Position numbers and translations under genes: made by a program
In this document: positions 1 to 64,000 of the stretch, in pieces
Numbering within the stretch: the first letter of the stretch is position 1
How the letters are laid out: each line of letters opens with the position of its first letter
Source: Candidatus Heimdallarchaeota archaeon
GTDB lineage: Archaea > Asgardarchaeota > Heimdallarchaeia > Heimdallarchaeales > Kariarchaeaceae
Reading direction: 5' to 3'
Assembly (NCBI GenBank): GCA_030149205.1
Contig: JASBSB010000001.1
Coordinates: forward strand, 393,142-457,141
Length of the DNA stretch: 64,000 nt
The notes under the pieces: model-generated
What the model was told of the DNA's origin: nothing
The model's database searches: none
The model's input: only the letters and a program-made list of their open reading frames with translations

Positions 1-178
1 AGGTTGTTGGTTCCACAGTTATATCTCTGGAAATCTGTGAAATGGTTAAAAAAAATAAGCTTCAAAAGTGAGTGGGAACGAGGTTTTTGGGAAGTACGAG
101 GGTATCACCAAAGAGCTGATCCTTGGCTGGAAGAGAGATACTCATCAGAAGAGAAACCTATAAGGCGAAATCATAAAA

Positions 179-886
179 TTGATTGAAGAGAATTCATTAT
201 TTTTGGATACTACATCAGGTTCAACTGAAATTTTGTTAAGGTTTATCCATTTCTGGATGCAAAGAGATGACTCATCTGGTGTCATTGCTAGTTTAATGAA
301 ATTAGAAGAATCTTACAAAGATATGTACCTAATTAAAAATTTTGTTGATAAGTTCTCCAAATACAGTGAGAATAAGATTTTAGGAGAGTTTGAAGAATTA
401 TATAAATCCACTAACAAGTTTATTGAAAATTACAAATGGAAAGTTATGAGTATTATAGGTTCAAACAGACGCTGTTTAACATTTTCAAACAGCTTTTTTT
501 TACAGGAAACTCTACCTGTGTTACAGCCTGAAAAAGTCTATGTAACTAAGTCTAAACCAGGAGAGGAAGGGATCATTTTGAACAAAAAATTACTTGATTA
601 TTCACTCAACTCAGTCATGATCGATGACGTAGACCTCAGCCATTATTGTAAAAAGAACCTAATTGACTTTGTAATTGTTTCATGCGATGGTTATATTAAA
701 TCTCAAGGCTTTATCAACAAAATTGGAACGGCAAAACTTTTGAACCTAGCAGAAACTAACAATGTTGAGAGCTATGTCTTAACTCACCCATTAAAACTAT
801 TAAACACAAAGCCAAACAAACTAACTAACAGTCTAATGGAATGGGTTGATACATCGGATCTGAGATTGCTACGTTATATTGAATAA
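179..886 (+). CDS. eIF-2B alpha/beta/delta-like family protein (e2b2 / ribose-1,5-bisphosphate isomerase / MtnA-like fold); may be short at the N-terminus
   Basis: The C-terminal block IVSCDGYIKSQGFINKIGTAKLLNLAETNNVESYVLTHP matches the conserved G-A-D..NG.v.NKiGT..lAl.A....vp.yV segment of the eIF-2B family. ORF 4-186 upstream is in a different frame. Confidence 0.45.
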   Translation: MIEENSLFLDTTSGSTEILLRFIHFWMQRDDSSGVIASLMKLEESYKDMYLIKNFVDKFSKYSENKILGEFEELYKSTNKFIENYKWKVMSIIGSNRRCLTFSNSFFLQETLPVLQPEKVYVTKSKPGEEGIILNKKLLDYSLNSVMIDDVDLSHYCKKNLIDFVIVSCDGYIKSQGFINKIGTAKLLNLAETNNVESYVLTHPLKLLNTKPNKLTNSLMEWVDTSDLRLLRYIE

Positions 887-965
887 CTGAAAAGTATTTT
901 TACATTGTATAAACAATTCGTGGAGCAAATTAGAGTATGTATTAAGGCATATGAGTTAAGCCATA

Positions 966-2141
966 TCAATTATAGACTGAAGCTAAGACAGCAAGTAGTA
1001 ACAAATTCCTCTTGATTGGAATAAGCGAATCAGGTCCTACATCAATCCATTCATCAAGTGCATGAGCATTCCCTGCTCTTTCAGATCCTGCTAAAGAAAC
1101 TGCGTCGATCCCCATTGATTGTGGGATATTAGCATCAGTACTACTTACTGTTTCATTTACCTTAAGGTTTAGAAATGAGTGCACTTCCTGTATATTTTTC
1201 AGAAGTTGAGAGTTTGGAGATAAAGACCCACAAGGTCTATCCCCAATTTTTTTGATTTCTACTTGAATTGTTCCTAATCTTAATTCGTTTTCATTAGAAA
1301 CCGCTTTTTCGAGCAGCTGATTCATTTTCTCTGATAAAGTTTCAATCTGTTCCATGGATTCAGACCTCAAGTCAATTTGACATTTAACCTCAAATGGGAT
1401 AGAATTTACAGAGGTCCCCCCATTTATCACGCCAACTGAAAATGTTGTTTTAGGATTTTCAGGGACTGAAAGCTTACTGAAGTCAGTTAAAAACTGACCG
1501 AGTGCATACATCGGATTAACAGTGCCAAAAGCACCAAAACTATGTCCTCCAGGCCCTGTAAAAGAGATCTCAAATCTCTTGCTCCCTAATGATTTTGAAA
1601 CAACTCTTGATGAATCCGAACCATCAATTGTAATGAAGGTTCTTATATTCGAGGCTAAATTCTTATGTTCTTCAGATCTGAACAAATGCTTTACGCCCCT
1701 TAAATCTCCGATTCCTTCCTCCCCCACGTTTGCTAATAATAATATTGATTTTTTAGTTTTCAAGCTAAACAGTTGTTTTGCGAGAAATATTAAATTCGTC
1801 AACCCTCTTGAGTCATCACCTACTCCTGGTCCAATTAGTAGGTTCTCAGATCGTTTTATTTCAATTTTAACTTCTTTTGGAAAAACGGTGTCCAGGTGTG
1901 CTGCAACTACTATAGAGGGATTATTCTCTTCGGATCCTTCCTTAATCACATACACATTCCCTATTGAGTCCTTTAAAGGTAGATATCCTATTTCTTTAAA
2001 CATCTCATAAATTAGATTGCCTCGCTCTTCTTCTAAAAAAGGTGGTGCTGGAACAGAAGCAATTTCTGTTGTTAATCTTGCAAAATATTCAAAGTCAGTA
2101 ATGTTGTCCAATTGTACAATTTTTGAAACTTCTTTAATCAC
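966..2141 (-). CDS. M20 family metallopeptidase (ArgE/DapE/peptidase T-like)
   Basis: Motifs VAAHLDTVFP and GPGVGDDSRGL resemble the metal-binding H-x-D and G-x-x-D-D motifs of M20 peptidases. Length about 390 aa fits the family. Confidence 0.55.
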   Translation of the reverse strand: MIKEVSKIVQLDNITDFEYFARLTTEIASVPAPPFLEEERGNLIYEMFKEIGYLPLKDSIGNVYVIKEGSEENNPSIVVAAHLDTVFPKEVKIEIKRSENLLIGPGVGDDSRGLTNLIFLAKQLFSLKTKKSILLLANVGEEGIGDLRGVKHLFRSEEHKNLASNIRTFITIDGSDSSRVVSKSLGSKRFEISFTGPGGHSFGAFGTVNPMYALGQFLTDFSKLSVPENPKTTFSVGVINGGTSVNSIPFEVKCQIDLRSESMEQIETLSEKMNQLLEKAVSNENELRLGTIQVEIKKIGDRPCGSLSPNSQLLKNIQEVHSFLNLKVNETVSSTDANIPQSMGIDAVSLAGSERAGNAHALDEWIDVGPDSLIPIKRNLLLLAVLASVYN

Positions 2142-2206
2142 GAACTATTTCCTTTTATCCATATTGAAAAACGTTTGCTGTTTCTCCATTTGGATAATCA
2201 ACTCTC

Positions 2207-3262
2207 TTATCCAAAAAATGAATCCAATGATGTTTGACTCCTTAAAATTTCGATTTCTCTTGCTGTTTTAAAAATTAAAGGTTTATGTCTTGCTTCAGAA
2301 AACCCTCGTTCCTCTACAAGAAACTTAAGGATTTTTTCTGGATCATATTCATGAAATTCCACACTCACACCTTTCTTAACATTCGGATTTAAAAAAATTT
2401 CTCGAATCTCTTCATAGGGAACCTCTACCTCTTTAATTCTATCCACATTTTTCTGAATAGATTCAAAGCTTCCATACTCTTTGATATATTTAAATGCAGT
2501 TTTAGGGCCAACCTTTTTAAAACCCCCTGGGTTAAAATCAGAACCAAGAAGAACCCCTAAATCTATCAGCTGTTCCTTGGTAATTTGCAATCCATCCAAT
2601 AAATCTCTTAGATTAATTTCCTCAGGGCTAATTGTTATAACTTTCCCCCCAGGAAGATTTCGTTTCCCACTCAAATTTAGATTTCTTACCAAAGTCGGAG
2701 CTCCAAATAATAATGCGTCATAGTCCTGAGATGCTGTTGCATGAGCTATTCCCTCTATTGTTAACATTGCTGCTTGAGCTTCACCCTCTCCCGGGGCTTG
2801 TACAACTGGAATACCCATTGCTTCTAACAATTTTTTTGAATCATCAACCATTTCGGGAGTAAGTCTGGAGAGTCTCTGTCCCATTTTTTTTGCTCTTATC
2901 AGGTCACCCTCTTTCATTGCCTTTTCGTACTCTTTTTCAGCTATTTTTTTTTGTTTTGACCTATTTTCAATCTCCTGATGTTTTAAGGGATGAGATTCAC
3001 CATCAAATACATAAACTGGTTTTATACCTTTTTGAAGAAGTTGTGAATTTCTTGTAAGTAAGCCTATTAAATGTGAAGTGACTCTTCCTTCGTGGTCTGT
3101 CAATGTTTGACCTGTCTGATCCCTTATAGTTGAGAGAAATTGATATAGAACATTAAATGCATCAAAGGCCATAATTCTATCTTTAAACTCTTCCAAATTC
3201 CTTTCTTTCTTGAATGGAATATTTGACTCATCCAAGAGAGCGGAAAGATTCTTTACACCCAC
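2207..3262 (-). CDS. fen1: Flap endonuclease 1 (FEN-1)
   Basis: N-terminus MGVKNLS...FDAFNVLYQFLSTIRDQTGQTLTDHEGRVTSHLIGLL...GIKPVYVFDG is near-identical in pattern to archaeal/eukaryotic FEN-1 N-domain. Helix-3-turn-helix region GIPVVQAPGEGEAQAA and C-terminal PIP-like tail are present. Confidence 0.9.
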   Translation of the reverse strand: MGVKNLSALLDESNIPFKKERNLEEFKDRIMAFDAFNVLYQFLSTIRDQTGQTLTDHEGRVTSHLIGLLTRNSQLLQKGIKPVYVFDGESHPLKHQEIENRSKQKKIAEKEYEKAMKEGDLIRAKKMGQRLSRLTPEMVDDSKKLLEAMGIPVVQAPGEGEAQAAMLTIEGIAHATASQDYDALLFGAPTLVRNLNLSGKRNLPGGKVITISPEEINLRDLLDGLQITKEQLIDLGVLLGSDFNPGGFKKVGPKTAFKYIKEYGSFESIQKNVDRIKEVEVPYEEIREIFLNPNVKKGVSVEFHEYDPEKILKFLVEERGFSEARHKPLIFKTAREIEILRSQTSLDSFFG

Positions 3263-3350
3263 ACCATAAGATTTTTCCCTTAGTTAATAACTTATCAATG
3301 GACGATTGAACTCTTGTTACTGCAGTTGAACTGCTCTTTGACTTTTAATG

Positions 3351-4292
3351 TTAATCTGAAATTACATCAACTTGAATCCCATTTTGCTCCGATTTTATTG
3401 TTAATGTGGGAAGTACCCAGTTTGTGTACCAGTTCTCAATACGTTTTACACGTTTTTCAATTTCATCAACAGTTGGTTGGTTTAGAACACATTTAACAGT
3501 ACATAAACTACATGCAAAATGTTTTTCAAAATATTTGAAACATCTGTCAAAATCAATTTTATAATCAACTGATGGAATGACTTGCAATGGGAATGGATAA
3601 TCTCTATTTGTTATTGCTGAGACTGGGCAATTACCAACACAATATTTACACCGAGCACAAAAAGCAGAAATACCACGATCTATTGGTTGGTCTATTTCTA
3701 TTTCTGCATTTATTGAAATTGCTGATAACCTTACCAGTGAACCAAATTTAAAGTCGATAAACAACCCTGTTCTACCCTTCTCTCCCAACCCAGCCTTATA
3801 TGCTAAAGGACTAAAAAGCAAAAAGTGATTATCGAACCTATCACCTAACGGATGATGTCCCCATACATCATATCCTAAAGATTTCAATTTAGAAGTTAAT
3901 TTAAGAGTTTTATCTCCAGCCTCAGCATAGGCATGTAAAATTTCTGTTGCTGATTCTAAAGAAGGAGCAGAGTTCATCCTAGAATAATCTTGCTTTGTTA
4001 CCAAAACTATCACTTTCGAATTCACAAATCTATCAGACTCAGAAACTAAAAATACTTCTTCTTTAGATATCTCAGTCACTCCAAATCTTTTAACTCCTAC
4101 TTCTTCTAGTAGTTCATTTAATTCTTGTCGTTCAAGAACTCGCTTGAGTCTTCTTGGGTTTTCAAGATTAAGTAAATCTAAGTTTTTTTGTTGATTTATC
4201 AATCGAGCCCTTAGCCTTTTTTGCTCGTCTGTTACAGTAGTCCCACGTGGTTTTATTTTAGAAAGTCGTTCCTGATTAGCGGGATTTAACAT
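3351..4292 (-). CDS. QueG-like (epoxyqueuosine reductase / reductive-dehalogenase-related) 4Fe-4S protein
   Basis: Segment AYKAGLGEKGRTGLFIDFKFGSLVRLSAI matches the QueG core A-x-x-AGLG-x-x-GK-x-x-L-I-x-x-x-GS. It is followed by two Cys clusters, CARCKYCVGNCP and CSLCTVKC, typical of tandem 4Fe-4S ferredoxin motifs. Confidence 0.5.
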   Translation of the reverse strand: MLNPANQERLSKIKPRGTTVTDEQKRLRARLINQQKNLDLLNLENPRRLKRVLERQELNELLEEVGVKRFGVTEISKEEVFLVSESDRFVNSKVIVLVTKQDYSRMNSAPSLESATEILHAYAEAGDKTLKLTSKLKSLGYDVWGHHPLGDRFDNHFLLFSPLAYKAGLGEKGRTGLFIDFKFGSLVRLSAISINAEIEIDQPIDRGISAFCARCKYCVGNCPVSAITNRDYPFPLQVIPSVDYKIDFDRCFKYFEKHFACSLCTVKCVLNQPTVDEIEKRVKRIENWYTNWVLPTLTIKSEQNGIQVDVISD

Positions 4293-4637
4293 AGCTTATC
4301 ATAGATATTCTTGCAAGTTATACCTTTTGGAATGAGTCAGAGAAATTTGTAAATTTATCAGCTTTGATCAGATTTTTTATACACAGTAATATGTGACCTT
4401 AGCTCCTAAAACCTCAAAAATATGTGTGGAACGAACTTCGTAAAATTCTTAAATAACATTGCGTATTTCAGGAAACTATATCCCAGGGGATCGATTTTCG
4501 TAACACTTTGCACAATTTAGCCGAATAAATTTCGAAATAATTCAGCAATCACAAATTTTTTTAGATTAATGAGCTAAAAAATTATAAATAATTAACAAAT
4601 CAGATAGTTTATATAGTAGATTTGTGTATAATTTATC

Positions 4638-4904
4638 ATGAGCACAGTAATAATTGACAAGCAGAAAGAAAACATTGGCTTTGCTCCTATGTCCACTAAG
4701 TTCAATGAGTTTTGTAAAGTAAATGTTGGAAATTGGGAGACTATTTCAAAATCTAAAACCTATAAGATAATCACTGAAGAACTGATCAATAAGCATGGAG
4801 ACCTTGCCTTTAGTGAATTTGTAAAATTCGTTGGGAGAGAAACCAACACACCTATTAGTGAAGTTCTACAAATTTTCGGAAATTACCTTCAAAATGGAAA
4901 TTAA
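4638..4904 (+). CDS. hypothetical small protein (88 aa)
   Basis: Intact ORF in an otherwise non-coding gap with good codon-like composition. No recognisable motif. Confidence 0.3.
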   Translation: MSTVIIDKQKENIGFAPMSTKFNEFCKVNVGNWETISKSKTYKIITEELINKHGDLAFSEFVKFVGRETNTPISEVLQIFGNYLQNGN

Positions 4905-4986
4905 ATACAAAAAAAAGTTTCAATTTTGAATTTCAGATAATTTTTATAGACTAATTTAGATCAATTTTAGCGTATAAGATAAATGA

Positions 4987-5076
4987 TGGACTGAGCGGGA
5001 TTTTCGAGATTTATCTTTTCGAACCCGCGGCTGCTAGTATGCGAAACTAGCACTCTACCAACTGAGTTATCAGCCC
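4987..5076 (-). tRNA. tRNA-Ala (anticodon CGC) with a ~17-nt insertion (putative intron) in the T-loop
   Basis: Manual cloverleaf: acceptor GGGCTGA/TCAGTCC with G3-U70, D-arm ACTC-AGTTGGTAG-GAGT, anticodon arm CTAGT-TTCGCAT-ACTAG, T-stem GCGGG/CCCGC. The T-loop is 24 nt (TTCGAAAAGATAAATCTCGAAAAT) instead of 7. Confidence 0.75.
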
Positions 5077-5211
5077 ATTAATCTACCTCTTTTGTGTCTA
5101 TTTTGAACATTCCCATAACAATCGAAATTCTCAGTGAATTGAGATAAATTATTTTCAAAATCAATGATTCATTATTTAGAGATTGGTGAGATTTAAAATC
5201 AATGAAACACG

Positions 5212-6267
5212 GTGTGGAGTATGGTAACTCAAGCTGAGATGAACCTAATCACAGGAGTTTCATTCATTGTTATAGGTGCGTTATTCAAACTTAAATCAAG
5301 GAACAATTTATTCAATAAAGGAGATTCTTGGGCATATTTCGCAATTTTTCATGGGATTGATGAAGCTTTTGATTCTTTGAAAAATTATTCTATTTTTTCA
5401 TCTGTTAAACTCTGGTTTGAAAAGGGCGAAATAATTTTCTTTGCTCTTTCAGCAATTTTTCTAATAATTGGAACATTGATAGTATTCGACATAATCCCAC
5501 CAAAGCATGAGCTTGAGCTCGGGTTGATATTTCAAAGTCCATTTGTCTTGTTGGTCTTAATTGCTAATGAAACAACAATAGACGTAATTGAAACAGCAAG
5601 AGTTTCAATAGGTGGATTTGAGTTTAGTTTAATTGCTCTTAGTTTTGGAGTGATCCCGACAATTCCTTTGATAATTGCTCTGCTAATAAATTTCCTCCAA
5701 ACTAGACGCAAATTCAAAACTATTGGGAACACAAAAATAATTGGATATGTGATAGTTTCGATGATGCTTACAGCTTATGCGTTTTCTGAACTCTATGCAA
5801 GTACCAATAATAATTTTCTGCTTTTAGAAATATTTGCAATTGCAGTAGTTCTTCTTTTCCCTGTTGAGTATAATCTTTCTGGAGAGAGTGGGGTACAACT
5901 ATTTGTCCTTTATCACAAAAGTGGAATTCCTGTAACTTCCATACACTTTAATACGAGTATAGACAGAGATACTGTTAATCTTGTGACCTCATTTTTGTCA
6001 GCAATAAAAACCTTAGTTGAAAATGAACTTGAGCTAGGGGAATTACAAGATATTCAGACTGATAAGGGAACTTTGGTGTTAGTTCAATTAGGGGAGTTCA
6101 TTTTAGCAACTCTCACATCAAGTTCTCCGAAAAAAATCAAAGAAAAATTGTTTCAAATCTCTGACACTCTTTCTTTAACTCTCAAAGACATTAGACCTGA
6201 AATAGTTGATTCAGCCAAAATTGATCAAATTGATACAATGATAATAAAACAACTAGAACTACAATGA
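5212..6267 (+). CDS. polytopic membrane protein with C-terminal roadblock/LC7 (MglB-like) domain
   Basis: The first ~230 aa are a series of hydrophobic helices. The C-terminus, DTVNLVTSFLSAIKTLVENELELGELQDIQTDKGTLVLVQLGEFILATLTSS, follows the roadblock/LC7 pattern (G-E-L..i..d.G.lvl...g.. .la.l). Confidence 0.4.
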   Translation: MWSMVTQAEMNLITGVSFIVIGALFKLKSRNNLFNKGDSWAYFAIFHGIDEAFDSLKNYSIFSSVKLWFEKGEIIFFALSAIFLIIGTLIVFDIIPPKHELELGLIFQSPFVLLVLIANETTIDVIETARVSIGGFEFSLIALSFGVIPTIPLIIALLINFLQTRRKFKTIGNTKIIGYVIVSMMLTAYAFSELYASTNNNFLLLEIFAIAVVLLFPVEYNLSGESGVQLFVLYHKSGIPVTSIHFNTSIDRDTVNLVTSFLSAIKTLVENELELGELQDIQTDKGTLVLVQLGEFILATLTSSSPKKIKEKLFQISDTLSLTLKDIRPEIVDSAKIDQIDTMIIKQLELQ

Positions 6268-6333
6268 AGAGAACCAAACTTTACATTTGATTTATTTTTT
6301 ATCGAATTGAATTATTTTCATGAGATGTTAGAT

Positions 6334-6966
6334 CTATCTTGCACCTTCTGCAGCATCAAAGAGAATTGAAGCAGCTAAAATTAGTCTACGATCCAATTTT
6401 GCATCTGGTGATACTGTCATTGTATAATTGTCTCTAAGTTTCGCAAGTCGGTTGTATTCCCCTATCTTGTTTCCGTTAATATCAAATATCTCAAAATGCA
6501 GTCTCATAAATATTTGAAGTATTGGTCCAATAATTGGTATTACGGATAGGATTCCGAATTTTCGAACAATGGTCTTGAACATAGATTTAGCGCTTGCCCA
6601 TCCAATAACTTCACCTGATTCTGTCTGAAACTCCCATCTTTCTCTTAACAAACTATGCCAAAACCTTCTTTTGAGGACTCCAACCATTTCATTATTTTCT
6701 AAATCATGAACCCTAAATCTAGCCCAGGCATCTAAGAAGGTCTCATCATAAAGAATAATTATTGGATGAGATTTCGTATCTGGATCATCAAAGATAACTA
6801 CATCCTTATGGAAAAAGAATCTAGCTCTTTTTGCCCAGAATAGTTTTTGATCAGTAGCTCTATCCTTGATATCATATGCTTCTTGAAACGTAAATAACCT
6901 CCTTATACTTTGGGTTACTAACAGTTCATTGAATACTAGTTTTTCTTCTGTTGTTTTTTCCAACAT
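6334..6966 (-). CDS. hypothetical protein, possibly LURP-one-related/scramblase-like (tubby C-terminal-like fold)
   Basis: Size about 210 aa and a beta-rich hydrophilic sequence. Only weak resemblance to the DUF567/LOR family. No catalytic motif. Confidence 0.2.
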   Translation of the reverse strand: MLEKTTEEKLVFNELLVTQSIRRLFTFQEAYDIKDRATDQKLFWAKRARFFFHKDVVIFDDPDTKSHPIIILYDETFLDAWARFRVHDLENNEMVGVLKRRFWHSLLRERWEFQTESGEVIGWASAKSMFKTIVRKFGILSVIPIIGPILQIFMRLHFEIFDINGNKIGEYNRLAKLRDNYTMTVSPDAKLDRRLILAASILFDAAEGAR

Positions 6967-7104
6967 TAATCAAATTTCTATTTTTTCAGTTCTTAAATTT
7001 TTCCACCACCAAAAATTAGGATGGGTGCTTTCTCAATTTAATTTTACGTTACTTTTTGGTATATTATAATAAGATATTAATTCTAAGGAGTTTAGATATA
7101 ATTA

Positions 7105-7950
7105 ATGCCTGAGGGCCCAGAAGTTGAAATTGTTAAAAGAGGGTTGTTAGCAATAAAAAACCAGCAAATTTCACAAATAATTGTATCAAACCACCCGAAA
7201 TACAACCTTATTCAAGATAGACTTTCTCACATCTCAAGGGTTTTAGATATACATAGAATTGGAAAATTTTTGATTTGGGAATTTGATTCAAACGTTTTTG
7301 CAATTAACCATCTTGGAATGACCGGTATTTGGTCTATTCAGAATACAAAAGAAGAGAGTAATTTACAAGAACTTGTTTTAAAGAAACATTTCAAACTAGG
7401 CTTTCACTGTGATTCTGGGGATTTTTTCATGTTTGAGGATATTCGAACATTTGGTAGATTTGAAATTTATAATGATGACCCTAGAAAATTTCATCCAACG
7501 TTAGTAAATATGGGACCTGATATCCTTGATAAAAATTTTAGCAATGTTGAATTTTCAAAACGTTTGAAAGGAAAGGGGTCAAGGGGGAGATCCGCTGAAA
7601 TTGGAAATGCTTTGCTCAACCAATCAATAATTGCAGGATGTGGAAATATTTACAAATCAGAATCATTATTTTTAAGTAACATAGATCCAAGAAGAAAGGT
7701 AAACACATTATCTGACACAGAGATGAACAAATTAGGAGAATCACTTCAAATTGTTGCAAAGAAAGCCTTAGAAGCAGGGGGATCTACAATACGTGATTTT
7801 GTTACAGTAGATGGGTATGATGGATTAATGCAGAATGAGTTTAAAATTTACGGGAAAGAAAATGAGCCTTGCCCAAACTGCCAATCAACTATTATAAAGA
7901 TTAAGCAAGGAGGGAGATCAACATATTTATGCGCAAAATGTCAAAAATAA
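7105..7950 (+). CDS. Fpg/Nei family DNA glycosylase/AP lyase (formamidopyrimidine-DNA glycosylase-like)
   Basis: Starts MPEGPEVEIVKRGL, the catalytic Pro2/Glu3 N-terminus PELPEVE of Fpg/Nei. H2TH-like region NALLNQSIIAGCGNIYKSESLF. C-terminal zinc finger CPNCQSTIIKIKQGGRSTYLCAKCQ. Confidence 0.85.
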   Translation: MPEGPEVEIVKRGLLAIKNQQISQIIVSNHPKYNLIQDRLSHISRVLDIHRIGKFLIWEFDSNVFAINHLGMTGIWSIQNTKEESNLQELVLKKHFKLGFHCDSGDFFMFEDIRTFGRFEIYNDDPRKFHPTLVNMGPDILDKNFSNVEFSKRLKGKGSRGRSAEIGNALLNQSIIAGCGNIYKSESLFLSNIDPRRKVNTLSDTEMNKLGESLQIVAKKALEAGGSTIRDFVTVDGYDGLMQNEFKIYGKENEPCPNCQSTIIKIKQGGRSTYLCAKCQK

Positions 7951-8011
7951 ATCATTTAAAATCAAGATTAATAAAAATTTATATATTCAAGGTCTCCTCG
8001 AAGAATTTTAG

Positions 8012-8446
8012 ATGGTTTTAGATAGTCGATCCATTTATCCCATTTTTTTGGGTATTTCTGTAATTGCCATTATTAACCATTGGCCACTTTTATTTTACCC
8101 ATTAACTCTTCTTGTTTTTATCCCCATGCTAGTCAATGTATTTACAATGAAGTCTAATTACAGGTACAACCTTAAAATTATAATTTATATTATACTGACT
8201 GATGGTGCTTTAATGCTTTATCTAACTTTGACACTCCCGGCATTCGGTCTGTTTTTTGTTGTAATACCTGTATTCTATTGGATAGTGTTAATAATATTTT
8301 ATTACACGATTAAGAGGGAGGTTAAGATAATTTCAAGACCCATATTTACTATGAATGATGATGATGCTTACAGAGCAAGAAAAGCGATGATAACCAGACA
8401 TCCTGAGGACATTATAAACATCCAAAAATACAAAAAATTCAGCTAA
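8012..8446 (+). CDS. small integral membrane protein (hypothetical)
   Basis: 144-aa ORF with 3-4 hydrophobic helices. Convergent with the next gene, overlapping it by 4 nt at the stop. Confidence 0.35.
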   Translation: MVLDSRSIYPIFLGISVIAIINHWPLLFYPLTLLVFIPMLVNVFTMKSNYRYNLKIIIYIILTDGALMLYLTLTLPAFGLFFVVIPVFYWIVLIIFYYTIKREVKIISRPIFTMNDDDAYRARKAMITRHPEDIINIQKYKKFS

Positions 8447-9771
8447 AACCACGGGTGCAAAATCTGTTGGTTTAACTCATTTACGTAACGAACAGCATAT
8501 GGGATAAATTGGAGCATCCGCAATTCTATTGACCATATTTTACCCTTCTCTTTTATATAAAATATATTTTTTTGATCTGGATAAGTGTTGACCAATTTAT
8601 GTATCCATCCAATAAAACTAAAACTTCCATCTGAATACCTCGGTTGATTTATCAGTCTACCCTGAGCATCTCTTTCTTCTAAGATTAATTCATCATCAAG
8701 TTCTTTTGAAATTTGTATTAGGATTGCATCGAGCCTATTTATAACTGCAAGGTCCCTATACAATAGAGAATATTGGAACAGTGAATTGAGGCTGTTTAAG
8801 CTATTCTCTACCCATTTTTTATATCCGTATCTTGGTCCATCAGGTTTGTTGTTGCTGCGTTTTAAAATGGTTCCAAAATGTTTAATCTGGTAATTAATGA
8901 ATCCGTCCAATGTCATTTCTTCTTGTGTGATTCCTCCAAATCTATATCTAGCCCAGGGGGTTAGATTGTATGCAGTCTTTTTCGGGTTGAAGGTGAAATT
9001 TGGAACATTGAAATATGTCAAATAGATCTCTAAGTTCTTGTATAGTTCATATGCAAATTTTAATTCAATTCCCAAAACCCGTCGAAAGATTCGGGTGTCA
9101 CTTAATAAATGAACAACAACATCATCGAAAGGTGAATTAGTCACACGTTTGAGCTCTTCAGTTTGATCATATCGTAAACACACATAGCCTACAAACATGA
9201 AAATCCAAATTGACATTTTACTTTCGATTTGTTTATCATTTATAGATTTGAGATAGTTGGTGAAAATTTGTTTGTAGTCAATTGTATCCCTCAACAAGAG
9301 GTATTCACTTTCTAGTGCTGTGACTTTAGCTACCATTTTTTCAAATTGAAAGGTTGGTACTCTTACATCACCTCGACCATCTGCTTGTAAGGCTAAAGAA
9401 AGTTCATCTTCACCCATGTTAATTTCTTTGATCATTTTGTTTAAAAACCATAATTGACCGTTGAATCCCTCGGAAATTACATCTTTGACAAAATCATTAA
9501 AACTAATCAATGGGAAAGGTATTGAAAAAAAAGAACCAAATAAGACTGGTAGAGAATCTATTAGTGAATTAATGGTTGGATAAAACTTGGTCTTCGTTCG
9601 TCTAATATTAAGCTTAACTTTTTGTCTTTTCTCCCGGATTTTTTTATTCTTCTGAATCTCCCTCAATTCATCCTCTCCAATCTCATCAATGGCATTAGAC
9701 TCAGGTTTCAAATCATTATCATTTGACTCTTCTGAACTTGAGTTAAAGTTTAGATTGGGAGGATTAGACAA
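8443..9771 (-). CDS. hypothetical protein with acidic N-terminus (442 aa), operon partner of the ASKHA ATPase
   Basis: Starts 11 nt downstream of the stop of 9782-12406 on the same strand. No recognisable motif. Confidence 0.5.
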   Translation of the reverse strand: MSNPPNLNFNSSSEESNDNDLKPESNAIDEIGEDELREIQKNKKIREKRQKVKLNIRRTKTKFYPTINSLIDSLPVLFGSFFSIPFPLISFNDFVKDVISEGFNGQLWFLNKMIKEINMGEDELSLALQADGRGDVRVPTFQFEKMVAKVTALESEYLLLRDTIDYKQIFTNYLKSINDKQIESKMSIWIFMFVGYVCLRYDQTEELKRVTNSPFDDVVVHLLSDTRIFRRVLGIELKFAYELYKNLEIYLTYFNVPNFTFNPKKTAYNLTPWARYRFGGITQEEMTLDGFINYQIKHFGTILKRSNNKPDGPRYGYKKWVENSLNSLNSLFQYSLLYRDLAVINRLDAILIQISKELDDELILEERDAQGRLINQPRYSDGSFSFIGWIHKLVNTYPDQKNIFYIKEKGKIWSIELRMLQFIPYAVRYVNELNQQILHPWF

Positions 9772-9781
9772 GTTTATGCAC

Positions 9782-12406
9782 CTAAATTATAGGGAAAAGT
9801 TCAATGTAATCATTCTGAGATGGACTAACATCCTTTTCTGAGACTGTAATACAAAGCCAACCGTTATCACGAACACCTATTCTAATTACCGGGTTCTCTA
9901 AATCTTTGGTGTCTACAATTAAAGGAAAGTCAAGGACTGGTTCGAAATCAAAAAACTCTGTTGTTAACAACTCAGTCTTTAATATATTTATATCATTTTC
10001 TTGAATTTTTGAGTAGTTTAACCTCTTGATCCATAAGTCCAAAATTAAGCTATGAAACTCAAAATTCTTTTTAACCTCAATTTTCTTTACTTCATTGTAA
10101 ATCCCTTCTTTCTCGTCAATTAACGGAAGAAGACTTAGCATTCCCGAAGATGCTGTGTTTGTTTGAATGGAATCTCCAGGATTTGAGATTATATTTTGGC
10201 CATTCCCAAAGATTCCAGCTCCAAGAGAAAGGTGGTTCTTGTTATCCTCAACAATTAATTTCACTTTTTTATCTAATAAATTGTAAATATATTCTTGAAA
10301 CAATGGCCAGTTTGCGCCTCCTCCAGAGAGAATAACTTGATTTAGCTTTTCGAGTTCAAAATTTTCTTCAGAAATTATCGCAAGTAAATCTCGCATTAAG
10401 AATTGTAATGCTATAAAAACTGAATTCTCTTCATCAATGATCACTTCTGATTTGTCTTTGGGTTCCCCAAGGATTTTAATTTTTAAAGGGCTTTCTGTGT
10501 ATTTTTCTTCAGTTAGTTCAAATTCTTTAGATAAGGTCTGTTTAATTTCTGAAAACACCTTGTAGTCGCAGTATGATCTATTTATGTTTAATTTTGAAAG
10601 ATGTGTCGAAATTTCATTGTCGTAAGAATTCATTCCTTTTCCTAATGAAAGAGACACGGAACTTATTGGAGCCTCTTCTACCCCTTCTAACAAACTATCA
10701 ATTTTTCTCTTTCTACTTTTATTGCTAGGAATATCAACCAATGAACCAGTAATATGAGTGTCTCCGAGGTCTAACACTATTGATTTGCCTTCCTCCTTGT
10801 ATGCACGAAAGGATGCCAAAGTTGAAGCTAAACTAGCTTCCAATCCATAGATTTGATTAAACCCAAATTCAGTGAGGAAGTTATGAAACCATCGTCTGTA
10901 TTCTACAGTGGTATGTTTCTCAAAGGTAAAAGTTGCAACTTGAACTGAATATTTTAACTCGGCTAAGATCCTTTTGATCACCTTTCTAAGAAAATCCTCA
11001 GTAGCCTTTCTTGGAGTTATTGTTAAATTTCTTACTCTAATACTATCTAAGGAGTCTTCTTGTATTAGTTGTTTTAAATTAAACATAGTTAGGTCACTGT
11101 TAACCACTTCAGAATTTTCCATTGAAATTTCGTCTCCAACTAAAAATTGGTCAGGGGTTATGTAGGATACTACAGTGGGTTGAACAATATGTAAAAGTTC
11201 ATGACCACAATCAGAGGGGACAATGGAAATTTTGGTTTCTGTATTCCCAAAATCTATCCCCAATGTGCAACACCCATGGGGTGTTCTTCCTTGGAGAGGT
11301 TCACTTTCCTTTATATCAAATACGTTAAAAGACCTACCGTGATGTAGATCTGTTAATAGTTTTAGTGTTTCTAGGATTCGTTTTTGAAGTCCAGATAGTG
11401 AACTTATCAGAGTCTGGAGTGAGTCATCAATTAAATGCGTATGTTGATTTAGTGGAATCAAAAACATCGCCAGGGTATCCATATCAACAGAATAATTTTG
11501 CCCCTTGCTTTTGATTGTTATATACAGACCATCCTCATCCATTAAGAACGAGGATACTGAATTTGCATGTGCAACAATTTCTGCAAGAAGGATTCCATTT
11601 GTGGAATAAACTGGGATATGAAGCTTTCCTGTGAAATTTGAATATCTAACTCTTTCATCATAAATTGCTAGATTTAGCTCCCTATCAACTAAATTAAACC
11701 TACCACGATCTACAAACTCCATATCAGGAATTCGATCAGGCCTTGTATATACTATTTGAGTGACATTTATTTCAACAAACTTTGATTGACGGTCAGCTTC
11801 TGATAAAAATTCAAACTCTCCGGTCTTTTTATCCTCTTTTGTTATTGCCAAATTTAGAATCCAAGAGACACCATCCCACCCATTTTCTCCTAGGTATTCA
11901 CTTAAAAGTTCGAAGAAGTAACGACTCTCTTTTGATTCTGGTCTCCAATCCTCTTTGTTGAGAATTTTCATTAATTCACTGACAAAGGGGAAAGGGTATT
12001 CTAAGACACTCTTCCAGAGAGTATTAAAATCTTTCTTACTCAGTAATTCAGCAATTGTTGGTTTTGAGACTCCAACATATCTTAATCTTTTTTTCTTAAA
12101 TAATTTTTCTGACAGTTTACCTGCCCTTTCGAATATCAAACTTCCCAGTGATGGGTCAAGAGTCTGTAAATAATGTTCAAGCTCTACAAGATCAGGATCA
12201 ATCTCCAGGAGTAAATCAATTTCATCAAGCATGACTAATGTCGCTGACAACGTTGATCGTTTGATCTTATCCCAGTTTGCTTCTATCGTTTCCTTTACAA
12301 ACGATTTGAGACTAGGGAGAGGGTGACTTATCCATAGGTCCAATACCTGTTCTCTTTTAAAAGATGGCAAAAATCTCTGTACGTGATCTAAAGCCAGCTT
12401 TCGCAC
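9782..12406 (-). CDS. large protein with central Hsp70/actin-superfamily (ASKHA) ATPase domain
   Basis: Phosphate-1-like LGIDFGNTETKISIV, phosphate-2-like IVLDLGDTHITGSLVD and adenosine-like VILSGGGANWPLFQEYIYNLL motifs in the order expected for Hsp70/MreB/actin-fold ATPases. They are flanked by ~350-aa N-terminal and ~110-aa C-terminal regions of unknown function. Confidence 0.6.
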   Translation of the reverse strand: MRKLALDHVQRFLPSFKREQVLDLWISHPLPSLKSFVKETIEANWDKIKRSTLSATLVMLDEIDLLLEIDPDLVELEHYLQTLDPSLGSLIFERAGKLSEKLFKKKRLRYVGVSKPTIAELLSKKDFNTLWKSVLEYPFPFVSELMKILNKEDWRPESKESRYFFELLSEYLGENGWDGVSWILNLAITKEDKKTGEFEFLSEADRQSKFVEINVTQIVYTRPDRIPDMEFVDRGRFNLVDRELNLAIYDERVRYSNFTGKLHIPVYSTNGILLAEIVAHANSVSSFLMDEDGLYITIKSKGQNYSVDMDTLAMFLIPLNQHTHLIDDSLQTLISSLSGLQKRILETLKLLTDLHHGRSFNVFDIKESEPLQGRTPHGCCTLGIDFGNTETKISIVPSDCGHELLHIVQPTVVSYITPDQFLVGDEISMENSEVVNSDLTMFNLKQLIQEDSLDSIRVRNLTITPRKATEDFLRKVIKRILAELKYSVQVATFTFEKHTTVEYRRWFHNFLTEFGFNQIYGLEASLASTLASFRAYKEEGKSIVLDLGDTHITGSLVDIPSNKSRKRKIDSLLEGVEEAPISSVSLSLGKGMNSYDNEISTHLSKLNINRSYCDYKVFSEIKQTLSKEFELTEEKYTESPLKIKILGEPKDKSEVIIDEENSVFIALQFLMRDLLAIISEENFELEKLNQVILSGGGANWPLFQEYIYNLLDKKVKLIVEDNKNHLSLGAGIFGNGQNIISNPGDSIQTNTASSGMLSLLPLIDEKEGIYNEVKKIEVKKNFEFHSLILDLWIKRLNYSKIQENDINILKTELLTTEFFDFEPVLDFPLIVDTKDLENPVIRIGVRDNGWLCITVSEKDVSPSQNDYIELFPII

Positions 12407-12693
12407 TTCATCAGACTCATGATGATCAATTATTTCAAATATTTGTACTAAAGTTGTCTCATTTTTGGATCTCAGCCAATCTTTAAAGAGGTCAGAGAAT
12501 GCGATTAATTCCTCTTCAGTTGGGTTCTCGATATATCTGGAGTTTAATAGTTCATAGGTTTCTGTTTGTTCTATCTTGCATCTCCTCTCTTATTTTGAAT
12601 AAATCAACAAAGACTCTTCTATCTAAATTTTAATTTGAGTTTAGAAAATAAAAACCCTTTTATGAACTGCAATACATTAGAGTACATCTAATA

Positions 12694-13491
12694 ATGATCA
12701 ATATTGGAACTACTGGATGGTCATACAATTTTTGGCGAAAGGACTTTTACCCTCGAGGAACTAAGGATTTATTGGAATACTATAGTAAGAACTCAAGCAT
12801 CACAGAGGTGAATTCAACTTTTTATCAAATTCCTTCTGAAAAAACGATTGAAAGATGGAAAAAAGTAACCCCTGATAAATTTAAATTTACGATTAAAATG
12901 TTAAAAGATTTAACTCACAGTAGGGCTGAAGAGGTTAATATCTCTTTACTTAGGAATTTTTGCCAACCTTTATTAAAATTAGATGAAAAATTAGACGGGA
13001 TTCTTATTCAATTTCCCTATTCCTTCGATTTTAATGATCAAAATGGGAAATATCTTAATGAACTAATAATGAGTATTGAGGACTTAATTCCCACAAATTT
13101 GTTTATTGAGATTCGTAATCCTACATGGACTAAGAACCTAATTTCAACTCAAAATTCATCGAAGAACTTATACTATGTTTTGACTTCAAAACTTCAGTAC
13201 CTTAATTTAAAGCCAGAACAAGATATTAATTATGTGAGAATCCTTGGATCTCATAAGGAATTTCCTGATAGATTACTTGGAACAAAACGGATAATTAGAG
13301 ATGATAAATTATTAGATTTTGCCAAGAATCTAATTCTTACCTTGAAAAACAAAGAGACAAGGATTTATGTAAACAACAGATTCTCAGGCAATGGGGCGAT
13401 AGATGCAAGAACATTGCATAAAATCTTTTCTAACATGGGATTGGAAGTCTCTGGGTTTGCCCCTGAGAAGACACTTGAAGATTTTTTTTAG
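12694..13491 (+). CDS. DUF72 (UPF0759) family protein
   Basis: N-terminus MINIGTTGWSYNFWRKDFYP...LEYYSKNSSITEVNSTFYQIPSEKTIERWKKVTPDKFKFTIK matches the DUF72 signature (GTSGWSY..W.g.FYP ... vEiNssFY..p...t...W...tP.gF.F..K). Confidence 0.7.
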   Translation: MINIGTTGWSYNFWRKDFYPRGTKDLLEYYSKNSSITEVNSTFYQIPSEKTIERWKKVTPDKFKFTIKMLKDLTHSRAEEVNISLLRNFCQPLLKLDEKLDGILIQFPYSFDFNDQNGKYLNELIMSIEDLIPTNLFIEIRNPTWTKNLISTQNSSKNLYYVLTSKLQYLNLKPEQDINYVRILGSHKEFPDRLLGTKRIIRDDKLLDFAKNLILTLKNKETRIYVNNRFSGNGAIDARTLHKIFSNMGLEVSGFAPEKTLEDFF

Positions 13492-13532
13492 ATTGCTAAA
13501 TTCATCTGAAAATTAAAGAATGGTCAGTTTTC

Positions 13533-14267
13533 ATGTATACTATGAATGAAATTGTGGTTATATTGAGTGGAGGAATAGACTCTACAACATTGCTTTGGTA
13601 TTTACAGGCTCAGGGATACATACTCAAAGAGGCATTAACATTTAACTATGGTCAACGACATTCTAAGGAACTTGTTTCAGCTAAATCTGTAGTGAAACAG
13701 TTTAATGACTCATTCGAACAAAATCTAATACATAGGATTATTGATATCTCTACTATAAAGGATCTGATAAGTGCGGGATCATTAACAGGTGATAAAAGTG
13801 TCCCGAAGGATTTTTATGACAAAGAATCGCAGAAAACCACAATAGTTCCAAATCGTAATGCAATTATGTTGTCTATTGCAGTGGGAAGAGCCGTAACAAT
13901 AAATGCAAGATATGTTGCTTATGCGGCTCATGCGAGTGATTATAGTGTTTACCCAGATTGTAGACCAGAATTTATAGATAAGTTTGATGAAGCAATGTAT
14001 CTTGGAAATCTGTGGACCCCCGTTAACATTCTTGCACCTTTCAAAACAATGAGCAAAACTCAGGTCGTAACAGAGGGATTAAAACTGAATATCCCCTATG
14101 AACTTACATGGAGCTGTTACGAAGGAAAAGAAAGCCCTTGCCTAGAATGTGGAACTTGTCTAGAAAGAACAGAGGCATTTTTGGAAAACCAGAAATCAGA
14201 CCCCTCTCTCACATCAGAACAGTGGGATAAGGCTCAAAAGTTATACAGAAAACATAAATCAGAATAA
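13533..14267 (+). CDS. queC: 7-cyano-7-deazaguanine synthase QueC
   Basis: PP-loop VVILSGGIDSTT, FNYGQRH motif and C-terminal zinc site CLECGTCLERTEAF, typical of QueC (preQ0 synthesis; the archaeosine/queuosine precursor pathway). Confidence 0.85.
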   Translation: MYTMNEIVVILSGGIDSTTLLWYLQAQGYILKEALTFNYGQRHSKELVSAKSVVKQFNDSFEQNLIHRIIDISTIKDLISAGSLTGDKSVPKDFYDKESQKTTIVPNRNAIMLSIAVGRAVTINARYVAYAAHASDYSVYPDCRPEFIDKFDEAMYLGNLWTPVNILAPFKTMSKTQVVTEGLKLNIPYELTWSCYEGKESPCLECGTCLERTEAFLENQKSDPSLTSEQWDKAQKLYRKHKSE

Positions 14268-14351
14268 CCAAGAAATTTAACGAATTGTACTCCTTTTGGG
14301 GGTAACAATTCACAATTATTTATATAACATCTTGATGTTCAATAGTTAGAG

Positions 14352-15137
14352 ATGGTAAGTACTGAAGAAACACCTAAGCTTCATTGGACAATATCGGTAT
14401 ACCCCTTCTATCTATTCATTATATTAGTTTCAATAGGTTTGAGATGGGTGATTGGATCAGCAGGAGTCAGTGGTGAACATGTTGCTCCAAATGTTCAAGG
14501 GATAGGATTTGGAGTAAGTCTTCTATTTCTTGGATTGAGCTCGTTTATTATTGGGATAGCCCTGACTGTTATCAACACAATTAAACCTCCTAAACAGCTA
14601 ATTTTTTTAAATGATTTTAAGGGAAATCTACAGAAATCCAGATTTAATCAGGAACTAATACGATTCGATGAAGAATCAACCAGCTTTGAGAAATATTTAT
14701 TTTTAGGAGGGTTAATCCTATTTCCTTTCACATTTTTAACAATCTCTTGGTTTCAGATTGCACTCGCAATTGTAGCGATTCTTTATTCCTTATACCATTT
14801 CAAGGAACGAAGATTATTAAGAGAAAAATTAAAGGCTTTTTTACCACAATATACCACACCAATCTCACTAAAATCACTTGCAAAACATTTCAAAACTAAC
14901 AGGGAAAAGCTGTATAACGAAATAATGAGCTTAGTTATTGATGAAAATTTTCCTGTATTTTTTGATTTGGAGCGAAAAGAAGTTAGCTATTCAGGAGTTG
15001 CAAACAACTCCCAGACAGTGATAGTTTCAGAGACTCAGGTCAAAGAAGTAGTCTGTGAATATTGTGGTGAAGTAAATAATATCCCCGGGGCTAAATTTTG
15101 CATCTCATGCGGAGTATCCCTTTATCCAGCAAAGTAG
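14352..15137 (+). CDS. membrane protein with C-terminal zinc-ribbon (hypothetical)
   Basis: Four predicted TM helices. C-terminal CEYCGEVNNIPGAKFCISCG zinc-ribbon motif. Confidence 0.4.
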   Translation: MVSTEETPKLHWTISVYPFYLFIILVSIGLRWVIGSAGVSGEHVAPNVQGIGFGVSLLFLGLSSFIIGIALTVINTIKPPKQLIFLNDFKGNLQKSRFNQELIRFDEESTSFEKYLFLGGLILFPFTFLTISWFQIALAIVAILYSLYHFKERRLLREKLKAFLPQYTTPISLKSLAKHFKTNREKLYNEIMSLVIDENFPVFFDLERKEVSYSGVANNSQTVIVSETQVKEVVCEYCGEVNNIPGAKFCISCGVSLYPAK

Positions 15138-16162
15138 TGGGGAATTGTATGAGTAGTCAAAAATTTGATGATGTGATTGACCTTCTAACGAGGATATCCA
15201 GTACTGGATTCACCCAGTTACAAGCAAAAGCTTACATCGCACTCCTTAAACTTGGTGAAGCATCTGGGTCTTCAGTTGCAAGTGAGTCCGGAATTAACAG
15301 ATCTAAGATTTATGATGTATTAAGTGATCTAGAGCATTTAAAAGCTGTTAAGAGAGTTTCACGTGATGGAAAAACTTACTACATCCCAACTCATCCCAAA
15401 GAAGTACTAGATGAGATTTTAAAAGATTTTAAGGCAAACATAGACAGGAGTGAAGAATCTCTCCTTAAACTTATGCAATCAGTCGAAGTAATTAACACTG
15501 AGATTGCTTACCTTACCCAAATTAACCTCAAAGACTTTAACATCAATGATTATAAAATCCTAATTTCTTCAAATACTCAATCACGTGGTGATTTTTTCAA
15601 TCAGCTAAGTAGAGATTTACGCCCATCAAAGGATGTTTTATTGATTGATTTAGGTTTATCTAAGGATAACAATTTGCTGATACTAATAAGTGAAGACAGG
15701 GGAATCATTTTTGATTCTCCTTTCGATTCTAAGATAAATAATGCACTTGTGTTAAATCATGAGAATTTTTCTCAGCTCCTCAGTGCTCTGGTAGTAGGTG
15801 ATTCAATACCGGACTTTCCAACAAAAGTTGTTGAAGAATTTGAAACAGGAAAACGTAAGATTCTGTATGCTGGAAAAAGCTCATTTATGTATTTTAAAAA
15901 CAGTGGAAATGTACTTCAAAGTGCATATGAAAGACCAATTCAATTTATAATATCAGATGAACATATTTCCTTTTTCTTTGAAGGATTAGAAGACCCCAAA
16001 ATCCCAATTAAAAATATTAACCATGTCAAACGTTCAAATGATGGAGAACTTACTTTCACGTTAAGAGGAATCTCAGATAAGTTTTTGGGGGAAGTCAGAT
16101 TCCGACCTTTACATTCATCCCTTCAAATTTATAATTTTTTGACTTTTGCATCCAAAATGTAG
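15098..16162 (+). CDS. TrmB-family transcriptional regulator (true start probably the ATG at 15149)
   Basis: N-terminal winged HTH GFTQLQAKAYIALLKLGEASGSSVASESGINRSKIYDVLSDLEHLKAV is characteristic of TrmB regulators, followed by a large C-terminal effector-type domain. The 5' 51 nt overlap the upstream gene, so the internal start at 15149 is more likely. Confidence 0.65.
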   Translation: MHLMRSIPLSSKVVGNCMSSQKFDDVIDLLTRISSTGFTQLQAKAYIALLKLGEASGSSVASESGINRSKIYDVLSDLEHLKAVKRVSRDGKTYYIPTHPKEVLDEILKDFKANIDRSEESLLKLMQSVEVINTEIAYLTQINLKDFNINDYKILISSNTQSRGDFFNQLSRDLRPSKDVLLIDLGLSKDNNLLILISEDRGIIFDSPFDSKINNALVLNHENFSQLLSALVVGDSIPDFPTKVVEEFETGKRKILYAGKSSFMYFKNSGNVLQSAYERPIQFIISDEHISFFFEGLEDPKIPIKNINHVKRSNDGELTFTLRGISDKFLGEVRFRPLHSSLQIYNFLTFASKM

Positions 16163-16163
16163 T

Positions 16164-16451
16164 CTATCCACCGTGGAGTATAGGAACAATTTTTACAAAG
16201 ATTTCAGTATTTTCATCTACTAGCTCTGACATTAGTCCGAGACTTTTTAATTCTCGATCATTGGATATATAAAGGATACCTGGAACCAGAGAGTTTTCTC
16301 TGATGCAGGTTTTCAATAGGCTAGGATATTTGGTTAATCCTAATTTAAGATATTCCAATAATGGTTTACTATTAACAATTTCCACAGAAATCTCTTCTGG
16401 ATCATTGATACCCCGAATAGATTTATGTATTTGTAAAATTAGTTTGCCCAC
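16164..16451 (-). CDS. Urm1-like ubiquitin-related modifier / sulfur-carrier beta-grasp protein ending in Gly-Gly
   Basis: The C-terminal half, PGILYISNDRELKSLGLMSELVDENTEIFVKIVPILHGG, parallels Urm1 (PGIi.lINDtDwEl.G....L.dgD.I.f.stLHGG), including the terminal HGG. Confidence 0.5.
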   Translation of the reverse strand: MGKLILQIHKSIRGINDPEEISVEIVNSKPLLEYLKLGLTKYPSLLKTCIRENSLVPGILYISNDRELKSLGLMSELVDENTEIFVKIVPILHGG

Positions 16452-16483
16452 AATATTCCTTTGATTACCATAATCAAAAATAT

Positions 16484-16984
16484 TTATGTTGAGAACTGAG
16501 GTATAAGGAGTTTAACTTGTTCAAGTTGAATTTGGGGATAATCTTCTGTAAGACTCTCTTGGGTTATCCATCTCACTCCTCGACCAGGTATTTTTTGTTT
16601 TATTAGATAAGACATTTCGCTTAATCTTGTAAGATACTGTGTCAGATGTGACTTTTCAATATATAAATCGTAATTATCTTTTGCAAAGGTTTCGATCCAA
16701 TCCCTATGGATATCAGTAGTATCTAAAATTGTATTTGGGGCATATTGGTTTGCTAAGAACAGACCAACTCTTTCCCTCTTAGAAGAATTCCAAATTTCTT
16801 CCATAGTCCTCTTTTTCAGATGATTAATTTTCGCTTTGTCTTCCTTTACTGGCTCTTTTAATTTTTCAGTTTGTGTCAGAGACCCAACTAAAGCTGAAAG
16901 TTGCTCAGGTGAAAGAGATTTTAACATGGCTTTATCTATCTCTACTATTGTACCATCAGGTTTGGTTACCTTCATACCCGCCAT
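16484..16984 (-). CDS. hypothetical protein (166 aa), co-directional with Urm1-like gene
   Basis: Intact ORF 32 nt upstream of the Urm1-like gene on the same strand. No recognisable motif. Confidence 0.4.
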   Translation of the reverse strand: MAGMKVTKPDGTIVEIDKAMLKSLSPEQLSALVGSLTQTEKLKEPVKEDKAKINHLKKRTMEEIWNSSKRERVGLFLANQYAPNTILDTTDIHRDWIETFAKDNYDLYIEKSHLTQYLTRLSEMSYLIKQKIPGRGVRWITQESLTEDYPQIQLEQVKLLIPQFST

Positions 16985-17044
16985 GTGTAATATTCATTAA
17001 GTAAATTGATTAATAAACTTACATATTACATGGTGAATTACATA

Positions 17045-18601
17045 TCACATTGGAATGTTTGAGTGCTTTCTTGGCGGTAAATGTTCTCGCTTTGTTAAGG
17101 TTAGTTCAAGAGCTTTAATTAAAGTGTCTCTGGTTTGGGAAGGATCAATAACCCCGTCAATCAAGCCTAATTTTGCCGCGATGTAGGGATTTGCAAATTG
17201 TTCCTCATATTTTTTAATTAACTCTTCACGTTTTTTATCTGGCTTTGAAGCATCTTTTATCTCCTTCTTAAAAATGATATTTGCTGCTCCTGATGCCCCC
17301 ATAACTGCTATTTCAGCTGTAGGCCAAGCAAAGACCTGATCAGCCCCAGAGTGTCTGCTTCCTAAAACATCATAAGCTCCTCCATAATCTTTTCTCACAA
17401 TTACTGTAAGTTTGGGTACTGTTGCCTCACAATAGGCAAACAGGAGTTTGGCTCCATGCCGGATTATCCCTCTAAACTCTTGATCTGAACCTGGAAGGAA
17501 TCCTGGAACATCAACTAAAGTTATAACAGGGATATTAAACGAATCACAGAATCTTATGAATCTACCCGCTTTATCAGATGCATCGATATCAAGAGTACCA
17601 GCCATTACTTGAGGTTGGTTAGCTATTATTCCAACTGAATATCCATCTAAACGGGCAAATCCAATAATGATGTTTTTTGCAAATTCTCTGTGAACCTCAA
17701 AGAATGAATTTTCGTCTACAATCCCTTTTATTATATCATGCATATCGTAAGTTTTGTTGGATTCCTCTGGTAGGAGATTTACTAAATAATCATCTGAAAT
17801 TTTTGGAGGAATTGAAAATACACGTTTGACTGTTGAGAGATTATTAGATGGGATATAGCTTAACAACTTTTTAAGTATAAGAAAAGCTTCTTCTTCGTCT
17901 TTCGCTCTAAAATGCGCTACCCCACTAGTTTCAGTGTGAGTATGGGATCCTCCAAGCTTTTCAAAACTAATTGATTCACCAGTAACAGATTTCACAACGT
18001 CTGGACCTGTGATAAACATATAACTCGTTTTGTCAACCATTATAACAAAGTCAGTAAGGGCTGGTGAGTACACTGCTCCACCTGCACACGGACCCATAAT
18101 TACCGAAATTTGGGGTACTACACCAGATGCAATAACATTAGCCCTGAAGATTTTTCCATATCCCGCAAGTGATGCAACACCTTCTTGAATCCTAGCTCCA
18201 CCAGAGTCGTTTAATCCAATGATAGGGACACCGTTCTGTAATCCTAATTTCATTACCTTTAAAATTTTCTCAGCATGCATTTCTCCCAGTGCTCCTCCAA
18301 AAACTGTGAAATCTTGGGCAAATATTACAATGTTATTATTAGCAATCTTACCGTATCCAGTTAATACCCCATCTCCAAGAATTTTCTTTTTTGATAAGCC
18401 AAAACTCTCAGTTCTATGAACCACAAATTTATCATTCTCAACAAATGAATCTTTATCCAGTAATCCCAACACTCTCTCTCTAGCCGTCATTTTTCCCTTA
18501 TTATGTTGATTATTGACTTTTATCTCTCCTCCAGCAATCTCTGCTTTATCATTGTATTCTTGAAACTTATGAAATTTGTCTATCTTTGTCATTAAAACCA
18601 T
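17045..18601 (-). CDS. pccB: acyl-CoA carboxylase carboxyltransferase subunit (propionyl-CoA carboxylase beta chain / methylmalonyl-CoA carboxyltransferase 12S-like)
   Basis: Full-length (518 aa) match to the carboxyltransferase fold: MTARERVLGLLDKDSF, GGARIQEGV, tandem crotonase-like halves and an MGASGAANIIF segment. Confidence 0.8.
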   Translation of the reverse strand: MVLMTKIDKFHKFQEYNDKAEIAGGEIKVNNQHNKGKMTARERVLGLLDKDSFVENDKFVVHRTESFGLSKKKILGDGVLTGYGKIANNNIVIFAQDFTVFGGALGEMHAEKILKVMKLGLQNGVPIIGLNDSGGARIQEGVASLAGYGKIFRANVIASGVVPQISVIMGPCAGGAVYSPALTDFVIMVDKTSYMFITGPDVVKSVTGESISFEKLGGSHTHTETSGVAHFRAKDEEEAFLILKKLLSYIPSNNLSTVKRVFSIPPKISDDYLVNLLPEESNKTYDMHDIIKGIVDENSFFEVHREFAKNIIIGFARLDGYSVGIIANQPQVMAGTLDIDASDKAGRFIRFCDSFNIPVITLVDVPGFLPGSDQEFRGIIRHGAKLLFAYCEATVPKLTVIVRKDYGGAYDVLGSRHSGADQVFAWPTAEIAVMGASGAANIIFKKEIKDASKPDKKREELIKKYEEQFANPYIAAKLGLIDGVIDPSQTRDTLIKALELTLTKREHLPPRKHSNIPM

Positions 18602-18687
18602 AAATAGGATAAATTATTTAATATAATCAATTGATACTAATTTTATTTTATAGATTTAATTTGTAACTTCTGCTTTGGTCAATTAAT

Positions 18688-19854
18688 TTAGAATTTTCTC
18701 TTCTTGATTACTAAGACTAACATACCTACTCCAAACGCTGCCAAAATTGACAGAATTGAAAGTGGTGATCTTGCTACCGTAGTGGTATAGTCAATGTAAG
18801 TTCCAGCTAAAGTGAACTCTAGACCTTGTAAGCTTGCTCCTACACCTGAGAAGTAAGCCACATTTGAGGATTGACCTGCATCTGAATTAACTAAAGATGA
18901 GGTTTGGAATCCTTGAGGATCTAGGGTTAATATTCCAAAGTAATTTGAACCAGTTCCTTTGCTAAATTTGAAATGGGATGTAAATGAAGTTCCAGTCATT
19001 GCATGTACTCCTAGATCATCGACATACATATTGAAACCGGGAGCTGAAGTTGTTCCATTCAAAAATGTAGCATTAAAGGCTAAAGTTCCAGAAGTGTTAA
19101 AGGCACCTCCAACTTCGATTCCTTTTGCATTTTGAATATCACTTGGATTTACAGTGTCACCAGCTCCAATAGAAGTCTTACCGTATCCAAAAGTTAAGTT
19201 TTGATAAGGAGCATTAAAATTAGTTGCAGCAAAATCCAACGGATACTTTGCAGATGAATTATATGTGTCAACTGCTTTCAAATTTGTTGGAATCCCAATT
19301 AAGTTTGGAGCAAATTCAAAACCAGTAATTGATGTCCTCACACGCACATAGATGGTATCATATGCCAGAGTGTAGGATCCAGTTCCATTAAAGGCCACAT
19401 AAAGGACGCTAATAAAGCTATCCCCTTGACTTAAAGGTACTGTAACACCACTTGAGCCATATTCTGAACCAGAATTGACATACTTGATCAGGTTATTTGT
19501 AATAACAAAAATTTGACCAGCTGTGTCCTTTCCTTTTACCTTTACGACACCAGAGTAATCGAATTTAACTACACCAATGGTGACATCTTGAGTGGCAATA
19601 ATGTCATAAGTTGTCAATCCATTTACTTTTATTGGGGCTGGGTGATAAGCTCCTTCCGTAACGGAAGAATTTCCAAAAAAGTAAATCGAAACACCAAAAC
19701 TTCTTGTGGTGTTCACAAACGAATTGGGACGTAAATCAACAGGGCTTGTCTTTGCCTGTTCAGCCACTGTCAAATTAACAGTTGCTGACAAAGAAATTGA
19801 GACTATTAACGTCACAATCATTAACCAGGTTATACTTTTCTTGCGGATGTTCAT
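18688..19854 (-). CDS. secreted, C-terminally membrane-anchored surface (glyco)protein
   Basis: N-terminal signal/TM (ITWLMIVTLIVSISLSA). A beta-rich S/T/N/G-rich body with many N-x-S/T sequons. C-terminal hydrophobic anchor followed by KKRKF. Confidence 0.5.
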   Translation of the reverse strand: MNIRKKSITWLMIVTLIVSISLSATVNLTVAEQAKTSPVDLRPNSFVNTTRSFGVSIYFFGNSSVTEGAYHPAPIKVNGLTTYDIIATQDVTIGVVKFDYSGVVKVKGKDTAGQIFVITNNLIKYVNSGSEYGSSGVTVPLSQGDSFISVLYVAFNGTGSYTLAYDTIYVRVRTSITGFEFAPNLIGIPTNLKAVDTYNSSAKYPLDFAATNFNAPYQNLTFGYGKTSIGAGDTVNPSDIQNAKGIEVGGAFNTSGTLAFNATFLNGTTSAPGFNMYVDDLGVHAMTGTSFTSHFKFSKGTGSNYFGILTLDPQGFQTSSLVNSDAGQSSNVAYFSGVGASLQGLEFTLAGTYIDYTTTVARSPLSILSILAAFGVGMLVLVIKKRKF

Positions 19855-19982
19855 GTTATCCTAATTCGATTGCTCATCTAGAAGTATTTATACCTATGGC
19901 AATTTAATGAATAATTGTGAACTTTATTTTAGGAAATTCCGTAAGTTGGTGCTAGTTTAGTATAAAAAATTACGATATTTAC

Positions 19983-20501
19983 TCAAAGTCGTGGGAAAAT
20001 TTTTACCTCGTTATTAACGAATGAAAAAGTATGAAGGTTTGAGAAATCATACTTTCCCTCATAAGTTGATCGGTGAGATTCGTAACGATCATTGGTTATA
20101 ATGAAAAGTTTCTCTGGAATAGCGTGTTCAATTACTGAGTTGTCATCATCTCTTGATGAGTCAGCAAGAATTACCCATCCAATATTGATAAGTCTTTGCA
20201 ATTCATCTTTGTCATCTATATTGTGGATCAGTGCTTCACTGATAATAATCACTGGAAAATATTCATTCTTTTTTAGATAGATACGTATTTTCTTTATCAG
20301 ATGTACTTTTGGTGACCCAAAATAATATGCTACATTGTTACCATCCACCACAATTTTTCTCATTTTGGGTTTATGAATTTGGTTGATCTTAATTTGATTG
20401 AGTTTTCCTGCTTCCATTAACTCAGGATGATATTTGGACAAATGATAGTTCATTTCATGGTTGTCAACAGATCGACCACAGAAATCACATTTGTATTTCA
20501 T
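19983..20501 (-). CDS. zinc-finger + NYN-domain (PIN-like) ribonuclease-like protein
   Basis: N-terminal C2H2-like KCDFCGRSVDNHEMNYHLSKYH. It is followed by KIVVDGNNVAYYFG and downstream acidic residues (IIISEALIHNIDDKDE, ILADSSRDDD), consistent with NYN/PIN nuclease cores. Confidence 0.45.
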   Translation of the reverse strand: MKYKCDFCGRSVDNHEMNYHLSKYHPELMEAGKLNQIKINQIHKPKMRKIVVDGNNVAYYFGSPKVHLIKKIRIYLKKNEYFPVIIISEALIHNIDDKDELQRLINIGWVILADSSRDDDNSVIEHAIPEKLFIITNDRYESHRSTYEGKYDFSNLHTFSFVNNEVKIFPRL

Positions 20502-20579
20502 TGAAATATTTCTCTAAAAATACTTAATGTAATTTGTGTTTTCTTCCCTTTGAATTGATAAATACCTTCTTAATGATGA

Positions 20580-21599
20580 TCAAGTTCCTGATCCTTTGAA
20601 AGCACTTTTTAATTTGTCTTGAAGAGCTTTTTTCATATCTTCCGCAGACATTTCCTCTAGGTTTATCTCTTCCTTTGCCTCTTGTTTGTTGGCTTCTTTA
20701 CCTTTGGTTTTAACACTCTTTAGCCCTTTTAAAGCACTCTGTATAGAATCTTGGGTTATTCCACCACCACCAGAAGAAATTGGGGATGGTTTTTTAATCT
20801 CATCCTCAGGAACGCTTTGAAGACCTTTTAATGCACTTTGAATCGAATCTTGAGTGATCCCACCAGAATTTACTGAAGCAGAGGGAGCACCTTCAGTCGA
20901 TTTGTTCATTTCATCCTGTGGAACTGATTTTAATGCACCCAATGCAGACTGAAGTTCATTGTTATTTGGACTACCACTTAGATTTGGCATTGCAGGACTG
21001 GCGTTTGGTGCCACTCCTCCTAGGTTTGGAGCACCAGGGCTGGAAGAAGGAGTTCCTCCGCCAAGGTTAGGGGTATTTGAACCAGATATAGGTGCCCCTC
21101 CACTGAGGTTAGGGGGTGATACTGGGTTGGAAGGAGGTGAGCTCGCTAGATTAGGTGCAATTGGACTATTTACCGGTGCGCCGCTACTAGCACCAGGAGA
21201 TACGGGGTTAGATACTGCTGCACTACTACCGAGGTTGGTGCTCGTGGGAATTGAAGGTTGGCTTACCTGCATTTGGGGAGTTGCAACTGTTTGTTGTATG
21301 TGTTTTGTATTCACAGTATTTGATGAGGGAGTTGGAATAAACTCGTCCTTAAAGATATTCAGGGAACTTAAATTTAAAGATGTTTGAGGTAACCCCGCTA
21401 ATTCTTCAACAAGATCATCAAACTCCTCTTCTACAAAGGTGAGTTTACTGTTTATACGTTTCAATTTAGGGGTTGTGTCTGCAATAAAATCTGCTATCTT
21501 ACCTCCCAATGTATTAATCTTTAGTGCAACTTTCTTCAGTTGCTTTGTATCCTGAGAAGTTTCTAATATCGTGTCAATGTAATTCTCTAGGTCACTCAT
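20580..21599 (-). CDS. low-complexity protein: helical N-domain, P/S/N/G-rich linker, three C-terminal tandem ~33-aa repeats
   Basis: The linker (…SPPSNPVSPPNLSGGAPISGSNTPNLGGG…) and the repeats GGITQDSIQSALKGLQSVPEDE / ITQDSIQSALKGLKSV / LQSALGALKSVPQDE are visible in the translation. The antisense ORF 20959-21387 is a by-product of this composition. Confidence 0.5.
   Translation of the reverse strand: MSDLENYIDTILETSQDTKQLKKVALKINTLGGKIADFIADTTPKLKRINSKLTFVEEEFDDLVEELAGLPQTSLNLSSLNIFKDEFIPTPSSNTVNTKHIQQTVATPQMQVSQPSIPTSTNLGSSAAVSNPVSPGASSGAPVNSPIAPNLASSPPSNPVSPPNLSGGAPISGSNTPNLGGGTPSSSPGAPNLGGVAPNASPAMPNLSGSPNNNELQSALGALKSVPQDEMNKSTEGAPSASVNSGGITQDSIQSALKGLQSVPEDEIKKPSPISSGGGGITQDSIQSALKGLKSVKTKGKEANKQEAKEEINLEEMSAEDMKKALQDKLKSAFKGSGT
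20700..20960 (-). repeat. three in-frame tandem ~99-nt repeats inside the CDS
   Basis: Nucleotide units such as ttttaaagcactctgtatagaatcttgggttattccaccacc and cttttaatgcactttgaatcgaatcttgagtgatcccaccag recur with ~99-nt period. Confidence 0.55.
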
Positions 21600-21707
21600 T
21601 CTATAGCAAATTTATTTGGACTTCGTTCTATAAAAAAGTACATACATTGATACCTTCAAAGATGAAAAACATTTTTAATTTTCACTTAGAACTAAAATCT
21701 TCTACAA

Positions 21708-22841
21708 ATGCATTTAATAAGAGTATTCTGTAGTGTGATTAACATGATTGATATTCCAAAAACTGAAATTAAAAGAAGATGGACAGCAGTCCAAAAGGCA
21801 ATGGATGACTTTGACGCACTCATCCTACCATTGGGTGTGAACTTTCAATACTTTTTTGGAAAACCCGGTATGCCTTCTGAAAGAATTATACTTGGGATAA
21901 TCCCCAAATCAAAAGACCCCTTCATATTGGCGCCAAGCTTTGAAATATCAAACTTTGAAGCTGCAACGCAAATTGATGATATTGTAGGATGGGAAGAAAC
22001 GGAATCTCCATACAAAATTTTTGAGCAGGAGCTCAATGATAGGGAGATAGGGACAAACATAGGAGTTGATCCGAAACTCTGGATTGTTGAATATGAAAGA
22101 TTGTCAAATACAAGCAAAAGACACAATTTCACAAGTGCTGGGAACCTCATAGACAGTATTCGAGAGGTTAAATCTAGTTGGGAGATTGAACAATTGTCAT
22201 TAGCTTCCCAATATTCATCAGAAGGTATCTTAACCGCATTTGATAGATTCTATGATGGAATGATGGAAATAGAGGCAGTTCCCATACTTGCTGAGGAGCT
22301 TGGTAATTTATCAGGCAATCCTCTTAGCTTTGCCTTAGTACAATTCGGTGAAAACTCCGCCCTACCACATGGGTCGCCATCTCGAAAAAAATTGGGGTCA
22401 AATGATGTTGTTTTGTTAGATGTGGGTACCTCAGTAAATGGTTATCAAGGCGATATCACGATTACTCTCCACATGGGAAAGCCCAATCAAAAATTTTTGG
22501 AAGTATATGAAACTGTGTTTGAGGCAAATAGAGCCGCATTTTCAAAAGAACTAGAGGGTATAAGCGGAGGTTCTCTTGATGAAGTTGCAAGAAAGCATAT
22601 TGTCGACGCAGGATATGGCAAATACTTTACACATAGACTCGGGCATGGGATAGGGCTTGAAGTTCATGAAAAACCTTATCTTGTGGGAACGAACAGCAGT
22701 CCGATGAAGATAAATCAAACACACACAATCGAACCAGGGATCTATTTACCTGGAGAATTTGGGGTGAGGATTGAAGATGATGTTGTCCTCCAAGAAAAAG
22801 GTGCAAGAAGACTTTACAATACATCAAGACACAATTGGTAG
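21708..22841 (+). CDS. M24 family Xaa-Pro aminopeptidase/prolidase-like peptidase
   Basis: Creatinase/prolidase N-domain followed by a pita-bread domain with HRLGHGIGLEVHE and GVRIEDDVV metal-ligand motifs. The true start is possibly the internal Met at about 21744. Confidence 0.75.
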   Translation: MHLIRVFCSVINMIDIPKTEIKRRWTAVQKAMDDFDALILPLGVNFQYFFGKPGMPSERIILGIIPKSKDPFILAPSFEISNFEAATQIDDIVGWEETESPYKIFEQELNDREIGTNIGVDPKLWIVEYERLSNTSKRHNFTSAGNLIDSIREVKSSWEIEQLSLASQYSSEGILTAFDRFYDGMMEIEAVPILAEELGNLSGNPLSFALVQFGENSALPHGSPSRKKLGSNDVVLLDVGTSVNGYQGDITITLHMGKPNQKFLEVYETVFEANRAAFSKELEGISGGSLDEVARKHIVDAGYGKYFTHRLGHGIGLEVHEKPYLVGTNSSPMKINQTHTIEPGIYLPGEFGVRIEDDVVLQEKGARRLYNTSRHNW

Positions 22842-23987
22842 TTAAACAGAGAGTAATACATCAAAACTAATTAGTTGAATAATCACAATACATACTCCTT
22901 CGAAAAGATCTAGTTTTAAATCATCCTTCATCAACATGTTCACAAATAAAAGGATAGCACCTGACATAACTATCTGAACAATGGCAAAGGTATCAAAATA
23001 GATATGACCACCCATAGTGTAAACAATAATAGTTACTAATCCAATCATAAATAGAATAACAGCAGAAATTGATGAAAGTACACTTCCGAATATCAGTTCT
23101 GGATCATCACGGGCATTGTATGCAACTGCCCATTCGGGTAATGACCCTAACAGACCAATAGCTAAAGCTATAATACTAAGACTGAGATGAAAACCACTTA
23201 CCTCAGCTTCATGAATTAACATTTCTGCACCCGAAGCTAATAGTTCACCAGCAAAAACAATTCCGACAATGCCGAAAATCAAAAACTTAGCTATGTTTTG
23301 ATTTGAAAAAGCGGGATGGCTCTTAACTAATTTTTTTTGTTCCTCAGACAGTGGGGGGTTGATCTCTTTATCAGTTGCGACGAAAACAATATAAAATACG
23401 TAAATTAATACTGTACCAACTGAAAACAACACTGGTATCTCCACACCCTGATGTAGGATCCCTAATCTGATATTCTCTGCAAAATTGAACACAAAGAGAA
23501 AAATAGAAGTAATGAATGCGATCATCATTAATTCTGATTCATACCTGAGAGTTGTTAGGGGAACTTTAATTGATCCTTTTTTAAGAGTCTTAATAATAAT
23601 TACTATTCCAAATAGAAGAGTATTAGCCCCAGTCACAACCAAAACAGAAAGTATGGCTAATTCCGTGTTTCCACCAATAATCAACAGCAATGCGAGAACT
23701 AATTCGGGTAGATTTGCCATAATTGAGCCTATCACACCTGCTGCATATGTACCCACCCCTATTCTTTTTGCAAGTAGGGTTAAACCTTCCACAGCCCATT
23801 CACTTGGTTTAATAATTGCCCAGAGAGCAATCCCAAAACCTGTAATTGCGATTATGATTGGACGAATACCTAAATGTCCAGGGGTAAGCCTTACAATAAA
23901 ATAGGCAACAATTGCAATTGCAGCAACAAATAATTCAATTTTTCCCAGATGAAGGGAGGTTGGATATTCACTATCATCCATACTCAA
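22842..23987 (-). CDS. CaCA-family cation/Ca2+ exchanger (YrbG-like)
   Basis: About 10 TM helices. Two alpha-repeat-like motifs, GSIMANLPELVLAL and GLLGSLPEWAVAY, resembling G(S/T)S.PE. Confidence 0.55.
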   Translation of the reverse strand: MSMDDSEYPTSLHLGKIELFVAAIAIVAYFIVRLTPGHLGIRPIIIAITGFGIALWAIIKPSEWAVEGLTLLAKRIGVGTYAAGVIGSIMANLPELVLALLLIIGGNTELAILSVLVVTGANTLLFGIVIIIKTLKKGSIKVPLTTLRYESELMMIAFITSIFLFVFNFAENIRLGILHQGVEIPVLFSVGTVLIYVFYIVFVATDKEINPPLSEEQKKLVKSHPAFSNQNIAKFLIFGIVGIVFAGELLASGAEMLIHEAEVSGFHLSLSIIALAIGLLGSLPEWAVAYNARDDPELIFGSVLSSISAVILFMIGLVTIIVYTMGGHIYFDTFAIVQIVMSGAILLFVNMLMKDDLKLDLFEGVCIVIIQLISFDVLLSV

Positions 23988-24082
23988 GCAACTTTATTGT
24001 ATTCAAAGAGTTTTCGAGAGAATATTAAATGAAAGCAACAAATAATATATAGGTGAAAGGAAGAAGTAGTTAGAAATTAAAG

Positions 24083-25690
24083 ATGAGATACCAAAGAATT
24101 CAGGTTGTATTAGTATTTTTCACGGTACTGGCACTCATGTTTTATGATGAATCCTTGATACGAATAATTTATGATATTACTAATGTTTCATTGATTTTTT
24201 ATGTAATATGTGGGAATTATTTCCTTATTGAGCGCTTGACCAGACAAAGATTGCAACCCGTGCTCATTTCCCAAATATTAATGATTCTTCTAGGTCAACT
24301 TTCGCTTGGATTTTTGACGGTCACAGGTGTTCAACTCTTCTACAAAATATCTCCTTTTCTTACGACAGTTATTGAGCTTGTGGTATTGTTTTTTATAACC
24401 TATGAAATAGTCATTCAGTTTACAAAAAGAAATCTGATAAATAAGTCCAGCTTACTATTTTTCAACAAACCACACTATAGCCTTAAGAAAATGCACCTCA
24501 CCATCTCTGGCCTGTTCCTCTTTATTTTATTGTTCTATGTAGGTAGCTCAGTCAATGATATTAGGGAAATTCTTGTGCTAATGGGAATCTTTGTGGCTGT
24601 AAACTTACTCTCTTATAGAATATTATTCTCTTATTTTTGGTCAAATCAAGATGGAGTTGCTATCCCGAAAATTTTCACAGGAAATTCAACTGAGAGTTTC
24701 CTGGCTGTAATTAAATCAGCTGGGTTACACTGTTTAGAAAATTCCTCAATGGTAGACTCTCTACAATGTCTAGACAAGTTGACCATCAAAATTAAAGAAC
24801 AACTCAACATTCCAAAAAATTACCAAGAAAACACTCAAGAATTCACCTACAAGGAACTCTTCCAGATGTTTGAATCAGCAAAGAACTTTGAATTGACAGC
24901 AGACACATTTTGGAACCTTTTATCAGAAAAGCAACTATTCATTCTGTTAAATTATCAAAGAGCTCAATCCCTAAGAATTATTTCTGAACTAAATTACCTA
25001 TTAAGGTTGTGGGGAGAAAAAAATATGGTTGGAGTCAGTTTATTAAAATCATTGTTAATATACAGATTACATAAATGGAAGCTCTATGGGAGGTTACCAC
25101 CATATCTACATACCTTACTTATTGAATCAATTCTAACATTATCTTTGCTTAAAGACTCATCTTCGGAGTTAACTAACATGATTGAATATGAAATTCAACA
25201 CAGAAAGCAAGGTTTTAGGAGGCTAATTCTATTGTCAAAAGGACCTTATTCGAGATATAATCAACTTATTGAACCAATTTATTTTAATTATCTTTGCTTT
25301 TATGGAGAAAAAGGAGCACGATACCTAAACCATTTATGCACTCAAGACACACCAAATACGAGTATAATAGGCTCAAAAGCCCACCAAAGGTTAGATAACT
25401 ATTTTGATAATATGGTCAAGATATACATCGGTTCTGAAAGCAGGAAAATATTGGGAGAAGCACCAAATTTCCCATTAGTAGAATTTGAAGGTTATATTTT
25501 TAACATAGAAGAACCAATTACACCTGAGAAAATTAGATCCTTCAGAGATGATTTCACTCACCTTATTATAAAAGAAAAAAAGCATATAGCTTCAAAACCA
25601 AATTGGGTAAAGGATTTAAATGACAAATCAAAGATAATGACAAAGGAACAAAAAAAACTTTACTTAGAAAAATGGTTGAAAACAGAATAA
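24083..25690 (+). CDS. hypothetical protein, N-terminal multi-TM domain + ~300-aa soluble domain
   Basis: Long intact ORF. Six hydrophobic helices in the first ~200 aa. No recognisable motif. It ends 4 nt before the tRNA-Ala 3' end. Confidence 0.45.
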   Translation: MRYQRIQVVLVFFTVLALMFYDESLIRIIYDITNVSLIFYVICGNYFLIERLTRQRLQPVLISQILMILLGQLSLGFLTVTGVQLFYKISPFLTTVIELVVLFFITYEIVIQFTKRNLINKSSLLFFNKPHYSLKKMHLTISGLFLFILLFYVGSSVNDIREILVLMGIFVAVNLLSYRILFSYFWSNQDGVAIPKIFTGNSTESFLAVIKSAGLHCLENSSMVDSLQCLDKLTIKIKEQLNIPKNYQENTQEFTYKELFQMFESAKNFELTADTFWNLLSEKQLFILLNYQRAQSLRIISELNYLLRLWGEKNMVGVSLLKSLLIYRLHKWKLYGRLPPYLHTLLIESILTLSLLKDSSSELTNMIEYEIQHRKQGFRRLILLSKGPYSRYNQLIEPIYFNYLCFYGEKGARYLNHLCTQDTPNTSIIGSKAHQRLDNYFDNMVKIYIGSESRKILGEAPNFPLVEFEGYIFNIEEPITPEKIRSFRDDFTHLIIKEKKHIASKPNWVKDLNDKSKIMTKEQKKLYLEKWLKTE

Positions 25691-25693
25691 TAA

Positions 25694-25790
25694 TGGACGG
25701 TTGGGGAATTTCATCTGGTTTTAACCAAATTTTGAACCCCAGGCCTCTTCCACGCCAAGGAAGCGATCTACCGGTCTGATCTAACCGCCC
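25694..25790 (-). tRNA. tRNA-Ala (anticodon GGC) with ~23-nt insertion (putative intron) in the T-loop
   Basis: Acceptor GGGCGGT/ACCGTCC (G3-U70), D-arm GATC-AGACCGGTA-GATC, anticodon arm CTTCC-TTGGCGT-GGAAG, T-stem TGGGG/CCCCA. T-loop is 30 nt (TTCAAAATTTGGTTAAAACCAGATGAAATT). Confidence 0.75.
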
Positions 25791-26269
25791 AAATAAGTAT
25801 TCTCATCTCAATTTCTGTTTATTTATTATTTCCGAAAGATAACATCAATATTCTATGTTGTGAAACTATCTAATTTTTTATTTTTGTTGTTCGATCTTTG
25901 CTATAGTTGTTGAGTAGTGAAATTTACTAAATTTGTTGCTCAATTTTTTTTTGTTAGAGATAAATTTTGAGTAACCTTAGCCATTTAATATATAATAATT
26001 TTAAATTTTAATCCTGTTGAATCTGGTCATCAAACATTTCAATAATTTTATAATTTTGTTAGACTAATACTTAAGTAAAATACAAAATGCGATTTTGACA
26101 AAAAGAGTTCAATTTGCCTTAAATCAATGTTGTTATAACCAAATTTCTATGTTGAAACATAAAGTGAATTGCTTTAAGAGTAAACAAGCCCTATTATGTC
26201 GAAATAAATTTATAATCAGATAATAACTCATTCAAATTTATTCATCCATCAATATTCTGGAAATAAAAT

Positions 26270-26881
26270 TTAAATTTTAACAGTTTCTATACAAACTATA
26301 ATTTTTTCGAACTCTTTGTAAATTTTATGACTTGAAGTTACAAATTCTAATAGTTCCTTGGATTTTTGTTCTAATTGAAATTCTGACGGATTGCCTTGAG
26401 CAAGGTGAAAATAATCTGTAACTAATTCATTAGCAGACGTAGTAGTTTGCTCTACAGCATCAATGACTGATGTTATCTTCCCAAGGCTAATTTTGCTGTA
26501 ATTTTTAATTCTGTCCATAAAAAGGTTAAACTTAAACCTATACTCATTAATCTTGGTATTAGCATTCAAATACTCTCTTTTAGACATTTTCATATTTTCC
26601 ACTACAAAATTTGATAACACCAGCTCATGGAATTGTGAAATTAACTTATACACCTCTATTAGCAAATCATTTTTTATTTCTTTTTCAGATTTTATTAATT
26701 GGAAATTTGAAATACCTAATTTTGCAAATTCCCATGTTAGATATATCAATAAAATATTGATATATAACCTCAATAAAAGTTCAATCATCATTCTATCAAG
26801 TATTTTCCAAATATAATAATCTAGTAAGATTGGGGTTATTGTAAAAATACTAAATACAGCAAAATACAATTTACTTTTCAT
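26270..26881 (-). CDS. hypothetical membrane-anchored coiled-coil protein (203 aa)
   Basis: Two N-terminal TM helices, then a helical K/E-rich region. Lies in an AT-rich low-density region. Confidence 0.35.
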   Translation of the reverse strand: MKSKLYFAVFSIFTITPILLDYYIWKILDRMMIELLLRLYINILLIYLTWEFAKLGISNFQLIKSEKEIKNDLLIEVYKLISQFHELVLSNFVVENMKMSKREYLNANTKINEYRFKFNLFMDRIKNYSKISLGKITSVIDAVEQTTTSANELVTDYFHLAQGNPSEFQLEQKSKELLEFVTSSHKIYKEFEKIIVCIETVKI

Positions 26882-27271
26882 AATTTAATTTTTTTTTATT
26901 AAGCTTATAAACTTACATTGTTAAAAAAAAATTGCTCTACCCGATCATTCGTAATTGAATTAATAATGTTTACATTTTTATATTATTATTCAGCAATTAC
27001 AAAGGAAAATTAATTTAGCTCTTGATTTTATCCTCTTTTCCTCTGTTTATAATACCCTTCAATTAATGGAGGGTTAACTAGAATTGTAAAACTCATACTA
27101 AGGTATAGGTCAAATCTATATCTAAAACAATTTATGTTGCGTTCATCGAAACTCAAAAATTATATTAATCAACCTTTAAAATATAAATTTTAGTTTAAAT
27201 TGAAAGAAGAGACTACATCAATGAAGGGCAACAACATCGTTAATATCCAGACATAAATTATTATCTGCATT

Positions 27272-28219
27272 TTATATCAAACTTTTACATTTATTTCCAA
27301 ATTTCTTTTTATTAAATTCCAAATAACCCCTCGTTTCTGGTTCTTCTAAAGATAATTTTGTTGTCGCTAAAACTTTAACTTGACTTGGTATTTTTGGAAT
27401 TCTGTAATCTATACCTTCAATCTTATCAATGTTAAATTTAGTTCCGGTACTAGTAATTTCTAAGAAATTCTTAAAACTATCGCTATCAAAAATATTTACT
27501 AACTGTTCAAAAAGCTCAGGAAAATTAATTTGTTTATTTAGTTTCTGAATTTTTATTCCAGCTCCTATTAAGGAAGATCTTTGGATACTTGGTTTATTAA
27601 TAGCTACTTCAAGTTGATTTCTAGCTTTAATTAGTTGAACTAATTCATCAGGAATAGATGTGAAAAACAAACGATCTATTCCAATATTTAAATCGAACAC
27701 TACATCATCCACTTCAAATTTCGAATAAGTTTGTTCCATTAACTTTACATCACGAATAGAACACATTAACCAATGTGATTCTATTTGATCGTTGGTTTTA
27801 TCTTTATCAATTGAACTCTGAACTTTAACTAATTCATCCAAGTATGTTGGAGATAATTTTTGACCAAAAGTAATACGGTATTTGCTTGCTTCTGGTATCA
27901 TTGAAACTGGAAATTCCCAAGTTTCATTTTTATCAATCCATTGATTATTATCTATGTCCTTAAAATTACCTGCTTCTAGTTTTGGTTTGACTGAAAAAAT
28001 ATCTTTCGACACAGCTAGTGTCCTTCCTTTGATTGTTGAATCATAAATAGGCCCCTCTAGTAAGTATGAGTAAATTGCTTGTTGATTTTTGTAATTAATT
28101 TGCATTGATTTGGCTTGTGGGTCTAATTTTTTTAAGTCATTCTGGAATTTTGGGGGAAGAGAGCTTAACCTTTTAGCTTCATCCCTAGCTTCCTTCCTTT
28201 TTTGTTGTCTACTTTTCAT
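27272..28219 (-). CDS. hypothetical protein (315 aa), third gene of the methyltransferase-led cassette
   Basis: Its ATG directly abuts the TAA stop of the upstream 359-aa gene (stop 28222-28220, start 28219-28217), suggesting translational coupling. Basic N-terminus. No recognised motif. Confidence 0.5.
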   Translation of the reverse strand: MKSRQQKRKEARDEAKRLSSLPPKFQNDLKKLDPQAKSMQINYKNQQAIYSYLLEGPIYDSTIKGRTLAVSKDIFSVKPKLEAGNFKDIDNNQWIDKNETWEFPVSMIPEASKYRITFGQKLSPTYLDELVKVQSSIDKDKTNDQIESHWLMCSIRDVKLMEQTYSKFEVDDVVFDLNIGIDRLFFTSIPDELVQLIKARNQLEVAINKPSIQRSSLIGAGIKIQKLNKQINFPELFEQLVNIFDSDSFKNFLEITSTGTKFNIDKIEGIDYRIPKIPSQVKVLATTKLSLEEPETRGYLEFNKKKFGNKCKSLI

Positions 28220-29299
28220 TTAAATTCCTCTTATATTCATTATCAGATCTTTATCTTCGAATTTGGGATTTTTAACCAAAAATTTTACCATCCCCGTTTT
28301 GTTTCTTCGATTATCTTGGACATCAACTGCAAACTCAATTGGCTCATACACATTTCCAAGGAGATCTTTATAGGTGAATTCGTAAATTAATTTATTAAGT
28401 GGGGTTTCCAGATCATTAGGTATAGTTGCGTAGGTTTCTCGAAGTGAAATGCGATCTGTGGGGTTTGTACTTGTGATTTCATTCATTACATTTGCTAACA
28501 TAACTCCTAACCTTTTGAGAAATTCACTTGATGGGATGTTAGCTATCCATTTATTAATCGTTATTTTCATTAATTCTTCATTTTCATCTTTAAATTTATT
28601 TCCAACCGCTATTTCGCCTATCTTTTTTGATACTCTTTTAAGGGTTTCTTCAAAATCTACTAACCGAGCACCGGAAATATCTTTTTCGTCTAATTTGTCA
28701 TCATTAGATTTACTTTGAAAATACCCTAAGTTATACATCTCTCTTATTAACGATTCTTCAACAGAATATGATTTGGAGATCAGTTGGCCAAGATGTGTTT
28801 TGACCTTGATTTCAGGTTTAACATCACCAAATCCACTATACTGCATTATAACAAAGAAATCAATTAGTGTATTGCTCTCTTCAAGAATTATTTTTTTTGT
28901 ATTATCTAATAATTTAATCTTAGGTCTAAATATTTGGATTAAAAATTTTCTGCTGTCAATAATTTTACTCCTATTAATTACCACAACCTCGAGGTATCTC
29001 TGATTTGCGAGATCCTCTGGAAGTTTAATAAATTTTAATTCTAAGCCAAAATAAATTGAATCAAGAAGAGAACTTGTAATACAATTTTTTTTTTCAATGG
29101 TATAATAACCTTCTGGGTCGATTGATTTAAGTAGGTCTTTGATTTCGTCAAATTCTAAATTCCAAAAATCTACTAATTCCAGATCCTCATCTAATTTAAT
29201 TTTTATGCTTTCTATATTTTTTGAATTTACCATTATACCAATAGGTATTTGTTCCTTTGGCAAACACCATTTTGGTATATTTACGAATTTTATACTCAA
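28220..29299 (-). CDS. hypothetical protein (359 aa), second gene of the methyltransferase-led cassette; candidate restriction/effector component
   Basis: Same strand, 125 nt downstream of the DNA methyltransferase gene. K/I/N-rich composition typical of the surrounding AT-rich island. No recognisable motif. Confidence 0.5.
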   Translation of the reverse strand: MSIKFVNIPKWCLPKEQIPIGIMVNSKNIESIKIKLDEDLELVDFWNLEFDEIKDLLKSIDPEGYYTIEKKNCITSSLLDSIYFGLELKFIKLPEDLANQRYLEVVVINRSKIIDSRKFLIQIFRPKIKLLDNTKKIILEESNTLIDFFVIMQYSGFGDVKPEIKVKTHLGQLISKSYSVEESLIREMYNLGYFQSKSNDDKLDEKDISGARLVDFEETLKRVSKKIGEIAVGNKFKDENEELMKITINKWIANIPSSEFLKRLGVMLANVMNEITSTNPTDRISLRETYATIPNDLETPLNKLIYEFTYKDLLGNVYEPIEFAVDVQDNRRNKTGMVKFLVKNPKFEDKDLIMNIRGI

Positions 29300-29424
29300 T
29301 CAAGTTTAGAACAATTAACTATTATAAGAATATTATCGACATTATTAAGACCAGAGTTAAAAACTTTATAACAGTCACAATTAAGGATATATGAAATGGT
29401 ATCTTTGATAAATTTTCCCAATTT

Positions 29425-30318
29425 TTATCCATATTTTCTATTTAGCAAATATAGCTCAGTTCTGTCATTTGCAAGGTCAACATAGTCTCTGTTGAGCTCA
29501 AATCCTAGAAATTTTCTGTTGGTTTTTAATGCCACTAAACCGGTGGTTCCACTTCCCATAAAAGGATCGAAAATCACATCTCCTTCAAAGGAATACAATT
29601 GAATACACCTGTAGACTAACTCTTCGGGAAACGGTGCAGGATGTCCTATCTTTTTAGCAGACACGGTATTAAATCTCCAGATTGACTTAGTGTACTCCAT
29701 AAATTCTGTTTTGCTTATAGTATCGTTCCTTTCCCCCTTGTGTCTCTTTAACGTACCTTTGGAAAAGACCAACAAGTATTCATGAACATCTCTTAAAACC
29801 GGGTTTGAAGAGCTCTTCCAGGATCCCCATGCACACGAGCTTCCAGCACTTGCCCCCTTATCCCAGATTATCTCACCCCTCTGAACAAATCCAATTTCTC
29901 GGAATATATGGGACACATAATCCGTAATTGGAATGTAGGGTTTTCTCCCTATGTTTGCAAGGTTAATAACAATCCTTCCTCCATCGACCAATTTTGGGAA
30001 AATTGATTCGAACACCTCTTTAATGAGACTAAGATACTCATGTAGTGTCAAATCGTCATCATACAGCTTCCTGCTATTATAGGGAGGAGAAGTTACAACC
30101 AGATGTATTGAACTGTCGGGAATCTCACTGAGATCTCTACTGTCAGATTGATGTGTTTTATTAATCATATCGGGGGGAATTGTATTTTGAATATTGTCTG
30201 ATGAATCTGTCCTAACTTTTTCTATATGTTCATACATAAGAGAATCATAAAAATAACTGCTGTCATGGCTTTCTCTCTTACTGGAGCCGAATTCACTGGT
30301 TTTAGTTCCCCTTGACAA
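29425..30318 (-). CDS. beta-class DNA (N4-cytosine or N6-adenine) methyltransferase
   Basis: Motif IV LVVTSPPYNSRK (SPPY) precedes motif I VIFDPFMGSGTTG. This is the beta-group order of amino-MTases. SPPY is most often seen in m4C/m6A enzymes of RM systems. Confidence 0.8.
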   Translation of the reverse strand: MSRGTKTSEFGSSKRESHDSSYFYDSLMYEHIEKVRTDSSDNIQNTIPPDMINKTHQSDSRDLSEIPDSSIHLVVTSPPYNSRKLYDDDLTLHEYLSLIKEVFESIFPKLVDGGRIVINLANIGRKPYIPITDYVSHIFREIGFVQRGEIIWDKGASAGSSCAWGSWKSSSNPVLRDVHEYLLVFSKGTLKRHKGERNDTISKTEFMEYTKSIWRFNTVSAKKIGHPAPFPEELVYRCIQLYSFEGDVIFDPFMGSGTTGLVALKTNRKFLGFELNRDYVDLANDRTELYLLNRKYG

Positions 30319-30410
30319 CTGTTAATCCTCTCATCGATTAAGTCTTGCTCAAAATGTAAATGATTACATTTTCTAGCACATAGCAAATTGTTTATCTTGA
30401 AACCATATAA

Positions 30411-30510
30411 AAACTTCGCGTTAACTAGAAAATTTTTAATTATACGCGAAGATTTCTTGTTTTATTTTAAATAATTTTTTAACATCAATGGTATTTCGCG
30501 GGAAATTTCA
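30411..30510. promoter_or_regulatory. cluster of three TTCGCG-containing palindromic motifs upstream of the IcmF operon
   Basis: CTTCGCG (30414-30420) and its reverse complement CGCGAAG (30446-30452) form an inverted repeat with a 25-nt spacer. A further near-palindrome ATTTCGCGGGAAAT lies at 30494-30507. CGCG is otherwise rare in this AT-rich DNA. Confidence 0.25.
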
Positions 30511-30733
30511 AAATCAGTTCACCTGGTCATTTCAGAATCTTTTACGTTGTAAGCTCCAAAGCAAATATTTCAAGAGTAATTGACGCGCCATCACACCTTC
30601 AAGATTGTGTGCTATTTGAGTATTCAAACCATATGTGTTTTATTTGAAGGAGAATCAAAGAAATAAACTTATTCTACTCTTCTACTAATACCAAAAATAT
30701 TTAGAACTATAGCAATATAAGAGGATTGATTAT

Positions 30734-33700
30734 ATGCAACAACTAGCCGAGTCAGAGATTTACCATTCAAAACACAAGGTTCGTGTAATCACAGCAACCT
30801 CATTATTCGACGGTCATGATGCCACCATTAACATCATTAGGCGTATTCTACAAGATTCAGGAGCTGAAGTTATTCATTTAGGGCATAACAGAAGTGTTTG
30901 GGATGTAGTTAAAGCTGCAATTCAGGAGGATGCACAAGGAATCTGTGTCTCAAGCTATCAAGGAGGTCACATGGAATATTTCAATTACATGAGAGAACTG
31001 TTGGACAAGCTAGGAGCAAGTCACATTAAGATTTTTGGAGGGGGTGGGGGAGTTATAATTCCTGATGAAATCAAAAAACTGGAATCTTCAGGGATACAAA
31101 AGATATTTTCTCCAGATGATGGTAGGATACTAGGGCTTCAGGGTATGATAAATGTTATTTTAAAAGAGTGTGATTTTTCTACACCCTCAATAGATGTTCT
31201 CGACTCAAACAAAATTGAGGACACTTGGAAGAAGACTGCAAGTTTGATATCCTTAGCAGAAAGACAAAAATTTAACCCAACTTCGCAGAGTAGAGCCATC
31301 CCTGTAATTGGGATCACTGGAACAGGTGGAGCTGGAAAATCTTCTCTGACGGATGAGCTTGCCAGACGTGTCTCAATTGACTTTCCGAAAATTAAAATCG
31401 CAATTATATCAATTGACCCATCTAAGAGAAAGACAGGAGGAGCCCTGTTAGCAGATAGAATTAGGATGAACAGTTTGACTCATTCTGACATGATTTATAT
31501 GAGGTCTTTAGCGACAAGAAGAGCTAATTTTGCAACTAGTGAGGCTGCATTAAGTGCGATTGACATCTGTAAGGAGATGAATTATGACCTTATTATTTTA
31601 GAAACATCTGGGATTGGACAGTCAGGGTCAGAAGTCGTGGATATTGCAGATATCTCAATATATGTAATGACAACTGATTATGGTGCATCAACTCAGCTTG
31701 AAAAAATTGATATGATTGATTTTGCTGATTTTATTGTTATAAATAAATTTGAGCGACAGGGATCACTTGATGCACTAAGAGATGTTAGAAAGCAATACAG
31801 AAGATCTAGAAAGATTTTTGACACTGAAAAATACCCAGATGAAACTCTTCCAGTTTTTGGGACAATGGCAAGCCAATTTAATGATGCAGGAGTTAATTCA
31901 CTATATTTAGCTTTGTTGGGTCTAATCAATGATCGATTCGATAATTTAGAGTTTATTTCAAATTTGGATAAGGAACATCAGTTACCAACCGGCATCTCTA
32001 CCCGTAATGTTATAGTCCCACCGGAACGAGTTAGATATCTCTCAGAAATTTCAGAGACGATTCGGGGTTATAAAAATCAAGCGAAAGAACAAGCAGAACT
32101 AGCAAGAGAGTTATGGCATCTTATCTCCGTTAGAGATAGGTTGGTAAACACTAGTCAACCTACGGAGCTTATTAACTTATTAAACAAAGATATTGACGAA
32201 TTATTTACCAATTTAAACTCAGATGTGGCTGACATCATTGATAACTGGAATGAGGTAAAATCCAGATATCAAAATCCAGAGTTTGTTTACAAAGTTAGAG
32301 GGAAAGATATTAAGGTGAAAACATCAACAGAGTCACTTTCACACCTACAAATCCCTAAAGTTGCCCTCCCAAGGTACAAAGATTGGGGAGAAATTGTATC
32401 CTGGACTTTATTAGAAAATGTTCCTGGGGAATTTCCCTTTACTGCAGGAGTTTATCCATTCAAGCGAACTCAAGAAGACCCAACAAGGATGTTTGCTGGT
32501 GAAGGCCCACCAGAGAGAACAAACAAGAGATTTCATTATTTATCTGATGGTCAACCTGCTGCAAGATTATCTACAGCATTTGACTCAGTAACATTGTATG
32601 GTGAGGATCCAAATGAGAGGCCAGACATTTTTGGGAAAATTGGAGAGAGTGGAGTTTCTATCTGTACAATCGAAGATATGGAAAGACTGTATGCTGGATT
32701 TAATTTGTGTTCTCCTAAAACATCAGTCAGTATGACAATAAATGGCCCTGCTCCGATAATGCTTGCATTTTTCTTCATGACTGCCGTCCGTCAGCAGGTC
32801 AGAAAATGGGTGGTTGACCAAGGGCTGTTAAAGCCAATGGAGGCATTTGTGGTCTCAGGTGATGGGAGGGTTGGTTACGATGTTCATCTGGGAACTAGTC
32901 TAACTGTTGAAAAAAATCTCACAAAGAGTTGGGAGGAAATCAAGAAACTGGTACCCAACGATATCTATGAGGAAATTAAATCTCAAACATTTACCTCTGT
33001 TAGAGGCACAGTACAGGCAGATATTCTTAAAGAAGATCAAGCACAAAACACCTGTATATTTTCCACCTTCTTTTCACTGAAGATGATGGGGGATATTCAA
33101 GAATATTTTGTGAATCATAATGTGAAGAATTACTATTCTGTATCAATCTCTGGGTATCATATTGCTGAGGCTGGAGCAAACCCTATAACCCAGACAGCAT
33201 TCACACTTGCTAACGGATTCACATATCTAGAGTATTATAGAGCTAGAGGGTTGGATGTAGATAAATTTGCACACAACTTCTCATTCTTTTTCTCAAATGG
33301 TCTTGACCCAGAGTACAGTGTCATAGGTAGAGTCGCTAGAAGAATCTGGGCTGTGGCTTTAAAACACAAGTATAATGCAGGGAAGAGAAGCCAAATGTTG
33401 AAATACCACATACAAACAAGTGGAAGAAGTTTACATGCACAAGAGGTTGATTTTAATGATATTCGAACGACCTTACAGGCACTTTTGGCAATTTATGACA
33501 ATTGTAATTCACTTCACACAAATGCATATGATGAGGCTGTCACAACGCCTACAGAGGAATCTGTGAGAAGGGCAATGGCTATTCAGTTAATTATTAACAG
33601 GGAGTTTGGGTTAACCACAAATGAAAATCCCAACCAAGGTTCATATATTATTGAAGAACTAACAGAATTGGTAGAAGAAGCCATTCTATCTGAGTTTGAC

Positions 33701-34105
33701 AGGCTAACTGAAAGAGGGGGGGTGTTAGGAGCAATGGAAACCCAGTATCAACGTGGTAAAATACAAGAAGAGTCATTATATTATGAGACGTTAAAAGCAA
33801 CTGGAGACCTTCCGATTATGGGAGTAAACACTTTTTTGAACCCTCATCGTAAGAGCAATACACTTGAGGTCCCCTCACTAATTCGAGCATCACACGAAGA
33901 AAAAACACTTCAAATCAATAGATTAAGAGAATTTCAGTCAAAACATAAGGATCTAGCTGTTGAGTCCCTTAAGCAATTACAAAAAGTATCAATAGAGGGT
34001 AAAAATATTTTTGAAGAGCTACTTCAAACAGTTGAGAGCTGTAGTCTTGGTCAGATAAGCAAAGCATTGTATGATGTAGGTGGAGAATATAGAAGAAATC
34101 TATAG
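30734..34105 (+). CDS. icmF: fused isobutyryl-CoA mutase-like protein (B12-binding domain + MeaB-type G-protein + acyl-CoA mutase barrel)
   Basis: N-terminal B12 domain [24 protein letters not shown]...GHNRSV. MeaB/ArgK-like P-loop [13 protein letters not shown] with a NKFE(R) motif. C-terminal ~560 aa mutase substrate domain. The domain order matches IcmF rather than split MCM + MeaB. Confidence 0.8.
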
Positions 34106-34168
34106 ATTCAGGAACAACATAATTTAAGCAAGACACAATTTTAAAAACCAATTTTTCATAGGGATATT

Positions 34169-35596
34169 ATGGTATTATTTGCGAAGGAAATTTTTCATCA
34201 AGATTATGAAATAGATGAATGCTACTATGAAAAAGCTAGAAATTCTATCCTTCATTCTCAGGTAAAGGCATTCTTTAACTTGACAAATGATCAAATAGTT
34301 GAACGGTATTCATATTTAAACCCACATGTCAACAAGGATGAACTACATAAACTCCTCACAAAATATAAACCTGCAAACTTTCGATGGGCTGGTGCAGACC
34401 TTTTTCCTGTAACAAGTCAACAGGGAAACCGTGGTTTGTTGGTGATAGAAACAAACTCTTGTCCTTCAGGACAAAAGTCATTTCCTATGAGGGATGAGGC
34501 AGATGATTATAGAGGATATAAAACCCTTATTGAGGAGTCATTCTTACCCTACATTAAGAATAGCTCAATTGATGGAAAGGTTGCAATAATTTTTGATAAA
34601 AACCACATGGAAGCATTAGGATACGCTATAACGATTTCTGAGGCAATCAATGAATCAGTCCTACTCGTAGAGGATTACTCTAATGATATTGATTCTCCAG
34701 TCCAAATCAGAGATGGGGTAATTTTTGTTAAAGATGAAAGCTCAAATTGGATTCAGATTAAAGCAGTATTTAGATATGTTACACAGAAACCTTGGAACAG
34801 GATTCCCATACAGACTAAAACTTTGATCTACAATCCTATCATCGCCTGTCTTGCCGGAGGAAGAAATAAGTTAATTGCTGCAAAAGCTTATGACATATTT
34901 AACGGAGATTTGGCAGGATATGGCTTGAAGTTGAGTTACCCTGAAACTATTTGGGACGTATCACATGAAGAGATCCCATTATGGGTAGAGAGAATGGGTG
35001 GTAGAGCCGTAATAAAGATTCCATATTCTAATGCAGGTCAAGGAGTGTTCACCATCACAAGTGAGGATGAGCTTAATGAATTTATGGGGAAGGAGTCTCA
35101 ATATGAGAAATACATTGTACAGCCATTAATAGGACCCTCTCATTGGGAAAGAGAAAGCATTGTACAGAGGTATTTTCACTTAGGTACGATTCCTAACAAG
35201 AAATTAGAGTCATACATTTTTGACTTACGGATGATGATCTGCCATACTCCCTCAGGATACAAACCTGTGGCAATCTACGCAAGACGAGCAAAAGAGAAGA
35301 TTCATGAGGAAGTCAGGGACTCCTGGGATATGATTGGGACAAATCTATCACAAAAAATTGGAGAAAACAAATGGAAATCTGATACTTCTCGTTTACTAAC
35401 TATGGATACTAAGGAATTCAATAGGTTAGGACTTAGTTTAGACGATTTAATTGGAGGATATATTCAAACAGTTTTTGCTGCAATCGCTATTGATAGATTG
35501 TCTCAAAAATTGTTAAATGATGATTCTATGTTGGACATAGACCTCTTCAGGTCACTGAACCCTGATGATAAATTGATATCTGAAATTTTGAAATAA
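34169..35596 (+). CDS. ATP-grasp fold ligase-like protein
   Basis: The central region KLIAAKAYDIFNGDLAGYGLKLSYPE...MGGRAVIKIPYSNAGQGVFTITSEDELNEFMG...YIVQPLIG has the pre-ATP-grasp/ATP-grasp layout (K-x-n..G.P.....PvViKp..g..G.Gv..v). Starts 64 nt after icmF. Confidence 0.4.
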   Translation: MVLFAKEIFHQDYEIDECYYEKARNSILHSQVKAFFNLTNDQIVERYSYLNPHVNKDELHKLLTKYKPANFRWAGADLFPVTSQQGNRGLLVIETNSCPSGQKSFPMRDEADDYRGYKTLIEESFLPYIKNSSIDGKVAIIFDKNHMEALGYAITISEAINESVLLVEDYSNDIDSPVQIRDGVIFVKDESSNWIQIKAVFRYVTQKPWNRIPIQTKTLIYNPIIACLAGGRNKLIAAKAYDIFNGDLAGYGLKLSYPETIWDVSHEEIPLWVERMGGRAVIKIPYSNAGQGVFTITSEDELNEFMGKESQYEKYIVQPLIGPSHWERESIVQRYFHLGTIPNKKLESYIFDLRMMICHTPSGYKPVAIYARRAKEKIHEEVRDSWDMIGTNLSQKIGENKWKSDTSRLLTMDTKEFNRLGLSLDDLIGGYIQTVFAAIAIDRLSQKLLNDDSMLDIDLFRSLNPDDKLISEILK

Positions 35597-35597
35597 C

Positions 35598-36632
35598 TTA
35601 TGGCTGAGATAATGGTGGAGGGTCTCCGATTACACCTAAATGGATGATCCTATCACCAGTTGAGACGACTGGGTTAACATTTTTTCCAACAATGATGCCA
35701 GCCTCTGGGGATTTATAAGTGATATCATCTCTGCCATAAATATCTCTTAAGGTGGCAATTACAGAACCTTCCTCTATTTTTTCAATAAGTTTTGGGTAGA
35801 CCTCCAATATGCCTCCATCAAAACAACGTACCCAATATGATTTTTTACAAATTACTGGGGGAATTCTAGGTTGTATGATGTCACCGTCCATCATTTTCAG
35901 ATATTTCATAACATTTTCAATTGAATGAATACCTTCAACGGTTAGTTTATTCTGAAATACCTGAGGATTTCCAAGTTCAATCGTTATTGCAGGATGACCA
36001 CTTTTGACTGAAGCGCTCCGAAATGAACCTACTGGCCCTTTTGTATGAACAATTATTTGAGCATGTTGTAGAGAAGCTAGTTCGTTAACCACAGGATGTG
36101 TGAGATCAGCCCGTATATAATGGGAATTAATTCTTCCAAATGAAGCAGTATGAAGGTCAATGTGATAATCAAAATAAGCTGCTATCCTTGAAAATATACT
36201 ATGGGCGTACTCCTGTGATGGAGTCCCTCTTGCTTTACCAGGCATTATTCTGTTTAAATCTTTCCCATCAATAAACTCACGTTTATAATTTAGGTATCCC
36301 GGAATGTTAATAACTGGAACACCTATAATAGTACCTTTAAGCTCATTTGGATCCAAAGAGTGAAATATTTCATGAATTATTGGAATCCCATTTATTTCGT
36401 TTCCGTGGATCGCAGCAGTAATACCTAGAACGGGTCCAGGTTTTTTCCCCTTAATTGCGAGAATAGGTGCCCCTATCTTTCTACCAAGCCTATCCTCAAA
36501 CAAATCAATTGAACCGAAGGATAAAACTTCCTCTGGAATTTTATTTATATCTAATCGGGTATTCTGCCAATCAATTCCCTGATTTTCTTTAAAATGACTA
36601 CTTGGTCCCACAATCATAAAATCGTGCAACAC
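35598..36632 (-). CDS. succinylglutamate desuccinylase/aspartoacylase (AstE/AspA, M14-like) family deacylase
   Basis: Motif ITAAIHGNEINGIPIIHEIF, i.e. the zinc-ligand H-G-N-E box of the AstE/AspA family. Length 344 aa fits. Confidence 0.65.
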   Translation of the reverse strand: MLHDFMIVGPSSHFKENQGIDWQNTRLDINKIPEEVLSFGSIDLFEDRLGRKIGAPILAIKGKKPGPVLGITAAIHGNEINGIPIIHEIFHSLDPNELKGTIIGVPVINIPGYLNYKREFIDGKDLNRIMPGKARGTPSQEYAHSIFSRIAAYFDYHIDLHTASFGRINSHYIRADLTHPVVNELASLQHAQIIVHTKGPVGSFRSASVKSGHPAITIELGNPQVFQNKLTVEGIHSIENVMKYLKMMDGDIIQPRIPPVICKKSYWVRCFDGGILEVYPKLIEKIEEGSVIATLRDIYGRDDITYKSPEAGIIVGKNVNPVVSTGDRIIHLGVIGDPPPLSQP

Positions 36633-37083
36633 AATTTAAACCATATTAAACTTAAATTATCTAATTGTATTTTTTGTGTTAATATGTTGGTAGCGAATTT
36701 CCATCGATCAACGTATCAACATTCATAGATTAATTAATATCTTTGGTCTGAAAATTTAAGAGGCTTTGATCGTCTAATATTAAATAAGAGCAATTTAACT
36801 TTTTTCTGATAACCTATTACCCTTTATCGTTAAAAATTAGCCTTAAGATCTAAACCATTAAAATTCAAATTATTGGCTCGATTGTTTCTTACTTCTTGAG
36901 TTATGGGGAGGTAACGGATGACTTATCAGATAAACTGTGAGACAAAGTGAATATATATCAGAAAAGTGAGTTTAGATCTATAGAAACATAGGTTTTTGTC
37001 CGTTTAATCGATAATTATTCATAAAATATTTAATATTTAGGAGAATTAGAGTATACTTTATATAGTTAAATACATATCAAATA

Positions 37084-37422
37084 TTGATACATATGTGGCA
37101 TACACTTGATGGATATTGGTACATGATGAATTATGCGTGGATGTGGATTTCAATGTATATCGTTGTAATCCTTACATTAGCGTTTATTAGTTCAAGAAGA
37201 GATGAGAACACGTTTTTATGGGTCTTACTTTTTATATTCTTCCCTATGATGTCTATTTTCGTTTATTTGATATATATAGTCATTCAGCAACCAGAAGAAT
37301 CTAAAATAACAACTACTCCGGAGACAAACCAAACAAACAATACTTCAAAGTACTGTTCTGAATGTGGGGCCATGAATCCAAGAATTGCGAAATTCTGTAC
37401 GGAATGTGGAACTACCTTCTAG
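37084..37422 (+). CDS. small membrane protein with C-terminal zinc ribbon
   Basis: Two TM helices, then KYCSECGAMNPRIAKFCTECGTTF. The C-x-x-CG...AKFC-x-x-CG arrangement matches the protein at 14352-15137. Confidence 0.4.
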   Translation: MIHMWHTLDGYWYMMNYAWMWISMYIVVILTLAFISSRRDENTFLWVLLFIFFPMMSIFVYLIYIVIQQPEESKITTTPETNQTNNTSKYCSECGAMNPRIAKFCTECGTTF

Positions 37423-37484
37423 AACAGGAAAAGATATTTCAAATTATTCACTTTTCCCTAACTATTAACTACCTGTAAAGCGGG

Positions 37485-39245
37485 ATGTTTTTTTACCCTG
37501 AACTAAGTTTAACTTACAGAATGAAAACTAGCGAAATAACAGGAAAGGGTTTAAATTATGAGAATATACCCCCGGTTTTAACTGAGGAAGAATACTCACC
37601 AAGGGCATTATTTTTAAATCAAAATGAAGAATTTAAAGTTCAAACTGATAAAGCCCATGTATTTTTAGTTTATAACAAATCGGACAGTTCTACTCCTTGG
37701 CAAATTTTGAAAAATTCGACATCCTTTCTACTCCGGGCTGAACAGGATGGAGAGGCTCTTTTCATCTTTCCTGAGACATTAACTCTAATTTTGGACCTTC
37801 ATCTTAATGGAACAACTAAATCCATTAGAACAACTTTTGATGCAACATTAATTGAAGTCATTGCTACGCTGTTTAAATCATCAACTCCCACCACAATAAT
37901 CAAAAATTTAACAGCCAAAATTAAGATGATTCTTGAAGGATATTTTATTAGCGAAACTCAAAAATTTGAGGAAATAACTCTGGATAGTCAATTTTCAATA
38001 TCAAATGAAATGCTGGATAAGATTGAGATGAAACTTAGTCTCTATGGTTTAAAACTACTCGCGATTGAGGAAGCACCTGTAGAAGAACAAGAATCTATAC
38101 TCCTTGTTGATTTTTATGGTGAAACCCCTGAAGAGCGAGAAGAGATCAAGCCTATTCAATTCATCCCTGAAGAAAAAATGGTGAACCATGAGCCTGAACT
38201 AACACAAGAAATAGAAAATGAGAAAAAAACACCGACTGAGAAACTTCATACGGTTCCTAAGGAAATATCAAAAGAAGATTCAACTAAAGTGGAAGAAAGT
38301 TATGAATTACCCTCTGCTCCAAAATCAGAATCAATGGAAGCAGTTATGTTATCTGATGGAAAGAATGAAGATCTGCATCTAGAAGTACCTACCGCTGGTG
38401 GAGAACAATCACTATTCGAAGAAGAAATTGTAGATCAACCACCTCCTCCAGTTCCAGAGCCTTCTCAAGTAAAGAAAAAAACACAGGCACCTAAACCCAA
38501 AGTATCAAGAAGAATGAGAGGGGGTACAGTAAAGGAGACTGAAGAAATCCCCTCAATTGAGGGTCTTGATTCTTCAGAAACATTGAATGAAGAACTTTTC
38601 CCAGAGAGATTGATGGAAGCAGGTTCACCGCTGACGTCGATAAAAAACATTTCATGTACTTGGTATAATCAAATGATTGTAAATAAGACCTACCCTATTT
38701 TGCTCAAGATCTCAGACAGGGAACAGGACAAAAAAAGAAAGATGTCATCATTTATATCAGGGGAACAAATCACTCAGGAGCATCTCTCAGTTAAATTTGA
38801 TCCTGATTTAGATATACAAATCAGGGCTGAGTTTCCAGGTTGTCTTGTGACACCTCTTGATCGCACATTCTCTCCTAAGGAGAAAGACGTAATGCTTCGC
38901 TTCTATGTTACCCCTTTAGTTAAGGGAAAAGTTGATGCATCAATCACATTTATTCAAAACGGTAAAACCGTCGATTCAATACCTTTGAATGGCAAAGTTG
39001 GAGATCATCGTGTAGCAAAAATTATTTCATCTGTAGGTGTTTTAGTAAGTGTACTTCCCTCCTTTTTTGCATTCTTGTTTGGGGTAACTGTTCAAGAATT
39101 TCTCAGCAAAAGGGTTGGTTCAGACTTTTCAGTTATTTGGAACATCGGAACAATCTTTGGTGGGTTATTTTTGATCTTGCTAGGATTGATCCTGTATAGG
39201 ATGGAGTATGAAAAGTCAAAGAGGAAGACGTATTTTGAAAATTAA
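37485..39245 (+). CDS. hypothetical protein with acidic/proline-rich central linker and C-terminal TM anchors
   Basis: 586-aa ORF with globular N- and C-domains. The linker is E/P/K-rich (PPPPVPEPSQVKKKTQAPKPK). Two C-terminal hydrophobic helices. Confidence 0.4.
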   Translation: MFFYPELSLTYRMKTSEITGKGLNYENIPPVLTEEEYSPRALFLNQNEEFKVQTDKAHVFLVYNKSDSSTPWQILKNSTSFLLRAEQDGEALFIFPETLTLILDLHLNGTTKSIRTTFDATLIEVIATLFKSSTPTTIIKNLTAKIKMILEGYFISETQKFEEITLDSQFSISNEMLDKIEMKLSLYGLKLLAIEEAPVEEQESILLVDFYGETPEEREEIKPIQFIPEEKMVNHEPELTQEIENEKKTPTEKLHTVPKEISKEDSTKVEESYELPSAPKSESMEAVMLSDGKNEDLHLEVPTAGGEQSLFEEEIVDQPPPPVPEPSQVKKKTQAPKPKVSRRMRGGTVKETEEIPSIEGLDSSETLNEELFPERLMEAGSPLTSIKNISCTWYNQMIVNKTYPILLKISDREQDKKRKMSSFISGEQITQEHLSVKFDPDLDIQIRAEFPGCLVTPLDRTFSPKEKDVMLRFYVTPLVKGKVDASITFIQNGKTVDSIPLNGKVGDHRVAKIISSVGVLVSVLPSFFAFLFGVTVQEFLSKRVGSDFSVIWNIGTIFGGLFLILLGLILYRMEYEKSKRKTYFEN

Positions 39246-39296
39246 TTATTATATTTAATTGGGGAATAGCGAAAAAATGTTAAAGATTCCAATTTA

Positions 39297-40025
39297 TTGA
39301 AATTAGTGAAGCAAAACAAACTTAGGAACATAAATACATTATTTTTTGACTTAGATGGTACACTTTTAGATCTTTCAGATGAGAATTTTGAGAAAGTATA
39401 TGCCTATGAAGCTGCAATGATTTTTAAAGATATTATTGACCCAAAAATTTTCGTTAAGTTACTTATTGAAAGCACCGTTGAAATGATGAAAAGTCGAGGA
39501 GAGAAGTTACTGATTGATGTGTTCTATGAATTTTTTTGTCCAAAGGTTGGATTAAAAGAAGATGAGGTTCAGAATCGATTCTTGAGGTTTTACGAAACCT
39601 CATTTGATAAATTAAAGTTGGTGTCAAAAAGAATTAACGGAGTTCCTGACTTAATAAGGAAACTCAATGACAGAGGTTATAAGCTGGTTTTAGCAACACA
39701 ACCTTTCTTTTATGAGTTAGCAACCATTAAAAGAATAAGATGGGCAGGATTGGAACCTGATCAGTTCTTATATTTTACCCATATTGAAAATAGTAGTGTG
39801 GCAAAACCGAACCCCCTGTATTTTGAACAACTTGCAAACATCACCAAATCAAAACCTGAAGAAATTTTAATGATAGGGAATGACTACCTATATGACTTAT
39901 CAGCAAAGAAATTAGGCATTTCTACATGGATGACCCCTCAAAATCAATCAAATCTTGAGTACAAAGATAAAATGAGCCCAGATTTTGAACTTCCACTATT
40001 AGAACTCTTAGATTTCCTACCTTAG
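39297..40025 (+). CDS. HAD-superfamily hydrolase
   Basis: Motif I LFFDLDGTLLD near the N-terminus and a C-terminal G-N-D motif (MIGNDYLYDL), the HAD catalytic signatures. Confidence 0.65.
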   Translation: MKLVKQNKLRNINTLFFDLDGTLLDLSDENFEKVYAYEAAMIFKDIIDPKIFVKLLIESTVEMMKSRGEKLLIDVFYEFFCPKVGLKEDEVQNRFLRFYETSFDKLKLVSKRINGVPDLIRKLNDRGYKLVLATQPFFYELATIKRIRWAGLEPDQFLYFTHIENSSVAKPNPLYFEQLANITKSKPEEILMIGNDYLYDLSAKKLGISTWMTPQNQSNLEYKDKMSPDFELPLLELLDFLP

Positions 40026-40597
40026 ATGATTTCACTCTCAAACTCTTCTTCTAATTCTGAACTGGTAGATAGAAGCTGACCTAGATTTTCAAATATTTCA
40101 ATTAAGTTATCATCATTTTTTATTGAATATTCATAGAGAAAAATTTCATTCGACCAAGTCTTTGAGATTTTCTCCATCAATGACTTCACATCTGATATAC
40201 TAAAGTCAGCTTCATTAGTTAAATCAATCTTGTTAACAAGAAAAACCAAAATAGGAGACCCACAATGCTTTTCGACCTGTGGGAGCCAGTCATTAACTGC
40301 GTTTAATGATACAAAATTGGTTAAATCGATCAAAAAAATTACAACAGAAGTTCCTCTTAAATACATTTCAATCAAAGATTTGTAAGAAAGTTGTGATCCA
40401 AGTTCCCAAATGCTAAACAGAAAACTATTACCTGCGTATTGCATTGGAAAACTTTCGATTTGCACTGGAGTGGTGGGGATATATTTCTCAGAAAATTTCT
40501 GATAGATGAGTTTGTTAATTAAACTAGTTTTCCCGGTTCTGGAACTACCTAATAACAAAATCTTGAATATATATTGAGTGTCCACCATTCGAACCAT
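40022..40597 (-). CDS. Ras-superfamily small GTPase (Arf/Rab-like)
   Basis: G1 LLGSSRTGKTSL, a conserved Thr in the switch-I region (PTTPV), G3-like WELGSQ (compare WDTAGQ / WDVGGQ) and G4 NKIDL. Confidence 0.75.
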   Translation of the reverse strand: MVRMVDTQYIFKILLLGSSRTGKTSLINKLIYQKFSEKYIPTTPVQIESFPMQYAGNSFLFSIWELGSQLSYKSLIEMYLRGTSVVIFLIDLTNFVSLNAVNDWLPQVEKHCGSPILVFLVNKIDLTNEADFSISDVKSLMEKISKTWSNEIFLYEYSIKNDDNLIEIFENLGQLLSTSSELEEEFESEII

Positions 40598-40661
40598 TCA
40601 TTATATTCTTTAAAATAATTTATATTATAATACACAAAATAATTTAGTTCTTATGAAATTA

Positions 40662-42371
40662 TCATTTTGCATAGTTTAAGATTGATTTTTCAACTTTAAA
40701 CTCTTCTGGAAGTTTTTCTAAATTCAAAATCCTCATGACTGAGGAATCAAGCGCTGTATGGTTACGAGCACTTAAAAGCTGGCCTGCCCTCATCATCAAT
40801 GTCCTTCTTTTTACGGTTTCGTCTCCTTTTTTAGGATAATCCATTACCCTGGTTCGGGTTGATCCTATCACTGCAACTAACCTATTTTCATCTCCTGAGA
40901 AGGTAAGAATAACCTTTTCATTATCATTGATTGAAAATACAATTTCTTCGGGTTTAAATTGAACTTCACTTGAACTAAGCTCACTTAACACAGATTCTAA
41001 TTGGACATCAAGACCATCTAAAATTGAGATCAGTTTTGTAGGGTTAATATTGTCAGTAATTTCATAAATAGAAGTTTGTCCACTGGTATAATCTGATTCC
41101 AAGGCACCATCTAACACATATTCACTTTCTCTAATCACGTCAAAGGTTTCAAATAAAGGAATATCAGATACTGCCTCAACTGATAATGAGTCAGCAAGAG
41201 AATTAGGCAACATATTTCGTTTTAATTTAGAAACCTGTACTTTTGTAGTAGCTCTGGTGTTTCCAGTTGGAGTGCTGTCCTCTTTTTTGAACATCCCTAA
41301 TAACTTTGCGATGAACCCCTTTTTCTGAGGAGCTGGGGGCTTAATGCTGGATTGTGTTTCATATGTATTCTCCTTTTGCTCAACCTCAATAGTAAACTCC
41401 TTTAACCAACCCTCAGCATCACTATCAACGAGTTCTAGAATACTTGTCATTTGGGTCGCATTTACCCCATCAACCTTAGTTGTTAAAATCATTGAGGGTT
41501 TAGAGCTAACATAGGGATTCCTAACTAGAATTAAATGAGAGTTATTTTCATCAAGTAAGTTCCCAGATAAGAATTGAAGTTTATAGTTTGAATCAAGTTT
41601 GGAAAGGTGAGAGTGAAGCGATTCAAGAGAACTATTACTAGGCTGTTTGTCTATATTTGAGAAACTGGAAAAAACACTTTTCCATTTTCCAGACAGGATC
41701 GCTTTTGTATCAAGATAGTTAGGGATTATAGCGTCCTTTTTCTCTTCAATCTGGTTTTCCTTGGTATATGAAATAAATTTTCTCCGACTAATTTCAACCA
41801 GATCTGCTACACTATTCACCTTGACAGATTTAGGAGAATCTTCATATTCCAAACGTAAATCCGTCCTTCTAATTGCAGCAAACAGAACCGCTAATTCCCA
41901 AAAACCGAAGTCTGAAGATTCTAAAAATTCTCTGGTATAATACAAAAACGGAGCTATAAAATTATAATGAATTCTACCATATCTGATATCCATCGGGAGT
42001 CCACGACTTGCTAAAAAAAGATCATTTTTTCGAATTTTTGAACCAAGATAATACCCTAGAGCCATTGTTTCCATGACTTTCTTGGAACTCTCATTTCTGG
42101 TCTCTAGGCCTATCTTGAAGAGTTCGAGCACACAGCTTCTTCTTTCCTCATCACTTGCACCAATTAATTCTGAAGCAGTAACTATGAAATCTGCAAGAAA
42201 TAATGCCCTTTGGGCACTTTCATCACTTTTTGATAACCCATGTTTTTCAGCAAATTCAATTAGCTCAGGAGACATGGATTCATACCTTTTCAGCCTAGTA
42301 TCTAAGTCGAATTCTGAATTAACATTCTCTCTAAGTTCACCTATCATTTGATAATTAGGAATCAAATCCAT
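40662..42371 (-). CDS. large protein with C-terminal roadblock/LC7 (MglB-like) domain; probable GTPase partner
   Basis: Lies 64 nt upstream of the GTPase on the same strand. The C-terminal LISILDGLDVQLESVLSELSSSEVQFKPEEIVFSINDNEKVILTFSGDENRLVAVIGS follows the roadblock pattern. The N-terminal ~400 aa are unknown. Confidence 0.45.
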   Translation of the reverse strand: MDLIPNYQMIGELRENVNSEFDLDTRLKRYESMSPELIEFAEKHGLSKSDESAQRALFLADFIVTASELIGASDEERRSCVLELFKIGLETRNESSKKVMETMALGYYLGSKIRKNDLFLASRGLPMDIRYGRIHYNFIAPFLYYTREFLESSDFGFWELAVLFAAIRRTDLRLEYEDSPKSVKVNSVADLVEISRRKFISYTKENQIEEKKDAIIPNYLDTKAILSGKWKSVFSSFSNIDKQPSNSSLESLHSHLSKLDSNYKLQFLSGNLLDENNSHLILVRNPYVSSKPSMILTTKVDGVNATQMTSILELVDSDAEGWLKEFTIEVEQKENTYETQSSIKPPAPQKKGFIAKLLGMFKKEDSTPTGNTRATTKVQVSKLKRNMLPNSLADSLSVEAVSDIPLFETFDVIRESEYVLDGALESDYTSGQTSIYEITDNINPTKLISILDGLDVQLESVLSELSSSEVQFKPEEIVFSINDNEKVILTFSGDENRLVAVIGSTRTRVMDYPKKGDETVKRRTLMMRAGQLLSARNHTALDSSVMRILNLEKLPEEFKVEKSILNYAK

Positions 42372-42489
42372 TTGACCTATATCATTATTATACTTATGTA
42401 AAGTTTATCACAGCCTTGCGGATTAAAATAGGTTTATGTTCATTAATTAAATATAATAATTAATAAGTTATATTATGGTTCAAGTGAGT

Positions 42490-43569
42490 TCACATCCAAC
42501 CTTTTCGTCTAAAGTAGTAAAGTTGAATTAAAAGTATAATAATCATTCCAATCCAAAGTACAAAATACCCGTATTGAAAGCTTAATTCTGGCATATAATA
42601 AAAATTCATCCCATAGAGACTTGTCAAAAAGGTAAGGGGAATAAATATTGTCGCTATAACGGTCAGAGTTTTCATCACCTCATTCATCCTGTTGCTAATA
42701 TAGCTCATGTATAAGTCACGTAGACCTGAAAGATGATCTCTTGAGGTTTCAATAAGATCAATTAACTGAATTGTATGGTCATAAACGTCACTCCAATAAA
42801 CTCGTAATGCTTCACTCAGCAATGAATGTTGTTCCCTCCGTAGCTTTGATATTAGGTCACGGATAGGCCAAACAGAATTTCTCAATTCTATTAGATATGA
42901 TTTGTGTTCATGGATAGTCTGCTGGACTTTAAGTGTTGAGTTCACACCTTCATCTAAGTCCAATATCCTATCTTCGATTTCTTCAATGCTTAAATTGATC
43001 CTATTTAAAACATCAAGAGATTGGTCAACTGAGTAATCCAATAAAGAGAACAGAATAAACTCAAGTCCCCATTTATAATATATAGGTTTTCCCTGTTTTA
43101 GGTTAGTTACAATTGATTCAAAGTGATTGATCTTTGAGTCAGAAAATATCAATAATGTTTTATCAAGTAAAATGATTGAATACGAAACAAATGTTAATTT
43201 ATCCTCTTCAACGTTTTCATCAAATAAGAACACTCGGAAATGAACACTTAGATATTTCTCGAAAAACTCTAGCTTTGGCCTTTGATTAGTATTCAGTATA
43301 TCTTCTATCACCAGAGGGTGAATTTTATAATTTTCACAGATTTGGATCACTGTTTTAGCATCACTTTTACCCGTTACAAAGACAATGTTTTCCAAGTTCG
43401 TGGAAGTTTGACTTATTAATTCTTCAACATTGTTAGGGACCACTACACTTACTGTTTTCGAATTATTGTCCTTATGAATCAGAGTCATTTCACTTGAGTC
43501 TATCTCTTCTTCTCCAACGTATAGATAAGACCCTGGTGGTTTCCCTTTTTTTATGCCGTAGTTTGTCAA
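42490..43569 (-). CDS. corA: CorA-family Mg2+/Co2+ transporter
   Basis: C-terminal two TM helices with the signature LYGMNFYYMPE (GMN motif), preceded by a ~280-aa cytoplasmic domain. Confidence 0.75.
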   Translation of the reverse strand: MTNYGIKKGKPPGSYLYVGEEEIDSSEMTLIHKDNNSKTVSVVVPNNVEELISQTSTNLENIVFVTGKSDAKTVIQICENYKIHPLVIEDILNTNQRPKLEFFEKYLSVHFRVFLFDENVEEDKLTFVSYSIILLDKTLLIFSDSKINHFESIVTNLKQGKPIYYKWGLEFILFSLLDYSVDQSLDVLNRINLSIEEIEDRILDLDEGVNSTLKVQQTIHEHKSYLIELRNSVWPIRDLISKLRREQHSLLSEALRVYWSDVYDHTIQLIDLIETSRDHLSGLRDLYMSYISNRMNEVMKTLTVIATIFIPLTFLTSLYGMNFYYMPELSFQYGYFVLWIGMIIILLIQLYYFRRKGWM

Positions 43570-43666
43570 TGTTGACCTTAATTTAATAATTACAAAAATT
43601 TAGCGTCCAAAAAAGAGTGAACTGTTAATTTTACGCAACAGTTCAGTTATATTTCAAATTTGTTTT

Positions 43667-44545
43667 TCACTTTTCCAAAAGCTCCAAATATGCTTTTCTT
43701 ACAAACCCTACGTTATATTCCACCAGAAGATGATCTGGTGCTGTTAACTCAAGAAGACTTGAATTGGGAATTTGAGATGCAACTTCTTTAGAGAGACGGG
43801 GAGGAACAACTTTATCGTTTTGTCCTATAAGAATTAATGTTGGAACAGTTATAGACTCCCAGAGTTCAGACACATCAGCCTTTTTAAGAAACTGTTTCAC
43901 CTGTCTTTGAGCAACATGGAGGTCAAGAGAATCTAATCTTTCCCTTGTTACCCTTCTTGCATCAGCCCTCTTCTTTCCAAAGAACAGAATATTTAGTATT
44001 AAAGGTAACAAACCTTTTCTAATGATTTTAGCAAGCCAAACTGGAGTATAATAAAAAATTTTGATTGATGACTTTACATATACTTTTGATTCTGGAGATA
44101 TAAGAACCAGATGAGTTATAAATTTCGTAATAGGAAATTTATCAGCATACATCACTGCTACGGGGAGGGTTCCAGCACAAGAAGCTTGAAGTATAACAGT
44201 TCCTGATTCAACTGCCTTTTTCCCAAATTTCTCATCTAATGCCCCTAACAAGACATAATTCAGGTCTAATGCAAATTGGACAACATCCAAATCACCTTCT
44301 AATGTAGATTTCCCAGACCCTCGATTATCTAATCCAAATATGTCAAATTTACCTTCAAAAAAATCAATATACTGTAAATTATCTTTATGTGTCCCCATCC
44401 ACCCATTAACCAAAAACAATGTTGGTTTGTTGGTGTCAAGTTCAAGCCTAGGGGTTAACCAAGTTCCAAATAGATCGTAATTTTGTGACTGCTGTTTCTT
44501 GAACCAGCTATGGTCCTTGTTTAAATCAGGACTGAATACACCCAT
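43667..44545 (-). CDS. alpha/beta-hydrolase fold protein
   Basis: LFLVNGWMG near the N-terminus (oxyanion region) and a nucleophile-elbow-like QASCAG about 100 aa downstream. Size 292 aa. Confidence 0.45.
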   Translation of the reverse strand: MGVFSPDLNKDHSWFKKQQSQNYDLFGTWLTPRLELDTNKPTLFLVNGWMGTHKDNLQYIDFFEGKFDIFGLDNRGSGKSTLEGDLDVVQFALDLNYVLLGALDEKFGKKAVESGTVILQASCAGTLPVAVMYADKFPITKFITHLVLISPESKVYVKSSIKIFYYTPVWLAKIIRKGLLPLILNILFFGKKRADARRVTRERLDSLDLHVAQRQVKQFLKKADVSELWESITVPTLILIGQNDKVVPPRLSKEVASQIPNSSLLELTAPDHLLVEYNVGFVRKAYLELLEK

Positions 44546-44751
44546 AAAATTACCCTGAATCCACTAATTCCATATCTTAAAAGTGGTTTTAGTTTGAAAC
44601 AAATAAATTTGTAAGATACTCATCTGAGAATTAAATTCACTTAATTGTATAAACTGTAAATATTAATTGAGCTATAATTGAATAGAATTGACTGTTAGCT
44701 TTGGGTATAACATAATTTGACTAGATTTCGATTCGATAAAATTCAATTTTG

Positions 44752-45429
44752 CTATGAATGTCTCACGATAAGTTGATATGAAGAACCATGATGAAAGGTA
44801 ACTTCTTCAACATTTAGTTTGACCTGTTTTAACATCAAAGTTGACTGATCAGGTGTAAAGAATTTGGAACCCATAAGTGAAATCTTCTCAAACGTCATGA
44901 TCAATTTCCCTAAAGAGGTTTGAGGATTTATCTCTTCTATAGCAAGCACACCCTCTTTACTGAGTACTCTACTAATTTCTTCAAACGCTTGTTGGTGATG
45001 AGCCCAATGATGAAGAGAATCTGAAACAATAATTAAATCGAAGCTATTTTCTTCAAATGGTAAATCTTCTGCATACCCCTCAATAAGTGTACCTATATTT
45101 TTTTTCTCTGCCTGAAGTAGCATCCTCTTTGAAGGGTCAATGATAACAACGGTATTTTTAGTTCCCTCTATCTTATATAGAAATTCATCATTTAGGGCGT
45201 GTTTGTATTTCTTATCAATATCCAATTTTTCGGTATCTAACTTAATTCTTGATCCAACAAAGTATTGGGCGAGTCGCCCTGTACCCCCACCAATTTCAAG
45301 AACATTGTAACTTTCTTTCATGGGTAGATGACGATCTATACTCATAAGTAAGGCTGTTGGTCTCTTTGGTTTTATTAATTTGTCATAAATTGGAGCTAAG
45401 AGATCAAAATGAAATTTTCCCATTAACAC
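44752..45429 (-). CDS. class I SAM-dependent methyltransferase (UbiE/COQ5-like)
   Basis: Motif I VLEIGGGTGRLAQYF, an acidic loop after beta-2 and DLIIVSDSLHH (motif II-like). Confidence 0.65.
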   Translation of the reverse strand: MLMGKFHFDLLAPIYDKLIKPKRPTALLMSIDRHLPMKESYNVLEIGGGTGRLAQYFVGSRIKLDTEKLDIDKKYKHALNDEFLYKIEGTKNTVVIIDPSKRMLLQAEKKNIGTLIEGYAEDLPFEENSFDLIIVSDSLHHWAHHQQAFEEISRVLSKEGVLAIEEINPQTSLGKLIMTFEKISLMGSKFFTPDQSTLMLKQVKLNVEEVTFHHGSSYQLIVRHS

Positions 45430-45647
45430 CTTTATTCGGTTCTTTAAAAATAGGTTTAGATTTAAGCAATAATCAAATTAACTTTAATCTTGATGAGATG
45501 CTTGGATGTATTCCACTAATTTCCATTTGTAATAGAATAAACAAATATATAACAGGTTTGTTATTCTTTTATTCTTATTAGGATTGTTGACAAGTTATAA
45601 TCTATGTTACTCCAAAAGTTTGTGGAAAACTATTTAATAATGATAAT

Positions 45648-47789
45648 TTGGTACAATCATTGTCAATTCAAATTGAAAATATTAGTAGCAGAATTCAACA
45701 ATTTCTAATAATAGTTTTAGCGGGAGTCTATACCACAATACAGTCCCTTGTTCCTTCAACTATTAGAATACTTCCGGGTTTGGATATAACAAATCAAGGA
45801 TTTGGACTATTTGTTCTTGCAACAGGGGCAATGATATTTGGAAAGGGAGTTGGAGCAGGTTCCGCAGGTTTAGGTGTGATTTTTGACCAGTTTAAAGTTG
45901 TTCTTGATGGGTCCTCTGTCCCTAACTTGAATCTTGGGCTATTGGTCGGAACTGTAAGTTTAGGACTAGGTGCATGGTTAACAGGATTCCTTGAAAACGG
46001 TCGTACTGGAGATTTTGTTTCTTCAAGTTTTAAAGGTGTCATGTCAAAGGCGGAAATTCTTAAAGTGGGGAGAAAAACCTTGGTTTCAATAGTTGGCTTA
46101 GGAATCACCTCAAACTTTACGTATGCGTTTGGAGCTCAATTAATAGAAGGTGGAAACATCTTTGGAGCTATTACCTATTTTTTGACAACTTTCTTAGAAG
46201 ACAGCTTTGTGCTCATATTAACAGTTCCAATATCACTTTTAGCATTTGATATTACAAATGTTTACAATGAAAAAAAATCAAATTTTATAGAGCAATTAAA
46301 TCAAAAGGTGGATTATAAAATCGAGGTTTCACAATCTGCTGAAATTTTGAAGGTTTCGTTACCTGAGACTTCCTTAGTTCAAGGGAAGTGGACACCAGTT
46401 GTGGTTGAGTTTATGAATCCATCAACTGAAAAAAAGCAATATCAGGTTGAAGCAGTATTTACCACAAAATTTTATCCTCACACTGACAAAACACCTCAAC
46501 TCAAACCTGGTGAGGGATGGAAACAGACATTTTTCGTTCTCCCCAGTAAGCAGAGTTCAGTTTACGGGAGAATTAGGATAACCAGTAACAACGACATACA
46601 GTACAAATCATCAAACCCTGATGAGTCAATTGTTGAAATTACCGCTAATTCAAGAGACCCCAACACCATAATTGGTTCACTAATAGGCTTAAGTGGTGTA
46701 AATTTTGGGATTCTTGGAATTTCTGTTATTTGGGATCAGGTTTTATCATTTTTTTCTAACCCTGAATTGCTCTTATCTCAATTTCAATCTACGGTTTCAA
46801 CATTGTCTGAAGTAATTTTTGCTGAAATCTTATTATTCATTTCATTGTTATTATGGACAGTGTTTCGTACAAAGAAGGAGAAAACCCAATTTTCACAAAA
46901 GATTAGTTTTTCGAGTGATTTAGATGACCAGCTAATTCAATCGCTTAAGGCAAATTCAATAAGGATAATGCTCAAAAAATATGGAAATGGGCTAACAAGC
47001 GTTTTTCGGGTGCTTATTGGAATAAGCAGTTTAGGGTTAATCATATTTTTGGGAAACCAGGGGTATCAAGTAATTACAAATCCCACGTACACTGTTACTA
47101 ACCAAGAGTTGCTTTTTGGTTTAATTTTAGGGATGATAATTTCTTGGGTGCTCGGATTCAGAGGTTTACAGATAATTACTGAGATGAATCTCAAAAATGC
47201 AGCATATAATAATAACCCTGATGACTTTGTTCAAGAGTTCAAACCTGTTGGGGATATAAATGAAAATGAACCCAATAATTTTCTATTTAAGGTGATTAAT
47301 ACTTCTGATTTACCAGGAATAAGAATCAAATTTGAATCAACAGATTCAATTGCTCCACCTTTAATAGAACTACACATAGAACCTGGTGAGATAGCTCAAT
47401 TTAAGGTCGTAGTCACTCCTAATACAGGAAATCATAAAATTTTAGCATTAGCTTATCCGCTGTTTGATAAAAAGAAAAAATATGTGAATTTTGATGAATC
47501 TGAACCTTTTGCTAAACAGGAGCTTAGTTTTGCAGTAAATTCAAAAGGAGTCCTGGGGATGTCAAAAAAACAACAATCCCAACTTAAAGGTATTACTGCT
47601 TTGTTGACTGGTTTTACTGGATTACTGGCAGTTATCAATCAGATAGTCCCAGGAAGCAATAATTTTACGATAATTCTGGATAACTTACCTGCGCTACTGA
47701 GTTTGCAGATCCCGATTTTGGGAGCATATTTCAGCTTGAATTCTACGCTAAAAAATTGGCTAATTAAATCAGGAGAAAATGACTTATGA
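45648..47789 (+). CDS. large polytopic membrane protein with central beta-rich (Ig/CARDB-like) extracytoplasmic segment; first gene of the vWA operon
   Basis: Multiple hydrophobic helices at both ends and a ~250-aa hydrophilic beta-rich middle. Its stop overlaps the start of the next gene (ATGA). Confidence 0.45.
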   Translation: MVQSLSIQIENISSRIQQFLIIVLAGVYTTIQSLVPSTIRILPGLDITNQGFGLFVLATGAMIFGKGVGAGSAGLGVIFDQFKVVLDGSSVPNLNLGLLVGTVSLGLGAWLTGFLENGRTGDFVSSSFKGVMSKAEILKVGRKTLVSIVGLGITSNFTYAFGAQLIEGGNIFGAITYFLTTFLEDSFVLILTVPISLLAFDITNVYNEKKSNFIEQLNQKVDYKIEVSQSAEILKVSLPETSLVQGKWTPVVVEFMNPSTEKKQYQVEAVFTTKFYPHTDKTPQLKPGEGWKQTFFVLPSKQSSVYGRIRITSNNDIQYKSSNPDESIVEITANSRDPNTIIGSLIGLSGVNFGILGISVIWDQVLSFFSNPELLLSQFQSTVSTLSEVIFAEILLFISLLLWTVFRTKKEKTQFSQKISFSSDLDDQLIQSLKANSIRIMLKKYGNGLTSVFRVLIGISSLGLIIFLGNQGYQVITNPTYTVTNQELLFGLILGMIISWVLGFRGLQIITEMNLKNAAYNNNPDDFVQEFKPVGDINENEPNNFLFKVINTSDLPGIRIKFESTDSIAPPLIELHIEPGEIAQFKVVVTPNTGNHKILALAYPLFDKKKKYVNFDESEPFAKQELSFAVNSKGVLGMSKKQQSQLKGITALLTGFTGLLAVINQIVPGSNNFTIILDNLPALLSLQIPILGAYFSLNSTLKNWLIKSGENDL

Positions 47790-49585
47790 GTAAAAAACTT
47801 CTTTCTGTACTAACCTTAACCTTTATTCTGTTGGGAGCAGGGTTTACATATTATTCATTTACTACCCCAACAATTGACTTAAGTCCAGAATTTGCGGCTC
47901 AGGCAATTCAATTAACTTCTGGAGCGAACTTACTCTTTGGAGGAAATGCTTTGAAACTACTAAACAAATACGAGGGAATTGGAAAAATAACCAAGGATTA
48001 TCTTACTGATGTATTTAAATTTAATATGAAAGGGAAAAAGAACACACTTTATTACCAAAACTTAAACAATTTGATTCCAGGATATTCCAATCCCCCTAAC
48101 TTTGCATTTGACCCCACATACAATGAAAGCATATCTACTCAAGGGTTAGGATTCAACATTGCACCTTCATCTTTTATTAAAAGTTATCAAAACAAATTCC
48201 TCTCAACACCGATTGAAAGTACAGATCCTTTATCAAAGATCCCAGATAGTATGAAAGAAAATATAAATAAAACATCAAGACTGTTTGATGTTTGGAAACA
48301 AACTTTAACAGGAAATACCTCCTATTTTAATTTTGTATCAACTTCTGGCTACTCATTAAATTACCCGTTTTTCTCTCTCCCTAAGATTTATGATGGAAGA
48401 AATGAATCTTTCTACAACTCTGCGATAATTGGACAAAAAGATCTTGTAATAGTGATTGATAGATCTGGATCATTGAACAAAGATACTTTTACTGCACTTA
48501 AGAACTCAATTAAGTCAATCATAAACACCCTATCTCCATCAGACAGATTCAATATTTTAACATTTTCAGATCATGTTTCTGTTTTTTCGAATAGTTTGAG
48601 CAGTGCAACTATTAGTACAAAAATTTTAGCAGAGAAATATATAGATAGAATTAGATTAGGTGGGCTTTCAGACATTGGGATGGGATTTACTTCGGGATTA
48701 AAAATTCTGACAGATTTTGGATATCAGAGGAATAAGCGATTGTTTCTCACCTTTTCAGATGGAAAACCTACTTCAGGTGTAATTCAAAATGATTCATTAA
48801 TCCAAGAGATTGTTAGTGCAAATGGTGGAGCTAAAGCAACCCCAATATTTTACGGGATTACCAAAAATCCTAATAATGAAATGTTTACCTCCTTGGCAAA
48901 TCAGATGGGAGGGTTCTATATTAACACAAATACCACGAGTAAACTACTTAACTTGGTTCCCAACTATAATAAGCTAATAAACAATATTACTTCTGAAAAC
49001 AAAATTTGGAGTACTCCCTTTGTAAGCTCTATTAACCACAATATTTTCTCTAACTTAAGTTTTGCAATAAATTATGCTGGTCAACACTTTGGAGTTTTTA
49101 ACATCCAAGTTAAGCTATCTGAATTTTTGGAGAGTTTACAGAAGACAAAGTTGTATAATTCCCAGACTAACTTTATAATCAACACTGGAGGATACACCTT
49201 TGCTCATCCTATATTTGAAAGTCTCCAATTAAAAGACAGAATTACAAACAACCTTCAACAACCAATCGAAAATTTTACGCTAACCTCGGCCGATTTCAAA
49301 GGGATGTTGACGGATTTAGCCAAAAATAACTATAAGACCAAAATAGTTCAGAGTAATAATTTAACTAAGTTTGTGATTTCCTTATCACCGCTTGGACAAA
49401 CAGGATTGGTTTCAGGAACTATCATCCCATTAACTGAAATAATCAACCAAAACATCTTAGGTTCACTTTCTGGTCACAGACCAAATTTTGAAGGAATGTA
49501 TCTTTCCTTTGCTATTGCTGTAACCGTTGGAATAATTATCATTTTGTTAAGTAGCAGAATTCTGAAGGAGGAAACAAAACAATGA
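47786..49585 (+). CDS. von Willebrand factor A (vWA) domain membrane protein
   Basis: N-terminal signal/TM. MIDAS-type motif LVIVIDRSGSLNKDTF...SDRFNILTFSDHV...FSDGKPTSG. C-terminal TM helix. Start and stop codons overlap both neighbours. Confidence 0.65.
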   Translation: MSKKLLSVLTLTFILLGAGFTYYSFTTPTIDLSPEFAAQAIQLTSGANLLFGGNALKLLNKYEGIGKITKDYLTDVFKFNMKGKKNTLYYQNLNNLIPGYSNPPNFAFDPTYNESISTQGLGFNIAPSSFIKSYQNKFLSTPIESTDPLSKIPDSMKENINKTSRLFDVWKQTLTGNTSYFNFVSTSGYSLNYPFFSLPKIYDGRNESFYNSAIIGQKDLVIVIDRSGSLNKDTFTALKNSIKSIINTLSPSDRFNILTFSDHVSVFSNSLSSATISTKILAEKYIDRIRLGGLSDIGMGFTSGLKILTDFGYQRNKRLFLTFSDGKPTSGVIQNDSLIQEIVSANGGAKATPIFYGITKNPNNEMFTSLANQMGGFYINTNTTSKLLNLVPNYNKLINNITSENKIWSTPFVSSINHNIFSNLSFAINYAGQHFGVFNIQVKLSEFLESLQKTKLYNSQTNFIINTGGYTFAHPIFESLQLKDRITNNLQQPIENFTLTSADFKGMLTDLAKNNYKTKIVQSNNLTKFVISLSPLGQTGLVSGTIIPLTEIINQNILGSLSGHRPNFEGMYLSFAIAVTVGIIIILLSSRILKEETKQ

Positions 49586-52233
49586 ACAATAATGTAGGGA
49601 ACAATGACCCAGAAGAGAACAATAAAACTGAACCCAAAGGTAAAAAAATTGAAGCCTCATCAGAAGGGGAAAAGATTGATGAAACTACAGAGGAGCCTTC
49701 AAAACAAAATGCTGGAATCGAAACTAATACAAACGCTTCTTCAGAACCTCTTGACAGTTCAGACAGTAATACAGAAACGATAAAAGACTCACCTATAATT
49801 AGCGACACTAACCAACCGACTGATTCGAAGAAGGATGTAAGCAAGTTAGATCAAGAACATGATAATGAAGAAAAGAATCAAACTGAACTTAAGGGAGGGG
49901 ATGAGAGTACTCCATCATCACAGAATGATAAAAACTCCACTGGAGGGTCGTTCTTACAAAGCCTTGGTTCAGTAGGCAATATTTTACCTTTTCAGGTTAG
50001 AAAGTCAAAGCCTGAAGATTTAAGTCCGCAGGATCAAATAGAGGCTGCGATTAACGAAACAAAACAAAATGTACCTAAATTCTACTCAAAGACAAATTTT
50101 TCAGAAAAAACCAGGTTTCAGAAATTCAGAATAGCTACATATAAGTCTCTCTCTCTCTCGTTAATACCATTATTGATTATCTTGATCGGATTATCTTTTA
50201 ATTTGCATGCGATTCAAGGAACAGTCTTTGTCGACAACACACGTCAATACTCGACAAACTCTATTCAATATTCTAACAAATTAGCAACGCAACTAAATAA
50301 TGAATACTCAAGCTTCATAAGTTCTATTGAGAGTGAATTTCGGAACCTAAAATTTAACATTGCGAGCGATCCAACAACCTATGATATCCAAAGTTTTTCG
50401 GTTAATGAAACCGGTGCCACTCCGAACCCTCAGTTCAGCACGAAATATAACAAGATTGTTGATTATAGTGTATCTGCTTGGCAATTGTTAGCAAAACACA
50501 ATAGAACGAAATCTGTAAATGATACAGTACAACTAACTGCCCAATTTGACCCATACTTTATGACCACATACAATAAAGTTAAGGAAATTCTCTGGATAAG
50601 ATTAATTCTCGATAACGGGGTTGTACGGACTTACCCTCATTTACCAGATAATTCCTCAAATACTAACTTCCAAGCACTTCAGTGGTTCAATAAAACTAAA
50701 TCAGCATTCAGTTTCGATACATTTGTAACAGGCCTAGAAGTTGATAATATTACATCAAAATTGATTTATTCAATAACAAGTCCATATTTTAAGAATGGAA
50801 TAAAATTGGGTGTTTTGCAAGCTTCAATTGATGTAGTAGAACTAAAACAACAATTTAATTTGTTAAAGGGTAAAGGGATTACCCCCTTTTTGATGACAAA
50901 GGCTGGCCAAGGAGTCTATCATCCGAAACTTTCACTTAAGCAATTTGGTTGGAATAATAATGAGTTAAACCAGAGTATCTTAAAAATTGACCCAGTTATC
51001 AATGAGATAAATCGAACTAAAAATATCATTGGGTTAACAAACCAATTAAATGGGAGTGTTTCAGTAAATACTGTAGGTGTAACATATTGGATATTTCCGA
51101 TTACTAACACTGGTCAAGTTTTAGGACTTTACTTAGAACTTTCAACCACTCCAGTAAAGTCTCAATTCGATAGTTTTCAATTACTTGCACTCCCAATTGG
51201 AGTAGCTGTTATCCTTCTAGTTTCTATTGTTGGATTACAATTACAATCTGGATTAATTAAAATAGATAATCTTGAAAAATCGCTTAAAAGGTTTAGAAGG
51301 GCTACTAAAATTGAAGGGATATCAAATAGATTAAGGGATACCCTTACTCAAATGAGTACAGAAAATATAATTGACAAAACTGGATCAAGGGCAGAGAAGT
51401 TAATCAAAGAGAAAGGAAAAGATGCAAGAGAAAATGTGGAAGGTGAAATTTCAAGAGGTTTGGAAAAGGTGTCTTCAAACATTGATAAAGGTAAATCTAT
51501 GATCCTTGAAGAGGAAGATACCAATCTTGTTGAGGTAATTGAAAAGGATAAAATTTTGACAAAAATATTAGAATCGCTGGAAGAAAATCCGTACTTATTC
51601 CTTCAAAACAGGATAAAAATGAAGAATATCAATATTGAGGATATAAAAAATGAAAACTATTCCTCTTTAAAAAGCCTAGTTACAGGTGCAGAGAAGCTTT
51701 TAATAGCATTAATTGTAGGGCGAAGAATTGATATAGCCAAAATTTCTGATTCCTGTGAGATGAATGGAGAACAGCTAAGCGGGTTTTTCACCAGCCTCCC
51801 TCTAAATCTTGGAATCACGTTGTCAGAAGATCAAAAATCGATCATGGTAGAACAAAAATTGTTATTGGAAAACATTGAATCATTTACTTTGTACTTCAAT
51901 AAATTCCTCAAAAACCCTAAAAAATACCTTAAACTGTCAACTAGTAATAATGTTGAAAAAATAGATAAAGTTAAATCTCAAATAGAAAAGTTCTATTCCA
52001 CAATCCAAGAAAGAAACTCCATTTCATTAGATGAACTTTCAGAGATATTTCAACTCCATAAGAAACAAATAATTGAAATTTTTAGTCAGTTGAGTTCCGA
52101 CAAAAAATTTGGAATTAATTTAGAAGAAAAAACTTTGAGTATTGATGAAGATAAATTCAAATCTAACCTCTTGGACTTTGTTAAAAAATTCACTTTGATA
52201 GTAGTCACAAGATACTCTTTTATCTCCGCTTAA
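49582..52233 (+). CDS. large membrane protein: acidic low-complexity N-tail, two TM helices around an extracytoplasmic domain, coiled-coil C-terminus; third gene of the vWA operon
   Basis: The N-terminal ~150 aa are D/E/S/T/N-rich. TM at about aa 190-215 and aa 535-560. The C-terminal 300 aa are K/E-rich helical. Confidence 0.45.
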   Translation: MNNNVGNNDPEENNKTEPKGKKIEASSEGEKIDETTEEPSKQNAGIETNTNASSEPLDSSDSNTETIKDSPIISDTNQPTDSKKDVSKLDQEHDNEEKNQTELKGGDESTPSSQNDKNSTGGSFLQSLGSVGNILPFQVRKSKPEDLSPQDQIEAAINETKQNVPKFYSKTNFSEKTRFQKFRIATYKSLSLSLIPLLIILIGLSFNLHAIQGTVFVDNTRQYSTNSIQYSNKLATQLNNEYSSFISSIESEFRNLKFNIASDPTTYDIQSFSVNETGATPNPQFSTKYNKIVDYSVSAWQLLAKHNRTKSVNDTVQLTAQFDPYFMTTYNKVKEILWIRLILDNGVVRTYPHLPDNSSNTNFQALQWFNKTKSAFSFDTFVTGLEVDNITSKLIYSITSPYFKNGIKLGVLQASIDVVELKQQFNLLKGKGITPFLMTKAGQGVYHPKLSLKQFGWNNNELNQSILKIDPVINEINRTKNIIGLTNQLNGSVSVNTVGVTYWIFPITNTGQVLGLYLELSTTPVKSQFDSFQLLALPIGVAVILLVSIVGLQLQSGLIKIDNLEKSLKRFRRATKIEGISNRLRDTLTQMSTENIIDKTGSRAEKLIKEKGKDARENVEGEISRGLEKVSSNIDKGKSMILEEEDTNLVEVIEKDKILTKILESLEENPYLFLQNRIKMKNINIEDIKNENYSSLKSLVTGAEKLLIALIVGRRIDIAKISDSCEMNGEQLSGFFTSLPLNLGITLSEDQKSIMVEQKLLLENIESFTLYFNKFLKNPKKYLKLSTSNNVEKIDKVKSQIEKFYSTIQERNSISLDELSEIFQLHKKQIIEIFSQLSSDKKFGINLEEKTLSIDEDKFKSNLLDFVKKFTLIVVTRYSFISA

Positions 52234-52359
52234 TACTATTTAACATTGAATATCAATCACATATAAGGTGAAAGAGAATTGGTCAAGACTAAAACCTCAA
52301 ATTATTCCTTCAAGTAAGACTATATCAGAAATTTTGAGTTAGAATGAATTTTTTCTGAT

Positions 52360-53213
52360 TAGTTACGAAATAACTCAAAGTGGTTTAAGTAGCACCAACA
52401 TCATAGCTAAAGCTAAAAAAGGCGATAGTTCATATAAATTGGTTGTTCGAATTGAACGAGCTGAACTAACTTGTCAAATTATTTTTAGTGTATATAGGCT
52501 TTTAAAAGAAATTTGAGTTTCTTCCGAGGATATTTTAGGCAAACTGTAATCTCATTAGTTCTTTTATGAACCCATATTCTGTTTGGGATTTCTTTCCTGA
52601 AATTGAACTCCACAGAATAAATTACATACAAAATTTATAACTTCTCAAGAAAATTGGCTCAGTATTGGGAGAAATTCATAGCATAGAGTTCGGCAAAAGC
52701 GGATTTTTACAAATCAGAATCTAAAAATTATGAATTTTTCATTGAGTGAAAACAATATCCCCCATATTGCTGAACAATTTATCAACAATATCCCAATACT
52801 TAAATCAGATTTTAAAATTAAAGTAAAGGATTGGCTAATTTAGCAGAAAGGTCTTTTAAGCTCTGTTAATCCTATCAACTCACTAGTGGGTGATGATTTC
52901 AATGAACATAATATTCTGATGTCAGATGATGAGATAGAAAATATTTGGGTCATTGATTTGGAATTTTGTTTTTCAGGAAGTATTTATTGGGATATTGGAA
53001 ATTTTTTTAGAATTTTTAAAAATGTGAATTCTGAACAACTACTTTACTTCGAATCAGGTTATCGAGAATCTGGAAAGATTACCAAATGAATGGATCATGA
53101 TTGCAAAAATAAATGACCTAATAACATTGCTCAGTCTGTTGGAATATTCTTATGTCGATCAACAAAGAGTTGATGATGTTATGGTAATTCTTGGAAGGTA
53201 CATATCATATTAG
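52360..53213 (+). pseudogene. decayed aminoglycoside-phosphotransferase/choline-kinase-like (APH/ChoK fold) kinase gene
   Basis: Three frames together spell a kinase. N-lobe-like ...KKGDSSYKLVVRIE..., then catalytic-loop-like LVGDDFNEHNILM and IDLEFCFSGSIYWDIGNFF, then a C-terminal helical part WIMIAKINDLITLLSLLEYSY. These are interrupted by stops and frameshifts. Only a 67-aa ORF (52886-53089) survives. Confidence 0.55.
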
Positions 53214-53282
53214 AGCCTGAATTAGGTGATCACTCTTAATCAATAAGTAATGGTTTTTATTTACAGTTATTAATTAAATTTA

Positions 53283-54509
53283 TTGAAAATTGCACTTTTT
53301 AGAAGACCTGACACTGTACATATCATTCGGATGGCAAAAAGGTTTAATGAATTAGGTCATGAGGTTGTTTTGATATATTTTAAAAGAAAGAGAGACGAAA
53401 TAGATTATGATCTTCCCGAGCTGTCTAAACGTGGAGTTAAAATAGTATCAGCTTTTGAGCCATTAAGTGCAAATGCAGCAACACGTCTACTTAGGTATCT
53501 GATCAGAAGATTTGGTGGAAAGATTGGAGAGAAATTTGGTGAAATGGTTATTCACAAACAGATCGCTAAGAGCCTCGATTCAATATTGCTTGATGAAAAG
53601 CCTGATATCCTATTAGCCTACTCGATTCAATTTTACGGTCAAATCTTGGCTTACACTAACTTTCAACCCACCTCAATCTATATTATTGGAAGTGATTTTT
53701 ATCAACAAAACCCTGCTAGCATTAGTGAATATAAACGATGCTTGCAAAAATGTACCATAATTCAAGGTCCACATATGCAATTTTTTGATGATTTAAAACA
53801 AATTTATGATGTTGATGATTCAAAATTCAAAGTAACCATTGATGGAATTGATAATGAAATATTCAACTATAACAAACTATCACCTAAATTTGAGGAACTT
53901 AAAAAAAAGTTTGGCATACCTCTTAATAAAAAGGTTATTTTAAGTCCAAGGTCTCTTTCCCCTATTTATAATTGGGAGGTTCTACTCCAGGCTTTTGCGA
54001 AAGCCTCTAGTATACATAGTAAATTTCACCTATATCTTCTAAGTGGATATACTAAAAATAGTAATATATCAAAAGCAAAACGTTTGATTAAGCTTAATGG
54101 ATTAAACGATAAGGTTAGTCTTAATAGCAACTTCTTATCTAGTTATGAATTAGCTGAAATTAATTTAATCTCAGATTTTTGTGTATCAATCCCAAAAACG
54201 GACATGTTAGGATATTCAATCATTGAATGTATGGTAATGAAATCTTTGCCTATCCTTGGTGAATTAGAAAATTACCACTATTTTTATGGTGATGATGCAA
54301 TTTACACAAAAAAAGATATTCCCAGCTTAAAAATGACCTTTCAAAATCTGCCCAATCTTTCATCTGTCGACTATAAAAGAATGGTTGAAAATAACTATCT
54401 AAAGGCTTTAAAACTCGATTGGCGAGTTACTATGAAAAAAACCATCGAAATATATGAAGATGTTGTTAAATCCTATAAACAAACGAAGAACATGAACTTT
54501 ACAGGTTAA
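53283..54509 (+). CDS. GT-B fold glycosyltransferase (GT4-like)
   Basis: Two-domain layout with a C-terminal donor-binding region containing an E-x7-E-like motif (GYSIIECMVMKSLPILGELE). TTG start. Confidence 0.4.
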   Translation: MKIALFRRPDTVHIIRMAKRFNELGHEVVLIYFKRKRDEIDYDLPELSKRGVKIVSAFEPLSANAATRLLRYLIRRFGGKIGEKFGEMVIHKQIAKSLDSILLDEKPDILLAYSIQFYGQILAYTNFQPTSIYIIGSDFYQQNPASISEYKRCLQKCTIIQGPHMQFFDDLKQIYDVDDSKFKVTIDGIDNEIFNYNKLSPKFEELKKKFGIPLNKKVILSPRSLSPIYNWEVLLQAFAKASSIHSKFHLYLLSGYTKNSNISKAKRLIKLNGLNDKVSLNSNFLSSYELAEINLISDFCVSIPKTDMLGYSIIECMVMKSLPILGELENYHYFYGDDAIYTKKDIPSLKMTFQNLPNLSSVDYKRMVENNYLKALKLDWRVTMKKTIEIYEDVVKSYKQTKNMNFTG

Positions 54510-54536
54510 AATCAAAAAACATGGCTTCTTTACGCA

Positions 54537-55724
54537 TCACTCCTCTTGTGGGTCATAGGCTTTTCCAATGGCCTTAGGAGGTCTTGTTTTTCCCATAAAC
54601 CCAGCGAGTGCAAAGAGTGCAATCAAAAAGGGCAAAGACCTTATTAATGGACCAGGGACACTACTGTCCAGTAATCCGGGTGTTGTAGGTAGAGCAATGC
54701 TAATGGCATAAAAGTATCCAAAAAAGAAACCTGCAGCAATTGCACCTAAGATAGTCCAATTCCCAAAAATCATTGCAACCAATCCGATAAATCCCTGACC
54801 TAAGGTCATGTTTTCTTGAAATAGACCGGTCTCCATTGCCAATACTGTGCCTCCTAAACCAGCAAACATTGCTGAGAGGATAACAGCAAAATATTGATAT
54901 TTTCGAACCGGAATTCCGGCAGTGGCTGCAGTGTGGGGACTTTCTCCGATGGAACGAATGCGCAGTCCAATATTTGTTTTAAACAAAAAAATATTAGCCA
55001 GTGGTAGTAACAAGACAGCAAAATAAATTAGAAAGCTATGTCCATTTATAAGTTCCAATGGATCCGGAATAAGTTTTAAAATATCTCCTAAAACAGGTAC
55101 TCCGAAATACCTACTAAATCTAAGTAAACCAATATATGGACCTAATACAGGGAGTGAGTAAATGTCAATTATTGGTAGAGTGGTGATTGGATCAGAGCGA
55201 CCAGGTCTCCAAATTAAAGTTGTTAATGTGTTTGTCAACCCTAGAGCGATCAGATTAATTGCAACACCTGTGACAATTTGCTCTGACTTTAGAGTAACTG
55301 TGAAGAAAGCATGAACCAGACCTGTGAGACCACTGATTAATATTCCCCCAAGAACACCTATAAATGGATTGTTAAATACCCATGTGAAATAAACTGACCC
55401 CCAAGCTCCAACCAGCATGACTCCTTCAACACCGATATTAATTACACCTGACCGCTCGTTAAATGCTGCACCAACAGCGACCAAAACAATTGGTAATCCA
55501 AGGATTAGTGTTTGACTCAGCGTTCGTGTTGCAAAGATAGTCTCCCACATTTGGTAATGGTAACCAAGTATATCTGGTAAAGCCCCACCATTCACAACAA
55601 TAATCACGGAATTAAAGATGTAAAAAGAGAGTGTAAATAATTCATAGAGGAATAAGAACCAAAATATCTTTCTTGAATATTTACCCTTGATAGGTACAAA
55701 TGAATTAATTTTCTTGATATCCAT
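54537..55724 (-). CDS. ABC transporter permease (BMP/nucleoside-sugar uptake system, second permease)
   Basis: About 9-10 TM helices. Directly follows and overlaps by 1 nt the other permease gene. Confidence 0.65.
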   Translation of the reverse strand: MDIKKINSFVPIKGKYSRKIFWFLFLYELFTLSFYIFNSVIIVVNGGALPDILGYHYQMWETIFATRTLSQTLILGLPIVLVAVGAAFNERSGVINIGVEGVMLVGAWGSVYFTWVFNNPFIGVLGGILISGLTGLVHAFFTVTLKSEQIVTGVAINLIALGLTNTLTTLIWRPGRSDPITTLPIIDIYSLPVLGPYIGLLRFSRYFGVPVLGDILKLIPDPLELINGHSFLIYFAVLLLPLANIFLFKTNIGLRIRSIGESPHTAATAGIPVRKYQYFAVILSAMFAGLGGTVLAMETGLFQENMTLGQGFIGLVAMIFGNWTILGAIAAGFFFGYFYAISIALPTTPGLLDSSVPGPLIRSLPFLIALFALAGFMGKTRPPKAIGKAYDPQEE

Positions 55725-56890
55725 CAGGTGCTATCCTCCTTAATTTCAATGATTTGAGTTTTATTAAACCTTTGAAATTTATTAATTACGATTCGTGATA
55801 GGTAAGGAGCTGCAACAAATAAAACAACAAGTGCCTGAAATACGAAAATTAAATCTGACGGAATATTAGTTGAAGTATCCAAATTCAATCTGGCTTGTTG
55901 TAAAAATCCAAAGAAGAATGCAGCAAGAATAATACCAAAAGGATTATTTAATCCAATAAGAGAAACAGCTATCCCATCAAATCCCAGTGTCCCTTCGATC
56001 CCTATACTGTATCGTGGAACTGAGGAGCTTTGAACCAGCAATATGCCTGCCAGACCTGCAAGTGCTCCTGAAATAGTCATTGTAATAATGGTGATTCGAT
56101 CAGATTTAATCCCATTGGCCTCAGCAGCATGTTTATTCAATCCAACCGCTCTTATCTTAAAACCCAAACGAGTGTAAAACAACACAAAATACATTAAAAC
56201 CGCGATCAATACGGTTACAAGTAATCCATACGTCACAGATTGCGAGAATGCGGGAAAAATCGGAGATAAGGTTGCTGACTTACTGATCAATTCTGTTTGA
56301 CCATAAGCGTCAACTTTTGTTCTATCAACAAATGGAGAGTATGTTCGGGATCCAACCAAATATTGAGCTATATTTAGTGCTAAAATATTTAATAGAATCG
56401 TGGTTATGACCTCATGTGCCTCATATTTTGCTCTCATATATCCAGGAAGAAATCCATAAATTCCCCCAAAAATTGCACCTATCAACATCGTTGTTGGCAC
56501 CATGAACAAAGGAAAATTCAAGAATGGAAGGTTTTTTGGAACAATACTAGCCGCCCAAATAGCACCAGCTAATCCACCGATAATAAATTGACCTTGACCT
56601 CCAATGTTGAAAAGTCCACCTTGGAATGCAATTGCAACTGCTAGTGCAGTCAAGATTAAAGGTCCACCCCAAAAAAGAATACCACTTAATCCATCTTGAG
56701 TAAAGAATACCTGATATACGCCATATTTAAACAGAGCATCCACTGGCAATGCAAAACCAAACGTAAGTAGAATGAAATACAGAACCATGAGAGATAGAAA
56801 CGAAAATACTAATGATATAAAAATGATTTGTAAAGAGTTGAATATACCTTTTGTTTTAAGAATTCCAACCTGTAATCCTGAAGTACTCAT
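55724..56890 (-). CDS. ABC transporter permease (BMP/nucleoside-sugar uptake system, first permease)
   Basis: Polytopic membrane protein immediately downstream of the tandem ATPase gene. Branched-chain/ribose-type permease architecture. Confidence 0.65.
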   Translation of the reverse strand: MSTSGLQVGILKTKGIFNSLQIIFISLVFSFLSLMVLYFILLTFGFALPVDALFKYGVYQVFFTQDGLSGILFWGGPLILTALAVAIAFQGGLFNIGGQGQFIIGGLAGAIWAASIVPKNLPFLNFPLFMVPTTMLIGAIFGGIYGFLPGYMRAKYEAHEVITTILLNILALNIAQYLVGSRTYSPFVDRTKVDAYGQTELISKSATLSPIFPAFSQSVTYGLLVTVLIAVLMYFVLFYTRLGFKIRAVGLNKHAAEANGIKSDRITIITMTISGALAGLAGILLVQSSSVPRYSIGIEGTLGFDGIAVSLIGLNNPFGIILAAFFFGFLQQARLNLDTSTNIPSDLIFVFQALVVLFVAAPYLSRIVINKFQRFNKTQIIEIKEDST

Positions 56891-56891
56891 G

Positions 56892-58532
56892 TTATTTCCC
56901 TCCCTTTCCAGTTGTCATCAGAAGAGACAGTTTCTGCAGTTCTACTTCCTCTCTACTTAGTTCAGCAACAATTTCCCCTTCAAACATCACAATTAATCGA
57001 TCAGAAAGTTTGAGAACTTCATCTAAATCTGCACTAATCAATAACACACCAGATCCATTGTTTCGAAGATTTATAAGCTCTTCATGAACTTGTTCCATAA
57101 CACCTATATCAACACCTCTGGTTGGTTGACTTGCAATTACAAGATTTGGAGTTTTACTTAATTCTCTTCCAATTATCACCTTTTGTTGGTTTCCTCCACT
57201 TAAGTTCTTAGTTAAGATTTTGGAATTAGGTGCTTTTATATCGTAGGCCTTGATAATTTTCTTAGAAATATCTTCCATTAATTTTTTTGGAAGAATATAT
57301 CCTTTATTCAAAGATTCTCTGTTTTCATTATCCTTTATGAATTGATGTGCCTGTTCAACATTTGAGTGGTAGGCTAACCAGACATTTTCCGCAATTGAAA
57401 AATTATCTATCAAACCATGTAAATTTCTATCCTCAGGAATAAATCCAATTCCAGAATTTAAACGATTAAGAGTTGATAACGAGTTAAGGCTAATTGGAAC
57501 TTCGTTGTTTTTTGAATAATAAAAGATGTTTCCTGCTGTTTCCTTTAATAATCCAATCAATATCATTGAGAGTTCTGTCTGACCATTTCCCTCAACTCCT
57601 GCTACTCCTAGAATTTCTCCCGTTCTGAGTTCAAATTCTAAGTTTTTTATAATTGGAACATCATTCATTTCATAATTTAGTGATTGAACCGCTAATAACA
57701 ATTTCTTAGATTTTATCAGTTCTCTATGAATTCTTGAGAGCAACTTGCGACCAACTACTAAATTTGCAAGAATAGATTCGTCAACATTCTGAGGAAAAAC
57801 TTCTGAAACTATCTCTCCTTTGCGAATTACAATTATTCGATCAGCTATATGTAACGGTTCTTTTAGCTTGTGAGAGATGAAGACAATAGACTTTCCAGAC
57901 TTTCGTAATGATGCCATAGTGTTGAACAGTTGATCTACCTCTAAGGGAGTGAGAACCGCAGTGGGCTCATCCAATATCAAAAGGTTAGCCTGACGGTACA
58001 ACTGCTTAAGTATCTCGACCCTTTGTTTGATCCCTACTGGAAGGTCTTCTACTTTTTTACTCGGATCAACAGGAAGTTTAAACTCATTGCTAAGTCTCAT
58101 GATTTCCTCGTTTGTTTTCTCATAGTCCATCAAAATTCTTTGATACCCACTTGAACTTTTGTCCCTTACAAATTCGTAGCCAAGTGTAATATTTTCTCCT
58201 ACTGTAAAAGATTCTACAAGTTGAAAATGCTGGAAAACCATACCTATACCTATGTCTAAGGTTTGTTTCGGTGACTCGAGAAAAACTGGATCTAACCCTT
58301 GAGGAGTCCCATCAGAGAACCAGCCCCTATCAACCTCAATCTTCCCAGAATCTAACCGGTATAATCCATTCAATATTTTCATGAGTGTAGATTTTCCTGC
58401 CCCGTTTTCTCCAAGAATAGCAAGTATTTCTCCAGGAAAAATTTCAAATGAAACTTGTTTTAATGCCTGGACAGAACCAAACGATTTGGAAACATCTGTG
58501 ACCTTCAAAATAGGTTGACTCGTAGAATTCAA
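56892..58532 (-). CDS. ABC transporter ATP-binding protein with duplicated ATPase cassette
   Basis: Two Walker A/ABC-signature sets (GENGAGKST ... LSGGNQQK), as in RbsA/NupA-type importers. Confidence 0.8.
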   Translation of the reverse strand: MNSTSQPILKVTDVSKSFGSVQALKQVSFEIFPGEILAILGENGAGKSTLMKILNGLYRLDSGKIEVDRGWFSDGTPQGLDPVFLESPKQTLDIGIGMVFQHFQLVESFTVGENITLGYEFVRDKSSSGYQRILMDYEKTNEEIMRLSNEFKLPVDPSKKVEDLPVGIKQRVEILKQLYRQANLLILDEPTAVLTPLEVDQLFNTMASLRKSGKSIVFISHKLKEPLHIADRIIVIRKGEIVSEVFPQNVDESILANLVVGRKLLSRIHRELIKSKKLLLAVQSLNYEMNDVPIIKNLEFELRTGEILGVAGVEGNGQTELSMILIGLLKETAGNIFYYSKNNEVPISLNSLSTLNRLNSGIGFIPEDRNLHGLIDNFSIAENVWLAYHSNVEQAHQFIKDNENRESLNKGYILPKKLMEDISKKIIKAYDIKAPNSKILTKNLSGGNQQKVIIGRELSKTPNLVIASQPTRGVDIGVMEQVHEELINLRNNGSGVLLISADLDEVLKLSDRLIVMFEGEIVAELSREEVELQKLSLLMTTGKGGK

Positions 58533-58605
58533 TAGTTGAACTTTGAAAATTTTAATTAAAGCATTGCTCTAAAATTGTAACTTCTCAATAAAAATTTAAG
58601 GTAAT

Positions 58606-59772
58606 TTAATTTTTCTTATATTTTTTCAAGATTGGAATAAGTGCAATTGCAAACACAAATCCAAGAATGTTAAATGGTAAGGGATTTGTTGCTGTTGCAG
58701 TAGTGTTGTAGAAAGACACCTTAAAGCTGGTTGCTGGCGTGTTTGTGGAGGTAGCGCTGACTGTGATTTTTCCATCAATAATCTCTTGTCGAATATTTTG
58801 GGTGATGTTCCATCTTGTTAGGTCGTTTGCAAATAGACCATCTCTTACTGTTTTTGTGTAGTTCATATCAGTTATACCTACACCGTTTTCTTTTAGACCT
58901 AGACTGGTTACACCATTTTTCCATGTTCCATCAACAATCTTGTTGATTTCATTTGAAACAGCCACATCCACTCTCTTGACCATAGAAGTTAAAACATAAC
59001 CGGGTTTGATATAATCTTGATTTGAGTCAACACCAATTGCATAAGCAGTTCCTTTGGGTTTTGTGGCGACTGCATCCATAACACCAACTCCAGTACCTCC
59101 TGCTGCTGCGTAGATAATATCTACACCTTGAGCCAAAAAGTTTAAACCAACAGTTTTACCACCTTGAATATCAGTCCAAGGGATTGAAGGGTTAGGACTG
59201 TATGTTTTGAGAACTGTGATATTAGGATTTATGTATTTTGCACCCTGTGCATACCCAGCTAAGAATTTGTTTATTAATGGGATATCCAATCCTCCAAGGA
59301 ATGCGATCTTATTTGTTTTTGTTGTCATAGCAGCCATTGCACCTGCAAGAAATGAACCTTGTTCTTCTTTAAATACAACAGAATCTACGTTTGGGAGATT
59401 CACAACACTATCAATAATCATGAATTTTTGTGAGGGGTGCTTCGTGGCACTGGCATTTATACCATCAGTGGCTGTGAACCCTACACCTATAACCAGATCG
59501 TAGGTCCCAGCTGCAGCAAAAGTTTCAATGTTCTGTGTAATTTCAGTGATACCTTTTGGTTCTGCCTGTGCAACAGTAATTCCAGAATGAGCGTTTTTTG
59601 CGGCTTCGATTCCTCTGAAAGCAGCATCATTAAATGATCTGTCACCTAAACCTCCAGTGGAATATACAATTGCGATTTTTGCATTTGGCTTCTGAGCTAT
59701 ACTTGGAACAGTGGAGCTAAGAAGGGTTAACACAAAAAATATTGTGAATATTGTTAAGATACTTTTTCTCAT
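58606..59772 (-). CDS. BMP-family (PnrA/Med-like) substrate-binding protein, membrane-anchored
   Basis: N-terminal signal. KIAIVYSTGGLGDRSFNDAAFRGIEAAK is the BMP/PnrA signature. C-terminal hydrophobic anchor plus KKYKKN. Confidence 0.7.
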   Translation of the reverse strand: MRKSILTIFTIFFVLTLLSSTVPSIAQKPNAKIAIVYSTGGLGDRSFNDAAFRGIEAAKNAHSGITVAQAEPKGITEITQNIETFAAAGTYDLVIGVGFTATDGINASATKHPSQKFMIIDSVVNLPNVDSVVFKEEQGSFLAGAMAAMTTKTNKIAFLGGLDIPLINKFLAGYAQGAKYINPNITVLKTYSPNPSIPWTDIQGGKTVGLNFLAQGVDIIYAAAGGTGVGVMDAVATKPKGTAYAIGVDSNQDYIKPGYVLTSMVKRVDVAVSNEINKIVDGTWKNGVTSLGLKENGVGITDMNYTKTVRDGLFANDLTRWNITQNIRQEIIDGKITVSATSTNTPATSFKVSFYNTTATATNPLPFNILGFVFAIALIPILKKYKKN

Positions 59773-59980
59773 CTATTTTTCACCAGCTCAGAAATTCTGA
59801 GCTTAACTGAAGTTTGTCTTTGGATTTATGAACTTATTCCAATAATTTTATTAGAAAATCGAAAAAATTATACCTTCATGAATTAGGTTTCTGAGCTAAA
59901 TTTGCTTCCTATATTATTTTATTTTTTATAGATTAACAACGAACTAGATAATTGTTAGAAAGAATAAACAATTATGTGTG

Positions 59981-61681
59981 TTAACGTCTACCTCTCCTTC
60001 TACGGATTGGCGCTTCTTCTTCTTTAATGTTTTCAACCGCTTCCTCATACATCTTCAATAATTCGACTTCTTGCTCTTTCTCAGCACCATCAGGCAATTT
60101 TTCCGCATATTTTTTCCATACTTTCAGATTCTTTTCCAATTCTGGTTTAAGTCTAAAGCCAACTGAGAGTCCAGTTTGGATAACTCTTCGAATTAGGGAT
60201 AGAAGGTCTTTCTCAGTTACCCCATAGGACTTCCAATTTTTCTTAATTTTTACTAAATCAAGTAGCTGATTTTGGTTTTTGTAAATTCTTTCACCAACTT
60301 CTTTTGATTTGATTTCCATAATTGAATAATAGACAACAGATGACCAAAAATGGAAAGGCTCTGACAGCTCTTCACGGATGTATTCTTGACCTTTTTTCCA
60401 AAATTCAGCTTCCAAATGATTAAATGCATGCACATAGGGTTCTACCTCTTTAGGGTTCTCCGTTAATCTGTTTAACATTGATTTACTAAGAACGATCTGT
60501 AGCCAAATCGATGAGATTGTACCTTTTGCCATCAGCTGTTTTGATTCTTCACCTCTTAGAAGTGGATAAAGTACCTTCTTCCAAAGCTTTCCTGAATCTT
60601 CTCGTACTGATTTTTCTAGAGCCTTATATGGAACCGACCTTAAGGAAATATGGGAGGATAATATTAGGTATAAAGTACTCGCAAGATCGAAATAAGCTTC
60701 TGGAATGTTATTCGTTAGTCTTTGGATTTCACCCAAATAGTAATTTACCACTTTAAGTCTCTGTTTATCAGGATATGGCTGATAAAGTAACATATCTAAA
60801 ACTAACGCATGAGGGAGCAATTCAAGTGCTTCTTTGGTTTCTTCGCTTAATTCAGGAACGTATGTATCTTTCTTCTCTTTAGATGAGCCATCTGCACTGT
60901 CTTCAGAGTTTTCTTCGGCTTGAAAAGAGTTTTCTGGGTAAGTTCCGGATTTAAGGATCTCTAGAAAATCTACTATAAAGGAGTATAATGTGTTGGTTCT
61001 ACCTCTAAGGTCACCATTGGTGAGAGGTTTGGAGTCTGGTTTCTCACCTTTCTCCAAATTTTCATTGTTTATGGGAATGAGTCTTTGGTTGTTGTTATCT
61101 GTTAACCATGATTTATTTTTCAATGCCTCATAGGTATAAGGGTCAAAGAAAGTATCAACAATGCTTGCTAAGGTGGGATTTGATTCCTTTAGCTTTTCAC
61201 TAAGCTCCTTTACCTTGTTTCCTTCAAATAATTTTGGAAGAATCGTAAAATAGAGTATCTCATTGACAAAAACATAAGTTAAATCTAGAGTATCTGAATC
61301 TATTTCATTTAACCAATCTCTTGCTTCTCTTGAGATTTGTTTGTACAACTTGTAAGTCTCAGATTCCTTGATTTCTTTGAATAACGATTTCAGATCAACC
61401 TCTTTGCTTCTTAAAAGGGAAAGTAGTTCATTAAGAATCACATATTTCGGAACAAAGCTTAACAAGCTCTGCTCATCGATAATAGGTTTAATTTTTTCTT
61501 CTCCAGATCGTCGTTGATCAACACGAGAACTTTCGACAATAAACATAAGTTGAGGCAACTGACTGTCTCTAACATCTGAGAATAGTGGAAGTGGGACTTG
61601 AAGCTGTTCTAAAACGCTTATAAAGAACAGATCCCTAGCTTCGGAGAATATTCGTACTGGATTTGGGAGTTCTTCAACCAT
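59981..61681 (-). CDS. hypothetical helical protein with C-terminal Arg-rich tail
   Basis: 566-aa intact ORF, mostly alpha-helical in composition. Ends PIRRRRGRR. No recognised motif. Confidence 0.4.
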   Translation of the reverse strand: MVEELPNPVRIFSEARDLFFISVLEQLQVPLPLFSDVRDSQLPQLMFIVESSRVDQRRSGEEKIKPIIDEQSLLSFVPKYVILNELLSLLRSKEVDLKSLFKEIKESETYKLYKQISREARDWLNEIDSDTLDLTYVFVNEILYFTILPKLFEGNKVKELSEKLKESNPTLASIVDTFFDPYTYEALKNKSWLTDNNNQRLIPINNENLEKGEKPDSKPLTNGDLRGRTNTLYSFIVDFLEILKSGTYPENSFQAEENSEDSADGSSKEKKDTYVPELSEETKEALELLPHALVLDMLLYQPYPDKQRLKVVNYYLGEIQRLTNNIPEAYFDLASTLYLILSSHISLRSVPYKALEKSVREDSGKLWKKVLYPLLRGEESKQLMAKGTISSIWLQIVLSKSMLNRLTENPKEVEPYVHAFNHLEAEFWKKGQEYIREELSEPFHFWSSVVYYSIMEIKSKEVGERIYKNQNQLLDLVKIKKNWKSYGVTEKDLLSLIRRVIQTGLSVGFRLKPELEKNLKVWKKYAEKLPDGAEKEQEVELLKMYEEAVENIKEEEAPIRRRRGRR

Positions 61682-61820
61682 TCTATTTCTAAATTGAATT
61701 CATTACTCCTTTTTTAAAATAATCAATGGAGACAAATAAAATAGAAAATAAAAGAAGGTAAAAAGAAAAGACCTGTTATCTGAAAACCAATTTTTATTTA
61801 ATCTTTGAAAAAGTTCCTGT

Positions 61821-62552
61821 GTGTTTGAACAAATTTTGCTTTATTCCCAACTTTCACTTCTTGGATTCAGTCTTGCAGCCCCACCAGGTCCTGTGAATCT
61901 TGAGATGTTAAAACAAGGATTCGGAAAATACAACACCTATGCTAGAAGTATTTTTACTGGGTTTGGTGCTATGACAGCAGATCTGACCATAGCTCTATCT
62001 ATACTCTTTATAGGTACAGAGTATCTAAGCCACTTTCTTGATAATAGAGAAATTAAAACAACCTTATTCCTCTTTAATGTTGTCGTTATCTTGTACATTG
62101 GAATCTCATCATTAAAATTTAACAGGGAAGATGCAAAAACGATATTTGAAAAAGAACAAACTGATTCAGACTTGGAACTAAAGGAAAAGACAACTAACAA
62201 TTCAAAGTTAAGTGGAGTTCCCAGACAATACATTACAGGATTTTTACTTGCTGGCTCATCACCCTGGAGTTATATATGGTGGATAACATTTGGACCGGTG
62301 GTATTAAATCTTAAGATTCCTCTCCATACCAACTTAGATATAATACAGGCTGCTTTAATTTTTATCCTTGGAATTGGAATTTGGGTGCTCTCATATTGCA
62401 CCCTCTTAGCAATCTCAAACCAAAAAGCCTCTAGATCATTTGTATATTGGATAACAAAAATCTCCTCTGTTATAATAATCTTGTTTGCCGTGAAAATTTT
62501 ATTTGTAGACACCTTGTGCTTGTATGTTCAATATTTCGCTTGTACATATTGA
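61821..62552 (+). CDS. LysE/RhtB-type amino-acid exporter family membrane protein
   Basis: N-terminus LLGFSLAAPPGPVNLEMLKQGF matches the LysE/RhtB signature (G.....PGP). Six TM helices with a central hydrophilic loop. Confidence 0.5.
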   Translation: MFEQILLYSQLSLLGFSLAAPPGPVNLEMLKQGFGKYNTYARSIFTGFGAMTADLTIALSILFIGTEYLSHFLDNREIKTTLFLFNVVVILYIGISSLKFNREDAKTIFEKEQTDSDLELKEKTTNNSKLSGVPRQYITGFLLAGSSPWSYIWWITFGPVVLNLKIPLHTNLDIIQAALIFILGIGIWVLSYCTLLAISNQKASRSFVYWITKISSVIIILFAVKILFVDTLCLYVQYFACTY

Positions 62553-62706
62553 ATGATGAACGCTGAACATATCAGATTGGAACAAATCAAAATACACCGG
62601 AAATCTCATACTTGGAGTGGAATCGACAAAATTTTGGAGAATCAATAACGAATCTTATAAACATTAGGAATCAATCTATGTTCAAGGAAATTTAGGTTTC
62701 CTTTAA

Positions 62707-62821
62707 ACCGAGGTCGCCCAGTCTGGTCAACGGCGGGGGACTTAAGATCCTCTCCTATAGAGGTTCGGGGGTTCGAAACAAGGGCCTTTTTCAGGTACTT
62801 GAGAAAATCCCCCCCTCGGTA
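62707..62821 (+). tRNA. tRNA-Leu (anticodon TAA), class II, with ~30-nt insertion (putative intron) in the T-loop
   Basis: Acceptor ACCGAGG/CCTCGGT, 3-bp D-stem with AGTCTGGTC loop, anticodon arm GGGGA-CTTAAGA-TCCTC, long variable arm, T-stem GGGGG/CCCCC. The T-loop is 37 nt. Confidence 0.6.
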
Positions 62822-62860
62822 TTAAAGAAGGTTTATTAAGAATATATCCGTTTAAAATCT

Positions 62861-63175
62861 GTGAACAACAATAATCTATTAACTAGCACCATAAGAGAGT
62901 TAATGGAGCAAGCAAAGGAAGACGGGGTAATTACCCTAGACGAATTTGAAATCATTGAACAAGTTAGAATAGATGTGAATAACTACACAGAGCTGTTAAG
63001 AAAGGCATATGAAGATAACATCATTACCGAGGTAGAACAGTTCCATCTGAACAAATTAAAGGATAGGATCAAGACACAGGCGGAAAAAGTAGCTAGGACA
63101 GATGGCAAAATTACTGAAGAGGAAAAGGAGATTTTAGAAGCTTTATCACGTGTTCTCATTAATATAAGCAACTAG
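62861..63175 (+). CDS. small TerB-like (tellurite-resistance TerB / DjlA N-domain-like) protein
   Basis: Two copies of the D-G-x-I-T-x-x-E pattern (EDGVITLDEFEII, TDGKITEEEKEILEAL) in a 104-aa helical protein. Confidence 0.3.
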   Translation: MNNNNLLTSTIRELMEQAKEDGVITLDEFEIIEQVRIDVNNYTELLRKAYEDNIITEVEQFHLNKLKDRIKTQAEKVARTDGKITEEEKEILEALSRVLINISN

Positions 63176-63386
63176 TCTTTTATGTTATATTATTAAAATA
63201 TGGATTAACTTTCTCAAATTCCATTGCAGACCAAAGATTTCCACAATCAAATTTCTAAGATTCAAAGTTCCGAGAATTGAAATTTTCATATTCTTCTACA
63301 TACCATTATTTAGAAGCCACGTACATAACAAAGTTATTTTAAAGTTGTAAAACACATCTGATTTAGACATTAGAGAGATGTCCTAG

Positions 63387-63492
63387 GGCAAGGTACTCAA
63401 GTCTGGTCCAAGAGGCGTGACTGGAAATCACGTGTGTTTTGCACGCGGGGGTTCAAAATCACTTTCAAGTGATGAAATTCCCCCCCTTGTCA
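63387..63492 (+). tRNA. tRNA-Ser (anticodon GGA), class II, with ~21-nt insertion (putative intron) in the T-loop
   Basis: Acceptor GGCAAGG/CCTTGTC, D-arm CTC-AAGTCTGGTCCAA-GAG, anticodon arm CGTGA-CTGGAAA-TCACG, 14-nt variable arm, T-stem GGGGG/CCCCC. The T-loop is 28 nt (TTCAAAATCACTTTCAAGTGATGAAATT). Confidence 0.7.
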
Positions 63493-63644
63493 TTGTTATA
63501 ATATTTTAAGCTTAATTATTCTTTTTATTTAATAAGTAAATAGTATCGTAATTCAATAACAGAGTGATTACTGAATGTTTCATGGAATTATCTAGGAATT
63601 ACTTATATCCAAAATGAAGAGAAACCCTGTTAAAACCTAGAAAC

Positions 63645-63950
63645 TTAATTTTTGGTATGTCCAATTCTTTTCTTTGTGGAATATTTGTAACTTAAACCCC
63701 AAATAGCAATAACTGTTGAAACGATAGCAGCGAGATAAAACATCCATGAGAGTGGTAACCCTTGTGGGGCCTCAGTGAAGAAAAACGAAATAAAATACCC
63801 TGTTGCAATTGAGAGAATTGCGCCTATAATCCAACGAAATGGATAATATTGGATTTGATGGGAAATTGAACAAAAATGAACCCCCTTAAAGCTTAAACGA
63901 GGGTTAACCTCAGTAGAACCACACAATGCACAGGTTGGGATGTCTTCCAT
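63645..63950 (-). CDS. small membrane protein with N-terminal zinc-ribbon-like motif
   Basis: N-terminal CALCGSTEVNPRLSFKGVHFCSISH followed by two TM helices. Confidence 0.35.
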   Translation of the reverse strand: MEDIPTCALCGSTEVNPRLSFKGVHFCSISHQIQYYPFRWIIGAILSIATGYFISFFFTEAPQGLPLSWMFYLAAIVSTVIAIWGLSYKYSTKKRIGHTKN

Positions 63951-64000
63951 AATTTTATATGAATTCTTATATTTTAAACATTAGTACGTGTCTATTTGTA

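Follow-up and report, generated by a model that had tools for sequence, protein, structure and literature searches.

Each of the four tRNA genes in the window, the stretch of 64 kb analysed here, carries an insert in the T-loop, and these inserts are in all probability archaeal bulge-helix-bulge (BHB) introns at position 59/60, for which splicing is predicted from the sequence. The genes, Ala-CGC, Ala-GGC, Leu-TAA and Ser-GGA, were detected by a scan for four-arm cloverleaves in which the length of the T-loop was left free. An earlier note on this DNA had described four cloverleaf tRNAs with T-loops of 24, 30, 37 and 28 nt; these values were exactly borne out, and the insert lengths, flanking motifs and internal hairpins matched the description as well. 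The G3:U70 pair reported for both alanine genes could be read directly from the sequences (G3:T70 in the DNA). An encoded CCA is absent from all four genes, and the gene coordinates given below include the discriminator A73.

4987-5076, minus strand: tRNA-Ala(CGC) gene, T-loop of 24 nt, G3:U70, no encoded CCA; found by the cloverleaf scan, by ARAGORN as Ala(cgc) only with the intron removed, and by the unbiased BHB-excision scan; TTCGAAAAGATAAATCTCGAAAAT
5018-5076 and 4987-5000, minus strand: 5' exon (positions 1-59) and 3' exon (positions 60-73) of tRNA-Ala(CGC)
5001-5017, minus strand: predicted Ala-CGC intron, 17 nt at 59/60, A / AGA-TAAA-TCT (inner hairpin) / CGAA / AA
25694-25790, minus strand: tRNA-Ala(GGC) gene, T-loop of 30 nt, G3:U70, no encoded CCA; found by the cloverleaf scan, by ARAGORN after excision and by the BHB-excision scan; TTCAAAATTTGGTTAAAACCAGATGAAATT
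25731-25790 and 25694-25707, minus strand: 5' exon and 3' exon of tRNA-Ala(GGC)
25708-25730, minus strand: predicted Ala-GGC intron, 23 nt at 59/60, A / TTTGG-TTAAAA-CCAGA / TGAA / AT
62707-62821, plus strand: tRNA-Leu(TAA) gene, class II with long variable arm, T-loop of 37 nt; found by the cloverleaf scan and by ARAGORN after excision; TTCGAAACAAGGGCCTTTTTCAGGTACTTGAGAAAAT
62707-62777 and 62808-62821, plus strand: 5' exon and 3' exon of tRNA-Leu(TAA)
62778-62807, plus strand: predicted Leu intron, 30 nt at 59/60, A / CAAG-G-GCCT-TTTTC-AGGT-A-CTTG / AGAA / AA
63387-63492, plus strand: tRNA-Ser(GGA) gene, class II, T-loop of 28 nt; found by the cloverleaf scan, by ARAGORN after excision and by the BHB-excision scan; TTCAAAATCACTTTCAAGTGATGAAATT
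63387-63457 and 63479-63492, plus strand: 5' exon and 3' exon of tRNA-Ser(GGA)
63458-63478, plus strand: predicted Ser intron, 21 nt at 59/60, A / TCACT-TTCA-AGTGA / TGAA / AT
63452-63455 with 63473-63476, plus strand: central helix of the Ser BHB; bulges at 63456-63458 and 63477-63479

Searches of the window with common tools were empty. No tRNA was reported by ARAGORN, either with default settings or with canonical introns allowed (-i), and none by Rfam, either at the gathering threshold or at E<=10. This output reflects the limits of the tools and not a lack of tRNAs. The earlier note had proposed a search for BHB motifs; when every strict BHB-like motif in the window was cut out (3194 candidates) and ARAGORN was applied to each product, the same four tRNAs and no others were recovered. 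The Leu gene was obtained only via a motif on the reverse strand shifted by 1 nt, because its central helix on the gene strand contains one mismatch. A scan of the window for T-arms only revealed neither a further T-arm of tRNA grade nor one with a plain loop of 7 nt. Since these two independent scans agree, the four genes are the only tRNA genes of the window. In being hard for common search tools they resemble the cryptic tRNA genes of ARMAN (PMC3239211). As the defaults of ARAGORN and Rfam/Infernal yield none of the four, tRNA counts will be underestimated in such lineages without BHB-aware tools, and this undercount affects how metagenome-assembled genomes are judged for quality and completeness, as well as inferences on their codon usage.

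Removal of 17, 23, 30 and 21 nt, respectively, at 59/60 yielded canonical tRNAs in all cases, four of four being recognized by ARAGORN compared with none of four before removal. The T-loop of the spliced molecules has the canonical 7 nt, TTCGAAT or TTCAAAT, and is accompanied by correct anticodon arms and the Ala identity pairs. In all four pre-tRNAs, the 5-bp T-stem constitutes the outer helix and runs straight into a 4-bp central helix, which is formed by T54-T55-C56-R57 and a YGAA near the 3' end of the intron; in Ala-CGC, CGAA pairs with T54-G57. A bulge of 3 nt lies 3' of each helix strand, one being A58-A59-i1 and the other the final two nucleotides of the intron together with N60. The splice sites lie within these bulges, and the intron hairpin serves as inner helix. 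The BHB motif as defined in PMC4090602 and PMC3239211, a 4-bp helix with two 3-nt bulges on opposite strands, is present at 59/60, with three of four central pairs in Leu, and the flanking helices h and h' of the strict hBHBh' arrangement are found in all four genes. The register test gave a central helix of 4/4, an outer helix of 5 bp, an inner helix of 3 bp and bulges AAA and AAU for Ala-CGC; 4/4, 5, 6 and bulges AAA and AUU for Ala-GGC; 3/4 (G57·A mismatch), 5 and 4 for Leu; and 4/4, 5 and 5 for Ser. Among the other registers from 53/54 to 61/62, none allowed the central helix and the two flanking helices to form at once. For Ala-CGC and Leu, splicing at 57/58, 58/59 or 59/60 leads to an identical mature sequence, and therefore the junction is set by the BHB geometry only. 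The proposal of non-canonical BHB introns at 59/60 is supported by these results, with 59/60 as the sole working register. The motif had been called relaxed, which applies to Leu with its single G57·A mismatch; Ala-CGC, Ala-GGC and Ser-GGA show the strict 3-4-3 hBHBh' form.

The geometry of the introns is far beyond chance. Shuffled introns reached the observed central and inner pairing in fractions of 2.5e-4 (Ala-CGC), 5e-5 (Ala-GGC), 5e-3 (Leu) and 7.5e-5 (Ser) of the trials. For Ala-CGC, the minimum-free-energy fold is itself the BHB conformer and contains the central helix; otherwise this conformer lies no more than 1.8 kcal/mol away, a distance of 1.8 kcal/mol being found for both Ala-GGC and Ser. 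The thermodynamic model leaves the AU-rich central helix out of the minimum-free-energy fold in three of the four genes, which counts against the BHB assignment, as does the G57·A mismatch of Leu. Minimum-free-energy folds of the spliced molecules were clean cloverleaves for both Ala tRNAs; the two class II tRNAs, Leu and Ser, showed the expected acceptor, variable and T arms, but their D and anticodon arms were not recovered.

Conservation of the central helix was followed in metagenomes, in which at least 120 sequences with the same T-arm signature were detected. This set was chosen by a sequence signature leaving R57 and its partner Y free, with the rest of the central helix fixed; the partner is the nucleotide with which the intron strand of that helix begins. 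Among 99 distinct sequences, the pair was G-C in 40, A-U in 55, G·U in one and A·C in three (Fisher p = 6e-23), a covariation that rests on paralogous introns and a signature-selected set because no orthologous tRNA of a close relative was retrieved. In the 60 distinct tRNAs confirmed by ARAGORN, G-C (24) and A-U (36) were the only pairs, with no G·U and no A·C. The pair at 57 is thereby kept, and the inner hairpins vary in sequence but all pair. The window fits this pattern, with G57-C in Ala-CGC, A57-U in Ala-GGC and Ser, and inner hairpins that have no sequence in common, yet are all paired. In the search for relatives, loci around the FEN-1 gene at 64-74% identity (L204-L213) contained no tRNA, and a search with a carboxyltransferase, a protein too conserved for this purpose, led mostly to unrelated archaea and bacteria and to only three Asgard loci (L002-L004), which had no tRNAs. 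The protein adjoining tRNA-Ala(GGC) is an orphan, matching only itself among 5.8 billion proteins.

These data also bear on the idea that the inserts are retained, the T-loop of the mature tRNA being enlarged by an additional hairpin, so that they would represent expansion segments and not introns. Folds of the pre-tRNAs in which the acceptor stem and T-stem are kept and the insert forms a side hairpin are compatible with this idea. An expansion segment would need neither pairing of YGAA with T54-R57, nor bulges of exactly 3 nt on both sides, nor covariation. The fold of the T-loop is conserved universally and contacts the D-loop, and a retained insert would upset both fold and contacts. In addition, a 59/60 intron of the same type, in tRNA-Cys of ARMAN-2, is cleaved by EndA in vitro (Fujishima 2011, PMC3239211), the sole experimental precedent. 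Retention is considered very unlikely.

The border of the inserts had been reported to repeat exon sequence. A similarity is indeed seen (…CGAAAA / …GAAAT), but it is not a duplication: the resemblance arises because the intron YGAA must pair with T54-R57 and because TTCGAA, as read from the sequence, is its own reverse complement. Such a short apparent repeat could be taken for a target-site duplication, the genes being decaying pseudogenes or containing remnants of mobile elements in their 3' part, and integrative elements frequently enter tRNA genes at the T-arm and 3' end. Pairing to the palindromic TTCGAA already explains the repeat, and the inserts comprise just 17-30 nt with nothing element-like. 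The stems of all four tRNAs are intact without mismatches, their identity elements are kept, and the four loci are the only tRNA genes of the window. In metagenomes, the T-arm signature was encountered across at least 20 isoacceptor families, and there, too, cutting out the insert leaves intact tRNAs. A pseudogene or mobile-element origin appears highly improbable. Sequence kinship among the four introns, a sign of intron transposition, was limited to 2-4 nt beyond the bases forced by pairing, between Ala-GGC and Ser, and is not meaningful.

If the inserts are BHB introns, EndA would cut between the second and third nucleotides of each bulge, following established archaeal tRNA splicing, and a ligase of the RtcB type would join the exons and circularise the intron, leaving a normal 7-nt T-loop. 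CCA would be added after splicing, since none of the four genes encodes it. Modification of the T-loop and its tertiary contacts with the D-loop would be possible only then. Genes for EndA and the ligase were not found in the gene lists of about 82 kb, the window plus 18 kb of flanking contig; we infer their presence and type in the host from other Asgard genomes. Splicing endonucleases that can act at non-canonical sites are (αβ)2 with the L1 loop or ε2, and Asgard archaea are reported to possess the (αβ)2 EndA of broad specificity with an L1 loop (PMC5829648), as well as numerous non-canonical introns. Removal of true introns without EndA and BHB recognition, by self-splicing or by another nuclease, for example, is extremely unlikely. 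No sign supporting it was found in the sequence, and the BHB geometry is precisely realized. Cores of group I and group II ribozymes are much longer than the 17-30 nt available, and no ribozyme family was detected in the window by Rfam at the gathering threshold or at E<=10.

The introns of the window are further cases of a known archaeal kind, unusually concentrated here, and 59/60 introns as such are textbook matter for specialists. Position 59/60 is found among the non-canonical sites listed in PMC4090602, and BHB introns at this site are described from Thermoproteales, other Crenarchaeota, Nanoarchaeota and ARMAN-2 (PMC4090602 citing Marck & Grosjean 2003 and Sugahara 2008; PMC3239211), including a strict hBHBh' in ARMAN-2 tRNA-Pro(GGG) (PMC3239211). 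Archaeal tRNA introns have 11-129 nt, mostly 12-25 nt (PMC4090602). These introns and those of the window agree in site, in size range and in their 3-4-3 architecture, for which the T-stem provides the outer helix. Canonical 37/38 introns are located in the anticodon loop and not in the T-loop, but depend on the same enzyme family (EndA/TSEN) and, in archaea, on the same BHB element. Eukaryotic TSEN measures the distance from the mature domain, and processing at 59/60 is not expected (PMC3239211).

The host is an Asgard archaeon, uncultivated and related to Heimdallarchaeia/Kariarchaeaceae, as judged from an archaeal FEN-1, a small Ras/Arf/Roc GTPase and homologs that are closest in Heimdallarchaeota LC_2 and Kariarchaeaceae. 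About 35 nt beyond the end of the window, an intron-less tRNA-Ser(TGA) is located (L082 12214-12298), and therefore the 59/60 site is not universal in this genome. That four of four tRNAs are affected holds within the window; with the 18 kb of flank added, the proportion is 4/5 (95% interval 28-99%). In the described lineages, 59/60 is one among many sites and occurs beside canonical introns. In contrast, the host here is a Heimdall-like Asgard archaeon, four of five neighbouring tRNAs have their intron at one site, and no canonical 37/38 intron was seen in the five tRNAs on about 82 kb. That 59/60 is the dominant or near-universal tRNA intron site in this Heimdall-like lineage, without 37/38 introns, is a tentative and rather doubtful proposal. 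On other metagenome contigs, the neighbours of tRNAs with 59/60 introns were mostly intron-less or canonical, a tally that is qualitative because ARAGORN -i produced some spurious calls (odd anticodons, 1-kb 'introns'). If the proposal is true, introns would have spread to a single non-canonical site specifically in this lineage, possibly with a selective role such as shielding the T-arm and 3' end from integrating elements, or holding back T-loop modification and tertiary folding until splicing is done.

Asgard archaea are the closest prokaryotic relatives of eukaryotes. The window adds a clean example to the growing view that their tRNA introns are distributed in the archaeal manner, with many non-canonical sites, and not in the strictly 37/38 eukaryotic pattern; here, introns appear gathered at one site in the T-loop. 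In Atabeyarchaeia and Freyarchaeia, like the host of the window members of the Asgard archaea, introns interrupt 92-95% of the tRNA genes and frequently sit at non-canonical positions (Valentin-Alvarado et al. 2024, PMC11291895). There, often two to four introns of varied site are found per tRNA, whereas the window genes have one each, all at 59/60. According to Supplementary Data 4 of PMC11291895, the distance from the end of an intron to the annotated 3' end is 17 nt in at least 10 of 40 tRNAs of Atabeyarchaeia-1 and 14 nt in two, which, judged from the tabulated positions, places these introns approximately in the T-loop region.

No tRNA gene was detected in the window by default searches, neither with ARAGORN, with or without anticodon-loop introns, nor with Rfam at gathering thresholds or at E≤10. 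A cloverleaf scan with all four arms obligatory and the T-loop length unconstrained revealed exactly four genes, the same as those described in the earlier note and with the enlarged T-loops reported there:

4987-5076, minus strand, tRNA-Ala(CGC), T-loop of 24 nt, 17 nt between positions 59 and 60
25694-25790, minus strand, tRNA-Ala(GGC), T-loop of 30 nt, 23 nt between 59 and 60
62707-62821, plus strand, tRNA-Leu(TAA), T-loop of 37 nt, 30 nt between 59 and 60
63387-63492, plus strand, tRNA-Ser(GGA), T-loop of 28 nt, 21 nt between 59 and 60

After deletion of the nucleotides between 59 and 60, ARAGORN called all four genes with the expected anticodons; none was called unspliced. Both Ala genes carry G3:U70, as noted previously, and CCA is encoded in none of the four. 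As an unbiased check, each strict bulge-helix-bulge (BHB)-like motif was excised (3194 candidates, both strands) and the products were given to ARAGORN. The same four genes and no others were obtained, and a T-arm-only scan of the whole window revealed neither a further tRNA-grade T-arm nor an ordinary 7-nt T-arm. Therefore, the statement that all tRNA genes in the window, four in number, carry the insertion is correct.

The archaeal splicing motif consists of two 3-nt bulges bearing the splice sites around a 4-bp helix (PMC4090602; PMC3239211). When every register (candidate splice position) from 53/54 to 61/62 was scored, 59/60 was the only one yielding a BHB motif, and the others were ruled out. 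In this register, the outer helix is provided by the 5-bp T-stem. The central helix arises from pairing of T54-T55-C56-R57 (R57, purine) with YGAA close to the intron 3' end, and the bulges are A58-A59-i1 (i1, first intron nucleotide) on one side and (A/U)-N60 preceded by A on the other. The inner helix is a 3-6 bp hairpin from the intron interior, present in all four inserts as described before. The central helix comprises four of four base pairs in Ala-CGC, Ala-GGC, and Ser-GGA, so these three motifs are strict (hBHBh', with both flanking helices) rather than relaxed as had been proposed; only Leu falls short, with three of four pairs (G57·A mismatch). Shuffling of each intron separately in 200,000 trials matched the observed central- and inner-helix pairing at frequencies of 2.5e-4 (Ala-CGC), 5e-5 (Ala-GGC), 5e-3 (Leu), and 7.5e-5 (Ser). 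In Ala-CGC, the minimum-free-energy fold is itself the BHB conformer; in Ala-GGC and Ser, this conformer lies at most 1.8 kcal/mol above the minimum. In Ala-CGC and Leu, three adjacent registers result in an identical mature sequence, and the junction is therefore fixed by BHB geometry alone. With a sole BHB register and a canonical tRNA regained upon excision in all four cases, the sequences support, and sharpen, the interpretation of the inserts as non-canonical introns at 59/60.

The repeat of exon sequence at the insert ends was seen as well, but it is explained as a by-product of pairing. The sequence TTCGAA is palindromic, and CGAA, as the pairing partner of TTCG, therefore resembles a copy of C56-A59. 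Pseudogenes or scars of mobile elements, to which such loci could also be attributed, do not fit the perfect stems and tiny inserts, the repeat being accounted for by pairing to the palindrome. Self-splicing would demand longer inserts, and no ribozyme family was detected by Rfam in the window. Were the insert instead kept in the mature tRNA as an expansion segment, the exact 3-4-3 geometry and the covariation described below would have no explanation. Jointly, these three alternatives are regarded as very unlikely.

In the window, position 57 and its partner are G57-C in Ala-CGC and A57-U in Ala-GGC and Ser, and all four inner hairpins are paired although their sequences are unrelated. JGI metagenomes were scanned for the T-arm signature GGGGTTCRAAA…YGAAAWTCCCC, with R57 and its partner Y independent. 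At least 120 stretches on JGI/ENA contigs matched, indicating that T-loop 59/60 introns are widespread in environmental archaea. Among the 120 matches listed, 69 became ARAGORN tRNAs by simple 59/60 excision, and about 40% gave no tRNA from one excision. No fewer than 20 isoacceptor families are represented in the confirmed tRNAs. Their introns, of which 60 are distinct, are 15-40 nt long and include AT-rich as well as GC-rich ones. In 99 distinct sequences among the matches listed, the 57:partner pair was G-C in 40, A-U in 55, G·U in one, and A·C in three (Fisher p = 6e-23). Restricted to distinct confirmed tRNAs (60), the tally was 24 G-C and 36 A-U, with no G·U or A·C. This covariation supports the view that the central helix is a selected feature of these putative introns. 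One metagenome tRNA-Ala(GGC) (contig L133) has exons 84% identical to those of the window gene; its intron, likewise at 59/60, is 30 nt long and unrelated. Gene neighbourhoods yielded no orthologous tRNAs of close relatives; the gene adjoining tRNA-Ala(GGC) is an orphan, and the FEN-1 neighbourhoods of relatives are devoid of tRNA genes.

The site 59/60 is listed among non-canonical intron positions (PMC4090602). In ARMAN-2, in vitro cleavage of the 59/60 intron of tRNA-Cys has been demonstrated, and the motif at 59/60 of tRNA-Pro is a strict hBHBh' (PMC3239211), like those of Ala-CGC, Ala-GGC, and Ser-GGA in the window. The window introns are thus additional members of an already known class. 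In Atabeyarchaeia and Freyarchaeia, 92-95% of tRNA genes contain introns, often at non-canonical positions (PMC11291895). For Atabeyarchaeia-1, at least 10 of 40 tRNAs have an intron whose end lies exactly 17 nt upstream of the annotated tRNA end, and in two the distance is 14 nt (PMC11291895, Supplementary Data 4), which places these ends in the T-loop region. Insertion in the T-loop thus seems to recur at one site in another Asgard class, a point not singled out in the main text of that study. That default tools miss the four tRNA genes of the window is a warning for annotation.

When 10 kb on each side of the window were included (about 82 kb in total), one more tRNA gene was detected, by ARAGORN directly; none was found in the flank on the other side:

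about 64034-64118 in window coordinates (12214-12298 on the minus strand of locus L082), intron-less tRNA-Ser(TGA), about 35 nt beyond the window end

It is oriented divergently from tRNA-Ser(GGA). A TATA-like element, AACAAAGTkATTTTAAAGTT, is common to the upstream regions of both Ser genes, consistent with their being expressed paralogs. The 59/60 intron is thus not universal in the genome: sharing of the site holds for all four genes in the window, but for four of five over about 82 kb (95% interval 28-99%). Canonical introns (37/38) are absent from all five, and this concentration at one site is somewhat unusual. On the metagenome contigs, picked for carrying one 59/60 intron, neighbouring tRNAs are mostly intron-less or have canonical introns according to a qualitative tally (ARAGORN -i is noisy). 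The finding raises the possibility that the tRNA introns of this Heimdall-like lineage are concentrated at 59/60.

By analogy to established archaeal tRNA splicing, the endonuclease EndA would cut within both bulges, an RtcB-type ligase would join the exons and circularise the intron, after which CCA would be added and the T-loop modified. Asgard archaea are reported to possess an (αβ)2 EndA with an L1 loop conferring broad specificity (PMC5829648); no EndA gene is present in the about 82 kb analysed.

The window has prokaryotic coding density and a GC content of 34%. It is part of Logan contig SRR23576960_3905 (373,508 bp), and the same proteins are found on a 995,517-bp NCBI contig. The closest named homologs are from Heimdallarchaeota LC_2 and Kariarchaeaceae (58-68% identity). 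Based on these and on an archaeal FEN-1, IcmF, and a small GTPase, the host is an Asgard archaeon without a close species-level representative in the scanned genome collection. Besides FEN-1, the following features were predicted:

17045-18601, minus strand, methylmalonyl-CoA decarboxylase/carboxyltransferase α-like subunit
30734-34105, plus strand, fused isobutyryl-CoA mutase/GTPase IcmF (1729 bits)
40022-40597, minus strand, small GTPase (191 aa), Ras/Arf/Roc/RagA-like; such 'eukaryotic signature' proteins are typical of Asgard archaea
45648-52233, plus strand, three consecutive co-oriented large ORFs (713, 599, and 883 aa) without Pfam/NCBIfam match
24083-25690, 34169-35596, 37485-39245, 40662-42371, and 59981-61681, large ORFs without Pfam/NCBIfam match
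8353-8408, plus strand, candidate archaeal C/D-box small RNA (UGAUGA, 12 nt, AAGA, 4 nt, CGAUGA, 12 nt, CUGA)

IcmF and the carboxyltransferase subunit point to genes of acyl-CoA metabolism in this Asgard genome. A gene similar to the GTPase is located near FEN-1 in a relative (L209). Many large ORFs of the window (475-883 aa) lack Pfam/NCBIfam matches, and a search of 5.8 billion proteins for homologs of the 535-aa ORF adjoining tRNA-Ala(GGC) retrieved only the ORF itself. The candidate C/D-box RNA shows canonical 12-nt guide spacing, matches Rfam only weakly (sR1, 17.7 bits, E = 3.7), and overlaps a called 144-aa ORF without Pfam match.

What the first reader, a model, noticed from the sequence alone, without database searches (positions are those of the whole stretch)
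8443..12406. 874-aa protein with a central Hsp70/actin-fold ATPase domain plus 442-aa partner
The large ORF contains phosphate-1, phosphate-2 and adenosine-like motifs in ASKHA order, embedded between about 350 aa N-terminal and about 110 aa C-terminal sequence of unknown function. A 442-aa acidic-N-terminus protein follows 11 nt later. The architecture does not match canonical DnaK, MreB, FtsA, crenactin or actin lengths. It may be an uncharacterised actin/Hsp70-like machine.
Basis: partly seen in the sequence, partly recalled or inferred. Interest (0 to 1): 0.55.

Follow-up and report, generated by a model that had tools for sequence, protein, structure and literature searches.

The report
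Asgard-specific extended lidless Hsp70-like protein
The large gene encodes a previously undescribed, Heimdall-group (Asgard) archaeal offshoot of the Hsp70 chaperone family, with a new, strongly conserved N-terminal half and no lid, usually sitting near a 442-aa helical protein and a small membrane protein; what it does is unknown.

Summary
Both ORFs exist as described, on the minus strand: 9782..12406 (874 aa) and 8443..9771 (442 aa), 10 nt apart. The ASKHA call is correct and resolves to the Hsp70 branch, not actin, ParM or a sugar kinase. The family profile hits BiP and DnaK nucleotide-binding domains (E 6e-5). The AF2 model matches full-length Hsp70s over 530-570 columns (Foldseek E 1e-17), so the "unknown" C-terminus is probably a diverged substrate-binding beta-domain that ends where the helical lid would start.

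The N-terminal half is a HEAT-like solenoid plus a beta domain with no known relative. It is the best-conserved part (45-47% identity, against 24-29% for the Hsp70 part). The ORF is under-called: 61 more in-frame codons upstream hold family-invariant residues but no ATG, GTG or TTG.

About 20 clusters exist among 1.8 billion representatives. Nearly all named ones are Heimdallarchaeota or Kariarchaeaceae, labelled "hypothetical". It is not a fusion artefact.

The partner lies near the big gene in 5 of 8 lineages. A 144-aa membrane protein does likewise, and an Fpg/Nei glycosylase in 6. The ATPase motifs are partly eroded. Function is inferred only: a specialised, possibly membrane-tethered Hsp70-derived clamp or adaptor.

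The parts
9782..12406 (-). Called ORF of the large protein (874 aa, GTG start; stop codon at 9782-9784)
   Evidence: There are six full-length homologues at 33-39% identity and about 13-19 more cluster representatives.
12407..12589 (-). Probable N-terminal extension of the same ORF: 61 in-frame codons after TAA 12590-12592. It has no ATG, GTG or TTG. Candidate near-cognate starts are ATA 12572-12574, 7 nt after GGAG, and an ATC further downstream (inspection only).
   Evidence: The stretch holds family-invariant residues (L34 F35 W38 H57 E58 S59 in 935-numbering). The sequence is identical in the Logan assembly.
11846..12406 (-). HEAT-like alpha-solenoid (aa 1-187 of the 874-aa form; continues into the upstream extension, 15 helices in all)
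   Evidence: AF2 models. Weak Pfam HEAT_2 and Xpo1 hits in two family members each. No significant Foldseek match. Mean pairwise identity 45%.
11483..11845 (-). Conserved beta domain (aa 188-308) holding the family's strongest motifs (TRPDR, RGR, HIPxY, MDEDG)
   Evidence: It is the most conserved segment (47% identity). The TRPDR...RGR loop has pLDDT below 50.
11327..11482 (-). Three linker helices (aa 309-360)
10172..11326 (-). Hsp70-type nucleotide-binding domain (aa 361-745)
   Evidence: Profile against the PDB gives BiP/DnaK at E 6e-5. Foldseek gives E 1e-17. See also the alignment with canonical Hsp70.
11231..11260 (-). Phosphate-1 motif GIDFGNTETK (aa 383-392). It is preceded by the invariant C379 C380 and followed by the invariant C400 x H402.
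10748..10774 (-). Phosphate-2 motif LDLGDTHIT (aa 545-553). The Asp is kept, but the GGGT loop is replaced by GDTH. The conserved basic loop NKSRKRK (aa 562-568) follows.
10304..10336 (-). Adenosine motif VILSGGGANWP (aa 691-701)
9785..10171 (-). C-terminal beta-rich domain (aa 746-874), a probable diverged Hsp70 SBD-beta. The protein ends where the helical lid would begin.
   Evidence: Foldseek alignments to full-length Hsp70s span 530-570 columns, against ~385 for NBD-only targets. The MAFFT alignment is collinear with canonical SBD-beta. hhalign gives E 1.3e-3 (probability 19%) to the bacterial lidless group, which in turn matches canonical SBD-beta at 96% probability. The direct comparison is not significant.
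8443..9771 (-). 442-aa partner: conserved MSxPNLG N-terminus, an acidic then basic disordered stretch, then a ~350-aa region with scattered invariant residues and no TM segment (helical character inferred, not modelled). Probably co-transcribed with the large gene.
   Evidence: Homologues lie near the big gene in L005, L006/L012, L011 and L014. There is no Pfam, PDB or PADLOC relative.
8012..8446 (+). 144-aa small membrane protein (3-4 TM segments) with a conserved basic cytosolic tail RPIFxxNxxExxxARxAxxxRxPxxI. It is convergent with the partner and overlaps it by 4 nt.
   Evidence: Homologues lie within 1.2 kb of the big gene in L005, L006/L012, L008 and L011.
7105..7950 (+). Fpg/Nei DNA glycosylase, a persistent neighbour of the cluster whose functional link is uncertain
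   Evidence: It lies near the big gene in L006/L012, L011, L014 and L015/L016, and ~7 kb away in L002/L007.

Best explanation
WHAT IT IS (shown). The gene encodes a cytosolic, strongly acidic protein. It is called at 874 aa but is probably about 930 aa. It belongs to a small family restricted, as far as names go, to Heimdallarchaeota/Kariarchaeaceae (Asgard) genomes.

The domain order is:
- a HEAT-like alpha-solenoid
- a conserved beta domain
- a helical linker
- an Hsp70-type nucleotide-binding domain
- a diverged Hsp70 substrate-binding beta-domain, with no helical lid

It is a derived offshoot of the Hsp70 superfamily, not an actin, ParM or MreB relative. Its nearest relatives are Heimdallarchaeial paralogues with the same N-terminal domain and canonical ATPase motifs, followed by bacterial ~520-aa lidless 'Hsp70 family proteins'.

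HOW IT PROBABLY WORKS (inferred). The N-terminal solenoid and beta domain are the constrained part, so they most likely bind one specific client or platform. The Hsp70-like module would act as a nucleotide-modulated peptide clamp.

In the window protein the P1 Asp, the Lys70 and Glu171 equivalents, the P2 Asp and the adenosine glycines are all kept. Nucleotide binding and slow hydrolysis are therefore plausible. The altered P2 loop, the missing hydrophobic NBD-SBD linker and the missing lid argue against a classical DnaK-type allosteric cycle.

The 442-aa protein (co-transcribed here) and the 144-aa membrane protein with a basic cytosolic tail are proposed to be its dedicated cofactor or client and its membrane anchor. 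This would parallel the way membrane-anchored cofactors (Sec63, Tim44/Pam18) recruit eukaryotic Hsp70s.
For: Identity:
- The family profile hits BiP/DnaK NBDs at E 6e-5, ahead of MreB at 1.6e-4.
- All top 50 Foldseek hits are Hsp70s (E 1e-17 to 1e-14), and full-length targets align over 530-570 columns.
- The exhaustive HMM search links the family to many ~520-aa proteins; those sampled score Pfam HSP70 at E 1e-26 to 1e-32.
- Paralogues P0021/22/23/26/63 share the N-terminal domain and carry canonical IGIDFGNST, DIGGGTTD and GGGSKWP motifs.
- Named members are Heimdallarchaeota or Kariarchaeaceae.

Catalytic residue map.

Inverted conservation: solenoid 45% and beta domain 47% identity, against NBD 29% and SBD-beta-like 24%.

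Neighbourhood: the partner, the small membrane protein and Fpg recur next to the big gene in shuffled order and orientation. All other flanking genes differ.

Operon signs: a 10-nt gap and an AGGTG before the partner's TTG.

Charge and topology:
- The big protein has no TM segment and a net charge of -42.
- The membrane protein's tail is +5.
- The partner has a +7 stretch.

The P0002/3/4 clade has lost P2 Asp, K70 or E171 in various combinations. It is also the clade without partner or membrane protein within 8-10 kb.
Against: - There is no experimental or structural evidence for any interaction among the three proteins.
- Gene proximity may reflect inherited synteny. Fpg/Nei, with no obvious link to a chaperone, is as persistent a neighbour as the partner.
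- The partner and the membrane protein are missing from the sequenced flanks (2-10 kb) in 3 of 8 lineages.
- No J-domain or GrpE-like protein is nearby.
- SBD-beta homology is weak at sequence level. The direct hhalign comparison is not significant, and the bridged one gives E 1.3e-3 at 19% probability.
- The AF2 models are of moderate quality (pLDDT 70 and 68, from 7 sequences).
- The window protein itself is below Pfam's HSP70 threshold (14.9 against 20.6 bits).
- ATPase motifs are not conserved across the family, so the module may be a nucleotide-independent scaffold.
Confidence: 0.55

Rival explanations
1. Nucleotide-independent scaffold or pseudo-ATPase. The Hsp70-like module has lost its catalytic cycle and serves only as a structural or peptide-binding appendage of the conserved N-terminal domain. 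The neighbouring genes are unrelated synteny.
For: - The NBD and SBD-like parts are the least conserved regions.
- The P2 loop is GDTH instead of GGGT.
- P0002, P0003 and P0004 lack the P2 Asp, K70 or E171 in various combinations.
- The hydrophobic interdomain linker and the lid are absent.
- Fpg is as persistent a neighbour as the partner.
Against: - The window protein and most orthologues keep the P1 Asp-x-Gly (at least 90% conserved).
- The window protein also keeps the K70 and E171 equivalents and the P2 Asp, and the family keeps an invariant adenosine-motif Gly.
- The paralogues have fully canonical motifs.
Confidence: 0.25
2. Sensor-switch of a conflict or defence system. A repeat-containing sensor (the solenoid) is fused to an Hsp70-type NTPase switch, as in bacterial conflict systems that use HSP70-family proteins or STAND-like NTPase-plus-repeat architectures.
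For: - A bacterial relative of the ATPase domain is fused to WD40 repeats (P0049).
- HSP70-family components are described in GTPase-centred conflict systems (PMC7159879).
- The Hsp70 module evolves fast.
Against: - There is no PADLOC hit for either protein.
- No effector domain (nuclease, protease, TIR and the like) is present in the cluster.
- The putative sensor part is the MOST conserved region, the opposite of what is usual for diversifying sensors.
- Flanking genes are housekeeping and GC content is even across the locus.
- The family looks vertically inherited within one archaeal group.
Confidence: 0.07
3. Actin-, ParM- or MreB-like filament-forming cytoskeletal ATPase.
For: - Weak MreB_Mbl, FtsA and MreB-like_C Pfam hits occur in some family members.
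- The family profile hits an MreB structure at E 1.6e-4.
- Asgard archaea are rich in actin-family proteins (general knowledge).
Against: - Hsp70 scores better than MreB in nearly all profile comparisons.
- All top 50 structural matches are Hsp70s, and the matches extend into the SBD-beta.
- The closest outgroup clearly carries an SBD-beta.
Confidence: 0.04
4. DNA-damage-related factor working with the neighbouring Fpg/Nei glycosylase. The HEAT-like solenoid and basic loops would bind DNA.
For: - Fpg/Nei lies next to the cluster in 6 of 8 lineages.
- It is co-directional and adjacent to the partner in L006/L012, and to the membrane protein in the window.
- The family has conserved basic motifs, KSRKRK and TRPDR...RGR.
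- One member gives a very weak hit to the HEAT-like DNA_alkylation family (E 0.11).
Against: - The protein is strongly acidic overall (net -42).
- The solenoid shows no structural match to AlkD-type glycosylases.
- A membrane protein in the cluster does not fit this role.
- Fpg is not within 8 kb in L005, nor in L003/L004/L009 or L010.
Confidence: 0.06

Closest known systems
Canonical Hsp70 (DnaK, HscA, BiP, Hsc70)
   Same: - It has a four-subdomain actin-fold NBD with phosphate-1, phosphate-2 and adenosine motifs in the same order.
- The window protein has equivalents of D8, K70, E171 and D194.
- A beta-sandwich follows the NBD in the SBD-beta position.
   Different: - It has a ~420-aa N-terminal solenoid plus beta domain.
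- It has no helical lid and no conserved VLLLD linker.
- The P2 loop is GDTH, not GGGT.
- It carries family-specific CC...CxH and KSRKRK features.
- The NBD is the least conserved part rather than the most conserved.
- It falls far below the Pfam and NCBIfam cut-offs (14.9 against 20.6 bits; 18 against 648 bits).
- No DnaJ or GrpE is nearby.
Heimdallarchaeial 900-990-aa paralogues (for example MBN1328671.1 'Hsp70 family protein', P0026; also P0021, P0022, P0023 and P0063)
   Same: They share the overall architecture: a homologous N-terminal helical domain (HES, LW.xP, DPxL and GW motifs), an NBD and a lidless C-terminal beta domain.
   Different: - The paralogues keep canonical ATPase motifs and pass the Pfam HSP70 threshold (E 1e-10 to 1e-24).
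- They are only 16-20% identical to the window protein.
- They lack the CC...CxH cluster, and in their alignment to the orthologue profile the TRPDR/RGR beta-domain region is not covered.
- Their gene neighbourhoods could not be fetched.
Bacterial ~520-aa lidless 'Hsp70 family proteins' (for example WP_062278449.1 of Flexilinea flocculi, P0030 cluster)
   Same: They have an NBD followed directly by an SBD-beta and end without a lid. They are the closest outgroup found by the family profile (E 1e-19 to 1e-6). Their C-terminus matches canonical SBD-beta at 96% probability and aligns collinearly with the window family's C-terminus.
   Different: They have no N-terminal extension, they are bacterial, and their ATPase motifs are canonical-like (DFGNSNT, DFGGS). 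Some are fused to WD40 repeats (P0049). Their function is also unknown.
Atypical eukaryotic Hsp70s that act as non-cycling partners or adaptors (Ssz1/HSPA14 of the ribosome-associated complex; Hsp110). From general knowledge and PMC13580251.
   Same: The concept is the same: an Hsp70-derived protein with a truncated or altered SBD and weakened ATPase cycling, repurposed as a specialised subunit. Ssz1 and Ssb structures are among the Foldseek hits (7x3k_B, 6sr6_A, 5tky).
   Different: There is no evidence of specific common ancestry with these. They lack the solenoid and beta-domain N-terminal half. No phylogeny was done here.
MreB, actin, ParM
   Same: They share the ASKHA fold. Weak profile hits exist.
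   Different: Those proteins have no SBD-beta. Hsp70 scores better than MreB in nearly all comparisons, and no actin-family structure is among the top 50 Foldseek matches.

Membership tests
Hsp70 superfamily (broad sense) | Actin-fold NBD with subdomains IA/IB/IIA/IIB and phosphate-1, phosphate-2 and adenosine motifs, closer to Hsp70 than to other ASKHA branches | tested here: met
   The family profile hits BiP/DnaK in the PDB at E 6e-5. Foldseek gives E 1e-17 and all top 50 hits are Hsp70. The motifs align column by column.
Hsp70 superfamily (broad sense) | Beta-sandwich substrate-binding domain (SBD-beta) directly after the NBD | tested here: inconclusive
   Supported by Foldseek alignment lengths (530-570 columns for full-length targets against ~385 for NBD-only) and by a collinear MAFFT alignment. 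hhalign is weak: direct comparison not significant; via the bacterial lidless group E 1.3e-3 at 19% probability, and that group matches canonical SBD-beta at 96%.
Canonical Hsp70 chaperone (DnaK/HscA/Hsc70 type) | Passes the curated family thresholds (Pfam HSP70 20.6 bits; NCBIfam DnaK 648 bits; HscA 708 bits) | tested here: not met
   Pfam HSP70 scores 14.9 bits (E 0.0078). NCBIfam DnaK scores 18.4 bits and HscA 17 bits.
Canonical Hsp70 chaperone (DnaK/HscA/Hsc70 type) | Full catalytic set: P1 Asp, Lys70, Glu171, the P2 DxGGGT loop with Thr199, and Asp201 (E. coli DnaK numbering, from general knowledge) | tested here: not met
   The window protein keeps D385, K445, E523 and D546. However, its P2 loop is DLGDTHIT, with His at the Thr position and Thr at the Asp201 position. 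Several orthologues lose the P2 Asp, K70 or E171.
Canonical Hsp70 chaperone (DnaK/HscA/Hsc70 type) | Conserved hydrophobic NBD-SBD linker (D-V/L-LLLD) needed for allostery | tested here: not met
   The aligned segment is NIISNPGDSIQTN in the window protein and is variable across the family.
Canonical Hsp70 chaperone (DnaK/HscA/Hsc70 type) | C-terminal alpha-helical lid (SBD-alpha) | tested here: not met
   The protein ends right after the last SBD-beta-equivalent strand. Canonical sequences continue for ~130 more residues. The model shows only beta strands at aa 746-872.
Canonical Hsp70 chaperone (DnaK/HscA/Hsc70 type) | Works with a J-domain protein and a nucleotide-exchange factor, often encoded nearby | tested here: not met
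   No DnaJ or GrpE Pfam domain occurs within +/-10 kb or in the partner and membrane-protein families. An HPE tripeptide in the membrane protein's tail is not conserved in its homologues. Cofactors encoded elsewhere in the genome cannot be excluded.
Actin/ParM/MreB cytomotive filaments | Closest sequence or structure relatives are actin-family proteins | tested here: not met
   MreB is the only actin-family PDB hit and it scores below BiP. None appear among the top 50 Foldseek hits. Pfam MreB_Mbl is weaker than HSP70 in nearly all members scanned.
Actin/ParM/MreB cytomotive filaments | Nucleotide-dependent polymerisation | not testable with these tools
   This needs biochemistry or electron microscopy.
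Known anti-phage defence systems (PADLOC-DB) | Match to a model of a known or candidate defence protein | tested here: not met
   There are no PADLOC hits at E up to 1 for either protein.
YegD/HscC-type atypical bacterial Hsp70s | Match to the curated NCBIfam models (for example PRK11678 YegD-type 'molecular chaperone', cut-off 331 bits) | tested here: not met
   The window protein has no hit. Paralogues and the bacterial ~520-aa relatives reach only 27-36 bits.

The most novel reading that the evidence does not exclude
Asgard archaea of the Heimdall group evolved a dedicated three-component module that no known system resembles: a ~930-aa Hsp70-derived clamp with a new client-binding N-terminal half, a 442-aa cofactor and a small membrane anchor. 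This would be an independent example, in the closest prokaryotic relatives of eukaryotes, of an Hsp70 being repurposed into a specialised, membrane-recruited, partly non-catalytic subunit. The same kind of diversification produced Hsp110, Ssz1 and the membrane-tethered Hsp70 motors of eukaryotes.
Probability: 0.25. Interest if true: 0.7.

Novelty: new variant of a known kind. Interest (0 to 1): 0.5.

Why it matters
Recent reviews list the diversification of Hsp70 into specialised, partly non-catalytic paralogues as an open question. They name Asgard genomes as the place to look for "overlooked derivatives" (PMC13580251). PMC12874294 notes extra Hsp70-like copies in Asgard archaea without describing them.

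This family is so diverged that none of the homologues returned by the large protein database (P0001-P0007) carries a precomputed Pfam domain, so it would be missed in such censuses. It offers:
- a defined, testable case of an Hsp70 fused to a new, more strongly conserved domain
- candidate partner proteins
- natural variants with intact and with eroded ATPase motifs

If the module turns out to be membrane-associated, it would bear on how Hsp70-driven membrane machinery arose before eukaryotes. If it is only a lineage-specific scaffold, it remains a modest addition to the Hsp70 superfamily.

Tried and rejected
1. **Third word-index protein search, using a broad family alignment.** Candidates were swamped by canonical Hsp70s. 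No new family members were returned, so the paralogues' gene contexts could not be fetched.
2. **Direct hhalign of the isolated C-terminal profile against canonical SBD-beta.** Not significant; only a 17-column match at the right strand. Homology had to be argued through the bacterial lidless group and the structure model.
3. **Separate AF2 model of the N-terminal 421 aa, searched with Foldseek against the PDB.** Best E was 0.44, so no fold assignment beyond 'alpha-solenoid plus beta domain'. An AlkD-like or HspBP1/Fes1-like (armadillo exchange factor) origin found no support.
4. **Partner protein.** No relative was found in Pfam, NCBIfam, PADLOC, by PDB profile, or by hhalign against the big protein's own profile.
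5. **J-domain idea for the tail of the 144-aa membrane protein ('AYRARKAMITRHPED').** Rejected. The His is present only in the window copy (others have RNPAD, RNPDE, MDPKE). There is no DnaJ hit at E up to 10, and the tail is too short for a J domain.
6. **Whether the 136-141-aa membrane protein downstream of the big gene in L002/L003 is a diverged copy of the 144-aa protein.** It has a similar size and TM-rich sequence, but HMM search gave no signal. Left open.
7. **Fusion artefact or misassembly.** Rejected. Collinear homologues exist, and the independent Logan assembly is identical over 22.4 kb.
8. **Window-wide Rfam and tRNA scans.** Nothing found.

Full report
**1. Observation**

They are 9782..12406 (874 aa, GTG start) and 8443..9771 (442 aa, TTG start). 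Ten nucleotides separate them. An AGGTG lies 7 nt upstream of the partner's TTG, and the partner's N-terminus (MSxPNLG) is conserved in its homologues. This supports that start and suggests co-transcription.

The three ASKHA motifs are present in the right order. They align column for column with DLGTT, DLGGGT and GGxTRxP of canonical Hsp70s.

**2. The ORF is under-called**

The same frame stays open for 61 codons upstream of the GTG, back to TAA 12590-12592. It reads ERRCKIEQTETYELLNSRYIENPTEEELIAFSDLFKDWLRSKNETTLVQIFEIIDHHESDE. This aligns with the N-termini of all homologues and includes residues invariant across 13 orthologues: L34, F35, W38, H57, E58 and S59.

The stretch has no ATG, GTG or TTG. 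An ATA (12572-12574) lies 7 nt after a GGAG, and an out-of-frame ATG sits at 12579-12581. The independent Logan assembly of run SRR23576960 is identical to the window over 22.4 kb, so an assembly indel is unlikely. The real product is probably about 930 aa, like its homologues (907-937 aa). How translation starts is unresolved.

**3. What the ATPase is**

On its own, the protein hits Pfam HSP70 only below threshold (14.9 bits against 20.6) and NCBIfam DnaK and HscA weakly. A profile of the seven closest homologues hits BiP and DnaK NBDs in the PDB at E 6e-5 and one MreB at 1.6e-4.

An exhaustive HMMER search of 1.84 billion cluster representatives gave 259 hits:
- about 13-19 full-length relatives
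- a few 900-990-aa proteins sharing the N-terminal and/or Hsp70-like parts
- a long tail of ~520-aa proteins matching the ATPase plus C-terminal region

The sampled members of that tail are Pfam HSP70-positive at E 1e-26 to 1e-32, and the one cluster looked up is bacterial and annotated 'Hsp70 family protein'.

The AF2 model (pLDDT 70.4, pTM 0.63) matches only Hsp70 structures in the top 50 (E 1e-17 to 1e-14). The branch is therefore Hsp70, not actin, ParM or sugar kinase.

**4. The C-terminus**

Foldseek alignments to full-length or lid-truncated Hsp70s span 530-570 columns. NBD-only targets align over about 385 columns. The beta-rich aa 746-874 is therefore matched collinearly to SBD-beta.

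A MAFFT alignment bridged by the paralogues and the bacterial lidless proteins places the family's C-terminus on SBD-beta. The protein ends where the lid helices of canonical Hsp70 begin.

The profile-profile results are weaker:
- direct comparison with canonical SBD-beta: not significant
- family against the bacterial lidless group: E 1.3e-3 over 119 collinear columns, at only 19% probability
- the bacterial group against canonical SBD-beta: 96% probability, E 5e-9

I regard SBD-beta homology as likely but not proven.

**5. The N-terminal half**

The models show about 15 helices in a solenoid, an 8-9-strand beta domain and three linker helices. Foldseek finds nothing significant (best E 0.44, scattered HEAT, ARM, PUF and propeller-blade fragments). 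Pfam gives only weak HEAT_2 and Xpo1 hits in two members each.

This half is nevertheless the constrained part. Mean pairwise identity among 13 orthologues is 45% for the solenoid and 47% for the beta domain, against 29% for the NBD and 24% for the SBD-like domain. Invariant columns make up 12-13% against about 2.5%. The strongest motif block (TRPDR...RGR...HIPxY...MDEDG) partly lies in a loop that AF2 cannot place (pLDDT below 50), which would be consistent with an interaction site.

**6. State of the catalytic site**

The window protein keeps the following residues (874-aa numbering):
- the P1 Asp-x-Gly (D385, G387)
- the Lys70 equivalent (K445)
- the Glu171 equivalent (E523)
- the P2 Asp (D546)
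- the GGG of the adenosine motif

Its P2 loop is DLGDTHIT instead of DLGGGTFD, and the hydrophobic interdomain linker is not conserved.

Across the family, the P1 Asp and Gly are at least 90% conserved and one adenosine Gly is invariant. The P0002/P0003/P0004 clade has lost the P2 Asp, K70 or E171 in various combinations. The Heimdall paralogues P0022/23/26/63 have fully canonical motifs.

Family-specific invariants are C379, C380, C400 and H402, which flank the first beta hairpin and may form a metal or redox site. That is inference only, because no model coordinates were available. A basic loop, KSRKRK, follows the P2 hairpin.

**7. Distribution**

Named members are 'Candidatus Heimdallarchaeota archaeon' or 'Candidatus Kariarchaeaceae archaeon' MAGs. 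Kariarchaeaceae belongs to Promethearchaeati, that is Asgard. One record is labelled 'Methanobacteriota archaeon'. One distant paralogue comes from a marine sediment metagenome (LCGC14).

All orthologues are annotated 'hypothetical protein'. Paper searches on Asgard/Heimdall archaea and Hsp70 or DnaK returned no description of the family. Two recent papers only note that Asgard archaea carry uncharacterised Hsp70-like extras.

**8. Gene neighbourhood**

I compared the window with 16 related loci, which fall into about 8 distinct lineages, using tblastn and HMMs.

| Gene | Lineages where it lies near the big gene | Distance |
|---|---|---|
| 442-aa partner | window, L005, L006/L012, L011, L014 | adjacent to about 2.5 kb, on either strand |
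| 144-aa membrane protein (window 8012..8446) | window, L005, L006/L012, L008, L011 | within 1.2 kb in the related loci; ~1.3 kb in the window, just beyond the partner |
| Fpg/Nei glycosylase (window 7105..7950) | window, L006/L012, L011, L014, L015/L016; also L002/L007 | nearby; ~7 kb in L002/L007 |

The 144-aa protein has 3-4 TM segments and a conserved basic tail. Every other flanking gene differs between lineages.

The P0002/3/4 clade (L002/7, L003/4/9, L010) has neither partner nor the 144-aa protein within 8-10 kb. It is also the clade with the most eroded ATPase motifs.

The shuffled but persistent proximity argues for a functional cluster. However, Fpg is equally persistent, which shows that inherited synteny alone could explain part of the pattern.

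The partner and the membrane protein have no detectable relatives in Pfam, the PDB or PADLOC. The word-index protein search found only one other partner cluster among 5.8 billion.

**9. Mechanism**

Shown: this is a cytosolic (no TM segment), very acidic (net -42) Hsp70-superfamily derivative with a new N-terminal half, no lid and a partly altered active site.

Inferred:
- The N-terminal half binds a specific client or platform.
- The Hsp70 module acts as a nucleotide-modulated, or in some clades nucleotide-independent, clamp.
- The co-transcribed 442-aa protein and the basic-tailed membrane protein are its cofactor or client and its membrane anchor.

I put about 0.9 on the identity and about 0.3 on this working model. 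The main rival is a non-catalytic scaffold with unrelated neighbours.

Defence-system, actin-like-filament and Fpg-linked DNA-repair readings were considered and are less supported.

**10. Verdict**

The feature is a new architectural variant within the Hsp70 superfamily, restricted to Heimdall-group Asgard archaea and without a known function. Interest is moderate.

Noticed in passing
window 12407-12589 (minus strand): Sixty-one in-frame codons upstream of the called GTG encode family-conserved sequence but contain no ATG, GTG or TTG. An ATA (12572-12574) lies 7 nt after a GGAG, and an out-of-frame ATG is at 12579-12581. This points to non-canonical initiation, a lost start codon or a frameshift.
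   Followed up: partly
window 8012-8446 (+): A 144-aa small membrane protein with a conserved basic C-terminal tail recurs next to the big gene in four other lineages. It overlaps the partner's 3' end by 4 nt (convergent).
   Followed up: yes
window 7105-7950 (+); L006 12352-13179; L011 11314-12189; L014 11360-12217: A typical Fpg/Nei DNA glycosylase (N-terminal PEGPEV, C-terminal zinc finger) stays next to the cluster in most lineages while all other neighbours change. In L006/L012 it directly follows the partner on the same strand.
   Followed up: partly
P0002, P0003, P0004 (loci L002/L007, L003/L004/L009, L010): One orthologue clade has lost the phosphate-2 Asp, the Lys70 equivalent or the Glu171 equivalent in various combinations. 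It also lacks the partner and the 144-aa protein within 8-10 kb. An unrelated-looking 136-141-aa 4-TM protein sits just downstream instead.
   Followed up: partly
window 10748-11275 (aa 379-402 and 560-568 of the 874-aa protein): There are family-specific invariant residues C379, C380, C400 and H402 around the first NBD hairpin (possible metal or redox site). A conserved basic loop, KSRKRK, follows phosphate-2. Both are absent from canonical Hsp70 and from the paralogues.
   Followed up: no
window 30734-34105 (+): A 1123-aa fused protein combines a B12-binding domain, a MeaB GTPase and a methylmalonyl-CoA-mutase domain (an IcmF-like fused mutase).
   Followed up: no
window 45648-52233 (+): Three large ORFs with 4-nt overlaps (713 aa with no Pfam hit, 599 aa with vWA and a weak Cache domain, 883 aa with no Pfam hit) look like an operon of unknown function built around a vWA protein.
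   Followed up: no
window 26001-28000: GC content dips to 0.26, against about 0.33-0.36 elsewhere. The ORFs there (for example 27272..28219) have no Pfam hit.
   Followed up: no
L014 9476-9937: In one lineage a 153-aa ORF lies between the big gene and the partner. From reading its sequence it resembles a low-molecular-weight phosphatase or ArsC (CSGNxxRS motif); this was not tested with any tool.
   Followed up: no

Follow-up and report, generated by a model that had tools for sequence, protein, structure and literature searches.

The small GTPases of Asgard archaea number in the dozens, and these organisms also have many proteins of the roadblock and longin kinds. Stand-alone Rab- and Ras-like GTPases are represented, for example, by Thor-Rab and, in MK-D1, by 35 single-domain GTPases (Tran et al. 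2024, PMC10933270), and roadblock domains are likewise numerous in these organisms, where they make up 40 asCOGs (PMC12962969). Assignments of regulators to GTPases in Asgard archaea are nevertheless largely lacking, because linkage between the genes concerned is uncommon (Tran et al. 2024, PMC10933270), and a real linked pair would therefore offer a testable regulator-GTPase case. We here consider a possible pair of this kind, consisting of a small GTPase gene and the gene of a large protein proposed to end in a roadblock domain, within a 64-kb stretch of DNA that was analysed as a whole (hereafter, the window).

The two same-strand ORFs of 191 and 569 aa described in the initial annotation are present with exactly the coordinates and lengths claimed for them (Table 1). 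The GTPase ORF lies 64 bp downstream of the 569-aa ORF, and a spacer of this length is compatible with read-through co-transcription. The GTPase gene is the last of its transcription unit and converges on a HAD gene, while the flanks of the pair as a whole consist of unrelated housekeeping genes (CorA, an α/β-hydrolase, a methyltransferase and the HAD gene). The gene pair is real and a functional module is unproven; the reading that we prefer, with a probability of roughly 0.55, is that the two genes evolve independently and have become neighbours by chance in this lineage, rather than forming a conserved two-gene module.

Table 1 Coordinates (window positions) of the two genes, the spacer between them and the domains and motifs of their products
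Feature	Position	Strand	Basis or remark
569-aa protein gene	40662..42371	-	ORF; upstream gene of pair
All-helical N-terminal domain, residues ~1-205	41757..42371	-	AF2 full-length model, pLDDT mostly 65-90
Middle α/β domain, residues ~206-326	41394..41756	-	AF2 secondary structure, topology alone
Disordered charged linker, residues ~327-407	41151..41393	-	pLDDT 26-37
Amphipathic basic motif in linker, residues 352-364 (GFIAKLLGMFKKE)	41280..41318	-	Conserved; helix 353-361 in AF2
Roadblock-like C-domain, residues ~408-569	40665..41150	-	AF2 domain model and Foldseek
64-bp A/T-rich spacer	40598..40661	-	All-A/T TATA-like tract, no Shine-Dalgarno
191-aa GTPase gene	40022..40597	-	ORF; single-domain Ras/Rab-like small GTPase
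G1/P-loop GSSRTGKT, residues 17-24	40526..40549	-	Aligned with Ras G10-S17
Degenerate G3/switch II start W-E-L-G-S-Q, residues 64-69	40391..40408	-	Rab6, H-Ras, Arf1 and MglA alignments
G4 NKID, residues 122-125, guanine-specificity motif	40223..40234	-	Invariant N/K/D columns

The 191-aa protein is a member of the Ras superfamily. Its match to the Ras profile (PF00071) spans the whole G domain (residues 12-174) at 87.5 bits, well above the curated cut-off of 21.6 (E 9.2e-25), and is followed in Pfam by Roc (2.7e-21), Arf (1.2e-15) and Gtr1_RagA (8e-8). The NCBIfam model TIGR00231 (small_GTP) gives 71.4 bits against a cut-off of 42.5 (7e-20), and the best matches among PDB sequences are Rab6B, Rab21 and Rab1A, with E-values of about 1e-17 to 1e-18. 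Narrower identities fared less well. In Rag/Gtr proteins the G domain continues into a roadblock domain at the C-terminus, and this identity was rejected because the window GTPase is single-domain and scores 32.4 bits with Gtr1_RagA versus 87.5 bits with Ras. MglA was rejected on a BLASTP match of 21.9 bits over 31 residues and on a G3 that reads E-L-G-S-Q. Roadblock proteins are known to regulate GTPases of the MglA and Rag types, and by these scores the protein belongs to neither. Rab sensu stricto was also rejected, given a C-terminus (EEEFESEII) that contains no Cys for prenylation and the absence of RabF1 to RabF3; stretches resembling RabF4 and RabF5 (YLRGT and FLIDLT) are present on inspection of the Rab6 alignment. 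The tail of the protein is acidic, and no amphipathic helix is found at its N-terminus. A word-indexed search across 5.8 billion proteins, in which 100 candidates were scored, brought up no close relative, and none was found in JGI metagenome contigs. Most likely, and with the same confidence as the independent-genes explanation of which this forms part, the protein belongs with the stand-alone Ras/Rab-like GTPases that evolve fast and are numerous in Asgard archaea.

Alignment of the GTPase against H-Ras, Arf1 and MglA, and also against Rab6, together with the ORF translation, confirms the motifs originally quoted for it (G1 GSSRTGKT(S), G3 WELGSQ and G4 NKID), and both its Ras-superfamily membership and the atypical state of its G3 are upheld by Pfam, NCBIfam and the motif alignment. 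When the alignment was checked for missing nucleotide-binding residues, G1, G2 (the switch-I Thr, T42), G4, G5 (S-I-K) and the catalytic Gln (Ras Q61, here Q69) were all found intact, while G3 is degenerate, being off at both of its defining positions (Ras D57 is E65 and Ras G60 is S68). The DxxG signature, with its Mg-coordinating Asp and γ-phosphate-sensing Gly, is replaced by E65-L-G-S68. Since it is a profile homologue with a non-canonical switch II, we class the protein as a divergent member whose catalysis may be altered. With G1, G2, G4 and G5 intact it should still bind guanine nucleotide, and the substitutions at E65 and S68 suggest altered kinetics, with a switch II cycle and hydrolysis that are probably impaired or partner-dependent. 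One could go further and regard the protein as a pseudo-GTPase, nucleotide-free or locked in one state and structural in role, such that neither gene would take part in switch-type signalling. The replacement of both defining DxxG residues would fit such a role, and orphan status is consistent with fast evolution; however, the D to E change is conservative, and retention of the P-loop, switch-I Thr, NKxD, S-x-K and catalytic Gln points to ongoing selection for nucleotide binding, and so we consider a pseudo-GTPase very improbable.

The 569-aa protein belongs to an unannotated family with lengths of ~570-640 aa, and has no match in Pfam, NCBIfam, PDB sequences or PADLOC, in agreement with the earlier view that its N-terminal ~400 aa are uncharacterised. 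The family comprises 82 representatives at 50% identity (50 at E<=1e-30), and its labelled homologues all derive from Asgard MAGs, nearly all of them Heimdall-, Hod- or Kariarchaeota, a distribution that points to an Asgard archaeon as the source of the window; the nearest full-length homologues of the window protein are only ~35% identical to it. Homologue loci occur in 13 different genome assemblies (labelled Heimdall-, Hod-, Kari-, Hermod- or Promethearchaeota, or unclassified), one locus each, and the family is apparently single-copy across the genomes sampled. In the helical N-terminal domain the most conserved motifs of the family are R29-Y30, A56..D61-F, S67-E, D74-E-x-R77 and G124, and a Foldseek search with the full-length AF2 model found no fold match for this domain. 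For the middle domain, AF2 predicts a β-β-α-β-β-β-α arrangement, which is the longin/roadblock-like order; V-I-P-N and A-D-E-I-N(304)-V motifs are conserved here, and no sequence kinship with the C-terminal domain was found.

The linker is poorly conserved, varying in length and composition across the family, and the conserved motif within it has the consensus K-x-G-F-F-x-[KR]-[ILV]-x-x-[LIF]-F-G-K-K, usually followed by a K/R-rich tract. A strict regular expression recovers this motif in 26 of 34 members, the remainder carrying visible variants, and in P0009 and P0011 it draws sub-threshold matches to Pfam FtsA_C (13.6-18.6 bits, against a cut-off of 27.4). The motif is a candidate helix for membrane targeting or docking, and may tether the protein to a membrane.

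At its C-terminus, the 569-aa protein was said to carry a recognisable roadblock/LC7 domain. By sequence it does not: none of the 34 family members matches Robl_LC7 (PF03259) or a longin family in Pfam, even at E<=5, no roadblock or longin protein was recovered among PDB sequences by domain or full-length profile searches, and hhalign against DYNLRB1 gives a probability of at most 2%, with 0.1% in one comparison. The predicted structure, however, lends moderate support to a roadblock-like fold. For residues 398-569, the AF2 model (pLDDT 88.3, pTM 0.84) has the order α1-β1-β2-α2-β3-β4-β5-α3-α4-β6, which includes the complete roadblock topology α1-β1-β2-α2-β3-β4-β5 (H9-17, E21-30, E35-40, H47-69, E79-83, E89-96, E100-107), and F-D411-x-x-R414-E415, P-E-E476 and R-R522-T-L-x-M-R are conserved in the domain. 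Dynein LC7/roadblock chains are its top Foldseek matches in the PDB (prob 0.96-0.99, E about 5e-3, TM 0.4-0.5), including 7kzm_I (prob 0.99, TMt 0.53) and 8glv_AK (E 5e-3, prob 0.96), both verified as chains of this kind. Below them rank Fuzzy, a GATOR1-RAG chain, a Ragulator subunit and EGOC. The topology of the model thus agrees with a roadblock/LC7 fold, whereas the Foldseek significance is modest, with no PDB match at E<=1e-3.

PAS and GAF structures are interleaved in the same Foldseek list, and the C-terminal domain might instead be a PAS/GAF-type small-molecule sensor, which would make the 569-aa protein sensory or regulatory, unrelated to GTPase control, and its position beside a GTPase gene coincidental. 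The β-β-α-β-β-β core is indeed common to PAS, GAF, roadblock and longin domains. In both Foldseek lists, PAS-GAF phytochrome and LOV-PAS structures take up a large share of the entries, with E-values close to those of the roadblock matches, and the lack of a roadblock signal at the sequence level would also fit. We nonetheless think a sensor unlikely, given that LC7 chains rank first (prob 0.89-0.99 versus 0.3-0.66; TMq 0.27-0.35 versus 0.21-0.28), that the domain has the roadblock order, with an N-terminal helix ahead of β1-β2 and a single long helix from β2 to β3, and that Pfam PAS or GAF matches are found in 0 of 34 members. Longin-type GAPs of the FLCN/SMCR8/NPRL2 class, among them the Asgard longins of PMC12290439, are marked by a GP motif in the β1-β2 loop and an arginine finger. 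This identity was rejected, as the family consensus has no GP motif there in either the middle or the C-terminal domain; at the partially conserved Arg of the 'YLRG' stretch, the window protein has Ser.

Our linkage survey included 26 homologue loci, 15 of them extending at least 4 kb downstream, and 5-6 kb were inspected. A small GTPase was found within 5-6 kb of the partner homologue at none of the 26 loci, nor at any of the 15 with at least 4 kb downstream; both Kari-labelled loci end before the downstream gene. Conserved adjacency of the MglA/MglB type is therefore absent (0 of 15 informative loci), and the neighbours that do recur at homologue loci (MFS transporters, HpaB, Sir2 and an HTH protein) include none common to the window. 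Since none of the related genomes examined has the pairing, comparison lends no support to a conserved GTPase-regulator module, although the nearest homologues are too distant to show whether the pair is kept in the family or genus that the window comes from. Moreover, since the partner is conserved across orders and the GTPase is without detectable orthologues, the two do not co-evolve as a unit.

The spacer was compared with all other upstream regions of the window. Genes separated by gaps of at most 1 bp have a GGAGG-like Shine-Dalgarno sequence upstream, while a TATA-like tract at -34 to -24 precedes many of the spaced genes; the GTPase gene has such a tract, composed entirely of A/T, at -32 to -22 from its ATG, and no Shine-Dalgarno sequence precedes it in the spacer. 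The spacer is probably the promoter of the GTPase gene itself, from which the GTPase would most likely be transcribed independently of the 569-aa gene. Taken with the unconserved pairing, the missing orthologues and a GTPase of neither MglA nor Rag type, the TATA-like tract and absent Shine-Dalgarno sequence leave the initial annotation's eukaryote-like GTPase-regulator module unsupported.

A lineage-specific GTPase-regulator or -effector pair is a possible, though doubtful, alternative, in which a dimer of the C-terminal domain would bind the Rab/Ras-like GTPase as a GAP/GEF platform or membrane receptor and might, by analogy with MglB-MglA or Ragulator-Rags, offset the defective switch II. 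The same-strand adjacency, short spacer and terminal position of the GTPase in the transcription unit could all be accounted for in this way, as could the roadblock-like fold, and a degenerate G3 suggests the need of a helper; roadblock and longin dimers are also recurrent GTPase platforms (PMC10933270). Additionally, small GTPases are scarce in the sampled DNA (one in the window and none in the 26 homologue loci), and so a chance landing beside a roadblock-like gene is not very likely; we put the chance of a same-strand GTPase directly downstream of any single gene of this kind at roughly a few per cent. Yet a pairing missing from all 15 informative loci, a partner conserved across orders beside a GTPase with no detectable orthologues and of neither MglA nor Rag type, a likely separate promoter with no Shine-Dalgarno sequence before the GTPase, and a roadblock assignment based on modest fold-search statistics all speak against such a pair.

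Under the explanation that we prefer, that of two independent genes, the 569-aa protein may be a peripheral-membrane scaffold made up of the helical N-terminal domain and two α/β domains joined by the flexible linker. Its roadblock-like domain would probably dimerise as roadblock domains do, and the amphipathic, lysine-flanked linker helix could tether it to a membrane or a partner. Roadblock proteins usually serve as GTPase/NTPase platforms, and if the 569-aa protein is one, its client would be encoded elsewhere in most genomes. As the linkage is not conserved, the pair is not citable as a module without biochemical evidence. Each gene is of interest nonetheless: the 569-aa protein represents an unannotated family, so far found only in Asgard (mostly Heimdall-group) MAGs, whose roadblock-like domain was missed by sequence methods and is set in a new multidomain context with a probable membrane-targeting helix, making the family an added candidate among Asgard GTPase-platform proteins, and the orphan GTPase, with its unusual E-x-G-S-Q switch II, is a subject for biochemical study.

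Among described systems, the GTPase resembles the stand-alone Asgard GTPases in its single G domain of ~190 aa, its best sequence matches to eukaryotic Rabs and its lack of a prenylation Cys, and these GTPases form a highly expanded, fast-evolving set of paralogues; it differs from them in its G3 (E-L-G-S-Q instead of D-T-A-G-Q) and in having no close relative detected. The C-terminal domain shares the predicted α-β-β-α-β-β-β topology of the roadblock/LC7 superfamily (DYNLRB, MglB, LAMTOR/Ragulator and Rag C-terminal domains; PF03259), and its best structural matches are LC7a/LC7b and then the GATOR1-RAG chain 6ces_C, the Ragulator subunit and EGOC. Unlike members of that superfamily, it has no sequence-profile similarity, bears an extra C-terminal α-α-β extension, ends a multidomain protein of ~570 aa rather than standing alone at ~100 aa or being fused to a GTPase, and comes from a family with no conserved GTPase neighbour. 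As in the MglA-MglB polarity module, a roadblock-fold gene adjoins a gene for a small Ras-like GTPase whose G3 is atypical; however, the G3 of MglA is T-V-P-G-Q and the similarity amounts to 22 bits, the partner is five times the size of MglB, and the adjacency is not conserved. The linker motif recalls amphipathic helices of the FtsA/MinD type in being a short conserved helix with basic flanks in a disordered setting, its sub-threshold FtsA_C matches aligning to the end of that profile, but it is internal, between folded domains rather than C-terminal, and membrane binding is a prediction.

Finally, the tri-longin RabGEF subunits (Mon1, Ccz1, Fuzzy and Inturned) offer a parallel in their tandem longin/roadblock-type α/β domains and in the Rab-like GTPase next door. 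Here there are two such domains rather than three, plus a helical N-terminal domain, with no sequence similarity and no paralogous partner subunit seen. Matches of the full-length model to 8jbe_C, 9rs9_B and 7q3e_B are weak and non-significant (E 0.05-0.5, TM at most 0.2), and the C-terminal domain matches Fuzzy (7q3e_B) at E 0.02 with prob 0.85. It is conceivable, if quite unlikely, that the family consists of membrane-tethered tandem longin/roadblock proteins akin to these subunits, and that a Rab-like client, dependent on the platform through its crippled switch II, was captured in this genome; if true, the pair would be a prokaryotic prototype of the membrane-localised RabGEF-Rab pair.

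The pairing of the 191-aa GTPase gene with the 569-aa partner gene is not conserved among the genomes compared. Both minus-strand ORFs occur where the initial annotation had placed them, separated by an A/T-rich spacer of 64 bp, yet its reading of the two as a GTPase-regulator module finds no support in the neighbourhoods of related genomes. We compared 26 homologue loci, 15 of which extend at least 4 kb downstream of the partner gene, and in none of these 15 did phmmer searches with the window GTPase (relaxed thresholds, positive control run) detect a small-GTPase-like ORF; against PDB, this query picks up 895 GTPase sequences. A search for a P-loop plus NKxD motif found no small GTPase in the first 17 partner loci, and the gene annotations of L001 and L002 are consistent with this. 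More generally, Asgard GTPase genes tend to lie outside operons with roadblock, longin or TRAPPC3 genes (PMC10933270), and roadblock domains abound in Asgard archaea, where they form 40 asCOGs, and are common among prokaryotes generally (PMC12962969).

The genes around the pair encode CorA (a Mg2+ transporter, immediately upstream of the partner gene), an alpha/beta-hydrolase, a methyltransferase and a HAD hydrolase, and none of the neighbours that recur in Hod/Heimdall partner loci (MFS transporters, HpaB, Sir2 and an HTH protein) occurs near it. In four loci labelled as Hod-, Hermod- or Promethearchaeota, a transporter of MFS type (~560 aa) directly follows the partner homologue on the same strand; in L002 an MFS gene lies upstream. 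With CorA in the window, transporters thus recur close to the partner gene. Window and L002 also each carry a B12-binding/MeaB (G3E GTPase)/methylmalonyl-CoA mutase fusion, ~6.5 kb and ~3 kb from the partner gene respectively, which may represent residual synteny; L002 contains no small GTPase.

Coordinates of features in the window, the partner protein and homologue loci
Feature	Position	Strand	Basis or remark
Partner gene, 569 aa	40662-42371	-	ORF
GTPase gene, 191 aa	40022-40597	-	ORF
Partner all-helical domain	residues 1-205		AF2 model
Partner alpha/beta domain, b-b-a-b-b-b-a order	residues about 223-326		AF2 model
Partner disordered linker	residues 319-414		AF2 model, pLDDT below 40
Short helix inside linker	residues 353-361		AF2 model
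Amphipathic linker motif GFIAKLLGMFKKE	41280-41318, residues 352-364	-	kept at same position in homologues P0002-P0067
Partner C-terminal alpha/beta domain	C-terminus		AF2 model
Partner/MFS loci	L009 7874-9550; L010 7804-9495; L012 7747-9495; L013 5034-6713		
B12-binding/MeaB/mutase fusion, 1123 aa	30734-34105	+	
Similar fusion in L002	L002 6422-9359		
Three-gene operon	45648-52233	+	4-bp overlaps
Three consecutive ORFs (203, 315, 359 aa)	26001-29300	-	no Pfam match
112-aa membrane protein	37084-37422	+	terminal zinc-ribbon (CSECG...CTECG); precedes 586-aa gene
586-aa protein	37485-39245	+	acidic/lysine-rich low-complexity centre, hydrophobic C-terminus; no Pfam family

We favour, with a probability of roughly 55% for the mechanism as a whole, the explanation that the two genes are independent and would be transcribed separately. 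Where translational coupling in the window is clear, at gaps of -4 to +1 bp, a GGAGG-type Shine-Dalgarno sequence precedes the gene; a comparison with other upstream regions in the window found none ahead of the GTPase gene. An all-A/T TATA-like tract lies there with its centre 22-32 nt before the ATG, as in many spaced window genes. Given this tract and the missing Shine-Dalgarno sequence, a promoter of its own with a short or absent leader is suggested, if weakly in so A/T-rich a genome. The gene closes its transcription unit, since its 3' end overlaps the convergent HAD-hydrolase gene by 4 bp.

Small GTPases are sparse in the sampled DNA, the window having a single one and the homologue loci having none, and for this reason chance adjacency is not very probable; our rough estimate that a single gene would fall beside a roadblock-like protein is a few per cent. 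This would favour a recent, lineage-specific functional pairing, but coincidence becomes more likely if any PAS-like alpha/beta domain would have prompted the same reading. Such a pairing is tenable because the Kari-labelled partner loci are truncated and none of the homologue loci sampled comes from a genome closely related to that of the window; we nevertheless consider it rather unlikely.

G+C content is ~34% throughout the window and does not shift at the gene pair; at 26-28 kb it falls to 0.26, and this region, with its three consecutive minus-strand ORFs lacking a Pfam match, could be foreign or fast-evolving DNA. The operon at 45648-52233, tightly packed and with GGAGG-type Shine-Dalgarno sequences, encodes a 713-aa multi-pass membrane-like protein and an 883-aa protein, both lacking a Pfam match; its remaining product, of 599 aa, is a VWA protein in which one region weakly resembles dCache. 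Eight of ten additional large ORFs scanned had no Pfam match, and the 64 kb contain no tRNA genes and no Rfam families at gathering threshold.

Pfam, NCBIfam, PADLOC and the PDB sequences gave no match to the partner. Its N-terminal part is indeed uncharacterised, as initially described. A word-indexed search recovered four relatives (31-35% identity, one labelled Kariarchaeaceae), and a profile search run exhaustively over 1.84 billion cluster representatives returned 82 homologues, 50 with E<=1e-30, most of these measuring 560-640 aa. Thirteen loci came from a one-genome-per-species scan and nine from metagenome contigs; all labelled loci are Asgard MAGs, mostly Heimdall-, Hod- or Kariarchaeota (Hermodarchaeota and Promethearchaeota, one each), unclassified archaea supply three, and each genome retrieved has a single locus. 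Such a distribution suggests that the window itself belongs to a Heimdall-group Asgard archaeon. In the family alignment, conservation is high over the N-terminal ~340 aa and is found again in a C-terminal domain of ~170 aa; the charged linker between them varies. The full-length AF2 model (pLDDT 70, pTM 0.63) predicts an alpha/beta domain at the C-terminus. This domain, previously annotated as roadblock/LC7, is roadblock-like in its predicted fold but goes undetected by sequence methods.

One short amphipathic motif (K-x-G-F-F-x-K/R-[ILV]-x-x-[LIF]-F-G-K-K) stands out in the linker, which shows no conservation elsewhere. All family members have this motif, usually with a lysine-rich tract after it, and it persists in members of only 17-21% identity; a distant subfamily in that range (P0047-P0051, P0057, P0062 and P0067) retains the whole architecture as well. 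In two members, a sub-threshold Pfam FtsA_C match falls exactly on the motif and aligns with the profile end, the site of the FtsA membrane-targeting helix. The motif is a candidate peripheral membrane anchor or docking helix. The partner would be a conserved, probably membrane-associated scaffold of Heimdall-group Asgard archaea, its C-terminal domain probably dimerising and perhaps offering a platform to an NTPase whose gene lies elsewhere. That it is instead a membrane-tethered tandem longin/roadblock platform related to tri-longin RabGEFs, with a captured Rab-like client, seems to us distinctly improbable. The architecture of the partner family, with its roadblock-like domain, was not described in the papers searched.

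The small protein is a Ras-superfamily GTPase, as first annotated, matching Pfam Ras (9.2e-25, 87.5 bits), Roc, Arf (57.9 bits) and, more weakly, Gtr1_RagA (32.4 bits), together with TIGR00231 small_GTP; its best solved-structure matches among PDB sequences are Rab6, Rab21, Rab1/Ypt1 and Sec4 (about 1e-15 to 1e-18). An MglA-like identity was rejected (21.9 bits over 31 residues), as was a Rag-like architecture, the protein being a single domain. Its sequence contains neither a prenylation Cys nor an N-terminal amphipathic helix. Alignment to H-Ras, Arf1 and MglA, reference sequences serving residue numbering only, shows that the P-loop (G17-S-S-R-T-G-K-T24) is intact and that the switch-I Thr (T42), G4 (N122-K-I-D125), a G5-like S-I-K and the catalytic Gln (Q69) are present. 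G3 is atypical, as had been noted, reading E65-L-G-S68-Q69, so that neither the Asp that coordinates Mg (Ras D57) nor the Gly that senses the gamma-phosphate (Ras G60) is kept. The protein probably binds guanine nucleotide. Judged against established Ras biochemistry, such as the behaviour of G60 mutants, its switch II is probably altered, and it would act as a stand-alone, fast-evolving Ras/Rab-like switch with altered kinetics.

Neither a word-indexed search of 5.8 billion proteins (limited to 100 word-sharing candidates) nor one of JGI metagenome contigs yielded a close relative; the GTPase is alone in its 90% cluster, and the window contains no paralogue. We assign it to the fast-evolving, stand-alone Ras/Rab-like GTPases that are typical of Asgard archaea. 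The pattern closest to its G3 is the D-x-G-G-Q of Arf/Rag, here with D replaced by E and the second G by S. MK-D1 encodes 74 small GTPases, of which 35 are single-domain and mostly Rab-like (PMC10933270), and among the known Asgard proteins of this stand-alone Ras/Rab-like kind the window GTPase is a new, divergent member.

Follow-up and report, generated by a model that had tools for sequence, protein, structure and literature searches.

Three adjoining genes, here called gA, gB and gC, in the 64,000-nucleotide stretch of DNA that we analysed (the window) form, as judged from gene order and similarity in related contigs, a membrane module of three genes that is conserved in Asgard archaea, and the predicted product of the middle gene has a VWA domain inserted into a dCache_1 domain at the site that defines the eukaryotic CaV alpha2delta proteins and CACHD1. 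An earlier note on this DNA recognised neither that the gB VWA domain lies inside a dCache_1 domain nor that gC has a dCache_1 domain as well.

Gene order and overlaps in the gA-gB-gC cassette

All three genes are on the + strand, as are all the features located below: gA, an orphan polytopic membrane protein of 713 aa with a TTG start, at positions 45648-47789; gB, an alpha2delta/CACHD1-like ectoprotein of 599 aa that carries the inserted VWA domain, at 47786-49585; and gC, a TM-dCache_1-TM protein of 883 aa with a long cytoplasmic tail, at 49582-52233. Open reading frames of 600-880 codons are far beyond chance at the ~34% GC of this DNA, and the three genes are therefore taken to be real. 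Reading of the sequence at the gA/gB junction (47772-47789) gives an AGGAG motif and then an ATGA (47786-47789) that holds the gB start and the gA stop codons, and at the gB/gC junction (49566-49585) an AGGAGG motif precedes a second ATGA overlap (49582-49585); the GGAG/AGGAGG motif is ~10 nt 5' of the overlap in each case. The coordinates, lengths and 4-nt overlaps are exactly those that the earlier note had given, and its claim that the three genes are co-translated is strengthened by these Shine-Dalgarno-like motifs and by the recurrence of the overlaps in L001, L003, L005 and L009 and, at the gA/gB junction only, in L004. The genes are probably a co-transcribed, translationally coupled unit. 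A sigma-70 promoter and terminator scan, which uses a model not applicable to archaea, gave nothing above background.

The order gA-gB-gC is kept in every contig long enough to display it (L001, L003, L004 and L009, which supply the gC orthologues), and in L005 and L006 gA and gB are present and the contig ends there; the shared gene order extends to at least five other Asgard contigs. Identities to the L001 orthologues, which are in the same order, are 51% for gA, 37% for gB and 31% for gC. The earlier note had held that its reading would be undermined by a MoxR/BatA-type context or by unrelated proteins that are not neighbours in other genomes; neither situation applies, since the module is conserved as neighbours in the related Asgard loci and, as that note had also stated, no MoxR/BatA ATPase is encoded there (gene tables of L001-L006 and the scanned ORFs of L009) or by any of the 34 ORFs of the window to which Pfam was applied. 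Paralogues of gA, gB and gC were not found elsewhere in the window, and Rfam and tRNA scans of the window gave no match. The window also carries Ras-like GTPase, FEN1 and TrmB genes, and a CorA gene lies 2 kb upstream of the cassette.

The VWA domain of gB and its position in dCache_1

The predicted gB protein begins with a hydrophobic segment (residues 5-23, 47798-47854) that hydropathy suggests to be a signal anchor or signal peptide. A stalk helix and the N-terminal half of the dCache_1 distal module follow (residues 25-213, 47858-48424); this part ends with YDGRNESFY (residues 202-210) and aligns to residues 71-133 of the MCP 7w0w and to the alpha2delta VWA_N region. The VWA domain occupies residues 214-399 (48425-48982) and has the MIDAS residues D225, S227, S229, S295 and D325. 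[quoted passage not shown] Pfam matches gB with VWA at 4e-14 (match 219-387) and with dCache_1 at 8e-5. The earlier placement of a vWA/MIDAS domain between a hydrophobic stretch at the N-terminus and a TM segment at the C-terminus is borne out by the Pfam match, the complete MIDAS and the hydropathy, and gB is predicted to be a bitopic or type-I ectoprotein with an extracellular body and a C-terminal anchor; its ectodomain contains sequons. The MIDAS (DxSxS...T/S...D) is invariant in 15/15 gB family members, save for a T/S exchange at the fourth position. It is intact in alpha2delta-1 and -2 as well, whereas CACHD1 has a non-canonical DxGxS in place of the intact motif of gB.

By alignment, the gB VWA domain sits between the YxxxxRxWY half and the Y-x(27-34)-D half of the dCache_1 distal module, and several comparisons agree on this position. 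A single-sequence search of the PDB with gB (phmmer) has alpha2delta-1 as its best match (2.6e-9), and the gB family profile matches CACHD1 at 3.9e-33 in one collinear stretch (profile 156-474 to chain 177-536) and alpha2delta-1 at 2.8e-27, also in one stretch (152-476 to 152-503, 325 positions). Both alignments cross the two VWA borders, and the bacterial dCache sensors match only the two flanks, separately. When the VWA domain is excised, the profile gives unbroken alignments through the cut with 7w0w (1e-13), Mlp37 (3e-13) and PctA (5e-12), as well as with the second, uninterrupted dCache of CACHD1. Profile alignment of gB with gC (hhalign 97.9%, E 3.7e-13) leaves the VWA domain as one clean gap, and the residue spacing at the VWA junction is identical in the Asgard and eukaryotic proteins. 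The AF2 model of gB, built from 5 sequences, has a pLDDT of 46 with only the VWA domain confident (about 80) and was not used for fold assignment; a Foldseek search with it ranks alpha2delta-1 chains first (8e-14, ~400 columns, rmsd ~21 A), a weak result in which the ranking appears to be sequence-driven. Pfam finds no VIT domain in gB, and VIT-VWA proteins match it in the VWA part only (positions 217-400).

In the CaV subunit alpha2delta-1 (PDB 6jp8_F, 7mix_D, 8if4) the VWA domain enters the dCache_1 distal module at the same point as in gB, directly after Y-D-x-R-x-R-P-W-Y, and the two proteins have in common an intact MIDAS, an extracellular location and a C-terminal anchor. They differ in that alpha2delta has a second, nested dCache_1 domain in the same chain, whereas gB has one dCache and the second is encoded by the separate gene gC; in addition, the VGCC_alpha2 region (no Pfam match in gB), the disulfide-linked alpha2 and delta parts and the CaV alpha1 partner of alpha2delta are not seen for gB. 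CACHD1 (PDB 8s7c_A, 9eq6), the best profile match, shares with gB the VWA-in-dCache_1 layout and a single C-terminal TM segment; unlike gB it has two dCache_1 domains, and its partners FZD, LRP6 and CaV3 are without counterpart at the gA-gB-gC locus. The gabapentin/amino-acid motif (Y, R, W, Y ... Y, D) is degenerate in the window gB (Y, E, F, Y ... F, Q). Within the gB family only P0027-P0029 have all of it, and P0022, P0023 and P0026 have part of it; judged by the motif, some Asgard members keep a complete pocket of the amino-acid/gabapentin type. Because these ligand-contacting residues are missing, the Cache pocket of the window gB might be non-functional. For biochemistry, the gB family is a simple form of a major drug target, with a single Cache domain and no cysteines.

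A membrane-anchored MIDAS VWA protein encoded in an operon is also a feature of BatA/BatB and vWA-MoxR systems, and the gB cassette could in principle be a standard system of that type, or an anti-phage VWA system, with an overlooked ATPase. VWA proteins with a terminal TM anchor are typical of Bat operons, and the BatB VWA domain is among the fold matches of gB. The cassette nonetheless has no MoxR AAA+ ATPase and no TPR or BatC-E partners, and a VWA domain embedded in a Cache domain is unlike the architecture of BatA/B; PADLOC gave no match for gA, gB or gC at E up to 0.01. On these neighbour scans and the PADLOC result we rejected both the MoxR/Bat and the defence-system readings, which we regard as very improbable.

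The partner proteins gC and gA and the predicted function of the proposed complex

The acidic low-complexity region, the two TM segments and the long cytoplasmic region that the earlier note had described for gC are evident from hydropathy and the sequence; the acidic region is N-terminal and the cytoplasmic one helical. The acidic region (about residues 1-150, 49582-50031) is variable or absent in the aligned orthologues. TM1 (residues 190-212, 50149-50217, by hydropathy) is directly preceded by basic residues, from which a cytoplasmic N-terminus is inferred. Between it and TM2 (residues 534-556, 51181-51249, hydropathy 2.82) lies an uninterrupted, predicted extracellular dCache_1 domain (residues 213-533, 50218-51180) with 3.6 sequons per 100 aa, which is paralogous to the Cache domain of gB; the orthologues match dCache_1 at 3e-9 to 7e-9, and the gC profile matches Mlp37 at 4e-7, and also PctA, in the PDB. 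This predicted TM1-dCache_1-TM2 arrangement, a gB-like Cache without the VWA domain, is the classical sensor topology found in bacterial dCache_1 sensors (PctA 5ltx, Mlp37 6iop, 7w0w), to whose ligand-binding domains both gC and the VWA-excised gB align contiguously. Two differences from those sensors are apparent: in gB and gC an additional VWA_N-like segment separates the stalk helix from the first sheet, and neither has the MCPsignal, HisKA or GGDEF output of the bacterial proteins, gB having no output domain and gC a helical linker and winged-helix-like modules in its place.

The gC linker (residues 557-668, 51250-51585) is charged, helical and predicted to be cytoplasmic, with weak apolipoprotein, phasin and YtxH-type matches. 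Two winged-helix-like modules (about residues 669-770 and 771-870, 51586-52191) are probable, not proven, beyond it: all their matches are sub-threshold though in agreement with one another (NmtR/ArsR HTH 0.008, or 0.028 in the PDB profile search; MarR 0.077; Z-alpha ~1), the two modules do not match each other by BLASTP, and in alignment the L009 protein has the first one only. No cytoplasmic output domain (MCPsignal, HisKA, GGDEF, kinase, HTH) was matched above threshold in Pfam or NCBIfam.

The gA protein is the most conserved of the three (n=5 orthologues, 36-51% identity) and is predicted from hydropathy to have about 10 TM segments and a hairpin. Pfam, NCBIfam, PADLOC and PDB sequences contain no match to it, Pfam and the PDB even at permissive thresholds, and because it has no detectable relative of known function any role assigned to gA is a guess. 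Its AF2 model (6-sequence alignment) is of low confidence (mean pLDDT 44.5); the secondary structure is consistent, and the model was not used for the fold. A Gly-rich pair of short helices at residues 52-86 (FGLFVLATGAMIFGKGVGAGSAGLG..., 45801-45905) is possibly a re-entrant hairpin: AF2 places helices at 51-64 and 66-86, the alignment has F64, G65, K66, A73 and G76 invariant, and the flanking loops are K/R-poor on both sides. Two beta-rich domains of seven AF2 strands each are located at residues 206-339 (46263-46664; 0.25 sequons per 100 aa) and 507-648 (47166-47591; 0.7 sequons per 100 aa). An internal duplication of gA (beta domain 1 against 2, with the flanking TM segments) was considered and is unsupported (hhalign E ~0.1). 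The earlier note was right that gA is polytopic with beta-rich insertion, of which there are two, and its assignment of the insert to the outside is at odds with the K/R-rich loops and the low sequon counts: loops 115-142 and 407-450, which are K/R-rich, share their side of the membrane with domain 1, and both domains have as few sequons as the part of gC that is cytoplasmic. The beta-rich domains are thus probably cytoplasmic, as judged from hydropathy, these counts and the positive-inside rule.

Taken from the domain content, an extracellular sensor or co-receptor function appears to be the most likely one, and with somewhat more confidence than doubt we propose that gA, gB and gC form such a complex, in which gB would be paired with gC. 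CACHD1, a co-receptor for other membrane proteins, is the working model for gB. Since gB has no cytoplasmic domain, it would act as an extracellular co-receptor and pair with gC through its stalk and Cache domain, and its MIDAS metal would clamp an acidic residue, either in a ligand or in a loop of a partner; the invariant E167 in a short external gA loop is a candidate for it. The signal might then cross the membrane through gC TM2 to the helical linker and the winged-helix-like modules, and/or to gA, which is suggested as the functional core of the complex because of its predicted cytoplasmic beta domains and strong conservation. The contacts among the three proteins are all predicted. The ligand of the window gB is probably not an amino acid, given the degenerate amino-acid motif. 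We also note that in P0024, a 993-aa metagenome protein, a gB-like part and a gC-type dCache follow one another, apparently in tandem (hhalign 99.6%, E 1.7e-23), and a fusion of this kind can be cited for pairing of gB with gC. The uncharacterised partners gA and gC may give an indication of what this class of co-receptors did ancestrally.

The earlier suggestion of an uncharacterised surface or adhesion complex stands as far as "uncharacterised" is concerned, and the module is conserved; the domain content points more to sensing than to adhesion alone. In an adhesion complex gB would present its MIDAS VWA domain as an adhesin, on a stalk resembling Cache, and bind a matrix or partner-cell ligand, and gA and gC would be scaffold only. 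The complete, invariant and outward-facing MIDAS VWA domain fits such a role equally well, and in its favour are also the sequon-rich ectodomains, which resemble those of glycosylated archaeal surface proteins, the degenerate Cache pocket of the window gB and the adhesive nature of many VWA relatives (integrin I domains, anthrax receptor, ITIH). Yet sensing of small molecules is by far the main use of the fold of the two dCache_1 domains (PMC4822843, PMC8915833), some gB family members retain the full amino-acid-binding motif, a scaffold would have no need of the long conserved cytoplasmic tail of gC with its winged-helix-like modules, and gA is the most conserved protein. We consider adhesion unlikely though worth keeping in mind, and favour sensing or co-reception over it because of the two Cache domains, the linker and the winged-helix-like tail.

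Alternatively, gA might conduct ions or solutes, with gB and gC binding its short external loops via the MIDAS and controlling its assembly or gating, as alpha2delta, to which (and to CACHD1) gB is homologous and collinear, does for CaV alpha1. The polytopic character and Gly-rich putative re-entrant hairpin of the strongly conserved gA are compatible with this, and tight translational coupling suggests stoichiometric assembly. However, searches of Pfam, NCBIfam and PDB sequences connect gA to no known family of channels or transporters, and none of the neighbours scanned, whether in the window or at the five related loci, is an Ion_trans gene. Association with channels is moreover not family-wide, since CACHD1 also works with non-channel partners (the FZD5/LRP6 complex, PDB 8s7c). 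Divalent-cation transporter genes are nearby, CorA in the window and a CDF gene adjoining the L009 cassette, but both are on the opposite strand and neither is conserved. A channel or transporter role for gA is in our view improbable.

Origin of the VWA-in-dCache_1 layout

The Cache domains of archaea and eukaryotes have been attributed to transfer from bacteria, and the insertion of VWA into dCache_1 has been dated 'around LECA' (Gumerov et al. 2022, PMC8915833; Upadhyay et al. 2016, PMC4822843), the published argument for that date being that it is seen in all eukaryotic dCache_1 proteins. The presence of the same insertion with the same residue spacing in Asgard archaea moves the question of its origin into the prokaryotes and makes it testable, and the layout may be older than the eukaryotes. 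A full-text search, itself incomplete so that a prior description is possible, returned no paper in which alpha2delta, CACHD1 or VWA-Cache proteins are linked to Asgard archaea.

Close eukaryotic counterparts in layout are protist proteins of 540-650 aa with a single dCache_1 and VWA (PMC8915833; P0039 from MMETSP), which have an N-terminal signal and a C-terminal TM segment. They are 30-38% identical to the Asgard VWA-Cache proteins, with E down to 5e-50, and the protist junction FDPRVRPWYVGAATGAKNVVLIMDISGSM is nearly identical to the Asgard YDPRIRPWYVGAVTGAKDVVLIMDVSGSM. The protist forms carry Cys-rich modules at both ends and their genes are not arranged in operons, whereas the Asgard gB forms are without cysteines and their proximal module is still recognisable.

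It is conceivable that Asgard archaea gained gB from a eukaryote by horizontal transfer, in which case gB would be uninformative on the origin of alpha2delta. In a junction-spanning profile search of 1.84 billion representatives, of which we considered the best 150 of 11,173 matches at E up to 1e-3, the closest relatives outside the family among the matches listed are eukaryotic (30-38% identity over 280-400 residues), and the gB family is small, with about 20 clusters at E <1e-30 among the matches listed; both observations speak for transfer. Nonetheless, a rough NJ tree without support values places the Asgard sequences in one clade and the eukaryotic ones in another, with no nesting, the Asgard proteins have none of the Cys-rich modules seen in protists and metazoans, and gB is located in an archaeal operon adjoining a paralogue in which the same unusual Cache variant is uninterrupted. 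Because of this last arrangement, duplication and insertion within the archaeal lineage is the simplest explanation, and we judge transfer from a eukaryote to be quite unlikely.

More tentatively, gB and gC could represent the prokaryotic ancestor-type of alpha2delta and CACHD1, a possibility that we would not yet call probable: VWA would have entered a duplicated Asgard dCache_1 before LECA and been inherited vertically, and fusion of a VWA-Cache with a plain Cache, as in P0024, would have given the two-Cache form. If such a pre-LECA Asgard origin is true, the gB/gC module would be a new eukaryotic signature protein, and its original job, as co-receptor for gA and/or as membrane-tethered regulator, would point to the role of alpha2delta before its recruitment by voltage-gated calcium channels. 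A metagenome scan with the Asgard gB profile found no close relatives, and its best loci are eukaryotic, with genes for Hsp90, a full-length ABC transporter and CLC next to the match in L020 and introns in L016.

A conserved three-gene operon

The three genes follow one another on the + strand at 45648–47789 (gA, 713 aa, TTG start), 47786–49585 (gB, 599 aa) and 49582–52233 (gC, 883 aa), which is exactly where the earlier note had placed three translationally coupled ORFs. The sequence at both the gA/gB and gB/gC junctions reads as the ATGA overlap described there, with AGGAG or AGGAGG about 10 nt 5' of each internal start (gB and gC). Stop-free frames of these lengths are ruled out as chance because the DNA is only ~34% G+C, and orthologues outside the window are known for all three proteins; the rest of the window holds no paralogue of any of them. 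The absence of a MoxR ATPase, also claimed earlier, was borne out in that no MoxR/AAA gene was found among the 34 window ORFs scanned, and, on the tests that could be applied, both a MoxR/Bat-type and a defence system are ruled out.

Five relatives of gA were found at 36–51% identity, gC is 31% identical over 730 residues to its counterpart on the related contig L001, and for gB a word search gave one close relative and an exhaustive profile search ~20 clusters at E < 1e-30. The order gA-gB-gC is found again on related contigs L001, L003, L004 and L009; contigs L005 and L006 end within or just past gB. Overlaps of 4 nt are present at nearly all junctions of the related loci; the gB/gC overlap of L001 is 8 nt, and L004 has a gap between these genes that is probably a mis-called start. 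The contigs with orthologous cassettes bear the title ‘Candidatus Heimdallarchaeota archaeon’, and the name given to one family member is ‘VWA domain-containing protein [Promethearchaeota archaeon]’; both taxa are within the Asgard kingdom Promethearchaeati. These relatives, together with a Ras-like GTPase gene in the window, suggest that the window too is of Asgard origin. In three loci a gene for a ~700 aa Big_7 + Exo_endo_phos protein (EEP nuclease/phosphatase fold) lies directly 5' of gA on the same strand (L001 448–2568, L003 7805–9931 and L004 6483–8567); it is missing from the window, L005 and L009, and may be an optional fourth member of the cassette.

The VWA domain of gB and its relatives

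Pfam finds VWA at residues 219–387 of gB (4e-14), as the earlier note had recognized, followed by a partial dCache_1 at 403–518 (8e-5), and gB orthologues have weak additional VWA_N and MCP-like PDC matches that flank the VWA. When the single gB sequence was compared with solved structures the best match was the calcium-channel subunit alpha2delta-1 (2.6e-9), in an alignment that begins ~60 residues ahead of the VWA and takes in the Cache motif YD.R...Y. A profile built from six orthologues matched CACHD1 at 3.9e-33 (profile 156–474 to chain 177–536) and alpha2delta-1 at 2.8e-27 (profile 152–476 to chain 152–503), each in a single collinear stretch that runs across both borders of the VWA. With bacterial dCache chemoreceptors, matches are confined to the flanks (7w0w at 71–133 before the VWA, PctA at 133–204 after it). 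After the VWA columns were cut from the profile, the search gave alignments unbroken across the cut to 7w0w (1.1e-13), Mlp37 (3.4e-13) and PctA (5.2e-12), and also to the second, uninterrupted dCache of CACHD1. Because of the collinear eukaryotic matches and the unbroken dCache alignment after excision, we conclude from sequence comparison that gB is a dCache_1 protein with a VWA inserted in the distal module, at the position that the insertion has in alpha2delta and CACHD1 (Gumerov et al. 2022, PMC8915833). Junction spacing is equal in Asgard and eukaryotic proteins, as in YDPRIRPWYVGAVTGAKDVVLIMDVSGSM (Asgard protein P0029) and FDPRVRPWYVGAATGAKNVVLIMDISGSM (an MMETSP protist transcript). 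The MIDAS residues are intact in gB and invariant in 15 of 15 family members examined, with T and S exchanged only at the fourth position. A complete amino-acid-binding motif occurs in P0027–P0029 alone (related proteins from the profile search); three others have part of it, and in the window gB it is degenerate (Y, E, F, Y ... F, Q).

The search covered 1.84 billion representatives, and the best 150 of 11,173 matches were examined. Among these, once ~20 family members are set aside, the next matches to span the VWA together with both its Cache flanks are eukaryotic and include a CACHD1-like protein from the sponge Oscarella, the MMETSP protist transcript, alpha2delta/CACHD1-like proteins of 1,000–1,470 aa and Cys-rich protist-type proteins of 540–650 aa. 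[quoted passage not shown] Asgard members with intact motifs are 30–38% identical to the eukaryotic proteins over 280–400 residues, with E down to 5e-50. Acquisition of gB from a eukaryote is a rival account of its origin, to be set beside a rough midpoint-rooted NJ tree, without support values, that has one Asgard clade apart from one eukaryotic clade. Gumerov et al. (2022) reported the insertion in every eukaryotic dCache_1 protein and inferred that it arose at about LECA, following domain transfer from Bacteria; Upadhyay et al. (2016, PMC4822843) likewise explained the Cache domains of archaea and eukaryotes by horizontal transfer. Literature searches found nothing relevant on Cache, von Willebrand, CACHD1 or calcium-channel proteins in Asgard or Heimdall archaea, and alpha2delta, VWA and Cache go unmentioned in a survey of Asgard transporters.

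gC, gA and how the module may work

The acidic low-complexity stretch and two TMs noted earlier in the third protein were both seen; the former is N-terminal in gC and variable or missing in orthologues, and the latter lie at 190–212 and 534–556. Between the TMs is an ordinary dCache_1 (3e-9 to 7e-9 in orthologues), and the gC profile matches Mlp37 (4e-7) and PctA. The gB and gC ectodomains align end-to-end in a profile–profile comparison (97.9%, E 3.7e-13), the VWA forming a single clean gap, and judged by this alignment they are paralogues. In P0024, a 993 aa metagenome protein, one chain carries a gB-like part and, after it, a second Cache that is specifically gC-like (hhalign 99.6%, E 1.7e-23); over ~700 residues this chain aligns collinearly with two-Cache proteins of metazoan type. 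Its full layout is gB-like VWA-Cache, gC-like Cache, TM and a C-terminal CPxC zinc ribbon; another fusion form, P0034 (863 aa, also a metagenome protein), has two Cache domains with TMs between them and no VWA. The P0024 fusion, the gB/gC paralogy and the translational coupling together lead us to propose that gB and gC form a pair. The cassette shows the alpha2delta/CACHD1 VWA-in-Cache architecture in a new form, prokaryotic and split between genes, within a conserved operon that encodes two uncharacterised partners as well. The operon of the earlier note is real, and its significance differs from that suggested there.

The cytoplasmic part of gC has a charged helical linker and then two modules of helix-helix-helix-wing pattern, which are probably winged-helix domains; their matches to winged-helix proteins (NmtR 0.008, MarR 0.077, Z-alpha ~1) are all sub-threshold but mutually consistent. 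No standard output domain was found in gC. The gB cytoplasmic tail has only 11 residues, and therefore any signal must exit via a partner. We infer a module in which the gB and gC ectodomains would pair, the gB MIDAS would bind an acidic group, on either a ligand or a loop of a partner, and the signal would pass through gC to its linker and winged-helix-like modules, to gA, or to both. A pure adhesion complex is a rival to this signalling scheme.

The orphan gA matched nothing in Pfam, NCBIfam, PADLOC or PDB sequences, permissive thresholds included. Structure prediction was unsuccessful for gA and gB alike, since a family of this size does not yield deep alignments. Hydropathy and AF2 secondary structure, at low model confidence, indicate ~10 TM helices, a Gly-rich pair of short helices at 52–86 and two seven-stranded beta domains (206–339 and 507–648), between which homology was not demonstrable. 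In a second rival reading gA would be a channel or transporter and its auxiliary subunit would be alpha2delta-like, which would suit this polytopic form and the likeness of gB to alpha2delta; it is to be set beside the lack of database matches to gA. As means of six orthologues, the K/R-rich loops (115–142 and 407–450) share a side with both beta domains; loops poor in K/R are on the opposite side. N-glycosylation sequons per 100 residues are 0.25–0.7 in the gA beta domains and 0.26 in the gC cytoplasmic tail, versus 3.6 and 1.5 in the gC and gB ectodomains. The beta-rich insert was earlier taken to be extracytoplasmic; loop charge and low sequon density favour the cytoplasm, and by these simple rules the simplest consistent topology would have both beta domains cytoplasmic.

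Surroundings of the operon

Upstream of the operon, on the opposite strand, are a methyltransferase, an alpha/beta hydrolase, CorA (42490–43569, −), an unknown 569-aa protein and, 5 kb away and adjoining the latter, a Ras/Roc/Arf-family small GTPase (40022–40597, −; Ras 9e-25), one of the ‘eukaryotic signature’ genes typical of Asgard archaea. CorA is a divalent-cation transporter, as is the CDF Cation_efflux product near the L009 cassette (6422–7357, −), and downstream in L009 (8713–10446, +) is a gene for a 577-aa protein that has a CheW-like domain; the positions of these neighbours are not conserved and may be coincidence. Downstream of gC are ~1 kb of broken phosphotransferase-like fragments and a glycosyltransferase. 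In this 1-kb ‘empty’ stretch, short ORFs in different frames at 52730–53213 (+) have products that resemble parts of aminoglycoside/choline-kinase-type phosphotransferases, for example NEHNILMSDDEIENIWVIDLEFCFSG, and are probably a decayed pseudogene.

Elsewhere the window has FEN1, TrmB, a carboxyltransferase (17045–18601, −) and a 1,123 aa IcmF-type fused mutase (30734–34105, +) with B12-binding, MeaB-like GTPase and methylmalonyl-CoA-mutase domains. Its proteins are singletons in a 15-billion-protein collection and orphans are unusually frequent, with six long ORFs of 475–874 aa lacking a Pfam match (9782–12406, −; 24083–25690, +; 34169–35596, +; 37485–39245, +; 40662–42371, −; 59981–61681, −). 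At 26000–30318 the G+C falls to 26% (at 26–28 kb, against a window mean of ~34%) next to unannotatable ORFs at 27272–29299 (−) and an N6/N4 DNA methylase at 29425–30318 (−), and this region may be a restriction-modification or mobile island.
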